Assembly: GCA_023231475.1 (NCBI GenBank)
Contig: JALJEE010000736.1
Coordinates: 1-64,000, forward strand
DNA: 64,000 bases
Direction of reading: 5' to 3'
Origin: Seison nebaliae
Lineage: Eukaryota
Part shown: positions 1 through 64,000 of the stretch, piece after piece
Layout: each line of letters begins with the position of its first letter
Numbering within the stretch: position 1 is the first letter of the stretch
Notes under the pieces: generated by a model
Seen by the model: only the letters and a program-made list of their open reading frames with translations
Databases searched by the model: none
Told to the model about the DNA's origin: nothing
Made by a program: the position numbers and the translations under genes

Positions 1-139
1 TTTTTTTGCACTATGTTTAAGAGCTTGAATAGGGCTATTTTGTGATATCCACCTTTACGAAAGATACTTCATAGGACAGAAGTTATGACCGGTTTTATAA
101 AAACGTAAAAGTGTCCGATTACTTTAAATTCCTACTGTA
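1..139. mobile_element. Right end of a probable Tc1/mariner-type DNA transposon or MITE (truncated by the window edge)
   Basis: The minus strand reads TA|CAGTAGGAATTTAAAGTAATCGGACAC from 139 downwards, i.e. a TA target followed by a CAGT start typical of Tc1-like terminal inverted repeats. The 11-mer AAGAGCTTGAA (19-29) recurs at 25555-25565. The partner TIR is not in the window. Confidence 0.35.
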
Positions 140-1001
140 TAGCACGTCAAATTCTCTGGATCATATAAGCGTGTCAATAATCGTCTGAAAAATGATAAAA
201 ATAGAAAAATTCAAAACTTTCATCAAATTCGTCACCTCAAATCTGAAATGTTACCTGCAAATTCTAATCATAGAAATCATCCACATGAGAATTCTTTTCA
301 GATAAGAATGATATAACGAAAAAGTGATCTTACTAGAAGAGCTGAACAACAGAAATATTATGATACTTTTTCAAGATATCGAATCGTCGAAATTCTGATC
401 TCTAATAAGGAAAAGACCGCTAATTTCATCTCAAATCGGAGTTCGATCCCAATCCTAATATCACACCTAATACCTAATGTCTAATACCAAAGATGAGGTC
501 TCTTTATCTATAATCTGAAATCTGAATGAATCTTACCATAGAACAATCAGAATGCCTCTTCTTATCGTTCAAAGATATTAAAAAATATTTCATTTTATCG
601 AGGAATCTGGTTTATATTTAAATCTGATTTTCTAAATCGTAAAAATTTTTTGTAATCCGGTTATATTTTTCTCCTCTTACTATTCGATTGAGGTTCTTCA
701 TTCTTTAAATGACGCTATTCACTATTCTCCCTTCGATATTACTTCTCATATTTCGGAATACTTTCCGATATCGATATGGCAGCAAAACTTATCAGTGATA
801 ACATGTACGATGAGTTACGTCATTTTCTTTTTAATTTACCCTGAGGGGATTTGATTTTATAAGAAATGACCAGAAATACGAAAATAAATAATTTTTTTAT
901 TTGTCCGAATAAATATAATTAGAAATTGATGGATTAGTAAAAACGGTAAATAAGTTAAGGAAATGGTATTTTTTAATTTTTCTCTCATTTCATAGATATT
1001 T

Positions 1002-4000
1002 TTACGTGGACTCGACATTTGCAATAGCCGATAACATACTGATGGATAAGTCAGTTTCTTCACTTTCATCAAATTCGGGATCTTCAACTGAAATCTGATA
1101 ATCTAGATTCTGAACAATATTAAACAGAGCTTCTGGGGTTAATTTGGAGATATTGTCTTTAGAGGAATTTGTTAGAATTTTAGTGGAGCCCAATATCTCG
1201 AGGAACGTACCCCAACGATGTATTAACATTGTGAAAAATTGCAATGTCAATATTACAACGAATACGGACATGAAAAGAAGACCCAATGGTTGTAAGTGAC
1301 ATTCATCATTATTCCATAAACGACCAATTGGTAATAGAAGTGAAGTAAATCGTTGAGATACATAATCTAATTGATAATGCCAAACTACCCAAAGTAAATT
1401 TAACATATAAAATGCGAAACATGAATTATTTCTCAATGTGATGAGATCTTGTTGAATTTTCAATTCTTTCTGATGATCTTTGTCCAATGGATGAAGATAT
1501 TCTTTTATCAATTCATCCCAAAATTCTTTTTCTTCTGATAATAATGCCAGTCGAGGTCCATCGCCGAGAAATTTATTATTGTCTATCCAATCACTTCGAT
1601 TGACTTTGATTGATGAATTTTTCATTTGACGAAACTCTTTGATCGTTTTAAATGTTATTCTTGTCAAATTTTCTTTCTGATTGAACGGTGAAGATTGCAA
1701 CGGATAATTTCGTTTACGCTTTTCGGTTAATTCCTTAATATTTGAAGACGAACCAGTTTTTCTTAATTCCCTCACATTAGAAGAGGTCGGATCATTATTA
1801 AGATTGAGAACATATTGTTCGAAATTTTCACTTGATAATGATGATGATTGTCGTTCGTGACATTTTTTGGAGGGTCTTTTCCCCAAAAATAATGTTCGGA
1901 AGAAACCATTAAGTTTCAACGCGTTCTCCATAAATGTTTCATTATTTTTTCTTATACTCGTATTTTTGTCCTTATTCTTACGATTAACAATTTCTCTTGT
2001 TCCCCAAGAAACGATATGGAGATTAGAGAATGAATAAATTACTAATAATAAATATCCACCGGGTAAAGTGATAAGATAAATTAGACCATGTAATAAATTC
2101 TTCATCTCTTTCGGATGTAAGATGGCTGTTGTACAAAAGACGAACGTCACAAATGGTAAGAATATGGTTGAAGGATTCCAATTATCTTTGCCCGATAAAA
2201 TTTGTGCCATTGTTGCAACTAAAACCATGGACATGATAACGGCATATATCGATGTTAGAATGGCACCAATTAATATTTGTGTTTTGGGACGTGTAGTAAA
2301 ACAGACAACGATATAAAATACAGCTGGTAAAGTTCCAAAAATGTATGATTCGGTTAAAGTTAAATGATGGAATACTGTTCGGAAAGCAGAGGCTATTGTT
2401 AAAATAATTGTTCCGGGACCTAAGATCGTACTGATGAGTAGAATGCATTGATAGAAGATATATGGGGTGGAGAATTCGTCATTTACTTTGATTGTATGGA
2501 ATGCTGATTTCAATAATGATATCGTGTTCGCTACTGTTGATGGCATCCATCGACGTCGTTGATTAAAGAATTCATCAAATGTTTGAGGAGCAAATGTATA
2601 TGCGTCAGATGCTGCACAATAATCTACTCGATATCCTTGTTGAAGAAGTAAAGTACATAACCATCGATCTTCTCCTTGATCATATTGCACATATTCATAA
2701 GCTTCATTTGCTTTATCTGCATATCGTCTAACGATATTATCATCCAATAAAGCCGAACCTCGAAATAAGGAAAAACAACCGGGTGAACATAAAACACAAC
2801 CCAATTTATGTTCAGCTGCTTTTTGTAACCAATGACCGACAGCATATTCAAATTGTTGATACCAAACCATAGGACCAGAACCAATTGGATGAATTCGTCC
2901 ACAAACAGCTCCAATTTTGGGACTCTTCCTCATTCGATCCATTAACAAGAGGACGGATTGTGGATCAAAATCGATATCTCCATCTAAAGCCAAAATATAA
3001 GTGTTCTGTATTCGTCGTTTTATCTTCTCAGGCAACGTCTTCAAATATAGTGAGAAACCGACGAAATCATCTTCATTTTCAATATAGTTCTCTCTTGAGA
3101 AATCATTGTAAACAACGAAATCATTATGCATTGCATGATTCTTCGTCTTCGAATATAATTTGTTTAATTTCAATTGATTATTCGAGTTCTTTGGGAAACA
3201 TCTCCGATTAAAAAGATAAGAAAGAAGGTAATACATGTACATGACTTGGGACCAGCGTTTACGATGTCGAATACGATCTTTATCTTTCAAATGTGCAATT
3301 AGTTTATTACGACCCGGCATGATCCATATTAGTCGACCACCGTACGGAGTTAAAATTTTTATGGGATCTTTTGGTTTCAAATCTTCTCTTCCATGAACGA
3401 GACATGTCGTCTTCCCGATCACATCGATCAATTGCTCCACAAACTGATTAGGTTTCTTTATTAAATGATAATTATCAGCTGTCATATTCGACTGTAATGA
3501 TCCGGTGAAATCATCAGCAATTTCGAATGCATCGTCTACAATTAAATGTGCTTCAAATCGATAAAAATTCGAATCTTTAATTCCATATTTCTTCCGAGCT
3601 ATTCTTCTTGAATATTGATCACGGTCAAGACGAAATATCGATTTTAATAATTGTGTCATCTCATTCTCAGTCTCATGCCAAATTGTGGCACATAAATAGA
3701 TAAGCGGGATTTCCATTTTCTGATTTGATGACGAATATGGAAACAACGCATCGCCATTGCAATTGTTTTTTTCATTATTCTTCTGTGTTTTATTATCGAA
3801 AATTTTCCTCGTTAAAATAAACTGCTGATCGGAGAAACATAGAACGACTGTTTGACTTGTAAATAATTTTTGAAATTTTGCTAATTTCTCATTTTGCGGG
3901 AACCAGATATGGAAGGTGATAGCACAAATACAGATTGCAGATAGAATTTGAATCATTAGTAAATTCCATTCAAAATTTAAATGGAAATCATTGATAAATG

Positions 4001-5150
4001 AGAGATTGAATAAATGATGGATATTGACTGAATAATTTCGAGAAAGATAAATGAATAAAGGATAAATGATGAATGATGATAATTGTAGAATGAGAGCATA
4101 GGAAAACCGTTGCATTAACGTTTTACACAAAATCGATGTTATATTTGAAGCTACATAATAAATGAGAAGATATAATAGTAACCAATATCGATATCGATAT
4201 AAAATTGAAGATGAATCTGTAAAAATATGATAAATCAATTTATTTGGTTGATAAGAGGAATTTGGAAATTTTCTCAAATAATACATCTCAAATATTTCAT
4301 AAATGACGAGAATGACAATTTTTAATAAGTTGACGTAAAACTGAATATATGATCGAGATTTGATAACTGTCTGATTGAATGAATGTATTAACTGATTGAA
4401 TGAATTGAAGCAATTAGATGGAAATTGAAATTTTTGCAAAAACGTTTCCCACCAACTCAAAGACATTCCAATTGATATGAGAATATATGTGGAGATTATT
4501 GATATTCTTATTTCTTCCAAGATCAATTGTTTGATAATTAGAACATGAATAAGAATTTGTAAAGAAATTACTAGAAGATCAATGAAATGTATAATCATCT
4601 TCAACATATTCCATCTTCCAATCTGATATCTGTTAACGGTATTGAGATGCTGAATGAGTTGTAGAATGACTGGAATGATAATGGAATGTAGATGGAATAA
4701 TAGAATTATCATATTCATCGAAAAATGATGTGAGAGATAGAAGAGGAAGATGAAATGAGAAACCGTCGAACAACATTCAATAATGACGATTAGAACGATA
4801 TGGGAGAGTTTTGGGAAGATCAAATTTCTAAAAGTCATTCCATATAAACCATGTAATAATGGAAAAAGGAATTGAAGTATTAGGATCAAATAAAGTAGAT
4901 ATTTTATTTCAAAATATTTCACTAAATTTCCATTTGATAATTCTTCTTTCATTTGTAGAGTGAAATAAATCCAAACATATTTCAGGAGAACAATTGACGA
5001 GAATAGAATTCCACTGAATATTATATAACAGAGTAGTCGAACTAGAATGCATAATCGTTTCGAAAATTTCGATTGGAGTTTAAACTGCTCGAATTCGAAA
5101 TCTCGAGATGTCTTCGACGCAACGTCCCACCAACGACCATTCGTCGTCAT
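1002..5150 (-). CDS. CHS: Chitin synthase (GT2, metazoan type), 1382 aa, apparently intronless, no myosin motor domain
   Basis: Single ORF with an N-terminal multi-TM region and the diagnostic motifs CATIWHET, HLKDKDRIRHRKRWSQVMYMYYLL, LALDGDIDF, WYQQFEYAVGHWLQKAAEH, CSPGCFSLFR, QYDQGEDRW, QRRRW and SWGTRE, followed by C-terminal TM helices. Confidence 0.97.
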   Translation of the reverse strand: MTTNGRWWDVASKTSRDFEFEQFKLQSKFSKRLCILVRLLCYIIFSGILFSSIVLLKYVWIYFTLQMKEELSNGNLVKYFEIKYLLYLILILQFLFPLLHGLYGMTFRNLIFPKLSHIVLIVIIECCSTVSHFIFLFYLSHHFSMNMIILLFHLHSIIIPVILQLIQHLNTVNRYQIGRWNMLKMIIHFIDLLVISLQILIHVLIIKQLILEEIRISIISTYILISIGMSLSWWETFLQKFQFPSNCFNSFNQLIHSFNQTVIKSRSYIQFYVNLLKIVILVIYEIFEMYYLRKFPNSSYQPNKLIYHIFTDSSSILYRYRYWLLLYLLIYYVASNITSILCKTLMQRFSYALILQLSSFIIYPLFIYLSRNYSVNIHHLFNLSFINDFHLNFEWNLLMIQILSAICICAITFHIWFPQNEKLAKFQKLFTSQTVVLCFSDQQFILTRKIFDNKTQKNNEKNNCNGDALFPYSSSNQKMEIPLIYLCATIWHETENEMTQLLKSIFRLDRDQYSRRIARKKYGIKDSNFYRFEAHLIVDDAFEIADDFTGSLQSNMTADNYHLIKKPNQFVEQLIDVIGKTTCLVHGREDLKPKDPIKILTPYGGRLIWIMPGRNKLIAHLKDKDRIRHRKRWSQVMYMYYLLSYLFNRRCFPKNSNNQLKLNKLYSKTKNHAMHNDFVVYNDFSRENYIENEDDFVGFSLYLKTLPEKIKRRIQNTYILALDGDIDFDPQSVLLLMDRMRKSPKIGAVCGRIHPIGSGPMVWYQQFEYAVGHWLQKAAEHKLGCVLCSPGCFSLFRGSALLDDNIVRRYADKANEAYEYVQYDQGEDRWLCTLLLQQGYRVDYCAASDAYTFAPQTFDEFFNQRRRWMPSTVANTISLLKSAFHTIKVNDEFSTPYIFYQCILLISTILGPGTIILTIASAFRTVFHHLTLTESYIFGTLPAVFYIVVCFTTRPKTQILIGAILTSIYAVIMSMVLVATMAQILSGKDNWNPSTIFLPFVTFVFCTTAILHPKEMKNLLHGLIYLITLPGGYLLLVIYSFSNLHIVSWGTREIVNRKNKDKNTSIRKNNETFMENALKLNGFFRTLFLGKRPSKKCHERQSSSLSSENFEQYVLNLNNDPTSSNVRELRKTGSSSNIKELTEKRKRNYPLQSSPFNQKENLTRITFKTIKEFRQMKNSSIKVNRSDWIDNNKFLGDGPRLALLSEEKEFWDELIKEYLHPLDKDHQKELKIQQDLITLRNNSCFAFYMLNLLWVVWHYQLDYVSQRFTSLLLPIGRLWNNDECHLQPLGLLFMSVFVVILTLQFFTMLIHRWGTFLEILGSTKILTNSSKDNISKLTPEALFNIVQNLDYQISVEDPEFDESEETDLSISMLSAIANVEST

Positions 5151-5823
5151 AATCCCTTTTCCAAACGCTAAATTTATTTTGATGTTTTATGAAATTGTTT
5201 TTTAGATTTAATTTCTTTCTACTTCAAATTCAAAGTGATTATTCATATCAGAACATTTTTCACTTTCTTTTCTTCTTTTCACATATTCAAATTTTCAGAT
5301 TTATTTTCGATCAATGTTAAAAACAGAGAGAATCTTCTTTTTCAAACAAATTCAACTATTTCTCGTTTGTTTCTTTCTCTCTAATGGAAATTGTTAAGAA
5401 TAGAAGAGATTTTTTAATACACTTTCACAGTTCTAACTTGAAACTTTTTGTTTTTATTACAAATAAATAATTGGAATAGATCAGAGATCAATCTGAATTT
5501 ATTGAAGAAATATATTATTATTTTAATAACAGGAAAAGGAGAAATAAATTAGAATTTCAGAATATCAAAATTAATAAAATTAATATCTTTATACAAATGT
5601 GGAAAAAGATGAAGAGTCGATGGAAGATTGAATATTCCATACAGTCGTCAAATGTCCGATCGTGAGTTCCATGACGAAATAATATCTTTGTTTAGAAATA
5701 TCGAAAAAGAAAAATGTTTATAAGAGAAAATCTTTCGTAAATTTCTTTCAGAACTCAAAAGAAAATTTCTTTCGAAAATTTCGAATGAAATTAAATTCTT
5801 TACAAGATCAACGAGAAAAGAGA

Positions 5824-5831
<8 letters not shown>

Positions 5832-5856
<25 letters not shown>
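5832..5856. repeat. (AG)n microsatellite just downstream of the multi-PDZ stop codon
   Basis: Perfect AG dinucleotide run seen directly. Confidence 0.9.
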
Positions 5857-5894
5857 AGAGAATAAATGGAATTGAAGTTTGGAATGATGTTTTA

Positions 5895-7886
5895 TCATTT
5901 TAGCGATTGATGTGCAGTTGACATGGATGAATTGGATGAGAGTTTATGTTTCAATGAACCAGATAATGCATTGACAATCGATGATGATAATGTGGATGTC
6001 GTACTCATCATGAGATGTGATGGAGCGATAGATGTTGCATGATTGATCAATGTGGAAGTGTTATGAGTATGTTTGAATTGATCGAAATTCTTCTTCCGAC
6101 GGAATCGTGCTACACTCAGAACAATCTTATTCTGAGATGTTCTCAATAACGAACTAATCATTTCACATGATAAATTGGAGATGTTCTTCCCATTCAACGA
6201 CATTAAACGATCATAAATTCTTAAACGTCCGTCATGTTCAGCGGGACCACTCGACATCAGATGTGTAACATAAACACCGAATCTCTCATCCATAATCATC
6301 ATCTCGTTGGAAGTGGGTCGATTGAAATGACCAGATATACTGAAACCGAAACCTTTCCCATTACGTTTCACTAATTCGATGTGAACTATCTCGAAAATGG
6401 ACGGATCACAATTATATAACATTTGCTTCTGAACTGGAGATAATTTTCGTATTTTCATCGAAATCTTTTCATTCTTTTCTGATGATTGAATGATCTCTTG
6501 AGAAATCTCATCGATCGTCAATCGATCCACATTCCTCTCGTTCAATCTCAACACTTCATCTCCAGGCAATAAACGACCATCACCAAATCGACCATTCTTC
6601 TCGATAAATAAAACGATCACTTTGTTCTGGAAAAGACGAATGAGAGGATGTTACAAGAGAAATGAAAATTCCAACAAATAAAGTCTCGATGGAACCGATG
6701 AGTGTCAGACCAAATGGCGAATCAGTCGAATCGAATTCGTAAATTTTCGATAATTCATCCGGTAAAATTTCCTGCAAATTTCAAATAAATTTGAAACAAA
6801 ATTCCAAAAAAAAATTTGAAAAAAATTCGAAAAAAAATTTGAAAAAAATTCGAAAAAAAATTCGAAAAAAAAATTTGAAAAAAATATTCGAGAAAAAAAA
6901 AAATTCGGAAAAAAATTTGAAAAAAAATTTGAAAGAAAAATTCAAAAAATAATTTTCTAACCGATCTCGTTATGGATAGTTTGAGGTCATCTTGATCATC
7001 AATCGATTTTCTTGTTGTGTTTTTCGAAAAGGATTTATGATTGGGAGCGAATTGTAATGGAACTGTTGTTGTTTTCGTTAGATTTGGCAGGGTTGTCATA
7101 AGATTTACCGGTGTCAATGACGAGTCAATGAAAGGATTAGATGTCATGACTGTTGTAGTTGTTGTTCGTGTTGACGATTTGATGATTGATGGGGAATTGT
7201 GTTGAATTGACTTCTTTAAAAGTTTTGTTGACGATGTAGTTGATGGTTGTTGTTGTGTTGACATGGTTTGTTTATCGATATTATTGGGGAGATATGACAA
7301 TGGTGATTGAGTGGCATTATTAATTAAATTACCATTCCAATCGATCCGTTTGTCATTCAATAATTTATCATTGCGATTAAATATTGTTCGTTTCATCGGT
7401 AATTCACTGGCACATCGACGTTGATAATCGATTGATGGTTTCTTTATGAACTTTTCAATATTGGTGGATGATGCTTCATTCTCATCACTCTTATCTAATT
7501 GTGGTTGTTGTAACGAATGTGTTTGAGTTGCAATAATGGTAGAAATAGAAGTTAACGATTCACTTCTCTTCAAAAGATTATTCGAATTGGTTGGCAGATG
7601 AGTTGATCGTCCAAATAGTTGAGTAGTCTCTCCTCGACTAGGTCGATGTATAGTGAAGATAGTAGTAACACCTTGTCGAACATCTTGCAGATATTTCATA
7701 AGAGATGTATATGAATTCCCTTCTACTTTCATTTTATCTACTTTTATGACAATATCGTTTTCTTCCGCACATTCGTCATTCTACACAAAAATAAAATTTA
7801 ATTAATTGTCAAATTATATTCAAAATTAATTTAAAGTGTTTTTGACACATCAATCTATTCTATTCATAACTTCTTTCTTTCATTCC

Positions 7887-7917
<31 letters not shown>

Positions 7918-10269
7918 TGTTTGATTGAGAGTCAATGAAATATTTGTTGAATAAATTAGAGAAAATTAGAAGAGAACTTATTCTCCATGAATTTTTTGAG
8001 GAACTCCAAATATCCTTTCTTTTTTTAGACATTATAGATCATTTTCAAGATTGAAATGATGAACAAATCATTATTGTTATGGGAAGATGTGTAGGTAAAC
8101 ATGAGAACAGTCGTTCTAAGATGAGACGTCGTTTCAATTGGAGAGAATGTGTTCGGACGTCAATTGAATGTTTAGATTAATATATATATAAAAATAAATA
8201 GGTAGATATGTGGAGGAATTAGTTTAAGAGAAAATTTCCATTTTTATCAATTCCTCGCTGAGTAGATTAGTGAAAAATGAGAAGAAAGAACAGAATGGAA
8301 GAGATGAGGAGTGGGTGGTATAAGAGGCGAAAGATAATAAATACAACACTCCACTATCATATTATATCATATCATAAATGATTTTAATATTTACGTACTT
8401 GCCTACACCATCTCATTCTATATGACGTATATGGAAGTGGCGTGAGCACATCACACACAATGTACTATCTATCATAAACATTAGATCTCCTCAACATATT
8501 TCCGACGATCACCTACAACAATATGCACATCAGCTGCTACTATGCTAATAAATCATTTCTTCATCTTCTCCTTCACAATAGAACAAACAAATCAAACTCA
8601 TCAATAACTAACAATATCTCCTCTTCAATTGCAGAAACAAAAAACAGCAAACGTCCAATAACATTCCTCACAATTAACATAACTAACCAACAAGCCTTCA
8701 ACAACTCCTTTCATTACACACACCATCTCTGCTATCTCTTCTCGCGTAAGACCTGGTGGCTTTCTCTTAAGCTTAATTTAAAATTTTAAAAATAAATTAT
8801 TCAATTTCTACAAACACAATTCTTTTTTTTTTACCAACTTTTTAAATCAAACTTTTCTACTCCTCCACTCTCTCCTTACAAGCTCTACCATTCGATATAG
8901 TCGCAAAATCATTTGAAACTTCAAATATTATATTCGAATGAAGTTTAATGAGTCTAATAAAACATGTTAATTCTCTAGGGAATTCAGTAGGAAAATGTGT
9001 AAACCAATTAATTGAAAGGAATAATTCGAGGAAATATTACGAGTCAGAAGAAAATGAAACTATAAAATTTCGAGGAGTTCCATCTTTTATTATGAGTTCC
9101 TAAAAAATTTATTTCGATACTCTCACCATATTCTGATAAAGAGGAGGAATTAGAGAAAGCATTTAGTCAATTATCCATGAATCGTTACAGGTTACAAACA
9201 TAAATTTAATATTGTTGAAGTGTCGATGCCATCCACAGAATGACGGAAACCAAAAGAAGCGACGTGTATCATTATTGGACGACATTAATTTGAATAGGAA
9301 AAACGTATTCATCTCTCCAATTCTCGTGTAGAATGAAGGATGAGTATGATTTGAGGAGAAACATGACATGGACATTATAATGGGAACATAATGAAATTCC
9401 AGTTAATTTTCCCAGTTCTATTGTATGAAATTGTTTAATTGTATGAAGGAATAGGAAAAAGAAGAAAGAAAGAAAGAAATGTTTGAATAATTCATATAAT
9501 TCATTTTCGAAGTTTTCCTTCAGAACGAAATGATTATAACGACTAATTCGCATACTCCATTCGGTCATGAGAATTATTTGCGTGTTACACCAGATAATGA
9601 TTTCATTTTGGTTTTTTTGCAGGGAAACTATTATTTTAATTCATGACATCGTCATCTCGTCTACTCGTTTCAAAAATATTCATGCCAATGATTAAACTTG
9701 AAAATTTTTTAATCATCCTTCCACAAATTACAATTTTCAACATTCTCATGAAACTTTTTTAAATCCAATTTCCAATAAACCTTTTCTCATTCTCAGAAAA
9801 CCGATTATACATAGATCATTCCCTCATGATTTTTTAATGAAAATTGACTTTTATTTATTCGGTGGACGAAATTCTTTTACGAAGAGAAACGGTTAATCAT
9901 CCCAGTCATCAATAAATTATGAGAATTTGAAATAACAATAAAATAATATATGTGAATAAACTTTAGAATTTGGGAGATTATAGAATAAATTTATTCATTA
10001 AATTTATTAACGTAAATTCATTAAAATGAATCGTTACACTTCTTCTATAATGATTCGTATTCCATTGGAAATAATTTGGACGTTAAATAATAGAGTGTGC
10101 ATGTATGTGTGTATAGATGTGTATTTTTCGTGTATATAAGTGTAGTTCTCGTGTACATAATATTACTTCTCGTCGGAATATGATTGTTCTACAACACCAC
10201 TGTTCACATGTGGAGGATGTTTGGGGAGGATGTGCAATGGGAAGTAAAAGAAGAAGAAGAATAAAAGAC

Positions 10270-10302
<33 letters not shown>

Positions 10303-13300
10303 AAAGGAAAGAAAGAATATTGTGCATCATTTACTCCATTTATAAATTGGTATTTTTTCTATTTCCTAATGTTTGACGAAGAGTAAATTATGGGAATATA
10401 TTCATCGGTTTTCTTATGATAATCTAATGAGAATTTGATCATTCTAATGTCGAACATAATTCTATTAAGAGAAATAACTTATGAAATTATTAAACTTTTC
10501 TTCTGAAATTAATAGAAGATCAAATAGAGAGGAGAAAGTGGTGAGGGAAGAAGCGAGAAATGAAATTACTTTTCTTCATTTGTCAATACGTTATAATCGA
10601 TATTTTTATAAATTTCCATGGAATACTAATATTGAAAAGAAGAATAAGAATAATTCAACATCCATCGAATTATGCACACAATTGCAGCAACTTCTTTACC
10701 TTGAATCATAATTTTCTGTGCACAACAGCTGCACAATCCGCTATAGATTGCCTAATGAAAGATCAGTCTGTATTTCAAAAAAATTTGATTGTAACAAATT
10801 GTGTTTTTGAAAAAGCTTCTCCTGTTAATGAAGAATTTACATATTCGACAAAGAAATCAGAAGAAGACTTGGAGTGCACATTGAGTGCATTGTCTAGTAG
10901 CGGAACTCCTTCAAAAACAGATAACTGCGACTTGTCCGTCACTGACACTTCATGTCCACTAATTTAGACTGATGAAAATCATCGACATTACACCAATACA
11001 GTTGTTAAGGTTTCGTCCACGAATGTTTCAAGTTCAATCGAATGAAATTTATAAAATAAAATATAGAATGAACATTCTTCCATCTACTAACAATATCAAC
11101 TGAATAATAATATTATACTTAATTTTGAGAGAATAGTATGAGTCAATGAGCATAGACCGTATTGATAACGATTATTGGAATGGGAACAATCACGTTCGAG
11201 TCATTAGTTGATTGTGAGGTGAAATTAGAAGAACAGATTGGAGAGAAGTTTGAATTAGAATGAGGCGAAACGGTTAGATGAATATCACATTTGATGTGAA
11301 TAAAAATTTGGTGAAGAATTTATAAATAATTATAGCAACATTGATCATTATCAGACGGTGGTGTTGTACAAAGAAACTTTTTTTTTGTTGCGGAAAATTT
11401 ACATGAATGAATATCGCATTTGATATGATAGGCGATCGATTGTTATTGACGTAATATAGAAAGGAAAAGAAATAATAATGGAAATAATGACGACGATGAT
11501 GATGATGATGATAGTGATAGGAAAGGAGGAGATGGTAATAAGATAATAGATTAGAAATGAATAGTAACTTTTGAAGAATATTCGGAGATATTATTTCTCA
11601 TTGTTTTCTTTTGAACATCATCATCATCATCCTTGATGTCCAACATTTCATTATTATTCGTGGTGGTAATGGCAGAGGTAATTCCAGTCACGGAATTCTT
11701 TTCCAAATCTATTTGTTTTCTCTTCAAATCTGTCAGACGATAATTTGAACTATTTCTCCTTATCGAAGTGATTAGTAATCCAATCAATTTCCATTCGTTC
11801 ATTTGACAATTGTTCGAATGAATCGTTTCTGCCAATTTCTGATAATTATGAATGGGATTTTGGCCTTGGTTCTTCGAAACTGTGTTCCTCGCATTTATAT
11901 GAATCTCCTTCCCAACAACAACATCATCCTGTTGATTCTTATTCTGATTATTCATAGTGGAAGGATGGTATGTCGAATGAACGGCGGAGTTAAGTGGAGA
12001 TGAGAAAGAGGAAGAAGAGGAAGAAGAAGAGGATGAGGAGGAGGAGGAGGAGGAGGAGAAGTTGGTGGATGAAGAAGAAGTTGTTTTGGAATTATTACAG
12101 TAATTAATAGGAACGTCTTCAGATAAATATGTTTGATAAGAATTTGATCCATCGTCTTGCCGCATCAAATCTTCCTCACCATCATTTCTCATTTGGTCAT
12201 TCGATTTCGATGAAAGTTGATAAAGTGGCAGAATAGATAAGCCAAAAGAATTCGTTAAATTACTCTTTTCTATGGGAATATTTAATATGGGATAATTATC
12301 AAGAAATTTATTTATAGAAATGTCCTCTTCACTTATAGCCTCAATTCCATCATTCTTATCTTCATGACGATTATTGAACTTATCACTAACAAATGGGTTG
12401 TGATTCAATGAGTAATTATCATAGTTCCTTTCATCGACTTCTTCATCCAGTACATTAACCTTCTTCCTTATCCCCACTACCTCATCATCCACAACCAGAT
12501 TATGGTCATTCTTTTTCGAAATATCATTCGGATATTCTAAAGATGAGTGATTGGAATGCATACTGCTTTTCTTTGAACATTTTTCAACTGAAAGGTCGTC
12601 ATCATTATCATCATTATTATTATTTTTCTTCACATTATCTTCGTTATTAGGAAATTGTTCTTTTGGAAAATTTTTCGTTTTCGTTTCCGTTTCTTCAAAT
12701 TCGATTTCATTCGAAGATGCTGATGGAACTGACGATTCCTTCCGATTACCTATTTTGCTATCGTTCTCTCTATGAAGATTTTTTGGAAATCTTTCGAAGT
12801 TTTCATCGTTGCTATGGTTACCATTTATTTGTTTTGACGGATACTTCGATGATTCATCAGCATCATCATCATCATGAACGGTATTAGTGATTGGTTTGGT
12901 TAGAAGAGAATTGAGCGCATATCTGCCATCTTTCCCGACATCCTTCTTCTTTTTCTGATGGTTCGACAATCTTATTCGGTTTTCAACATTGATAGTTTGC
13001 TCAATCTTATTCTGATGATCTAAATATGAAGGTAGAATCTTATTATTTCGTTCGATAACAATGTCGATGTTTCCGTCGGCGAAAGGTTGTGTTCTTATTA
13101 AATTGGAAATTTCCAAATGTGATCGACCATTAACATTTATATCATTAATCTAGAATGAAAGGAGAAAGAAACAAGATTAAATTGGAATGAAGAAGAATGA
13201 TAATCTGATTACTATGAATTCATTACATCACCTCTCTCATATCATTCCCTACTGCGACGTCGTACATATGTGCCGATTAATCGATGGGCCGATTAAAATA

Positions 13301-16300
13301 TGAACAAACATAATATCCTTCCAGTTATTTGAGTTATTTGAGAATCATTTTTTCTTCATCAAAAATTCCTTCTTGACATCTCGTCCTTCTTTCTTCTTCT
13401 TCTTATCATAGACAGTTTCTTCTTTTTTTCTTTTTGAAATAAACTCAATTTTTATCATATACAAAGGAAATTGCATGAGAGTAACATCAAATATATCAAC
13501 CCAATGACAGCAATGCCACATTAGAATAAATCTACCTACAAAACGAGACGTTGTGCACCAGATATGCATGTCAAGTGGTGGAAGCGGAGAAGGAAGGAAG
13601 AAACGATGGGAAATTATTGCTCATATCATCCAGAAAAATTGGAATCATCTAATTTGCAAGAGATCATTCCTCCCCGATCTTAATAAAGAATTGCTTATGA
13701 AAATCGTTCATCTTTTGTAATAACAACTCAATTCTCCCACCTTACAGCGCACTCAACAACCATTCCTTCTAATTATTAGTCTTCGTCCAAATGCCCTTTC
13801 TCCCAAATTATCGTCCAATTATCAATTCAATTGAAATCCGAAGAAAAATCTTCGAAAAAACCCCAAAAATTTTCTCCAATTTTTTTTCAAATTTATTCCA
13901 TATTCGAAATGGTTATTTCTATAATGTTACAAATTTAATTCATTGGATTAAATTGACGAAATAAACTCTCGTTCCACATACGAATCGAATCGTAATAAAT
14001 GTGAACAATTTCAATGTTCACATGAAGCATGAAGACGAATGGAAGAAGAGCACTAACGACTGCCACCTACTAATTTTTTAGCTATCAATGAAGTTTCCTT
14101 TTCTCAGATCTATGTATATATAACTCGTTTTTTTATATTAATATTATTAAAATTGGGTGGGAATATAATTAGGTAATCGAATTCACCTGCGTAATTCTCA
14201 AGAATTGACATATGAATATTAGTATGCTTCTTACGTCATCCAATATATTTCTTGATAAACTACTAATGTTTCGTTGAAGAAGAACATACATCATCTTCCA
14301 TCCCATAAATCCAATTAGATCCGTTATTAGACAAATTGATGAATATGAAATTACTCTTATAAAATTGAATATCAAATACGTATAACTCAAATCTGAATTA
14401 TAAACAGTTGTCGTTATATTCCGACTTTTTCTCCTTCAGAAAATAAATAACATTTTTTCTCAATTCTTTCAACATTAAAACCACGTTAGAATTAACAAGG
14501 GAAAAAAGGAAAGGAAGAAAAAGTTTTTAATTCCTGAAGCGAATTGGACGAATGAGAAAAATAAGGAAAAACTTGTGCATAGAAAGTGGGAGGAATCAAA
14601 ATTATAATTTGCCATTCTAAATTTGCCGCAGGAGAGCAGTTGAGGAAAAGTCCCTGCGTTTCTCATCGGTATCATACTAATCAACGTTTTCATCAAGACA
14701 CAAAACTCTCATAATTCAACTTTCTGTATTTCTCATTTATGACGAATTTATGAATATTCGAAGAATTGATCATAGACGATCTATTTGACCAGATCGTCTT
14801 CTTATCGGAAAAGAAAAAAAACTTTAATTTATTCTTCCTTTCAAATTGGAAATTTTTATCGAACATTTTTTGCATTAGAAAACGGAATTAATATTCATAG
14901 AAAATTTCCATTGAAGAATTAATGGATTTGGACTCTCCCAGACAACTGGAGGGAATTATGATGTGATTACGGAATTTCTTTCTAGAATTGTGTTTAAACA
15001 ATTCCCATGTAACATATCAATGGGTCATGGTTGGTATTGGATGAGAGAGATATGGAACGAAGGAGATATTCGTTTAAACATCATCATTAGCATAAGGGGG
15101 AAGTGGTGATGGATGTGTCATGTTAGAGATTAGGAAAGGAAGAGGAAGACAATGTAAATGGAAGGAATGACACAAGAACATGATCAGAATTATCACCAAC
15201 TGTGATGATGGAAATATGAAATGGATTGAATAAAAATAATAGGCGAAATTCATTTTTGAAAAAAAAGAAAAGAAAACGGGAATAATAGATCTATCTATCT
15301 ATCTAATATACATATGTATATTCCTATTCTCTAAGATTCATTCATTCAATTGACGCATATTCAATCGGATGTAAAAGATAATGTACTTTCTGGTGTTCTT
15401 TAGATATTGAGTGAAATAAATTAAAAAATAATGTTATCATCTATATGGTGCACAAGTGAATCCGGATACATAGGGTGGAGTATGACCAATTGAAGATACC
15501 AACAGATAGAAACACCATAACTTCTCCCAATCAACCCAAATCGACTTATATTAATCCTTCCAATGTCTATAGGAGGATTAATGAAATTGAAACCGAACCG
15601 ATTATCTACATCGGATTTCAATATTTCCATAATTATTCCATTTACCTCAACACCGAAGAAAGAATGTTCAACGATAAATTAACCGTGTTGGAAATTGAAG
15701 TTATTTCAACAAAAAATAATATATTCCATTTTTGAACTTTCTGAAAATTATGTAAAATTACTATGAAAATTTATGATTTCCTTAAATTTCAATGAAACTG
15801 TTTTTTCTAATGAATATATTGTTTATAGAGACATTGGAATGAGTGGAGATAAGAACAATAATTTGTTTCATTGTTCTGGCGAAGAAGTATTGATGGAGAA
15901 TTGGATAATAATTATTTTGATTTTAATCTGATAAATCAGATATGGAAAGAAGAAGAATAAATAAAGGATATAGTAAGAAAAATAAAGAGTTTGTTGCGGA
16001 CCAGATACGATGGGAGGGGTGGGAGAAAACCGAGAGCTGAGAAATGTACTTTCATTCTAACTTCCATTATTTCATGCGAAACCTTTTCCTTTCTTTTTTT
16101 TTATGTTTATTTGTTTATTGGAATGAGAAAAAAATAGGACGAAGGATGCATGTTGGAGGCACCCTCTTCACTGTAGCATATATCCATAAACTGACATTGC
16201 TAAAATAATCAAATGGAAGAAAATGAGAAATTATTTCAAGTTTTTTTTATTATTTTCCAATTCCTTCTTTTGGACTAGTCGATTCCACTATGATTTGCTT

Positions 16301-19300
16301 CGATTCCATTTAATTTTTGAAATCTCTTCATTATTTCATCATCTACTACATTCATTTCTTTCGATGTTCAATTGAATTGAAAAGAAATATGATGAACTTC
16401 TATATAGATCTGTGCACTGGTGTGAAGGGGTTGATGAGAATGTTATGAAGAGAAAAGTTTCTTTGGCCAGATAAGATAATACTTATGATTATCCGTTTGT
16501 CGTAGTTTTGTAATAATTCGTAGAATATTACTTATACAATCATTTTGTTGAGAATGAATGAAAGAATGATGACTTATTTCGAATGCATGATCTACACTGC
16601 AATGGATACATAATCATTGTCATAATGAAACTGGTTGAGATGTTCGCGTATGCTCTGGATGGAGGGAGGAAGACATACATATGTAAGGACAGCCAATTGA
16701 CGGAATTGAACATGGACGACATTGATCGAGAGAAAATTAAATAAAATTAATGTCAAGTTAAATTTGATTAGTTTCCTTTCCATTGTCGTTATTATTATGA
16801 AATATTTCTATGATATTTATACAAAATACAAATTAGTTTATTCTTCCTCCAATTAACAATTATTCTTCCATTCTATTCAAATTATTCTTTATTTCTTCTC
16901 ACTCTTAAAAAAAATGGAAATCATCAATTTCTAATTTATTAGTTCCGTCCTTGCATTGTTAGTGAGGGGAGAACGAAGTACAATGTAGTCGAAGGAATCG
17001 ATTATTCTTATTTCCATGCCGTCCACTTGACATCCGGCTCCATCCAAAAAGCACCAAATAAAGTCTTTTTCGAATTTAACGTTTATTTCCGAGCTCATTC
17101 ATTCCATTCCATTTCGAATTATGATCGAATAGAATGATGGACTAAGGAAAGAATGAACTAATATCGGAAATAAACCGTTTGGAAGGGAAAAGAAAAATAA
17201 GAAGTTCTAATCAGTCAATAAGATATTTATTTAACATTCTTTATCAAGTGATTCTATCCAACTATTCGAATTGAGAGATACGAAATTATCTAATTCTGAC
17301 TCTTCATCTAAGTTTGGTGTTAAGTAAAACGACTCCTTTTGGGTGGTTGATGAAATAAAGAAATAAAATTTAACCTTATGAATTATATCATATACTTCCA
17401 TTGTCGTTTGACGTGCTACACATCCATCCTCCACAATTGCTACAACCACACATTGTGAATCGGACACATTCCCTCCAATCTTCTTATTATTGTAATTAAA
17501 AAATTCGTCGTTACTTTTCACTTTTAAACATTTCAACGTCATTCCTAACAATTGGTTTGGCGTTTCACGTTTGATAACAAACGTTTGGAATTTCTTTATT
17601 ATTTCACTTGTTTCCTCCACTTTAATATTGTCCGTTTCCGGTAAAGTACTAACGGATGACGATAAAGATGACGATCTGGTTCTTCGACCTAAACCGTCGT
17701 CGTTGTCATCGTCTGAAAGCTTCCCATCTGGTTTCATATGATAATTCTTATCCAAAAATGTTTCGTCATTCAATGAGGGAATATCACTCATTGACAAAAG
17801 TTCATCATTCTCACTACATAAAATATCGATATTTCGCCAAAATTTTCCTTTATCTTTCGAACCGTTATTCGACGTAATTGACGATGAGAGAATGGATTCG
17901 GTGGAACAATTCTCATGATTTTCTCTTTTGGAAAATATTTCTAATTTTTCTCTCTCGTGAAGCAAATCCTTTCAACGAATGGTTAATTGGACACACTGAA
18001 ATAATAACTTGGTCCACCAAACTTTGCACGACGAAATCGACGGGCGAATCTGCTTTTTGAATAATCTCCACTGCACGTTCATGTGATGCGTTTCTGATAC
18101 TAATATCATTCACCTGAAACATGTTTTATTTGGATGAAATGAAAAGAAATATTCGTTAATTCTTCAAGAGATCAATTCTTCATTATTAACCATGAGAATT
18201 CGATCTCCCGTTTTCAACAAACTGAATTGAGCCGCCGGACTATCAGTCAGAACATTTTTCACAAAAATTCCTGAAATTATTTTGTCTAATTCATTATCAG
18301 AATCAATCCGTCCACCTAATTCCAATAAAAATAAGAAATAATAAGAATTTCGAGATCTTCTTCTAAACAACCGAACTAACCAACAATACTGATACCCAAT
18401 GAACGATTCTTCATTCGATTGAGATATACATGTCGTTCTTCTCCCCAAAGATTCTCGATGAACATACGAGCTTTGCTCGTCGTATTGGCGGTGAGAGTTC
18501 GTCCACCAACTGAATAACCGGTTTGTTGAGTGCATAAATTTGAAGGTAAATTGGTTTGTTTGTCCGTTTTTTCTTCGTTCAATTTCTCACATGACTGTGG
18601 CAACGGACGATGATATTGGAAAGAGTTCTGTTTATAAATCCCTCTATTTTTATCGTCGTATTTCAAGATGGATTTCGTCGGTCTTGGTACTTCAGATTTG
18701 ATTTGCTTCCTCTCCAATTTCGTCGAGTTACTCTTCATCACATTCGATTGTTTATGATGAGGATTGGAGAATTTGATTATTTCATTCGATTTCTCTTTCG
18801 TATTCACCAACGACATATTATTGGAAGAGGTAAGTGGATTCTCATTGAAATTTAACTCGGGTGTTGATTGATATTTATAATAATTATTCTTTCCATCATC
18901 ATTCATCAGAGAACAATCGTTATCTTCATCATAAATATCTTTCCGATAATCATCGATATTATTATTCATTTCATCCTGATAATGGAGAATGATATCCGAA
19001 TCGTTCATTTCATTAAATTTATATTTCCTCCCACTAATCGGCGTATTGGCAGTGGTGGCAAATTGTCGATAGTTTGGTCGGTCTGATGATATTACCAAAT
19101 CATTTTCAATGATTTTATGATTTTCCCGATAATCATTCTCATTAGGTAATATTGGAAGTGGTTGAGATGAATGAAGATCTTTCTTCTTTTTATTCGACGA
19201 ATATTTATTGGAGAAGATTCCATTGTAATATTCATCTTTCGAATCGATTCGATCATTCATCGAATAGGTTTCATCCAAATTCATATCACTCTCATACCAA

Positions 19301-20118
19301 CGTCTTTTAATGGAAAATTTTTTTTTTGAATTTTCTTATATAATTTTCAATAAAATTAAACTTTCTCGTTCGATTTACTAAATAATCTTGTTTGGCTCGT
19401 GCGACATCAGTTTCTTTAATATATACAATACTTTATCATTAAGAATTAAAAGAGAATTGTCGAAAGAAAGAATTAACTGAACATCACCGGAAAGTAGATC
19501 TGCACGTCCCATTATGAATTTGAGCATGATGGGTGAAATACATCGAAGATGTTCGTTATTTACGCGAACGATGAAATCTCCGACATTCAATCGACCATCA
19601 ACTCCAACTAATCCATTCTTATTAATCGATTTTATTCGACAACCGTTTACACCATAATCGATATTCGTTTCTAAAGTGACACCCAAAAGCTTCTTTTTGT
19701 TCTTTGAATTTTTTGAACGAACATTCTTCCGATCAAATGACGATCCGATATGAAAAGGAACCAATTTCAATTTCCTTTCATATTCTTTTGGAACTTCAAA
19801 TGTTCTTCGTCCCAACGACGTCACCAAACGACCATAAATACTTTGAACGGAAAGTGTTTGTTCATTCCGATCCTTATTAGTATTAGTCGTCTTATAATTC
19901 TTGTAAAAATCGTAAGTGTTATACAGATTGGTGGCATTGGATAATTTGTTGGTACTAGTAGTCCTGGTGGTGGTGGTGGTAGTCTTGGTAGTTGTGGTAT
20001 TCTTGGTAGCGGTGGTGATGATGGTGGTGGTTTTGACATGTGAATTTTTCAATTCTTTGCCCATGTCGCATTTCAACGGCAAATTCGAGCAATAATTGCT
20101 CTCGGTTCTTATATCATC
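5895..20118 (-). CDS. Multi-PDZ scaffold (MUPP1/MPDZ-PATJ/InaD-like), at least 10 exons, 6 PDZ domains, 5' end unresolved
   Basis: Exons (minus strand): 20118-19478, 19430-19362, 19303-18381, 18315-18191, 18113-18009, 17968-17375, 13149-11569, 7780-6962, 6771-6676, 6626-5895. All junctions are phase-compatible and join split PDZ motifs: SLGISIVG|GRID...GIFVKNVLTDSPAAQFSLLKTGDRILM|VNDISIRNASHERAVEIIQKA; DIIHK|INDINVNG; GLTLIGSIETLF|NKVIVLFIEKNGRFGDGRLLPGDEVL; GKGFGFSISG...DGRLRIYDRLMSLNG. From recall these resemble MUPP1 PDZ6-PDZ11. Confidence 0.88.
6772..6961. repeat. Intron made of A-tract/T-tract minisatellite units (GAAAAAAATTT / GAAAAAAATTC variants)
   Basis: About 13 imperfect 10-13 nt units fill the 190-nt GTT...AG intron. 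They account for the spurious FFQIFF tail of ORF 6755..7732. Confidence 0.85.
7887..7917. repeat. (CAT)n microsatellite, intronic
   Basis: About 10 perfect CAT units. Confidence 0.9.
8480..8765 (+). mobile_element. Possible decayed non-LTR retrotransposon ORF1 fragment inside a multi-PDZ intron
   Basis: A/C-rich, G-poor strand bias unlike its flanks. Translations PQHISDDHLQQY and SKRPITFLTINITNQQAFNN...HLCYLF(S)RVRP loosely recall LINE ORF1 proteins. Pattern recognition only. Confidence 0.22.
10640..11044 (+). pseudogene. Cys-rich coding-like segment antisense within a multi-PDZ intron, interrupted by an in-frame TAG
   Basis: Higher GC and ordinary codon usage. The frame reads ...NCDLSVTDTSCPLI*TDENHRHYTNTVVKVSS and continues sensibly past the stop at 10965-10967. 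Confidence 0.25.
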
Positions 20119-23100
20119 CTAAGAGTATCGAGTAAGATAAAAAAATTCATGAGCATATAAGAAATGATAAATTGGGAATGATGAGCGGGAGGAGAAATGG
20201 AATAATGATGATACACGGAAATGAAGAAAGAAATAAATGGAAATATTCCGTAACATTCTTTTTAACTCGAAGAAGAAAGAAATGAGGAAAATAATGCCGT
20301 TTTCTTCTTAATTTTCCATTACAAATGGAAGTGTTCAACTTGAAGAAGTTGGACGAAGGCACTTGAAGAAAAGTTCGAACATTTTTCTTTTTAATTATTA
20401 TAATTAACAACTAATTAGAAGAAAAGGGAATATCGACGAACAAATATTTAAAAGATAAAGATCAAATCTTTCAACAGCAAAACAAAATCGTTTTCGTTAC
20501 CAGATTCATCCCAATACCTTCTCATGGGAGATGTTTTACTTCAGATTCTTTTATCTACTAGATAGTACTCCTTAACAATCTGATAGAAGTGCAATAGAAA
20601 TATTCTTATTTCAATTAATTATGCCACGTCAGCAAACAATTGAAGGGGAATTCTCCTGTACATTTCTGCAATTTCCATTTTCCTTCTAGCTTACTTCATT
20701 CGGCATAATCGAACTAACAAAACATTCCAATCCCAAACATAGTGGAACGTTCAATAAAAGAAGATTATTGTATTATATTGAGATTTCTGAGAATTATCTC
20801 TGTAATACTCCTCCTGTCAACAATCGAACCGCCTCTAGATTTGGAGATATATTCAGATAATTTCCCAGATAATTTTCCCTAACAATTATGTTGACCAAAA
20901 TATTATTAAAATTCTTCATCTTCGGGACATTTTCCGAGTGCCTGCACGTGGTTATGAGGCGAGGTGAACAGAAAAAGAAGTGGAATAAATATTAGAATAA
21001 GAAATTTGGACACATTCTATTCGGGTCTGAAGTGATGGAATTCAAGCAGAAAAACCATATTTTCCATTAAATAGAATTGAGAATGAAATAGACCATGCGC
21101 TAAATGCTTTTTACGAATAAGCAAATTAGTCTTCTTTTGGAAATAAATTATTATAAAAACGTTAAGATCTTCCAAGACGAATTAGATTAGATTCTAAATT
21201 GATTTTCGAAATTCCCATTATCTAATTTGATAATTTCCCATAAATTATCTTTAAAGAAATCATTGACAAAATTAATGGGGGTATAATTCCATTAATTCCA
21301 TTGATGTTTTGAGAAAAGGAAAAGGAATTTCCATTTACAGTTAAATCATCTCAAGAAGAAATTCGGAGGAAAAATTGAGGAAATAATCGGTCTTTTTTTC
21401 TCCCAATACATAATGGTTTTCCTGATTGTTTCTCAGAAATCTTCACAAATAAATCTATTAATTGACAATTAGAAAGGCAAGAGGTGAATGAAAGAAAATA
21501 AAATAGAATTATAATATATAGTAATAGATATTCATCCATTAATCATCATATGATTCACATTTTTGATTCATCATCATATATCTTCTTATTCTTCAACGCA
21601 CACACAACCAATAAGTTTATGTGTAATTTATTGGTGTTATAAGAAGGAGGATAGAATGAAAAACTTAAAAGAAAAAAAATATTACGTAATTTTTGATAAT
21701 TTCCATCTTCACCTTTTTTCGGTTGTTGTCGATTTGTAGTGAGTGAGATGAAGAAATGAAAATACTTGTTGAAAATGTTATTTACTTATCCGTTTCTTTA
21801 TTAATAAATTATTCTGATAGAAATTGAGATTTCAATAGAAAGGAGAATATTTGTAAAAATCTAATATTTCATGTTTTGTAAATAATGTTATTGAATAAGC
21901 AAATAAGAAGAAAGAAGAACAAAGACAGGAGAAGAAGTGTTATGATTCGATGGGACAATTTATTTCTTTCTTCATTCTACCTCGTTTCATGCGAAGAAGA
22001 AAGTGCACGTACAATGCACAGAAAACCCATCTGTTGGAAATGTCGGTTGTAAAATTTGAAAAAAAAACAACAACTTATCAATCCAACGATTACAATTCTG
22101 TTTCTTATTGTTTTCCCCACTTTGAAAATTAAGAAAACTTATCAAAACAAATTTCAACCGTAAAAATAGTCTTCTGTTTCTAATAAATATCAGTAGAGTT
22201 ATGTGCGAGAGAATCGAAAATAAAAAGTTAATGTTAATAAATATATGTTCGCATATAATTTCCTTCAGTTTGCGCTACAAATTTTTATTGATCAGCTTGA
22301 TCAATTAGTCATAATGTTTCCTCATAAGTTATACTTCTATTATTGCTCTACATACACACCGACATGCAAATAACGAGCTGAAATGTTGAAATGTTGATGT
22401 AGAATATGCATATATTACGCTATGAGAACCTTAAGAATGAGAAGAAAACAGAAGATGTTTACATCAACTCTATATAATGTTACGGATCTTTCACAAATGG
22501 GCCTCATCTTCCAGAGAGAATTTAGTTAATTAAATAAATTGTAAACCAGTGTTATGCAAATGAGAATAGAATTGATAAATATATGTTTTATTTCATTTTA
22601 TAATGAAAAAGAAAAGAGTAAAAAAGATTTTGAGAAAGGTTATTATTCTTCTTCTATTATGACAAAGTCAAGTTCTTCAACGGACAGATCGACAATGATA
22701 TTTAAGTCAACTCGTCACTCTCTAAAATGGAGGAGGAATTCTAATTTTCTTTCACAAACTTCACATCTTCAATGACATCTTTACAATTTATTGTGAATAC
22801 ATTTCATTCATTAAGCAAAGTTCTTTCAACTATATTCCTTCATTAATTATACAATCCATATGGAATAAAACATCTGTACTTTCTCATTATACCCAATGCA
22901 ATTAGACCGGAAATCCTCTACAACTCCACAGTCAGCATAATTCTGTGTGGAGTATATTCGACACCGAATGCAGTTTCGATATCGAAATAAATTCTAACAA
23001 GGGAACTTCGATCATTAGAATTCAGAAGAAAATTTAAAACATATACACATATCGGAAATATGCATGTGATGGATAGCTAAGCTTAAAAGTTCTTAATTAA

Positions 23101-25479
23101 ATTGTGCACTTAATATGCATCTTGTAAGAATTTTTCCAAAACTTCCAAAACTATACCATTCAGATTCAAGTTTATACAGGTTACCATGCATTTAAGTGAA
23201 ATGATTTACCGTTATATTATAAGGTAAAAATATTTGAAATACTTTCAATGTACAAATTTATAAATATTTTCATAATTGAACATATTTACTTTATTTGTTA
23301 TTATTCAAATTGTGTATGTTATTCGATAGGTTGGAGATTAAGAGGAGAATGTAAATTTGAATATATTTTAATTAGAATTTTCAATAATAACTGACATTTA
23401 ATACAATGGAATTTTCCTTGAAATTTCGTTCATTTAAAAAAATTAAATAATAATTTTCGACCAGAGATCGCTTTTTCATTAAAAACCGAATAGGAAATCG
23501 GTAGAAAAATTGAACTTCTTATCGTGATGGAAGTTCGATGACGGAACTAACCGATATCCCATAAAATAATAAATTCAGTTGTAAGCAACAAAAAAAATTT
23601 TACAAAAAAGAAATATTTGGTGAGAGATAATCGTGAACATCGTGAAGGAAAATGGATATTGATATCTGAGTTCGGATATCAATTTCGATGAAAGAAGTTC
23701 AACAAAATAAACAATCGTAGACGTCCATCATATGAATTATGAAGAATGATGATTTAAAAAAAAGGATTACATTTTCACGAGAAATGATAAAAAGAATATT
23801 AGTTGATGTTTAGGAAAATAAACGATCTGTAAGAACAGTTTGTTATTATTCGTTTTTTTGGGCATGAAAATGATTCTATTTGAATTGCCGGAATATAAAG
23901 AAGTAATTAGTTGGTAACAGAAAAATCGCAAATATTTTTTTTCCTTATACAAATTATGAGTTAGGTAGAACTGTTTAATAATAAATTACTTTATACTAAA
24001 ATCATATTTTACTTGTACTAGAAAACATAGTTTATTTTCTTTTACTTGTTGTTAATGATGGAAAAGAATAATAATTAGTAATCAATCAATCCATAAACAA
24101 TCTATCTTCATCAACAATCCATTTCTCCATACTTTTTTCTTTATACGTAACTCTGATATTATAAGCAAACCAATTCAAGTATGTATTATACATATATGTG
24201 AAAGAATTTGAATGAATTTCAAATGAGAAATAAATTTGGGCATTTTATAAGTGAAGTTCCAAGGGAATTCAATCCGTTTTTGAAAGATGTTCCTATTAAA
24301 GAAATTACTTTTATCGATATAACAATTGTTTGGTAATATTAAGTCATTGAATAAAGATTACCACTTTTTCACAAAAATGAGTTAAAATGTTCATCAACTA
24401 ACGAGTAGTTATGATGTTTTTTCGAAAAGTAAATTGATTTATATTCGATCGACATCTAGTTACAGTTCGAGGTATAGAGACATGACCATAAAAGACCGTT
24501 TTGGGATTGAACATGAAAGAATGGGAATTTTGTTAATTTGGTTGGAGAATAAATATTTTCGTAATTTATCGCATTACAAGAATGTTAAGGAAAATGAGAT
24601 AATTAGCGAACAGCGTCAACATAATAAAAAGAATGTCAAACATGAAGCACAATGAATTTAAATTCTTCTTCCAAGTTGATCGCATTAGTAGGAAGGAAGA
24701 AAACAAATAAATTATGCAAAAATTAGATATATATGAAGGAGGTTGATACTAATGATTGTTGGGAGGAATACACAGAAATTTATTAATTTGATTAATAATT
24801 TCCTTCTGTATCCCTTTAACGGACCATCGTTGCAATCATTGATATTTATTAATATCAAATATCAATCAAATTATAATAATATTAAACATTGATTTGTCAA
24901 TTATTCCATTAAACATTTTGACGGAAGAGTGGAAAACATTCTTTCTTCCGCTAACTTATTAGGTTTGATCTAGATATAGAAATATATAAGAGTCGTCTCC
25001 TCTGCCGGTCTCCCATTGGAAAACGTGATTATTTTCAGCCAATTTCGCATAATTATAATTATGGAAAGGATGAGGGAGATTAAAGAAATCGGAAATGGAT
25101 TAACTAAGAATTTTCGTTGTAACAATAACAAGGGAGAAAAGGTTCGTCTACTTTAACGTTATGTCTTCTAACATACGACTTCCTAAACAACAATCGATGG
25201 ACATTTGCTGTTAGATGAAGAAAGATACTTAAAGAATCGCCGTTATTTAGATATCTCGAATTTGAAGAAAACGGACGATCCTCTTATCGTTTAAATTGTC
25301 AATGAAAAATGATTTTCTAAGAAATAGAATGTCAAATGATATTCGTAACAAAATAACGAAAAGAAGAAGAGAAACGGTAATGATTTACAGATGGAAATGA
25401 AAAACGAGTCAATTAGGAGAAATGAAAACATAAAGGAAATGACAGTTGGAGAGATTGTAGGAGATTTGCTAGTCGATTT

Positions 25480-25700
25480 TTTTCAACTTTTTTAAAAACT
25501 GCTCTTTATCGTCAAAAATATTTAACGTATCATATTGAATTTGATACCTTTAGAAAGAGCTTGAAATGCTCTACAAGATAGTGCTTTGCTAATTTCATTG
25601 ATTTCAAAAATTTATTTAAAATTTGGGAAATTTGTTCCTTGAAAAATAAAAAAAGTCGACTTTTCGAAAAATTGTAAATTCAGACCTAAATACATGGTAT
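25480..25700. mobile_element. Degenerate non-autonomous DNA transposon / MITE-like segment
   Basis: Contains GATACCTTTAGAAAGAGCTTGAAATGCTCTACA, sharing AAGAGCTTGAA with the element at the window start. No TIR pair or TSD was resolved. Confidence 0.25.
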
Positions 25701-28082
25701 TTATATTTTTCCAATTACATTGATTTTTTTTTAAAAATCTATATCTCATCCTTCTCATGTTGTTAAAAAAAATTACCCAAAACGATCACTTTTAAGAATT
25801 AGGACCAAATAACTTAACTACATTTCTGATATATTTTTGAAAAAAAGATTAATGGAAGAAGATGAGGATGATTGAGGATAACACATCAGCAGTACGTGGA
25901 ATGAAATGTGATTGACGATTACTTCGTAGTAATGTAAGGGGAAGGAAAATAGAATAAGATGACGACGACGATGACGACGACGATGGAAAATGGAGAAAAT
26001 ATAAAGAAACAGATAAGTAGATGCTAATTAAATTATGTTTTTTCATTCGGTAAGAAAATTTCGCATTGACAGATGCTGCTCCCTTTTTCTTATTTGGAAT
26101 CGATCTCTATCTGATGTGCCATTCGATGCCGTTGTCGTTCGGTTAAGCAAATGAGACAGAAAATGAAATTGGTGAAAAGTAAGCAGTAGTACTTCATTCA
26201 TTATCTTTCATAGATATTATATTCATTATAATTATCACAAAAAGTTGTAGTATTACTACTCCTCCCTACCATCATCATCCCCGTTGTCAGCACCAACATA
26301 ATGATGTTACTTTTATTGATGATGGTGATGAAAATCAGAGAAGTAGAATGAATTAGAATGAAATCAAATTAACATTCATTCATTCCATCAACACAAACCT
26401 TGGACAATAGAAGAGGAAGGACATATGTGTTGCAATTACAATGATTCCATTCCGTCACAATACAATTCGACAGCCAATTCATCTTTCTCAATTATCAGTC
26501 CTCATTTCGTCGCACATCCAAAATTAATCTACTTTCGTTATTCTCCGATTTACAACTTTTATTTCCTACCTATTTAATTCGGAGTTAATCAAATCTAAAA
26601 TTACTTAAGATCGTTAACTGATGAAATTACACCTGAACGGTTGTTGTATGGTATAATGATATAAGTCGAGAAAAATACAAAAAAATAGAAGTAAATTGAA
26701 TTGGATATTTAAAAAAAAAGAAAAACAGAATAAAGAACTGTTCTCATTTAAATGACTTTTAATTGCATATTCTGACATGAAATTCTGTGAAATATGGATC
26801 CAATACACCGACAACATTTGGCTGATGGTACATAATCAACTACACAGATGTAGGTCACCCTCGTCTATGCTGTCCATATGGAGACAACTAGATAAATATT
26901 TGACGTGATGTAACGAATAATAAATAATGTTATGATATCATAACATATCGATTCGAAGAAATTAAAATTTTTTCCTTCTTTCCGATCATGTCTCTCATGA
27001 ATGGTTAGCAGCATGTTCATCTAATATTATCCAGTTTATTCTCATTTTTCCATTTTTTCTTTCTTTTACTACTTTCTCATATTTCAATAACTTACTTTTT
27101 CACATAATCACCTTGTTCTTTTGTATTGAGACATACGGACAATTCTCTATACTCCATCTCAAATAGAATTGAAAGATAAAATGAAATTTATAATGATCTA
27201 GAATGAAAAAAAAATATTGAAGACGGGAAGAATAACTACTGATAAGTCGGATGAGATATGAAGAATTTTCTGATTTGACGAATTTTGATAAATTTTGCTT
27301 ATTTTTTGAATAATTGTAAAATTGTCATATTGGATATGCTTACAATTTTGTTAGTAAATTAAACTGATTATTACTTGATATTTGGAGGAGAAACGAACGA
27401 ACAAACGAACGAACTAATTCTCAATCGGACGTTGTTAAAGTAAAGCAAATATTACACATTCTTCCGTTTTATCCTCTTTAATCATCATTTCGTATTTGTA
27501 TCATCAGTCAAGTATAATGTTGATCATGAGAATAAGTATTTCCATTAATATTCCAATAACAATATGTATCTCAGTTTAATTATCATTCTCCGTCGTCGAA
27601 GTTATTTGGAGCACAAAGAGACAATAAAGTAGAGAATATGCTCCATAATAATCATCTATCTAGTTCAACAACAGTCTCTCCTATTTCTCTTTCTCCTTTC
27701 ATATGGAGGTCGTTCATACCATTATGTATTCATATTAAGTAAGATTTCTTTAATTTCCGTTCAATGGTTCATGCCATAAATTGCGTAATAGCAAGACATT
27801 TAACATCTCTAATGATAAATGATGTCCTTTGTATATTCCATAATAATCATCTTGATATTCCTGTTTGGATTCTCCTCCTCTTTTTCTCTTCAATTACTTA
27901 GACTCCGGTGAATCAGGTTCTCATAAAATTTTAGCACGGACAATTAATTTACCTTCAATTTCTATTCTGCCCAATCTCTAACACAACCATTTCAAATTTT
28001 GTTCAATTCATTTCTTCCCTTAATAATTGTTCATGGACCTATTACTAATCTTTTTAATAATTAGGAATGATTATAACATAAA

Positions 28083-28490
28083 TTAGGAGAATTCGTCATT
28101 GGGGAAGAAACACTCTTAGGACAATTCGCCATTAAAAGTAAACTAACATTTTCCCGTCAAAATATATAGTCTCCGTCAACAGTTTCGGTCAACTAACGTA
28201 AACTTATTGAACATATGTCAATCATACGGAATAATCTGCATGTCATATGTCAACAATATTCCACTGTACAACAATCGAATATGTTCTAGTGAGAAACTTT
28301 CCGTAAACAGATTTCTCTAACTCCCTCGACATATCGAGAGCGATTGTCAACTTTATATTTTTAACGGAATAATCAACACACTTCCAATTTCTTTTTCCCA
28401 TTGGCGATTTGCTTTTGTTTCTATCAACATAACAATGGCGCAATGGCGAATAATAAGATAATCTTTACTTCTATTTAATTCAAACGAAAT
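28083..28490 (-). mobile_element. Possible Mutator-like (MULE) relic with a FLYWCH-like fragment
   Basis: Removing an 8-bp tandem duplication (CAATGGCG x2, 28433-28448) restores FELNRSKDYLIIRHCYVDRNKSKSPMGKRNWKCVDY, which resembles the start of a FLYWCH finger (L..Y...WxC). Two 18-bp direct subrepeats lie at 28083-28100 and 28116-28133 (TTAGGA[G/C]AATTCG[T/C]CATT). Confidence 0.3.
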
Positions 28491-29663
28491 GTTCTTGTTT
28501 GAACAATTGTCTAACGTTTAGATTTGAATTAATTCAAACATCGTTTATAATAATTGAATGACAGTCTAATGCATTGAAAGAATTGACTCAAAATCTCAAA
28601 ACAACAAAATTTATGAATTGTCTCAATTTTTCATCTAGACAAATCAATAAAATAAAATGTTCTCAATTAAATACGTTGCGAAAGAAATTTGAGAAACATT
28701 CAAATACGTATGTTGGATTATTCGACTTGGAATAATTGTAATAATTAATAAAATTGAAATTGGTATCCACAATTACCTTCCGATCTATCAGTTCCATTTT
28801 ACCAGACAATAATTATTTTCAATTAGAAGTCTAAATCGAATCGATGTCTATTCCTGACAACTTCTGTGTGTGGTGTTTGACAATTCATTTTGTTTAAATC
28901 GTCTGTCTGAAATTAGACGAATGAACTAATATTTGGACGTATCTCAAAAGAGCGAGAAAAAATTTGTTTTAGCAAATTATTTATACGAAAATAATTGTGA
29001 AAAAATAATTTTTTGCAACAATAAATTCTTTCGTGGAAAAAATTTGAATAAGATCGAATTAAATATTCCATTGGAACTATAATTAAATCAGTACATCAAA
29101 TAAAATCATCATACAAGTAACATCAAATTCATTATAATTTGGTTGAAAGATGTAATTCTCTCGCAATTATTTTTCCTTTCCAACTCGTTTATTCTCTGAT
29201 ACATTAGTAGCAGAACAACAACAATAATCTTATTCATCAAATGACAAAAGAAAGAAAAGAACTTCAAATAAAAATTTCTTTCATACGAAATAATGTTTAG
29301 TTCGTTTCATTGGTTTCTTATTAGCATTTGGAATGAATGAACAATTTGTCGAGTTACGTTCTGTCAGATTCACAACATCTTCCTCACAATGAACACTCGG
29401 ACAAGGCACTACTTTCCTTTGTTCCACATCAACAACAACTATTCATGTCAGGAATATTTTTCTTTTAGCCAAAAATCTCCGATTCTCTATCGTTCTCTCT
29501 CTCTCTCTCTCTGTGTCGCTCATTGTTTTAAAATTTAAACAGTTTTTTTTTAAAGAAACATTTCTCAAAGAAAAATAAATATGAAAAACAATTTAATAGT
29601 TCCGTTCGGATGCGTGTTGGATATGAATGTGAAGAATGAAGAAAGATAAATCCATTTACTAAC

Positions 29664-30272
29664 AGATGACGAAGACATTGATGGTGGTGAAGTATCATCG
29701 AATTTCGTTCGTTCAACAATGCAACGCCCAGATCGAATATGATGATGAATGGAAGGAATTTCAGAGGAATCTTTTGATTTTTTTTCCTGTTTTCTTCTCA
29801 ATTCATTTTTTGCCGTTCTCCTCCCTTCCACGACACTCATGAATTGACGTCTTTGTTGTTCAATTAGATTACGTCGATCATTATCTATCGATATGATTTG
29901 ATCATTCGAATTGAATTTTTTATCATAATTCTTCGTCGTCGTCCAGTAAATTTGGTTAATGAAATTATCCTTCCTCTTATTCTTCCCATTCTTTGAACTT
30001 CGTATTCGTTTCCTTTCGATCTCATTCTCATTCGTATGACGAATCTCTTTAAATTTCAAAGTCTCATCAACCGACTCTTCAATTTGATCTGTTAGTGAAT
30101 AAGAACCGTCGTCGATTGATTCATTCGGTTGATTTTCGGTGGGAAAGCGATAGGCTCTCGTTATGGCTTTCGAGACAAGTAACTGAATTCTTGAAAATAC
30201 ATTCTCAATATCATCATCATTCCATAAGTAGATTTTGGAATGGATCTCTTTCGATCTATTCAATTCCACCAT
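29664..30272 (-). CDS. Candidate upstream or first coding exon of the multi-PDZ gene (about 200 aa, low complexity, no recognisable domain)
   Basis: Longest ORF in a 14-kb otherwise ORF-poor interval. It ends at a phase-0 GTTAGT donor (29663) that is compatible with the phase-0 acceptor at 20119 (TCTTAG|GATGAT). Confidence 0.45.
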
Positions 30273-31073
30273 CTCTTCTTCTACACGAGAATTGTATTGA
30301 GAATTTATTTCATTGAAAAATCTGATCTTTCATTCATTTGCTTTCAAATGAGAAGTGATATTGAGAGAAATATGAAATTCAAATTCTCCATATTCTTATC
30401 ATCAACCATCATCGAATGACTATGAAAGAAATTCGACAGATCTGATAGTCGAAAGCAGCATAAAATTATTATAAATCAACAAAATAAAATTGGGAAGAAC
30501 AAGTTCTAAAAAAAAAAGATGATTATGGAAATATTTGTAATCTCTTAACGAAATTCCTTCTAATAGATAAATATTATAACAGTCATCGTACGAATCAAGG
30601 GCAAATCGAATGCTTATCGAATGGGAACCAGATCTTCTTTTATTTGTTATGCGGCAATTCTCTTATCGTAATCGATCATCATTTTTCTGTAGCACATACA
30701 TTCTATATTAGGCACCAATCAGACAATACATGTTCGTCATATTTTCATCAAGCGCATATCGATCAGAATGGAAAGTTTAATATAACTCACTCCGACGAGT
30801 CACTCACATAGAAGATAAGAAATTCACTTCTTACTTTTCTTCCTTAAAACAACAATTTGATTCTTTAAACTTCAACTTCTCTATTCGTAAAAGAAAAAAG
30901 AAGTTTCATAGAAATGATCAGTCTGAACAAGATTCTACAACTAAAATATTCTTAAGTTATTCGTTAAGTATTCTTATTAACAAGTTTTAGAAAATGAAAG
31001 AAACTTTTGTTGAAATTAAAAATTGAAAATTTTTTAATGGAATTGAAAAATAAAAAAATGAAGAGATTGGTTT

Positions 31074-31075
<2 letters not shown>

Positions 31076-31104
<29 letters not shown>
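31076..31104. repeat. (AT)n microsatellite
   Basis: Perfect AT run. Confidence 0.9.
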
Positions 31105-31105
<1 letters not shown>

Positions 31106-34100
31106 ACTTTCCTCGGAAAAACCCAACTTACTTGTAATACAATTAAAGAATGAATGAAATTTGCATGAAATGGGAAATATCTTAAAGAGAATTAGCTCAA
31201 TCATTTGATAATTATTAGAACATTCCTTTCAAACATAGATATATTGTCCTTGATTTAGGTTCGGTGATAATATGCGATAAAATAAATTTGAGAAATCATT
31301 TCATCTTCTCCAATATGGAGTTTACGTTCGCCATATACACATAAAGCCGTACAGTACACATAGGAACCATGGCACTAGACGAGAAGAGAAGACGTATCGA
31401 ATAAGAGTAAATAATAGATAAGCAATATTATAGATATATTTCTCTCGTAATCAAATATCAATCATCAGATGGATGATAAAGAATTATGATCAGATTTATG
31501 ATCCAACGATTTCTTCATTTCGGTTTTGAGTGAGTAGCATGGGATGAACAGAAAGGTGTTTCATTTTATTCGGTCTTCATATTTCATGAATGTGGAGGGA
31601 ATGGGAGAAAGAAGCAACAATTGGGAGAGATGATGGACGGGAAAAGAATGAAGAAAGGAATGATATTTGTGTTTGTTGAGGAATCGAATGCGAAAAGACG
31701 AATCGAATGTCGTTAGATAAGAAAAGATAGTTGATAGCGGTTGATCTCTAACATTGTTGATAATAGACACAAATCACAAAGAGAACGTTAGATCTATAAT
31801 TGAATTAATCTTTCATCTTTTACTGCAACAATATTAGGAGACCAATCTGTCACAAATAGAGAATTGATGTTCATATCCATATCCTGATTTTGTCGCTTGT
31901 TTTAAAAAAGAAGAATAAACACGAAAAAAACTAAATTCACTTAAATATCCTTTTTTTCCTTGTCCTTATTGATGATGATAATGATTGACTTAATATACTA
32001 ATACGAGATATATTATTCAAAAAATCTTTTCATTTCCATCGGATCAAATCATAAAATCAACCATTTCTTATTTGACGAGAAAAGTTGATTTCCAATCAAT
32101 CGATATATCGATACGACATGGGAATAATTGGGAAATTGTCTTCCCTTTCTTTTTACATACTGATTATGAGGAGAGGAATAATAATCATAATTATCATAAA
32201 TAAAATTCAGTAATTTTGTATAATAATGAAGTTGCATCATTTGGTGGCACATTGGAATCAAGTTTGCCCGATGAATGAAAGGATTAGTTCACACAACACT
32301 CCCCAAACACATTCTTAGGCTAAAATGAATTTAAGGACATTCTCCAATAACTTCTCGTTGAGTTTGTTGTCTTTCTACAAACTAATTGAACATTTCGTCC
32401 ATTTGTCGCTTGTCAATGGGAAACGTTAAGGAAACTGAAAGAGTTGAAAATGGTTCGATCAAAATGAAAATTAATTTATACTCCAAAATTACCAATGTCC
32501 GGAGCATGTAGAGTCCAGATTTTCTTGATGTCTTAAGAAGAGCAAATAGTTGTAGAAATAGACACATGAATATAACAGTTAATTTGTGAACAAATTGGAA
32601 CAAACTCTAATGATACAATACATATTCAGTTGCAACTTCCATCATAATAGTCCATTTATTCCGCTTTCTCTCATAAATTTCTTTAACTTATTCATGGAAT
32701 CATTTTATTTCTGGAAATTATCATTAGGAAATCTTTCCCGATACTACTACTACTACTTACTACTACGACTACTGTTGATGTTCGTAGTATGACGATTTAG
32801 AACATACGTATACGTATCACATAGAGTGAAAAAGAAGGAATAAGGAATTTGTTTTATTTGTCACCGAAGTAAAAAAAAAACCTTTATTCATTTTTTTAAA
32901 ATAGTCTACTTCAAATTCTTCTACTACTTCAAGGGGTGAAGTTGGTCATAAGAAAAATTTGGGAAATGACTGGATAATATAGAGTCTACACACACTCTCT
33001 ATAAGTGGGAGTTCCATCAGAGTATAAGTTCTCCTCTTTTCTTTCCAGAAATTATTAGATTTGTTTCAAAACAAATCTCCCGTTTACGTCATAACTTTTT
33101 TCAAGCATTAACTGCTTACGTAATACGTTGCTTTAAAGAAAACATTCTTTAGAGTTCATAAACTTGATTATTGAGATTATCTATCAGAGATGAATTTAGT
33201 TGTTATGTGATCCAAAAGAAATATCGAGAAAATGTGGTAGTAGACAGTTGTGGAATTAATCGGAAATTAATTGAATAACGATGAAATTTCTGATAAAAAT
33301 TGGGGTTGAGAGTTGGAGATTGGAATGAACCTGAAAATTAGAAGTATATCGATCTGTAAATAAAGTACAATGAATTGAAGTTATTGATAAGTCGTCAGAT
33401 ATGTTGTCGATTGGCTCATGTTTTCCGTACGTACAGGAGAGACCTTAATAAATAAGTTATACAACTAATGATTGGGAAGATAAACTGAGTTTCTATGTGA
33501 ATTCTATCTCCTTACATATATAATCGAAGGTTCATTTTAGACGAATGGTAATGAAATGATGTGACTGAATGAGAATCATCATGTTCAACAATTACATAAG
33601 AAAATGATTTTTTCCATCCCTAAATATGTATCGATTCTACTTATCCGCTCTATCACAAGTTATGTTAATCAACAGACGACTACGAATAGGATGCAAATAA
33701 ATAAATACGATGTTGAAACTTTAGACACAGGCCATGGAAGAACTACAGAGACTGATCGTAAATAAAGAAATCTTGGAACTTTGAACAAATTGATGGTATT
33801 TATAGAAATTGTTTTATCCAATTTATTCACAACAAAAGACGACGAATCATTGATGGATACATGTCTAAATTAGACCGATTGACGTAAAACGTATTTTAAC
33901 GTAGGGATTGGCTCATGAATGAACATTATGCAATAAAACATCCGGCACCATACAAATTAGTGAGGAACGATAATTACCTAACTACAAATCGAATAAAAAT
34001 ATCACAGAATTATCACAAAATTATCATAATTAATTTATTTCCTAATTATTATAATTTTTAATTAAACCTTTTCAGAAATATAATATCACCGTTTTCAAAA

Positions 34101-34539
34101 CACAATTCTTATTGTTTTTATAGTTTTCTTCGGTTGGCTTTTTTCCCCAAACCAAGATAAGTATCTTTTTTTTCCACTTATACATGCAACATTGAAAGGG
34201 TATGTTACAATCTCATCTATTTTTATGTATATCATCTCGACATATGTATATTTACTGTATCTATCGTCGTGTTAAATTTGAAAGTATAGTTTCTGGATAA
34301 GTGGAAAGTTATCATAGTATCATATATATAAGAATCTCTTTAATTCAACAAATTTCGCTTAATCGTCTACGAGGGAAAACCAACTGAAAGTTACATTGAA
34401 TAAGTCAGTTTAATAATGTCAATAATAACAATGATAAAGAAAAAATTGTTTAGAAATCTCATTTAATGGAATGAGAGAGAATTGATAAACTATCCACGAA
34501 ACAATAAAAAGAATGAGAAAAAATTGAAAAATGAATTAA

Positions 34540-35937
34540 TTAATGAGTAATCAAATCAACAATAAATGGTATAATAACAGCCGTTGCCAATAGGAGACCT
34601 AACACGAGAAACATTCGATCGACAAGTATCGATAACAATATCCAATCATGTTCACTCGTATTATCATGACTCAATTTCTTCCATTCGGTTTTATCTTTCG
34701 ATACCGAATCTTCACCTTCAACCTGATTCTTCTTCATCCGCTTCATTCGTAATGTCGTCTTGTACGCGTTACGCCAATGTCTCGGTATCATCTTCTTCTT
34801 GCATGACACATGTCCTAAAACATAAGCTAAAGTTAAAATCCATTTTCCAGGTTTGGTTCGTTGGAACTCGTCCTTTCCAAACTGATAAATTTTTACCACC
34901 ACAATATTCGCCATTAGAGTGATGGCAGCACAAACGATAATGCTCAAATAGAACACACTGATTTTGGGCATTTTCGTCGACGTTTTCGGCATTATAGTCA
35001 TAACGATCTGAAGGAAGATCATCAATGTCAATAATAAAGTGACACTATAAGAGATTCGTTCTCCACTATCAACTGGTATCAAAAATACTGCCGGTGCCAA
35101 ATATGCGAGAAAGATGACAGGTGAGACGAGATAGATCATATAAAATAACGGTTTTCTTACCAGAACCATTTGGAATGTGATTGCGGAAAAATTGTTATTT
35201 TGTGGATCTCGATTATAGTAGAGGGCGGTGTTGAATGATTTAATTTTCCATTGGTCATTCTCATGTAACGTTTCGTTGGGTTTACTCAATCGGAGAACTC
35301 GATCCAATCTTAGATATCTATCATCCATAACATATGATCCCAATGAGATGTTACATGTTTGATAGTCATAAGGGAAATATTGAATATCAATTTGACATTG
35401 AGTCTTCGCAATTAACGGTTTGTTGAATCTCATTGATCCGTCATGTTTCAAGAGAACGAATGAATCTCGTAAAATATCTGTGGCATAATCGGAAGCTGTG
35501 TTCTCGTACAAATACATGTCGGGAAACCAAATCGAATTTTTCGGTATGAACGTCCAACTAACTTTGTAGGGTAGTGCATTGGGATCCCAAGCGAGTCGTG
35601 GATCAGACCATCGTAAATATAATTCGGCGAGAAATGTCAAAGTTTGTTGGACTTCGTTCACTTCGAACAATTGATGAATTTTCAAATCGATTTGCATTCG
35701 TATCGGACAACCGTTAGAAGTAGTGTCTTCTCGAACAGGTGGCACATGTCTCGAATAATTAGTGAAGAGACCTCGAATGAGCGAATTCATTTTTAATGGA
35801 TGTAATACTGGCTCCTCCTTACAATACAAATTGGCTTTGTCCTCTATCCAATTGGCATTAGGTAACGAATGAGAGAAGAAGAAAAGACATTCAATCATGA
35901 TAAATCTACTTATGAACATGTCAGAAATTAAATCCAT
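34540..35937 (-). CDS. Cys-loop ligand-gated ion channel subunit, nicotinic acetylcholine receptor-like, non-alpha, intronless, 465 aa
   Basis: Signal-like N-terminus; YSRHVPPV, EVNEVQQTL, WSDPRLAWDP, IWFPDMYLYEN; Cys-loop CQIDIQYFPYDYQTC; RKPLFY preceding M1; M2 SGERISYSVTLLLTLMIFL (cation-type); DW...LVDRMFL before M4. Loop C lacks the vicinal Cys-Cys. Confidence 0.95.
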   Translation of the reverse strand: MDLISDMFISRFIMIECLFFFSHSLPNANWIEDKANLYCKEEPVLHPLKMNSLIRGLFTNYSRHVPPVREDTTSNGCPIRMQIDLKIHQLFEVNEVQQTLTFLAELYLRWSDPRLAWDPNALPYKVSWTFIPKNSIWFPDMYLYENTASDYATDILRDSFVLLKHDGSMRFNKPLIAKTQCQIDIQYFPYDYQTCNISLGSYVMDDRYLRLDRVLRLSKPNETLHENDQWKIKSFNTALYYNRDPQNNNFSAITFQMVLVRKPLFYMIYLVSPVIFLAYLAPAVFLIPVDSGERISYSVTLLLTLMIFLQIVMTIMPKTSTKMPKISVFYLSIIVCAAITLMANIVVVKIYQFGKDEFQRTKPGKWILTLAYVLGHVSCKKKMIPRHWRNAYKTTLRMKRMKKNQVEGEDSVSKDKTEWKKLSHDNTSEHDWILLSILVDRMFLVLGLLLATAVIIPFIVDLITH

Positions 35938-36565
35938 TTTCTTACCAAAAGAAATTTGTGGGATGAAACAAAACTTTCAGATTAATAAAAGTAATTTTAT
36001 TCTAAATTTATGAATTTTTTTATTTCCTTCGGTCATTTGTCAACTTAAGTTCTGTTAAGATTCCTCTTATTATACTTTCGCCCTGAGAGTTCTCTTCAAT
36101 TCAATATTTCCGATTAAATTTCCAATTTGTTTAATCATAAAACACAACTTCTTCCTTCTTGGTGAGAGTGACATTCTCCTTCAACATCGCTTTATACTGG
36201 GAAAAGTGTTTTTTGTGAAAAGAAGGACATAACCGGAATATCTTCAATCTGAAGCATTTCCTTTCTCCTCTCAATCGAAACTTTTCATTCTTTACCATCT
36301 ACTTTAGTTGTTTGAGTGAAATGACAAATAGATTTAGTTTTTATTAAAATAAAGTCTTTACTGATTCTCTTGGAGCGGGTTTATGAAAGGTTGAAATGAA
36401 AAAAGGAAAAAAATAGAATTTGAGAGAAATTTTGAAATTATTTGTAAAAACGAAGCGAAAATAATTATCGGAATACAAGGCAACATTTTGGATGAACATT
36501 TCTCCACCATTTAATTAACAATTGAGAATGAGAACAATTATTTGAATTGGATCATTCGAGTTGTA

Positions 36566-37866
36566 TTAGATTTGAGGAGGATGTAAGAAATGCAAAATTT
36601 TAGTTACCAAATTAAAACTGTCAACGCCAATGAGAACAATATCGTAAATGTTTTTGTATTTCTCTAAATAGACATGTCGCTGAGAGAAGAAATGAATAAA
36701 AGTTATTTAAATGAGATTGAACTTTTTCTTCTGTATAATTGAGGAATCCAATTTTCAAAGTATTTTCGATATATTCATTCCCATTCGTCATATTGACATC
36801 ACCTAATGAATCGCCTAATAAGAGACAATTCTTCCGTTGTGACCAAACGGATCGATTGACGGAACCCATAAATTTGTTGAAGGAATGGAAAACAGGTTTT
36901 GAGAAGGCGCATAATTTCCTCTGAGAAGTTATAAAATTAGAATTTATAAAATAAAAACTTATAAAATTAGAATTTATAAAATTAGAATTTATAAAATTAG
37001 AATTTATAAAATTAGAATTTATAAAATTAGAATTTATAAAATTAGAATTTATAAAATTAGAATTTATAAAATTAAAATTTATAAAATTAAAATTTAAATT
37101 TATTCAACTATTCAACTAACGTTATGATCGAATTGTAAAGAATTGCCGATGATGTTAATAGTGTTGGATCCAGTCATTTCCATTCCATTCATATCTTGAT
37201 GATAAATGATGGAACGTATATTTAAATGGACTTTCAATGCTTCGCTAATAATATTGGAAATTCCGGCTGAGAAGATAAATAATGGTATTTGGTGCTCTAA
37301 AATGAATTGGAAGAACTCTTCAATTTCTTTCCTTCATTCAATTTTAGTTAGTCGAGTGTAAATGGGAGTTGGAGGAAACTTCAATTTGAGTTTTGAATCG
37401 TGAACCAGAAAAGTGAGAATATCGTGAGAGAAGTTCGATTGTAGAATGAGGGAATGACTCTCCCGCCACCATTCATCCATGTTGGCACGTTTAGCTTCGT
37501 CCGTCAAATTGGGATCGATTTCGATGGGAAGAAAACGTTGTTTCAAGTGACATAACTGAAATAGAATGATGATGAAAAGTAAAAGAAATGGGAGAAAAGG
37601 AAATGAATGGGAACTTTATCGCGGAAATCTTTAGGGAAATGTTTCGATGTTTCGATGACTGCATGAGTAGTATGACATTGTTGAATTGATCCATCTTTCT
37701 CGTCCACATACGAATAACGACTAATAGTGTAATCGAAATCGCTGATGATCTGTAAAGCGTCGCTACCTTTCTCAATGAAAATCTTCAATAACTTCTCTAC
37801 TTTATTTTCGTCACTTATTATGATATTCTCACAATCAACCAAATCATGGAAAGCGTCTATGATCAT
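36566..37866 (-). CDS. NT5C3: Cytosolic 5'-nucleotidase III / pyrimidine 5'-nucleotidase (UMPH-1, HAD family), 5 exons
   Basis: Exons 37866-37615, 37555-37380, 37331-37121, 36920-36723, 36679-36566. Motifs: ISDFDYTISR, FLPIEIDP, MDEWW, LFIFSAGI, FHSFNK, LLGDSLGDVNM, LKIGFLN, YDIVLI; the protein ends HPPQI*. Confidence 0.93.
36931..37095. repeat. 15-bp minisatellite (ATAAAATTAGAATTT) x11 filling NT5C3 intron 3
   Basis: Eleven tandem copies, 8 perfect and 3 variant. Confidence 0.95.
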
Positions 37867-38239
37867 GGTAAACCAAAATGATGATGATGATGATGATGAG
37901 GGAGAGGATGATGAGGAAAACTAAAGAGAAAGGAAGTGTGAGAAGAAAGGATTGAAATGAAGGACGGGAGAATAATCAATTGAAAGAAATTCGATTTCTT
38001 TTCTTCTGGTTATTCTACTGTTTCTTCAAATTCATCTTCCATCCATCCATATTCTTCTCATCATAACAGAGAGAACATTCGAAAAAAATTAAATTTCAAA
38101 TTTCAAATTTTCGGCTTATTCAATCGATATGTTAACAACAACATCGATTGATCCGTTATAGAATTCGGGACAATTACGAGTAGTTCGACTGTTTTCTACT
38201 TTTTTTTTATGATTCCAATATCTTTTTCTTTTTTTCTTC

Positions 38240-38301
38240 ATTCCAATCTTATCTTTTCACATTTCTCTCCATTCCAATCTTATCTTTTCGCATTTCTCTC
38301 C
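38240..38301. repeat. 31-bp tandem duplication in the NT5C3/bHLH divergent intergenic region
   Basis: ATTCCAATCTTATCTTTTC[A/G]CATTTCTCTCC x2 with one mismatch. Confidence 0.9.
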
Positions 38302-39892
38302 ATAACTCACTTTTCAATGACAGTTCTTTTTCATCATTCCAATTCACTTCATCTCCTATTTGTCTTTTCATTTTATATTTGAGTTTTAGTCTGTGTCTTT
38401 TTTCAATTGACGTTTGTCAATGCCCATTTTCATTAAGCTTTCTTTTTCATTCAATTCAAACGATTCTTCTCTCATTCAAATTACATTCGATGCAATTGAG
38501 AATTCCGTTGAATCTGCTTCTCTTACATTCCATTCCTCTTCTATCATAAGGGGAAGAAGAGGTGGGGAATATTGTTCCAATTCCACTCACATCTGTCCAC
38601 ACAATTCTTTCCATATGATTTTTCAATAAAAAAAAAAAAAGACACGACATCATTTCTTTTGTATCTTCTATGTCGACCCGTTTCAATTCTCTGTATCTTG
38701 TATCCTTCATATATAATTATTTCCATATCCTTCAGACCAATCTCAGTCGTCTATCTTAGGAATGTGATATGTCAACTGCGCAGGAGATATGTCCGATGAA
38801 GAAAACTTTAATTTCCCAATAAAATTTCAGTATAATTTATTCAAATTGATTAGTTTTTGTCCGAACATCATCATATTATCCATCAGCTGTTAGATGAAGT
38901 TCGTTAACACATATCTTTCTTATCATTTCGATTGATTGTTGAAGGTTAATTTGACTTTATCCTACCTGCTCCTTTATCTCTCTCACTCTCTCTAACACTT
39001 ATCGAAATATTCTCTATTCATCTCCGATAAAAGAGATGGCGACTAATTGAAAGAGAGAGAGAGAGAGAGAGAGGATCCACTAATATTCTTTGCTTTCCAT
39101 ATATATATATATAAATCAGATATGAGATACATATTTTGTCTCTTTCTTCATTTCTCTCTCCTCATTTAAAATGATTAGTAAATGCCAGATATTTAATGTT
39201 TCCTTCTCCCAATGGAACGAAAATTTTTAATTAACGTATATTTTGGAGATGGAACATTCTCCTGGAAAAACCGTTTAATTCTCCATATTGATGGTTTGAA
39301 GAATGATAAAAATATTAATATTTTTTTCTCTTAAAAATTAGTTCAGATTTGTCATTCTAATTTTACTTGTGTGTCTTATCGGAAACGGTGGAAAGAAAAA
39401 GAGAGAGAAAAAGAACACACATTCCATTCTCATATATTCTCGAGAAACATAATTGACTTATACGTCTTTTATGATTCTATTCTAAACAATTCCTCAACGT
39501 TATCTCGATTGCTGGTGAAAAGAAAAGAAAAGAAATCTCCAATTTTCATTTAAACCATTCCATTCCTGAGAAAGAAGAACAAGTAAAAGAAGAGTTTGAA
39601 AGAAAGAAAAATATCTAAAAAAAAGAAAGGATATTTATTGGAAAAAAGATATTTTTATCAGAAATTTTCATGAGAACGATCAATCTCATTTCATTATTCA
39701 AATTATCGTCATCCATTCAATGAAATAATATTTGGAGTTTAAATGATTTAAAAGGAAAAGTTTAATTCGATGCATCAATAGAATAATCATCGATTGTTTA
39801 TCATCTCGTCGAATCATCATTGGAGTATATAGAGACGGAAAAAAATATCATTCAATTTACATTCAGTTTATATTAAACTTAATTAGGGAGAA

Positions 39893-42800
39893 ATGGGGAA
39901 GAATGATGCAGCGCTCAATCAACGTCGTCGACGACGACAACAATTGGGACGTAATCGGACCACATCATTAAAAATGGAATTAACGAAATCTCAATCGAAG
40001 GTTTGTCTTTCTAAATTATTTTCCAAAAAAGTGTGTTTAGTGAGCGTGAGAATAATGAATTATTTCTTTTGACGAATGATTTCTAACGACGATTATAATT
40101 GGTAGAGAGATGGAAGTTAAGTGATGCGAATCATTAAAAAAAAATGAACCGCGAAAATTTTTCTCTTTTCATTTCTATATTTTTTTTTCCTAATTTCTAA
40201 TTTTAGAGAATTCGAGAGAATAAACGATTAACTGGATATTTGAGAGAATTGAATGGATGGAAATATCGAGGACGACATTATTCCGTAAATAATGCGGATA
40301 GTGGAAGTGGTGGTGAAGATGACGACGATGATGATGATGAGGAACAAGATATCGAAGATACAGATGAAGAATCAGATGATGATGTGAAAGAAATAAGACA
40401 ATGGAAAAAATTGAAGAGAAATGGAACGAATAATAAACGTAATCGATATTCAACAGTGACAAATGAGACAAAAAGTGATTTCGTTGGAATAAATCGTCAA
40501 CGGAAGAATCGTCATAATACGACAAGTGAAGCGAATGGAAATCATAGACGAAATCGAATGATAAGAAATCGGAATGCCACAACAGCATTTGAAAGAGAGA
40601 TTCTCATTTCTATCATGGAGAAAAAAGAGATTAGAGCGATTGATTGTAATTCTCTTTCCAGATTATTATTATCAGATCGGAAATTCTGCAAAATTTGGTT
40701 ATTACGTCATCGAGCGAATAATGCGTTTGATATGGCTCGATTAAATGATAAATTAGTTCGACGTTTTCGTCGATTGAAAGTGAAACGATGTCTAGAAAGA
40801 AGACGTATTAATTTCGCTAATTCCGTTATGTCACCATCACCATCATCCAATCATGAAGATCAGAATAATGATGTGATTGTTGTGGAAGAAGAGAAAATAG
40901 AAGAAGAAGAAGAAGAAGAAGTGAAGAAAGTTGTTGAAAAGCAAAAGAAGAAAAAGAAGAAAAAGAAGAAGAAGAAAATGAATGAAGTAATTGAAGGGAA
41001 AAAAGGAGAATTGAAAGAAGGAGTTAAAGTGATGGATTTGAAGAATACAACGATAACTGGATTGGGATGTGATTTATTAGAACGATTGAGATTATGTAAA
41101 GCAACTTGGGGAACGGATAAAGATGAAGATATGGGAAGAACTGGTAGAATGAAAATGTTTCCAATGGATTGTGATTCATCAAGTTGTTCATCAGTCGAAC
41201 GATTTGGTAAACAAGTCAAACAGAAATTACATATAACGGAAGATAAGAAGGATAGTGGAAATGATTCCATCGAAGTGAATGTGATTGATACAAGTGATGA
41301 AGATTTATTTCCTGATTTACGATCACCATCATTACGAGCGAGACTTGGACGAAAACCCAATTTCATCATAAAACGACGACAGAAATCAGCAAATCAAATG
41401 AACAATGGAAAAGTGGAAAAAACGGTAAAGGAACCGGTTTTACCATTGACCAAATCGATTATTCTCGATGAATCAACAATTGGTAAAAGTCCCATTATTG
41501 GATTGGATGGTAAGAGACATGGACGTCAAGAAATGAAATGTCATTCGGAATCCATCGAACATAATGGAGATTGGGGAAATGAGAATAATGAGAAGATGGA
41601 AAGATTGGAAGATAATGGATCATATCGAGATAAACAATTCATTCGTATGTATGCTTCCACTCTCTCTCGTACGACGACAAGTCGAGAGAAAAGACGAAAA
41701 TCTTCACATTCTGTTCAATCGAAACGAGAGAAAATTTTTGATCCAAATTTAGATTATATGAACAAATCACCAATAAGTAAAAATCAAGCGATTTTAGATC
41801 GTATAATGAATTCCACAAGTAGTATGACAACAAATAATTATCATAAACAACCAGTGATAATGAAAAGTTCGAATTCATCAATCGATTCACTTTTATCAAC
41901 ATCATCAGTATCGAACGAATCGAAAAATGAGGAAAGTAGAAAAGAGAAAGATGATGAAGAAATGAAGAATTTGGATGATGAAATGAAAGGAGAAAAAGTT
42001 CCGGTACGAGCTAAATCGAGAGATTGGAATGAATTGGTACGTTTCCGTCGTACACCAGGAAGTGGTTTTTCCGCCAACAATTCCACATTTAACAAATGTC
42101 AATTATCTAATTGTCAACGAGAAGATTTGTGTCAATGGACAAGAGAGACGAGAGAAAAAGATGAAATAAATCGATTGAATTCTCGAATTGGTTACACCAG
42201 ATCGAATTGTGATGATTCCAAATCATTTTGTCGTTTTGATGGACAATTTGATAGAATATTGACGAATGGATGCATTGGAAATCGTGCAGAAAATACTCGA
42301 CTCGCACATAATCAGTCCGAAAAATTTCGGCGTGCGAGTTTGAGAAATGCATTGAATATGCTACGCTCTCTCATTCATCGTCATTATCCATCGGCAGTAA
42401 AAGGAAATGGTTTCGGACGTGAAACAACATTGAATGTTTTGAAAAAAGCTCGATTTATGATTTTCGAACAACAACATCTCTATCGGGGAAAGAATGAACG
42501 TTATCACAAATTGGCTTGTCGTAATCAGCTTCTCAATGAAAAGAAAGAATATTTAGAGAAATTGTTGATAAAATTGAATCGAATGAATTGGAATAAAGAT
42601 AAGAAAGATGAAGAAGAAAAGAAGAAGAAGAAGAAGAATGATTTAATTGTGAAGGAAGTTAAAAAGGAAATGATTCCATTAACAACATCAACACCTTTCA
42701 TTCTCAAACCATCTTTATTACACAAATTTCCATCATCATCATCATCACCGATAATATCGTTGTCATCTACATCGAATTATTGTTCCAGTTCCACAATGTC

Positions 42801-43366
42801 ATTTTCGACGATTCCTGATTATTGTCCAAAAAGTCATGCATCAAGTCTACCACATGAGCGAATGAACGATTATCTCTTCAATCGACCACCACATTTCCCA
42901 TCAACCCATATTAACAATGGTCCATATAAGAAATATGAATCGACGAAATTCTTCATGAAATCGAATGTTGTGAATGGACAACGCTCAATTCACAATCTTA
43001 CCGAACAAAGAAAAACAAAACAACCAATTTACAAACATGTCAATGTGAAGAGTTGTGGAGAGAAGAGTCAAAAGACGAATGATCTCGCATCAGTTCTACT
43101 CAACAATCGATTAGAAAGGATGAACATAAAGGAATGTCGTTCACGTGACAACGATTTGTTTTTGAAGAAGAATCAATCCAAATCCACTAACAATAATTTA
43201 TTTGAATTTGGAAAATGGAAAGGAGAGAAAACTGTTTCGGAACATGGAAGACATTTCCCAAAAGATGGACATGTCTCGCAAAAGATGCGAAGTCAAACGG
43301 AAGATAATCCATCATTTCCATCTAAAGAACAAAATTTAACTTTCCGTTTCGTAATTCCACCACCAC

Positions 43367-43407
<41 letters not shown>

Positions 43408-43770
43408 ATCTCTTCAAATCATATTCAAACATCTACAACTACCACAACAATGATTTCATCCAATACTAATAACAACAACAACAACAATAAACCATTAATA
43501 CCATCAACTTATGGGAATAATTCGGATGGAGTAACTAAACCATCAATCCGGTATAATATTATGAGTCTCAATGATACTCGATTTGGATACAATACGAAAA
43601 ACAACAATACCAACAACAATAATAATGATAATAATGATTGTCGTAATGTGTTGAGTGAATATCGAATATTTAATAATAAACGTCATCAAGAACGGTTTCT
43701 TAATTCAAATTATTTCATATCATTCAAATTTTTATTTTAATTTTTTCTTTCCTCCCATAGATTAGAATAG
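39893..43770 (+). CDS. Large bHLH-ZIP transcription factor of the Myc/Max/Mad network (MXD/MNT/MGA-like), 3 coding exons, about 1200 aa
   Basis: Exons 39893-40000, 40207-43694, 43761-43770, with GTT...AG introns and matching phases. bHLH-ZIP at about 42290-42575: RLAHNQSEKFRRASLRNALNMLRSLI...RETTLNVLKKARFMI...LACRNQLLNEKKEYL. The H-E-R basic residues indicate CACGTG E-box binding. The rest of the protein is low complexity. Confidence 0.78.
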
Positions 43771-44558
43771 ATAACTTGAAAGAAAAAAAAAACGAAATAG
43801 AAATAGATAATGGATTGAATCGTGAGGATTGATGGAGAAGAAAATTAAGAAGAAAAAATCATTTCCCAAAACATTTTCTATTCGAATGTTTTCACATTCA
43901 CATTCTTTCCACGATTCTGTCATGACGACGACAACGAATTTCATCTTCACTTCAAATAATATTCTCATTTATATATTAACCATTCTACATTTTTCTGATA
44001 ATCACAAATTATTGATTTTCTCTTAATTTTATCGATCTTCTTCTTTATCGTCAGATGATGATTGATATGAGCATCGATAATATGGGGAGGTGGGAGGAAG
44101 AGAATTATGTCATTTAAATGATATTATTATTCATTTCTTATCATCTATTATTTTCTATGTAGATTGGAGAATTTTATTTATCATCTTATTATTTGAAGAA
44201 TGAGAATTCCCTTTAATAATTAGAAACGATGAATGAAATCTCTTCAAATTATTCTCTTTCATTCGTCCCATTTATTTCAAGTAAATTTGAGAAGAGACAG
44301 AAGATCTCGGGAGAATAAATGATTTATGAGTTTCTTGAAATTAAAGTTTATTCGATTTTACTTTTTCACAAATTTTATTCATTTCGTCACAATCATTTCT
44401 CAATCTTCTTTATTCTCTCTTTCCCATCTTCCCTCATCAATATATTCATTGATTATTGCACATCATTTAACTTTTATTTTATTAATTTTCCACTTTCTAT
44501 GCATATCCCTCATCATCGACCATCAACATTGTTCCTTCAAACTAAATGCATTTTCATT

Positions 44559-44561
<3 letters not shown>

Positions 44562-44596
<35 letters not shown>
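44562..44596. repeat. (CT)n microsatellite
   Basis: Perfect TC run. Confidence 0.9.
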
Positions 44597-44600
<4 letters not shown>

Positions 44601-46095
44601 TCAAATACTTATTTTCTTATGTTAATTTCTTATGGGAAATTGGAATATCTTCAAAATACATTTCCATCCGCCATACATTCATTTTCTACGAAATAATCCA
44701 TTAATCAAACGTTGCCATAGTTACCAAAATTTTGGAAGACACCAAAATAGATAACGAACCGAATAATTGTTGAAGACGATAAAAAGATGTCAACTTGTGT
44801 CACATCTCCTAAAGAATTATTTTCTCACATTCATTTTTCTCATAAACTTTTTCACTTCTCCTCCACATCTTCATCGACTTGATATATTTTCATGGAAATA
44901 TTCCCATTCTTTTTCTTTCAATTCAAAGACATCTTTTTAGCATGTGGGAAATAAATCTCGTGAGTTTCTCTCGATGTCTTCCTTTCTAATTTTTCATTTA
45001 AATTCATCCTAAATTCCATCTAAACCGTTTTTCAATCGACCAATCGACCAAATGAAAAATTCCATCACAATTTTTTTTGAATGAGTAATCGTTTTTAGAG
45101 AAATTGGGGAGAAGATTATTAATGATTAGCGAGAGAGCGTGTATCGAATATCTCATCGAAATTGATTATTTATTTGAAATTTTTTCTTCATTTCTTCCAT
45201 TTATTCGGTTATCGAGTTATCCAAATTATTACATATACGTATCTACTCATATATTTATCTCAATATTATTTTATTCTCACTGATTAATACGAATCTGTTA
45301 AACAGATAGTATCAATGTTGTTGACACATAAAGTGAGTGGTGGTTGGTTGTGAAAAAGAAATTATAATTTACCAAACTTTTCCTTTCTCACCAAAATTTC
45401 GTTTCTCATACAATTATGTCAAGTTTAGAATTATCTCATCACATATTCACAAAAACGGAATTATATAAATGATATTTATTTTTCTAATTATCACTCAATT
45501 ATCACCGAACTATCATCTTTGAAAAAGATTATAAATTATTCATAATTTCCCCATATTTATTCAAATGATTATTTTAATTCATTCATCCAATATTCTATAT
45601 CATCGGCTATTTTATCGATTATTCAATTCAATCAATAGGAGACGAACTCGAGAAAGTATGATTTAACGCGACGCGAATAACATTTCATTTCTTTCTTTCC
45701 TTCCTTCCTTCCTTCTTGCTTCTTTCTATTCATTTCATCTCCTCTATAACTATTTCCCTTCAACGAAATCATACTAACTTTTCCAATTCGAATAACAATT
45801 CTCTACATTTATTTAGCATTAATTTGAGTTTATGTCGAAAGAAATAAAATTTATCAACCATTTTAACTTACTTACACAACCATTTTTATTCTTTCAACTT
45901 TTTATTCAACAATCTTATTATTTCCCTCACATTAATTTTCAATAATATCAATTCAGTTAAGAGAAGATTGAAATTACTTTGATAAAATTTCTTGGTGAAA
46001 AGTTGTAAAATGAAAAAAAATTATTTTGAGCTATAAAAAATTATATTTAATAATAATCAACATAAGTAAAATAAAAGATAAGTTGAATCGTGTTG

Positions 46096-48707
46096 TTAAA
46101 CAGTTTTTAATTGTTCATGAGATTTCTGATGGAAAATAAAAGAAATTGGATGTTTCCTCTTACCAACCGTCATTGGTAAATGCCATACACTCTTTAACAT
46201 TTGATCAGGCAACTCCCGCAAATTGTTTAGTTGACCACAATGATGCCATTGAGACAGATTGTCTGTACAAGTGGCAGTTGGTGGAGGTGCCTCATTTTCG
46301 ATCGATTTCACACAACGAGAACAATTCAATTTTTCATGAGTATCCGATAAAGTGTTAGGATTGAAGAAAAATATTTCTTTCAAATCATTCAAAGAGAATT
46401 GTCGTTCTACATTCTCCTTCATATCCACAACACAAGAACTCAATGCCTGTTTATGCGTTTGTCTTTGGAAGATCTTCTCCTCCATCGTTCCAGTGGCGAG
46501 AAATCGATAAATGAAACAATTCTTCTTTTGTCCATCTCTCCAAATTCTCGCCATCGCTTGTTGATCATTGGCAGGATTCCAATCTGGATCGAACATGACT
46601 AATCGATTTGCTCCGATTAAATTGAGACCACAACCTCCCGCTTTCGAACTGAGAAGAAAAAGGAAAATTTCATCTTTCTTCATATCATCATCATCATCAT
46701 CATTATCATCGTTGTTATTAACTGTTTTCTTTTTTTTTCTTTTCGAAAAATTTTCTTTCTTTATTATTTTCTCCTTTTTTTTCGGTTCTTCATTATTGAA
46801 ATCATTCACAATTTTTCCACGCTTCTTTATCGACATCGAACCATCAAGACGAACATAACGGTAATTTCTCAATCTCGCCAATTGTTCGAATAGATCTAAT
46901 GTTTGTGTATAATTAGAAATGAGAACGAACTTGTCATTCGTTTCTTTCTTCGTCAATGCTAAGAGTGAATCTAATATCATAAATTTTCCTGATAATTCTA
47001 CCGATAATTTATCATTGGATAAAATATTGAAAAGTTTTGGTGAGATAATTCTCTCTAACAATTGTTGAATTTCATCATCATTATCATTATTCTTTTTATT
47101 GATAATTAATGATGGATGATTACATAATTTCTTGAAAATGGTTAATCGTTTCAAAATGGAAGTGGTTGAATCGGATGTGTCAGATGTTGATCTATCCATC
47201 TTTTCCAGAATCGGTTCCAACAACTTCTGATAGAGAGCTGATTGAATCGGTGTGAGATTGGAACAAATGATCACTTCGTATTTGGATGGGAGATATTTGG
47301 TGAGAAAGATTTGTGTTCGTCGAATGATGCTTTTGGAGACAATCGATAATAATTCCGATAATTTCTCTTCACATTTTTTCTTCTGATCATCATTAGCATC
47401 GATATCACGTCCACGAATTATTGGCAATTCGAATCGTCTCCGAAATTCATTGATGTCCCCCAACAGACCGTTATTGACGAATGATATCAACGAATAATAT
47501 TCCAACAAATCATTTTGAATCGGTGTTCCTGAAATTAATATTCGTCGATTACATGGCAACGAATTCAACGCTTCATATGTCTGATTCTCTCGATTCTTTA
47601 ATCGATGTCCTTCATCACAAATCATTAAACCGATATCGAACTTCTTTTCCTTCTTCTTCTCATCAACTTCCTCTTTCGTCACTATCCTCTTTTTCGAATT
47701 TTTCGTCGACTTCTCAAAATCAGGTACAAATGCATTAATGTGTAATCGAAGTGTCTCATAAGAGACGATGAGAATTGGAGTACAAACTCGATTGCCCATT
47801 TGTCCTATCCAATTCTTTAATCGACTTTCTATTCCCAATTTACCTCCACCATCAATCGATTCTACTCGGAATTGATTTCCCAACCATTTCTTGAACTCGT
47901 TCTCCCAATTCTTCACTAAACTACTCGGCGTTATAATTACAACTTTATTAATCGTCGGCTGACAATTTTTTCCTTGAGTCTAAAAAAATTTCATGAAAAA
48001 ATTTTATAAAAAAATTTTCGCAAAAAATTTTATGAAAAAATTTTATAAAAAAATTTAATGAAAAAATTTTCGGAAAAAATTTCAAAAAAAAGGCAAACTA
48101 ATAAAGTTGAGATTAATGTGATGCATTGTAACGTTTTTCCTAATCCCATCTCATCAGCCATGATGCAACCATGAAAATGTTCAATATTTAATCCTTCAAC
48201 GGCGTCGTACATAAATTTGACGCCTTCACGTTGATGTGGTCGAAGTTTATTTCCAATAATTGGATCGACAACAATATGTACTTCCAATTCCTCTTTATTA
48301 ATATACAACAATTCTTCTTTAGTGAAGATGGGAGGAGAGTAGATAATTAATGCATTCTCTTCATTCGGATCGAATAAACTTCTCTTATTGACGATACAAC
48401 GACGAAGACCCAATCCAATATTGCGATTAGCATTGGACGGTGCATTACCTAGAAATGGTGAACGGAATTCAGATGTGATGATGGATTGAATAATTGACTC
48501 ATGTACATTCGTTTCTTTCACTAAACTCCAAACAGGAATCTTGTTGCAATTGGGTTGAAGTGGAACCGTTTCATTTCCATCATTATTCACTCGAATCAAT
48601 GGCAAACGAGCAATGCCCAATCGTGGCAATTTATCCAATCTCTTCTCATTCTCTTTGTCTCCCTCTTGCAAATTGATCAATTCTAAACTCCTTTTTATAC
48701 GATACAT
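46096..48707 (-). CDS. RAD54L: DNA repair and recombination protein RAD54 (SNF2-family translocase), 2 exons
   Basis: Exons 48707-48099 and 47979-46096. The junction gives LQCITLISTLL|TQGKNCQPTINKVVIITPSSLVKNW. Motifs: VHIVVDP..LRPHQREGVKF, GCIMADEMGLGKT, CDEGHRLKN, SGTPIQNDL, SSKAGGCGLNLIGANRLVMFDPDWNPANDQQAMARIWRDGQKK. Confidence 0.97.
47980..48098. repeat. RAD54 intron composed of AAAAAATTTT-type units
   Basis: About 8 imperfect A-tract/T-tract units, the same type as 6772-6961. Confidence 0.8.
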
Positions 48708-49254
48708 TCGACATCGGCGACTGATTTTTCAACACAATGAAAATTTGAAGAGGAAAATTTGAATTATTTCCAAAAATCCAAATTGTTTTTATTTGAAAAT
48801 TATTGACAATCTCTTATTATCGAGACATTTTCAATTTAAGCTTTAAGAAGCATATTTCCAATTTTACCATTATTAAGCAACATATCCACTAGAATCTAGT
48901 GGCATCTTATAAGAGAGATTTCTTAATGTAAAAACTACAGAATGACATGATTTGTCTCTTCGTTCCTCCTAACTTGACATCCATGCACTAGATAATCGAA
49001 GTGTCATATGAAATTTGCACTCCAAATTTTGGAGTTCAACTGATAACAAAGTATAGTGGTAATGGAAGAAATTAGACAGAATTTTAGGTATTAATTAGAA
49101 AATGAAAATGAATAAGAATTAAATGGAAATTTAAATTTAGTGTAAATTTATTTATTTAAGAAAAATTTTACAAATAATACGAATTGTCTGGAAAAGAGAA
49201 ATGTTTGTATAGAATCGATGGATGGGAAATAAGAAAATGTTAAAATAATATTAA

Positions 49255-52200
49255 TTAATAATTCATAACAACTCCATCTACATTTGTTATGGGAGTGATG
49301 AAATTTTCCATGTATTTCATGACATTGGTATAGAAACCAGGTTCGTCTTTTTGAGCACACGAATTAATTGCGGTAGAGAAACTGACGACTCCATAAAGTA
49401 ACCACCTTTGAATATCTTCTTCATAACAAACGAATGGACCTCCACTGTCACCCTAAACGTCGGAAGGATAAAATAGAAACTATGTTTGAGGAAAAAAATA
49501 AAGAAATCAAACGTTACAACTGTCTTTCCCTCCTTCTAACAATCCAGCACAGAAAGCATTATCTCCAACATCGTCGATCCATTTCTCTGTTTGAGGTGTT
49601 CGACATTCTTGTGGTTTGAATATTTTGAGACGTACGTGTCGTAGGATGGGTGAAGGAATATTACTATTTTGATCTGTTTTCCCGAAACCAGTCACATAAC
49701 AAAACTTGTCATATGGAACAGTAAAATTCTTATTTCGATTTCGAATAGGAGGTAAACATGCCGGTCGTACATGCTGACCATATGGAATCGGTTTTTTCGT
49801 TTTTAAAATGACGATATCATTCAAAATATAATCGTTGCCATTTTTAAATAATCCGTGAGGTCTTAACGGAAATTCTACCTCAGCTACATTCTCTTTTACG
49901 ATATCCGTATCGTTCACTTCGCCAACATTAATATAAAGTACTTTCTGAGTGATTCCCACGTTACTTTAAAAAGAAAATAGAATTAAAAATTTTTTTAATA
50001 AGAACCTGTCGAAGCAATGTTGAGCTGAAATGACGAATCGATTACTAATCAACGTACCACCACAACGATAACCCTCTGGTTTTACTAATTTATGCCAAAT
50101 TGATGCCATCCATGGCCATTGGCCTTGTGGTGACATTTCCCCATTAACGATACGTCCAACCTTACCGTAGTCATCTGGTTTGAATTGATGAGATGGATGA
50201 ATTCCACATTCTAGAAATTTACTCGTCAAATGATCTTTATTAACTGAATGTAAAACTAACGCGGTTCCCCACAACTAATCACAACAACCGCTTGACTTTT
50301 ACATTCATCATTATTTCTCAATTCATTGAAAATATTCAAATATTTCAATGTTGAAGTTAATGTTTCTCCATTTAATTTCATCATTGGAATTGATTGATTG
50401 AAAGTTTGGATGGAACTAATTGGTTCAATTCTCACTATTGCTTCATTTCTTTCAAAATTTTATTTCGGATCATTTTCAAAGAAAAGAGGAAACCCATGTA
50501 ATCCTAAATAATTGCATGCCTCTTGTACAATGATATGATCGACAGGTGGCCAACCATCGGCACATACAAACTTCTTCTTCAATTGAAGATAACCACTAGA
50601 CGGTTGTAAAGACTTCGATAATAACTGCTCCATCAGATATTTCTTATCCGGCTTAATTCCCACTAAAAAATGAATTAATATAATTGGAAGGAGGAAGCTT
50701 AAGAGAAATATTGGAAACCACAACTCATTTCGTCATGTCCATTTGTACAATCCAAGATCGAATTACAAACTTTATCCTGTTCAATCTCCTGTTTTCCATC
50801 ACATGAGAATTCTATGATATTGAAAGTTCAAATATATTTCATGAGAAAAATTGGAGAAGATTAACTTGAAGAGGCATGACAATTCTGCTCATCACTATGA
50901 TCTCCACAATCATTCCTTCCGTCACACACTCTCATGTAGGAGACACACATGAAATTATCACATTCAAATTTTTTAGTTTTTATCGAACATTCTGTGCAGA
51001 TTTGAGAGGATGAGAATTCTTTCAGAAAATCTAACCACATCCATGTTCATCCTCTCCATAAGAACAATCGACGATACCATCACAAACTTGCGATTCCAAA
51101 ATACATGTACTATCACTGGGACACTTATATTGGAGATCATTACATTCTGGAATAGTGAGAATATGTTGAAGATAATATTTAGAAAATATTAACCACAATT
51201 TGGTCTTTCGTCTGATCCATCATCACAATCGTTTACACCGTTACACCAATTCTTCTTATGGACACATTTACCACTGGAACATTTGAATTCGAATGGACTA
51301 CAAACTGAGAGAGAAATTGAGAGAGAACTTAGAGAATATATTTGAAAGAAGAAGAGAATGAACGGCAAAGTTTCTCATCTTCATAAGTCGCTTCTAATTT
51401 ATTAGTTTGTTGACTGAGGAAACTGCAATCGGCAACACCATCACATATGGAGGATTTGGAAATACATTTATTATTTTCTTTACAACGATAATCGGTCGAT
51501 ATTGAACATGGACACGATTTCTCATCTTCCGAATCTGGACAATCTCTAAATTTATCACATCTCCTCCAATTCTCCAGACAAGTACCGTCGTTACATGTCT
51601 GAGAACAAGCATCACAAGATCCATAATGGACATGGATATTGTCGATGGCAATACTATCCATAGCCGTATCATAATAATGGAGCTGAATGATGATTTTCGA
51701 TTTTTCGTTATTTTCCATTTTTACATTCTTTTTCATTTTCTCATATTCGGTAATGAACGGATTCTTCGTCGCTTTAGTCAAATCAATTAAAGTTTTATTA
51801 GTCTTACTAATCAATTTAATTTCCGTTGATAAATGGTTGGAGACCGTATAAATTTGTTGTATGACCAATAAACGAAATGTATTACTCTCAGTGATGGCCA
51901 CTCGAAATTGGAAACAAACATTTCCTGTAATTATGGGAGATTCGATTATCAATTCGGCATTCGCTCCTGTTGATCTGGGTGAAAGAAAATTTCCTAAATT
52001 TAAATATGAAAAATTGAGAAAACGAAAAGTCATCGAACCGAATTTAGTGTAATCATTTATTGGACGAAATCCCATTGGATTACCAGTACTTTCAAGCATT
52101 AAGTTAATCTTGTCCTTTTTCTTAATCATAAATGGATTTAATTCTTCATCTAGAATCGTTTCATTATTTGTTGATGTCATTAAAATATTATCAAAATCCA

Positions 52201-55200
52201 CATCAAATAATGATATTCCTTCACATGATCGATCCAATCGTAAATCAACCAGAATAATGGCTTCCGGTTTATCTGAAGTAATTTGTATTTGTAATTGATT
52301 TTCTGTCGAACTCGTCGTTCTCACATTTTCCATAAGTTGTTGAGACACGGTATAAACTGATGATTTTGAGTAATGAAACGGAATTCTAAGATAACTATGT
52401 AAAAAAATTGTAAAGGGAAGAAAAATGAACATAGTATTGATGGTTCCAATTCTGATCTTTAACAGAATATATGGCACTTCAACTGAATCGACTAATAATA
52501 TTTTCGTAGTACCAATAATACACAAATCCGTTCCATCTGGAAATTGTTCCATCGTAAGATCTAATCAAACGTAAATGATGATTTTATGATGATTTCCAAA
52601 ATTATTTTTCAACTTTTCTTTATTATTCGACCAACTTCACATTGCTCGTTCCTACATGAATAGATCTTTGTATTCCTTTCACATGTCACATGAGGTATTG
52701 CATCACACTTTCTTAGATCACTAAAAATCAAATGGAATTTGGTAGATATAAGACTGATAAAAATCGAACTTGTATTGTCGAAAAAATATTCCGCTACAAT
52801 TCTCTAAGCTCATCGAATTTTCAGTGCATGCACTGTAAAATGAGTTGAACAAACCCTTCTCATTCGTCTCTAGAAACGGTTTTGAATTTTCCATATTTTT
52901 TTTGCCAAAACTCAATAAAATTTGAACTTAAAAATCTGACAGTTTCCACTGAAGTGTTGAACATTTTCTGACAGAAGAATTCATAAACATTGATATCGGT
53001 GTGGGCACACATCGTCCTCCAACGATTCCGATATTTCAATGACAATATACCGGAATTGGGCGAATCCGATTTCTCCAATCTCAAATCAAATGTGGGTACT
53101 GAATGATGGGAAAAGAAGAGTAATTTATGAATGAATAGAATGGAAATGAAACATTTTTTGCATTCGATCTCCGACAATATTTGTTGACAAGTGTTGATTT
53201 TCATGAACTCACATGGTGATGCTCGACTCCTCGGGCAATAAATGGCGAAAGTATCAACATTTGGCATATCTGGTACTTTTGTACCATATGATGATATTTC
53301 TGTTCGATCTAAACTGGAAATAATTGGAATGTTTCATGAGACAATTTTCAAATGAAATGGGAACTCATCCTGCGTGAATTGATGACATAAGTTACTTAAT
53401 TCTCGATTTTTTATTCCATCGGCACATATTGGCAGTTTTGTTGTTCCTTTGTATTTTTGGAGAATGTTTGAAAACTTGTAACTGAATTCAGCTTTTTTGA
53501 AAGTGACTACGAAAGAATTGAATGAAACTGTCGAATCTCTAAGAAATTTAACTGCAATCCGCTTCATCTTTCATGTCGAGACAATCGGCAATATGGTCGC
53601 AATGTTGTTCTGCTTCTAAATTCACCACTCCATTGGCACTTTGACATTCTTGTTTTACTGAATTTCATAAATAAATGAGAAGAATTAAAAGAGCATAAAA
53701 AACATAAAATTTCATTTAATTCAAAAGTGAAAAGAAACAACTAAGAGACACACTAAGGAAAAGATAAACTACTGGGTGGAGATCTAATAGATGATCGAGA
53801 AGATGAACGAGTGAAAAAGAAGTAATTAAGAGATATACATCTGATCGTACATAAACATAAATTGGGAAATAATTCGATGGAATCGATATGAGAAATGAAA
53901 GTAATTGAAGAATTAAACGATACCATTATTTCCAAAAGTTTCGAAACAGTTCGTCGTTGGAAATTGATCGCAATTCAAATCGATCAATGTCAATGAATAA
54001 GAACAACTTCCTTTGATTTCTGAAATGAGAATAAACATCAAATTGAAAAAGAATAGAAGATGTGTCAGGGAGACCTTGACAATATGATCTACATGGAGGC
54101 TTCGCTGTCGTACACGACGGTTGGAGAATGATACACAGGAATCTTTCATAAGATTGATGACAAGTCATCCCGTTCGATTTCAATGTCTCCATCAATGTCT
54201 GTAGATAAACCACTTTCTCGTCAGTCGTCGTTAGATATGGATAATTGATTGATATCAACGGTATATAATCGCTCTTATCCGAATCGGAATTTATACACAT
54301 TTCTGATTTTTTCGTACATTTATCTAAATTTTTTTGAAGTAAATGAAATTTTTTTTTTATGAATCTCAAAGAACCTTTTACGTTTGCCGTAACGGCGTCT
54401 AAAGCATAGCAGTCCTTCACCGGATATTTGAAACAATTGATCTTTCCTAACAATTTCGAGACGAGCGGCTGATCTCCACAAAGCGATTGGAACTCTTCAA
54501 ACAGAAATAAACGGAATTGAATGAGAAAAATTTTATAATAGAAATTTGACTGTTACATAAATCTTGACATGGTTTCGCTGTTCGATTATTGGTACAAGTG
54601 GGATAATATGAAGAGCATAAGAAATTCGGTCCAATTAATGGTGCACATTCATTTATAGTTTTCTCTAGTAGAATATAAATGAAATTGATGGAAAATTCGA
54701 CGTTGATGTTTGTCGTCTGATCGGAGAGATGAGGTAAGAGAGAAAATCCATTTTCTATTGGATCTAAACGATTCATGTCATATGTTAGAATCGAATTAAG
54801 ATGATGACGTTGACAATATGAATTTCTCTTATAATCTAATCGACATCCATTCAATGAAGAATCCTGAATATCCGTCACAAATCTTTCACAATATCGACCA
54901 GTGAAATGTTTGGTGCAAACACATGTTCCTTTATTAGCATCTCCAGTGATGGCGACACACGTTGCACCATTCTTACAAATTTCTTTAATTGCACAGTTCG
55001 GATAATTATAATCTATTTCACCGATACAATCCGTTTCCGGATAATCTTCACAATTGAATATTCTCATATTATTATATTTGTTAATTAATTTCGATGCACA
55101 TAAATCAAAAAATTTCCGACAGAAACTTTTACAAGGTTTTATTAACCGCGCAGTTGGCGTTCCATTATTTTCAATTTTACATTTCGGCGATGCCATTGAG

Positions 55201-58200
55201 CAGAGGAATTCTTTTTGATATTCATAACAACTTCCATTGAGTAATTCATTAATTTCTGTCAATTCGATGTTGAGTCGTTAAGGAGTTGTTAAGAAATGAT
55301 AATAACTTCCCATATGGATAAAAGAATCTTCTTTCTTTCTACCGAACATTGATGGTGTGGCAACATATCGATATGGTCTTATCGAACATTCCGGTAATAT
55401 TTTATCATTTCCTCCACATAATTTTTCTGATTGAGGAAAATATGGATAAGGATTATTAGACAAATATTATTAGTAAAACCATTCTTCAAATGCTCTTCAG
55501 ATATACAATAATCAGTTTGGAGCATATTTGGTGCATTTGCTGAATATGTATTATTGGCAGGAAATATTTCACATTTGAACGTCCACGGATTCCCACAACT
55601 TCTCACAATCGATTCACAGAAACTTCGGCAAGGTAACACTTTATATCCATGTGCCGTTTCAGTCGATACAATTTTTTTAAGATCACATTTCGTATTTGTC
55701 ATTGCACAAAGGAATTCATTCAGGAACTCATGACAGTTCTGATTTGGTAATCGATTTTTCAAATAATTAAACTAATCAGGAAAAGTTGTCCGGACAAAAT
55801 TAAAAGACAAAGTGGTTCAAAAGAAAAAATTTGTATTCTCATTAACTTGAGCTGAATTGTCGGCTATCGTTCCAAATCCGAATGATGACACACTGGACAC
55901 CCATTGCCAGGGAGAGGTGGCGCATTCCGATATTTTGATATTTGATTTGCACACTTCCAAAAACCTTTTAGCTCCTGCGGGGAAAGCGTAATTGTCATGG
56001 AATAAAGCTAAATAAGAAATGTTAATTTTTGATAGATTGGTGAAGGAGAAGAACCATCAAATTTCTTATTTGTTAGACAAGTTTTAGATGTATCGCCTAT
56101 GGGTAATTTGTCACAATTTATATTAATCTTATTCAAATATCGACTCTCGCAACGATTTTTGTATACTTGGGAGACTGATAGATTTGATAGAGAAGAGAAG
56201 AAATAAACATTTGCATTCGTCTTGACATGGCGTCCTGTAATTCATTTTGTAGACGGTACAAGGTGGATAAATGAGTGAACATAGAGTTCTTAGATCTTCT
56301 CTTGAACAAACTTTCTGAGTGGAACAAATTAAACAGTTGTTCTTTAATTATCTCAAATCTAACTGCATGAAGTAATAATTGTAGAGAAGTGAGAGCACTT
56401 TGTTGGAATGTTTCATATCCGTTCGTCGAATCGAAATAAGCATTGGGAAAAGCAAATGAAGCTTCTTTGAAGAATATGCCACAACGATCATCGCCATGTG
56501 CCATGCAACTTTCTTTGTAGAGAATTAGATTTCCTATTAATGATCGATAGATGGACTACTAACGTTCAGGTGATAATTGTGGTTGAGGTAAAGGATATTT
56601 GTCGAGTGAAAATGGATTGTTCATTATACATTGCATTCTTTCATTGGGTAATCGATTACAATCGATAAACAAATTCCCCAAATATTGTGAACATGTTGAG
56701 AGGAAATCTAAAAACAGAAAAGAAATTTCACAATATGAAATTGACATAAACGTAATGAAAGAATAACTGACACACTCTTCGGCGCAAGGCAGATGATCGA
56801 TATCAGAACATGGCGGAGCGACCATTGGACATAGAAACAATTCAATTTGCCTTATACATGTTTGGGGCAAATTTGTCTGTTTTGCCACTTTCATCATCTG
56901 AACGACCTCATCGACGGTTTGATGTTGAAATAAAGGAGAGAATTTCGATTGCATATATGGCAACGAACTGCACATGGGCAACACTGGTTTATGATTCCAG
57001 CATATTTCTTGAGGTCGTGGATTTTCGTACGGACTATATTTTATTGATGATCCATAACAAATTGTCGGATCATTTCCATCTGGAAAATTCCTACAATCGA
57101 TCGATGTTAATAATTGATAGTGGATTTGTGATCGACATTTATCCATAAAATCTGAAAAAATGATCGACATTAAAAATTGAAGAGATTCCTCTTTAACTTT
57201 CACATAAACGACGACATGGTGGCATGATTTTCGGATCGTCAATTGATTTACATGGTGGATCGAACATTAGACAAAGAAATAATTTCGCTTCACTGAAACA
57301 TTTCGAATCGATTATCGATTGAGATTGTTTCATTACATAATTCGTCACAAACGGTACGTAAATGTTGAAATGATTGGGTATTCCATGTGTCTCCCATTTT
57401 TGGTCATTACACATGGAAATCTCTTGTTTAAGACTGCAACTTCCAGAATTATAAATGTTATCTAATTCACCAAGAATTCACAAAAACGAGAAATTCACAA
57501 AAGAAAACTTTGATTGAATTGTTTCGATTTAGTGTTGATCTTTCTAATTTTGGCAGTTCGAGAATATAAAGAAACTGCACAAAGAATACATGAAATTTTG
57601 AGAATGTAAATTTATTAGTAACGAGCGTCTGATTCACATTTGTCAATTAGAAATTTCTTCACGAAATCATCATCCTGAGAATTATGCAGATAATCATTCC
57701 ACTGAGTGGTTAATGCGTTCTCCAGTAACTCCAATCGATCATTGGGATATGAGACATTATCAGTAAATCGGACTAAAAATTGAGCCAAATCCAATTGTTC
57801 TTTACCTTGATTCTTTTTCATCATTATCTCCGATTGATTCTCATCGAATCGAGTATTCAATATTTTATCGATATTAGCACCTTTCAACGTTTCGATGATC
57901 TTTCATATTCAACTTATATTAAACAAATGATAATGGAATAAAAGAGTTCAAACATTTTTTGATAAAGTATTCGGATTGGCATGCTTCTTTGTCGGATCTT
58001 GGAATACGTTGACGATAATATAATTAACTAATTGAAAGAGAATTAATTTTATATTATTATTAAATTTTAATTAAAAATTGAACTCGGTAATTTCTCTCCG
58101 ATGGGATATGGTTCCGGTTTGTCATTTTTCTTAGCTAGAAACGAACATCGATTAGTTTTCTATGCATTCAAAGTTTAATTTTGTTTAATTATCCTCTTAG

Positions 58201-59121
58201 CATCTTTCCAAATGAGAGAATTTGAAGGAAAATAAATTTTACTTTACTCGTGAAGGTAACGGTTGAGGAAATCATGTGAAAAGTTCATTTAAGACATGTG
58301 GATCTAACCTAAAGACATCATTTAAGTTTGGTGGAATAAGCGATCTTAAATCGTATGATGAAAATAATAGAAGTAAAGTAAAGAAATGCTGGCATGTTAT
58401 TAGTAAGGAAAATGATAATATAAAGGTCCTGTGAATGGTTTAGTAAAGCCTAAAAATATCTTAATAAATTCTCAATCATTATTATCTAATTGTTTTATAC
58501 GGAAATGATCGGCTAATTATATTAGTCCAAATATTACATTTTACTGATTACACATTTCTGAATTTACTACTACAATTACACAAAGTTAAATTGAAATAAT
58601 TATTAAAAATAAATGGTAATGATGAGAAAATAAGGTAAAGAATGAAAGGAAATGATACTAACTAAGAAATATTCCTAGAATGATTGCTCCAATGACTAGT
58701 GTAAGAGCTATGGCCAGCAGAGCTATGAGTGTACAGACTCGGAAACGTTTTTTTGATTTAATTTCAATTTCATCATTCTTTAACGAATAACTCTTCCCGT
58801 TATGACTATTTGAATAAAGTTCATTGGACATAAAATCTGTATTGGATATCTTCGTCTTCTTATCAGCATCTGTCCAACTGAATAATTTCAATGTTTATTA
58901 ACGTGAAACATTTTCAAGCGAATGTCTAACCTTTTATATAAGTTCTGACTATAAATTGCATGTGCATTTATTGGATTGGGTGGATGAGATCTTTTACCTC
59001 CACTATTTTTATTAGTTTTCTTTTCATTATCAGTAAATTCCTCGTCATCATTATCATTATCAGTAATAGCACCAGATGATGGTTCATTAACTTTACCTCC
59101 CTCTGGATTTTTGGGCGACAT
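49255..59121 (-). CDS. Corin-like type II transmembrane serine protease, about 37 exons: TM, SEA-like, FZ x5, EGF, FZ x2, LDLa-like, SRCR x2, MAM-like, LDLa x6, SRCR, trypsin
   Basis: TM segment [25 protein letters not shown] (about 58665-58740). Frizzled CRD patterns (FLC..P.C...PC...C) between about 57440 and 53940. [16 protein letters not shown]...[12 protein letters not shown]. LDLa repeats [72 protein letters not shown]. Protease domain: activation site R|IVNG, SAQHC, NDIVIL, KDSCN|GDSGGP. Stop TAA at 49255-49257. Confidence 0.88.
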
Positions 59122-59746
59122 TTTGAGGCTTTCTGACAAATTGATGAGAAAAAAGAAGAAATTTTTTGAATTTATTTCCTGATAATTATTCGATCGAACT
59201 GATCGAATTATGGAAGAGTGGGAGAGAGGTAGTCCAGTTATATGAAATACCTTTTTAATTGAGGTAATAGAACTGAAATGGTTTGACAGAGGGGGTGGAC
59301 CTTATTTCCATGAACAACAACAAGATAATCATAAAAGAACGATTTGATGAATAAATTTCTTTTGAAATTGGTATTGAAGAATTAATTAGGAATCATTAAT
59401 CAGATAATCAAAAATAAATTATCAAATGTCTCCTTCTTTTTTCATGATTTTTTTCACCTTCACTCATTCATTGACAACTATAAATGTTGATGATGATGCT
59501 AGTTGGTTGTTTTTGTGGAAACATAAAATCTTCTTCTCAACGATTTTATGGGAATGTTCATCGAATGAATCGGTTTTCCTCTCAACTTCGACAAATGGAG
59601 AAAATGAATAATAATACGAATAATATATATTTCTATCAGAAATTTCTCCTTCCTTCCCAAATAGACAAGCGGTTAAACTGATATAAAAATCGTTCGAAAT
59701 CGATTCCAAACAATTCTCAGGATGGGAAGGATGATAGTGTCATTTT

Positions 59747-59787
59747 GTGTATGTGTGTGTATGTGTGTGTGTGTGTGTATGTGTGTG
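59747..59787. repeat. (GT)n imperfect microsatellite
   Basis: GT run with GTAT interruptions. Confidence 0.85.
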
Positions 59788-62249
59788 CGAGTTGTCGAAA
59801 GAATTTTAAGGAATGACAACTGATATTATTGTGGCAATTGCTCTTATTAATTCTTTTATTCCATTACCAGTACTAGTATTCCATTTCGTTCTTTCACATG
59901 CACACCATCTCATGTAAGAAACATCCTCATCTATCGATATTTCATTTATTGTCGTTAGTGTTTATGTGCTAAGACCAATTTCTTTCACTATGGTGATCCG
60001 GAAGAAAATATAAAACTTAACAACAATTCCACTTTCTTCTCAGTTTAAAATGGAGAGTTCAACTCGCAACTTTCTCCCCTCCCCTCCTATATATGGACGG
60101 CAAGTCGGGTGAGAAAGACACTATAAATACTCTTATAATAAACCATTTCCTCAGATAATAGTAACTTATGTCGATTAAACATCTTTAAACAACTTCTCAT
60201 ATAAACGAATTGCCAATTCTTCGAATTGGGTCGAAGAACAAAAATTATCTTGGAAAAACGAACTTCCACAATTATCCACTCTATTTGATAATTTTCTAGT
60301 TACATATTCAATCTCATCATCAGAACAAGAATGATTGGTGTATTAATCAAAAAAGAAGTCGAATAAGGAATTCGAGTTTTGGTGAAATTGTTCATTCATA
60401 AAAACATATATTGAATTACTCGAAAATTAAATATAACGATTAGTTCACATACAAATTAATATTGATAATACACACTTCCGCTTTCACGATACAACCGCAG
60501 CAATTTGATAGTAATCATGTAAAATTATATATGAACTACTGAATGCTACCGATATGTTTTTGGTTCGGGGTGGGGGTGGAAATTGAGGAAAGTGAATGAG
60601 CCTAATTTAAACAAACTTTTTTAATTCACCAATTCCAATTAACATAGTATAAACGTTTAATTGATCGTTTTCCGTTTTCCACAAAACATCTGGTATGACG
60701 ACTGAGAGAATTGGTAGAAACTAAAGTGAATGATGTGTGAGAAATGCAAAACAATTTATTTATTTTCTTATTGAAAATCATTTGATGAAGTTGAGTCATT
60801 TCCTCTTGTTGAACTTTCGGAACTTCATTTCACACATACACATGCAAACATGAATGAACACAGGTGTATATAATGGAATTGATAAAGAAAAAGTTTCGAT
60901 TTGGTTGGGAGAACATTCATATATCGATATTGTTTTATTTCATATCGAATAAATACACCTTGAGAACGATTAAATATTTCTTCTTTATATTCTGCTAATC
61001 ATATTTTCTCCCTTCTGAAGAACTCATTGAATTGAGAATGAAACGAATGACGATAATAAAGGAACTAAAAAAGAAGTAAATTGGGGAAGAAAAGAAGAAG
61101 AAGAAGGTGAATGAACTAAGGAGCATTTAATGAAGACGAATCAGATGAGAAAGGGAATGGCTCCAAGGTTTTCACAAATTCTTCCTCATCGACCAAAAAT
61201 ATAAAACGTATAAACCGAAAAAAAACCAAATTCGACATGGTTTCCCGTAGTACTACACAATTATTCTACTTATCAACAACTGCAGTTGTTTGTGGAATGT
61301 CTAGTAGGGAATATTTGAGGATAATTCATTCGAATCACTCAACAAATTTTCTTTAAAAAATTTTCCGGAAGTACAACAATAATAATCCCGAAAACCGAAA
61401 ATGAAACTGATTTTAATAAATAAGAAAGGAAAAAGTTCATTATTTTATCAAAGAATTTTCAAGAAATAAAACTTTTTTTGGTAAAAGTGAAAATTTCTTA
61501 AATTTTCGAATTCAATATCACAAGAGTATAATATAATTCGATAATTATGAAATGAATATGTTTTTATAAAATTTTTTTTGTTTAATAGATTGTTCAAATT
61601 TATTGTTTGATCACTATATGTAGTTGACGAATGATAATAAAAGAGATGGTATGAATAAAATTAGAGAATGACTGATTTTTTATTATAAGGTTGTGTGGGA
61701 GAACACAATAGGACAATGGTAACGGTACACATTAAATTAACACATAATACTACAATAAAATAGATGAATCTAAAAATTCTAAAAAAACTAAAGAATCAAA
61801 CAAGTTTGTGAAATTTAATTGTTTATTTAATTTAAAATTTTTAGAGTTTCCTTCTTTTTTCTGCATCACAATATTCTTCCAATTAATAGAATAAACAATT
61901 GTATAACGGTCTCTCCATCACTATTTTAATTTCTTTGGATTGTTTTTTATTAAAGAATAGACCGAATGAAGAATTTAATAGTAATAAATAGTAATTTTAT
62001 TTCCAATTTCGAATATACAATTTCTTTGGGATAAACTATCTTTGTTCCAAATTTAAAAAAATTCTGACAACGAAAATCAAATATAAACTTCAAAAAAAAA
62101 CTTTTTTTGGCAATATTAAGCAAAATTTAGCATACATTGTTATTTAGTTTCGACTATTTCAAATCACATGATATTACAGTTTGGTTTTTTATACAAAGTA
62201 GATATTTCTCAAGTTAATAAAATTTTAAAATTTTAATTTTCTTTAAATT

Positions 62250-62412
62250 AATGCACTTAAAGTGCCCAAAACTTTTAGAGCTCCATAACTTTCTTATCCG
62301 AATTCTGAGGAGAAAAGTAAGAGTACCATGATGATCGGCGTCAAATTCTTCATCTAATAGATTTTAAAAAACCTATGTAATAAGGTAGTTCATTTTTGTG
62401 TCGCACTATGTA
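62250..62412. mobile_element. Possible end of a non-autonomous Tc1/mariner-like element
   Basis: MITE-style internal sequence (AGAGCTCCATAACTT...GTACCATGATGATCGGCGTCAAATTC) ending TTTTTGTGTCGCACTATG|TA. No partner TIR was found. Confidence 0.28.
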
Positions 62413-63199
62413 ATGAAAAAATTGTTGAAATGGAAAAAAATGAAAAGAACTGTAAAATATTTCATTAATTTTCTTCAACTATAACTGAAGAACTCGAAAC
62501 TCGAAATTTTCATTAGAACATCTATAATTTGAGGGCCATTGACATTACCCGAAATATTACCCGCCCAGCCATTAATGCAAAATAAAAGGTTTTAGAATAT
62601 AAATCAAAAAAACCATAATTGGAAATGAGCCGAAATTTGAACCCTAATGAAGTTTAGCTCGTAATTGTTCGTCGCATTTGGGATTTGTGAATATTCACCA
62701 TAATAACAATCGAATAACAGAAAAGATATTTCCAGTTTTGGAAAATGTAAGTGGAGGATGGAAATTGAATAAATTTTTTGTAGAAAAAATTTCAAAAAAT
62801 TGGGAAATTTTAATTTAAAAAATTTTGAAAAGATTAACGACAAATAGACTTCAGTGAATTATTGAATAGAATCGATGATATGACGATGAGGAATGCTAAA
62901 AGAAGAAGGCGAAAAGATGATATTAGAAAATAAATAAAGAAATCTTCTTAATTACACGAAGTAATTTTCATGATAATTTGGTGATAAATGTCTATGACAC
63001 GGACCTATGTGATTTTCATTGAATAAAATATAAATTTTAAATAATTCAAGGAAATTTGGAAAAATTTTCGTAAATTGTTCGTTAAAGGAAATATTGTATG
63101 AATAAAAATGAAGAATAAAAGTTTCTAAAAGTTTTTTCTTCAAAAAAAATTGCCATAGAAATTTCTCTTAAAATTTCAATTTTTTTAAAATTTTTTCTT

Positions 63200-63934
63200 T
63201 TAGTTTCCGTAAAATTTCTTACAGAAAGATTGGGAATCACATAGTTTGGCTGATTGTTCTGATTTACACCAGAATTTTGGACCATGACCGCAACTCTTCA
63301 CACTCAATGGCATCGATTTAATGGCATCGATGTAATGTTGATTAGTTGACGACGCTCCACAAAGATTGATCGTTTCACAAATTTTTTCTGGATCATCCAT
63401 TTGAGTGACGAGTTGAAGAACGTATGGAGCATATTCGTCTATATATGACACACAAGTACTTTGGTCAGCTTTCGGTAACAAGTCACACAAGTTAGTTAAA
63501 GCTTCAATAATTTCATGTTCTGTTTTGTTCTCCATTAATTCTTTGTTAATTAAATCGACTGCCAATTTGCAGAAACCGCAGAACGGTCCACTTATCGACG
63601 TTTTCTCCAGAACGATCTTTTCTCGTTGGTGCACTGATGTTTTCTTTGAGCACAAATCTAAAAATGTACAAATCTTTTTCGGGTCAATTTCCATACTGAT
63701 CAATGTGGCGATTGATTCTTCATATTCGTCGACAAATGCTTTACATTCATTCGAAATTGTCGAGGGCATTTGTGAGCAGACGAAATCCAAAACTTTCTTT
63801 ATTTCAATCTGAATTTGAACAATTGAAATTTTAGTCAAATTAAACTATCAAATAAACTTCGGAAGAATTGGCTGAAATATATTGAGCTGCTTCTTTCATT
63901 ACGAATTCGCAGATTGCACAACCTTCACCATTCA
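63200..63934 (-). CDS. PSAP: Prosaposin, 3' part (two saposin-B domains and a C-terminal saposin-A domain); continues beyond the window
   Basis: Exons 63934-63858 and 63808-63200 give CAICEFVMKE...SSE|IEIKKVLDFVC...CKAFVDEY...PKKICTFLDLC, then FCGFCKLAV...ICETINLC, then SapA CGHGPKFWCKSEQSAKLCDSQSFC. Confidence 0.93.
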
Positions 63935-64000
63935 CTTGATCGGTAGTTTTGAAAGAATTGATGATTGGTTTCAATTTTATTTCTTTCTTTATCTCTTCTT

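What the first reader, a model, noticed from the sequence alone, without database searches (positions are those of the whole stretch)
5895..63934. Rewired 5' splice-site code: introns almost invariably begin GTT (pyrimidine at +3)
Seen: introns were placed in six unrelated genes on both strands from conserved protein motifs and frame phase. About 50 of about 53 start GTT, two start GTC (54550, 54074) and one starts GTA (53923). Examples, giving the position of the first intron base: multi-PDZ 6675 GTTGGA, 6961 GTTAGA, 11568 GTTACT, 17374 GTTAAA, 18008 GTTATT, 18190 GTTAAT, 18380 GTTAGT, 19361 GTTTAA, 19477 GTTAAT; NT5C3 37614 GTTCCC, 37379 GTTTCC, 37120 GTTAGT, 36722 GTTCAA; bHLH (+) 40001 GTTTGT, 43695 GTTTCT; RAD54 48098 GTTTGC; PSAP 63857 GTTTAT; protease GTTTGA, GTTCTT, GTTCAT, GTTTTC and others. 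Positions +4..+6 are only weakly AGT-like, and exon position -1 is often A, C or T. Established: metazoan U2-type donors have A or G at +3 in the large majority of introns, because +3 pairs with the U1 5' arm (AUACUUACCUG) and +4..+6 pair with the U6 ACAGAG box. AT-richness alone would favour GTA, not exclude it. Inference: this lineage has a compensatory change in U1 (e.g. AUACUAAC) and/or altered U1C/LUC7/U6 recognition, i.e. a divergent spliceosome. I am not aware of this being described, but I cannot check the literature.
Basis: partly seen in the sequence, partly recalled or inferred. Interest (0 to 1): 0.93.

Follow-up and report, generated by a model that had tools for sequence, protein, structure and literature searches.

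The report
Rotifer introns start GTT, not GTA
In the marine rotifer Seison nebaliae nearly all predicted introns in this stretch begin GTT instead of the GTA/GTG of other animals, including genes likely from its bdelloid relatives, which likely means its splicing machinery has co-evolved to read a different start signal.

Summary
Confirmed. The window is Seison nebaliae (Rotifera). My curated set has 50 GTT, 2 GTC and 1 GTA donors of 53. Checks blind to +3 agree. A GT-only gene model gives T 36.5, purines 5.6 of 49.1, and EM started from GTRAGT converges to T 44.3 of 49.5. 32 of 52 GTY donors have no frame-compatible GTA/GTG alternative. Equally AT-rich bdelloid-like RAD54 loci give GTA 43 of 48. 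Seison's RAD54 intron sits at a position where those loci have GTA, so an old intron changed its donor. No RNA junctions were seen, and Seison's U1 and U6 were not seen, so the mechanism is inferred: an Entamoeba-like U1 change (about 0.45), selection at the U6/protein step (0.3), or a shifted U1 register (0.12; +6G in 1 of 53). Nine literature searches found no report for an animal. The precedent is Entamoeba (GUUUGU, altered U1). This scan noted GTT donors before in protists (Bonamia, others; unchecked).

The parts
5895..30272 (-). Multi-PDZ gene (deposited model SNEBB_005913, P0121). Curated donors, all GTT: 29663, 19477, 19361, 18380, 18190, 18008, 17374, 11568, 6961, 6675. An eleventh deposited intron (12114, GTT, in frame, stop-free) was left out as doubtful.
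   Evidence: Exact mapping of P0121; non-Seison MPDZ-like homologues support 18380, 18190, 17374, 6675, 19477; Pfam PDZ
36566..37866 (-). NT5C3 (pyrimidine 5'-nucleotidase) gene; donors 37614 GTTCCC, 37379 GTTTCC, 37120 GTTAGT, 36722 GTTCAA
   Evidence: P0283 mapped; junctions 1-3 gap-free against mouse NT5C3, 2bdu; no frame-compatible GTR for any of the four
39893..43832 (+). Large gene with a weak HLH match; donors 40001 GTTTGT and 43695 GTTTCT, the only + strand introns
   Evidence: Gene model; Pfam HLH E 0.0043, below cut-off; 40001 has unresolved GTG alternatives
46096..48707 (-). RAD54 gene (SNEBB_005917, P0001) with one intron
47980..48098 (-). RAD54 intron, donor GTTTGC, phase 0; same position and phase as GTA-donor introns in L025 (GTAAAT), L029 (GTAGAT) and L050 (GTAAGT)
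   Evidence: 117 of 119 homologues place it here without a gap; shared position
49255..59121 (-). Mosaic serine protease (Fz repeats, EGF, LDLa repeats, trypsin domain); 35 curated introns: 32 GTT, 2 GTC, 1 GTA
   Evidence: Gene model and translation; Pfam Fz, EGF, Ldl_recept_a, Trypsin
49453..49512 (-). Intron GTTTGA splitting DSCN/GDSGGP at the catalytic serine motif
   Evidence: Exons end at Pfam Trypsin position 177 and start at 178; the only GTA alternative deletes GDSGG
49964..50005 (-). 42-base intron GTTCTT just after the catalytic His motif; no other GT inside it
54495..54550 (-). GTC donor (GTCAAA), fixed by the Fz cysteine spacing
54020..54074 (-). GTC donor (GTCTCC); exon ends at Fz profile position 80, as do those before GTT donors 57197 (80) and 56767 (79)
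53658..53923 (-). The single GTA donor (GTATCG), 266-base intron
   Evidence: posterior 0.84 in the GT-only model
63200..64000 (-). 3' part of a prosaposin-like gene; donor 63857 GTTTAT (an in-frame alternative at 63845 is also GTT)
   Evidence: Pfam SapB/SapA

Best explanation
The predicted introns of these six Seison genes have GT...AG ends but carry U at intron position +3 almost without exception, and this likely arose because the U1 snRNA changed its sixth base from U to A (ACUUAC to ACUAAC), so that it would pair with GUU donors. Shown: the +3 T bias, its absence in bdelloid-like RAD54 loci of the same AT content and intron size, a weak +5G in the normal register, and one intron at a shared position whose donor is GTA in relatives and GTT here. 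Inferred: that these are spliced as modelled by the major spliceosome, that the bias is genome-wide, and that old introns were converted one by one. Untested: the U1 change itself. A plausible path (inference only) is a variant U1 copy coexisting with the normal one, A-to-T drift at +3, then loss of the normal copy. U6 would need no change, since its G44 faces +3 and could pair with U or C.
For: T at +3 in 50 of 53, purine in 1; GT-only model and EM from two starts. The same program gives A 38.2, T 6.3 on four bdelloid-like loci even when started from the Seison matrix. Bdelloid-like donors GTA 43, GTT 5 of 48; other RAD54 loci GTA 63, GTG 30, GTC 12, GTT 10 of 115. With normal U1, Seison donors pair at 5.15 of 11 (decoys 3.98, AUC 0.73) against 6.31 (AUC 0.92) for bdelloid-like donors; with A at nt 6 they reach 6.08 (AUC 0.85). 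Nothing else in the donor is strengthened to make up the loss: +4A 23 and +5G 16 of 53, against 29 and 27 of 48. The near-exclusion of A at +3 is hard to explain if U1 still rewards it. The one published +3U lineage I found, Entamoeba, has the matching change in its candidate U1. Parker et al. 2022 place U6 G44 opposite +3.
Against: No Seison U1 was seen. Most lineages with odd donors keep a normal U1: Saccharomycotina yeasts, Giardia, Trichomonas, Thecamonas, Mamiellales. The tunicate Fritillaria borealis keeps the U1 5' end strictly although about 95% of its introns break GT/AG. The gain in pairing count is partly circular, and folding energies barely improve discrimination (AUC 0.63 to 0.64). 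Exonic GTT is not avoided more than other GTN: at codon boundaries G|TT is 0.78 of expected, G|TA 0.43, G|TG 0.45, and GTTAGT is over-, not under-represented in long introns (9 against 2.3); TpA avoidance and small counts confound this. The exceptions are two GTC and one GTA, which fits a G reader (U6) slightly better than an A reader, on three cases. No RNA junction confirms any donor.
Confidence: 0.45

Rival explanations
1. U1 is normal. U at +3 is selected later or by proteins: the U6 ACAGAGA G opposite +3 pairs with U or C, or changed U1C, LUC7, PRP8 or SNRNP27K/METTL16 impose it, as U6 is thought to do for +4U in yeasts.
For: Uncompensated U1 in several lineages with atypical donors, and Roy and Bowser note GUUUGU could pair better with U6 ACAGA; Fritillaria; G44 faces +3; exceptions are pyrimidine in 2 of 3; +5G retained (16 of 53, expected 3.4).
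Against: Normal U1 would leave weak pairing (5.15 of 11, decoys 3.98) with no compensation elsewhere, and would still reward A at +3, seen in 1 of 53. If C-G pairing with U6 drove it, GTC should be commoner than 2 of 53.
Confidence: 0.3
2. Normal U1 pairs one base downstream (shifted register), so that its A7 reads U at +3 instead of U at +2.
For: The +1 register separates Seison donors from decoys (AUC 0.69) but not bdelloid-like donors (0.51). Such registers exist in about 1.5% of human donors (PMC11162779). The +5G could be kept by U6 alone.
Against: The register predicts G at +6, A at +5 and T at +7. Seen: +6G 1 of 53 (expected 3.4), +5A 18 (16.5), +7T 26 (24.4). Its AUC comes almost wholly from the +3T itself.
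Confidence: 0.12
3. No recognition at +3: relaxed selection lets T-rich intron composition fill the position.
For: GTT is the commonest GTN in the window (about 40%); introns are 46% T.
Against: T is 50 of 53 at +3 but 16 of 53 at +4; P 6e-14 against interior composition. GT decoys near the donors are only 43 of 125 GTT.
Confidence: 0.04
4. Gene-model artefact: real donors are nearby GTA/GTG sites, or several short 'introns' are read-through exon.
For: No RNA junctions. Six donors have unresolved GTR alternatives and five more are only probable. Two in-frame stop-free introns (54374, 52038) may be exon. Three deposited introns look wrong.
Against: 32 of 52 have no frame-compatible GTR; nine more are fixed by homologues, cysteines or the catalytic motif. 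Even with a human-like +3 prior the model keeps 32.6 of 47.7 donors pyrimidine and loses about 104 log units against a T-rich prior. The method recovers GTA on controls.
Confidence: 0.04
5. The introns are recent insertions of an introner-type element that starts with GTT.
For: RAD54 has 1 intron against up to 15 in bdelloid-like loci, so intron turnover has been heavy.
Against: No shared sequence family among the short introns; the first 20 cross-matches printed are low-complexity A/T stretches. The RAD54 intron position is shared with GTA introns of three other loci. Trypsin and LDLa introns sit at positions I recall as ancestral in animals (recalled, not tested).
Confidence: 0.03

Closest known systems
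Entamoeba GUUUGU donors with co-evolved U1 (Roy and Bowser, bioRxiv 10.1101/2022.06.08.495308; abstract, introduction and passages read)
   Same: U at +3 almost fixed; GT-AG ends; AT-rich genome; signs of intron loss.
   Different: Entamoeba fixes the hexamer (88-90% GUUUGU) and U at +4. Seison fixes only +3: no hexamer exceeds 5 of 53 and GTTTGT occurs once. Entamoeba's candidate U1 reads ACAAAC; Seison's is unseen and predicted ACUAAC. Seison is an animal and keeps intron-dense genes.
Canonical metazoan U2-type donors (GURAGU), as in the bdelloid-like and other RAD54 loci here
   Same: GT...AG ends, short T-rich introns (median 53 bases), weak exon -1, +5G in the normal register, one shared intron position.
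   Different: +3 is T in 50 of 53 against A in 43 of 48; +4A and +5G are weaker.
Fritillaria borealis non-canonical introns (PMC13326754; abstract start and passages)
   Same: An animal lineage with genome-scale change of splice signals.
   Different: There the terminal dinucleotides change and U1's 5' end is conserved, with altered m6A and U2AF paralogues. Here GT-AG is intact and one inner position flips.
Shifted-register human donors (Roca and Krainer 2009, seen only as summarised in PMC11162779)
   Same: U at +3.
   Different: A rare class in humans; its +6G signature is absent here (1 of 53).
+4U donors of Saccharomycotina, Giardia, Trichomonas with unchanged U1 (as summarised by Roy and Bowser)
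   Same: A lineage-wide pyrimidine at a position that U1 normally reads as A.
   Different: Position +4, intron-poor genomes, strict hexamers.

Membership tests
U2-type (major spliceosome) introns | GT...AG termini | tested here: met
   All 18 deposited junctions and all curated junctions have a GT...AG solution; for the deposited ones other dinucleotides were allowed
U2-type (major spliceosome) introns | Purine at +3 (GURAG consensus) | tested here: not met
   1 of 53; 5.6 of 49.1 in the GT-only model
U2-type (major spliceosome) introns | G at +5 enriched | tested here: met
   16 of 53, expected 3.4, P 1.5e-7
U2-type (major spliceosome) introns | Branch-site motif near the 3' end | tested here: inconclusive
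   CTRAY 5 against 7.2 and YTRAY 24 against 23.0 expected; CTCA 14 against 6.1
U2-type (major spliceosome) introns | Removed from the mRNA at these junctions | not testable with these tools
   No RNA holder listed
Entamoeba-type co-evolved donor/U1 system | U at +3 in nearly all introns | tested here: met
   50 of 53
Entamoeba-type co-evolved donor/U1 system | U at +4 and a strict GUUUGU hexamer | tested here: not met
   +4T 16 of 53; GTTTGT 1 of 53
Entamoeba-type co-evolved donor/U1 system | U1 5' end changed to pair with the donor | not testable with these tools
   No genome held; no snRNA in the window; Seison U1 unseen
Entamoeba-type co-evolved donor/U1 system | Intron-poor genome | tested here: inconclusive
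   Chitin synthase and receptor ORFs are uninterrupted and RAD54 has 1 intron, but the protease has at least 35
Shifted-register donors | G at +6 with A at +4/+5 and U at +7 (derived from the U1 sequence read in L011) | tested here: not met
   +6G 1 of 53; +5A and +7T at background
U12-type (minor) introns | RTATCCTT donor (consensus recalled) | tested here: not met
   None of 53 donors; only 53923 GTATCGTT comes near
Introner elements | Families of similar intron sequences at novel positions | tested here: not met
   Low-complexity matches only among the 20 printed; RAD54 position shared with three other loci

The most novel reading that the evidence does not exclude
Seison nebaliae is the first animal whose U1 snRNA has rewritten its splice-site reading sequence (ACUUAC to ACUAAC), with thousands of inherited introns converted from GTA to GTT after its split from bdelloids while the rest of the donor stayed degenerate: a one-base recoding of the splicing signal in an intron-bearing animal genome.
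Probability: 0.42. Interest if true: 0.9.

Novelty: new variant of a known kind. Interest (0 to 1): 0.74.

Why it matters
The 5' end of U1 and the purine at +3 are treated as near constants in animals; even Fritillaria keeps its U1 end. A clean A-to-T flip at one position, absent in bdelloid-like genes, isolates the question of which step (U1, U6 or protein) sets +3 and how a signal shared by many introns can change without breaking splicing. Public DNA and RNA data make this testable in a day. Either answer is informative: a changed U1 would be a first for animals as far as my searches reach, and an unchanged U1 would show that a later step can override it at +3. It also matters for annotating and interpreting splice sites in Syndermata.

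Tried and rejected
RNA evidence: no RNA holder listed. Contigs of four runs laid on 44500-64000 show no spliced joint and, for X1 and X2, no differing letter at a donor; these may be the window's own source, so this is no independent support. Short U1 and U6 motif scans of viral contigs gave 8 non-U1 matches and none. The prokaryote collection gave four contigs with real U1 genes of other eukaryotes, used only for the U1 5' sequence. A homologue search for the protease found none within 264-2000 residues. The cryptic-site avoidance test was inconclusive and leaned against GTT-specific avoidance. No link was seen between -1G and +5G (6 both, 12, 10, 25 neither). An apparent GTA intron in RAD54 at 47727, called with gaps by most homologues, was rejected: stop-free, purine-rich, kept as exon in P0001. 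Left out of the 53: deposited introns 12114, 37839, 37792 (all GTT, doubtful), 58662 GTTAGT (acceptor unresolved), and a possible GTC intron at 54701. Controls: 38 of 49 loci were aligned; dropped were three without evident introns or of another subfamily (L014, L015, L021), three near-duplicates (L038, L044, L052), two single-exon scraps (L046, L057) and three weak GC-rich hits (L059-L061); introns with a gap or low identity beside them were not counted. The mikrocytid paper (PMC10245619) had no passage on GTT or U1. A later Syndermata annotation paper that I recall was not found under the DOI I gave and was not seen.


Full report
Source. The large RAD54 exon is 100% identical to a protein deposited as SNEBB_005917 of Seison nebaliae; the multi-PDZ and NT5C3 genes match SNEBB_005913 and SNEBB_005915. 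Seison is an epizoic rotifer of the Seisonidea (Mauer et al. 2021, PMC8351084; abstract and passages). The window is about 31% G+C. No whole genome is held and no RNA run was listed, so all introns here are predicted from DNA and protein evidence.

The observation. I tested the count in four ways that do not look at +3. Letting it learn the donor matrix converged to T 44.3, C 4.3, A 0.8, G 0.2 of 49.5, from a neutral start and from a human-like GTRAGT start alike. With +3 fixed, total log-likelihood was 1659.6 for a T-rich prior, 1641.4 neutral, 1577.2 A-rich and 1555.6 human-like. Second, the deposited proteins map exactly and give 18 of 18 GTT introns. How those models were made is unknown to me, and three of the introns look spurious, which at least suggests a predictor trained on GTT donors (inference). 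Third, non-Seison homologues aligned with a spliced aligner that has no +3 preference chose 48098 in 117 of 119 cases, 18190 in 72 of 78, 18380 in 63 of 78, 17374 in 7 of 10 and 6675 in 25 of 53; three NT5C3 junctions are gap-free against the mouse enzyme. Fourth, of 52 curated GTY donors 32 have no GTA/GTG donor within 33 bases that keeps the frame open with any nearby acceptor. Of the other 20, nine are fixed by homologues, Fz or LDLa cysteines or the GDSGG motif (18380, 17374, 6675, 57197, 56767, 54550, 50865, 50718, 49512), five are probable and six are open. If all eleven were purine the share would be 12 of 53.

The curated set (53 introns, six genes) has 50 GTT, 2 GTC, 1 GTA; median length 53 bases; +4 A 23, T 16, C 12, G 2; +5 A 18, G 16, C 11, T 8; +6 T 24, A 20. 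It was built with knowledge of the EM result, so its P values (6e-14 against intron T content) are an upper bound on the evidence.

Controls. A metagenome scan with Adineta RAD54 returned 49 loci; 38 were aligned. Five are 92-94% identical to Adineta RAD54, 26-34% G+C, with introns mostly 44-67 bases; I call them bdelloid-like from identity alone. Their donors are GTA 43, GTT 5 of 48 distinct; the other loci give GTA 63, GTG 30, GTC 12, GTT 10 of 115. Fisher P is 3e-19 for Seison against bdelloid-like, and 1e-7 if every unforced Seison donor is counted as purine. The control is one gene and its introns are partly orthologous, so they are not fully independent. My gene model returns A 38.2, T 6.3 on four of these loci even when started from the Seison matrix, so the method does not invent GTT. 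The single Seison RAD54 intron lies at the same codon and phase as GTA-donor introns in L025, L029 and L050: an inherited intron with a changed donor. That is one case.

Mechanism. U1 nt 6 faces +3 (from the U1 end read in L011) and U6 G44 faces +3 later (Parker et al. 2022, PMC9803359; passages). With a normal U1, Seison donors make 5.15 of 11 Watson-Crick pairs against 3.98 for nearby GT decoys; bdelloid-like donors make 6.31 against 4.18. With A at nt 6, Seison reaches 6.08. The +3 position holds 1.63 bits in Seison and 1.52 in the control, and no other position is strengthened. This looks like the same recognition step with a swapped base, which is why I rank a U1 change first (0.45). Against it: most lineages with atypical donors keep a normal U1, Fritillaria does too, folding energies do not improve discrimination, and exonic GTT is not specially avoided. 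Selection by U6 or proteins with a normal U1 gets 0.3. A shifted U1 register, a lead taken from earlier notes of this scan, would also explain U at +3, but its +6G is seen in 1 of 53; 0.12. Composition, artefact and introner origin are each below 0.05. Seison's U1, U6 and spliceosomal proteins could not be read, so this ranking is inference.

What is known. Entamoeba has GUUUGU in 88-90% of introns and a candidate U1 with ACAAAC; Mastigamoeba has another U1 variant (Roy and Bowser 2022; abstract, introduction, passages). Seison works like Entamoeba at +3 but fails the +4U and strict-hexamer features, so it is not filed as a member. Nine full-text searches, two of them requiring the name Seison, showed no report of this signal in Seison, rotifers or another animal; most were seen as listings only. 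Mauer et al. 2021 has no splice-signal passage among those shown and none of six terms in two supplementary files (one supplement store gave no answer). Passages of PMC10125929, PMC10639083, PMC11347168 and PMC10245619 did not bear on it. Subscription journals, supplements of the large intron surveys and bioRxiv supplements were not seen and could hold a Seison or other animal logo. Earlier unchecked notes of this scan report GTT donors in Bonamia and shifted-type GTT donors in other protists, and nothing for this genome.

Verdict. The feature is real at the DNA level (about 0.95), lineage-specific against the one relative group I could sample, and a new variant of a known kind. Interest 0.74; 0.9 if the U1 change is found.

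Noticed in passing
window 1008-5150 (-), 34546-35880 (-), 46096-48707 (-): Chitin synthase and a ligand-gated ion channel subunit are uninterrupted ORFs, and RAD54 has 1 intron against up to 15 in bdelloid-like loci, while the protease has at least 35: intron loss looks very uneven between genes.
   Followed up: partly
window 49255-59121 (-): Mosaic protease of well over 2100 residues with a likely N-terminal membrane helix, many Fz domains (five exons scored), EGF, LDLa repeats and an intact-looking His/Asp/Ser trypsin domain; corin-like by recall, with more Fz repeats. No homologue found within 264-2000 residues.
   Followed up: partly
window 37750-37866 (-): The deposited NT5C3 model has two tiny 5' introns (37839, 37792, both GTT) inside an open frame that starts at 37866; probably prediction errors.
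   Followed up: partly
window 7790-29650 (-), long PDZ introns: GTTAGT occurs 9 times on the sense strand against 2.3 expected, and 20 times on the - strand of the window against 6 on +; possibly unannotated exons or recursive sites.
   Followed up: partly
curated introns, 40 to 8 bases before the 3' end: CTCA (14 against 6.1) and TCAT (23 against 14.2) are enriched while CTRAY is not, a hint of a YTCAT-like branch site; 10 of 53 acceptors are AAG. Nine motifs were tried.
   Followed up: partly
window 53658-53923 (-): The lone GTA donor reads GTATCGTTT, one base from the minor-intron consensus as I recall it; no clear minor branch site by eye.
   Followed up: no
window 36921-37120, 6772-6961, 47980-48098 (-): The three medium-length introns are swollen by low-complexity A/T repeats; those at 6961 and 48098 match at 75% over 94 bases.
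   Followed up: no
L009, L010, L011, L012: Eukaryotic U1 (and U2) genes on contigs of bacterial genome bins; L010 holds three U1 copies, one with a divergent 5' end.
   Followed up: no
L040, L041, L055, L042, L048, L053, L050: GTC donors recur in control RAD54 loci, several at what look like the same intron positions.
   Followed up: no
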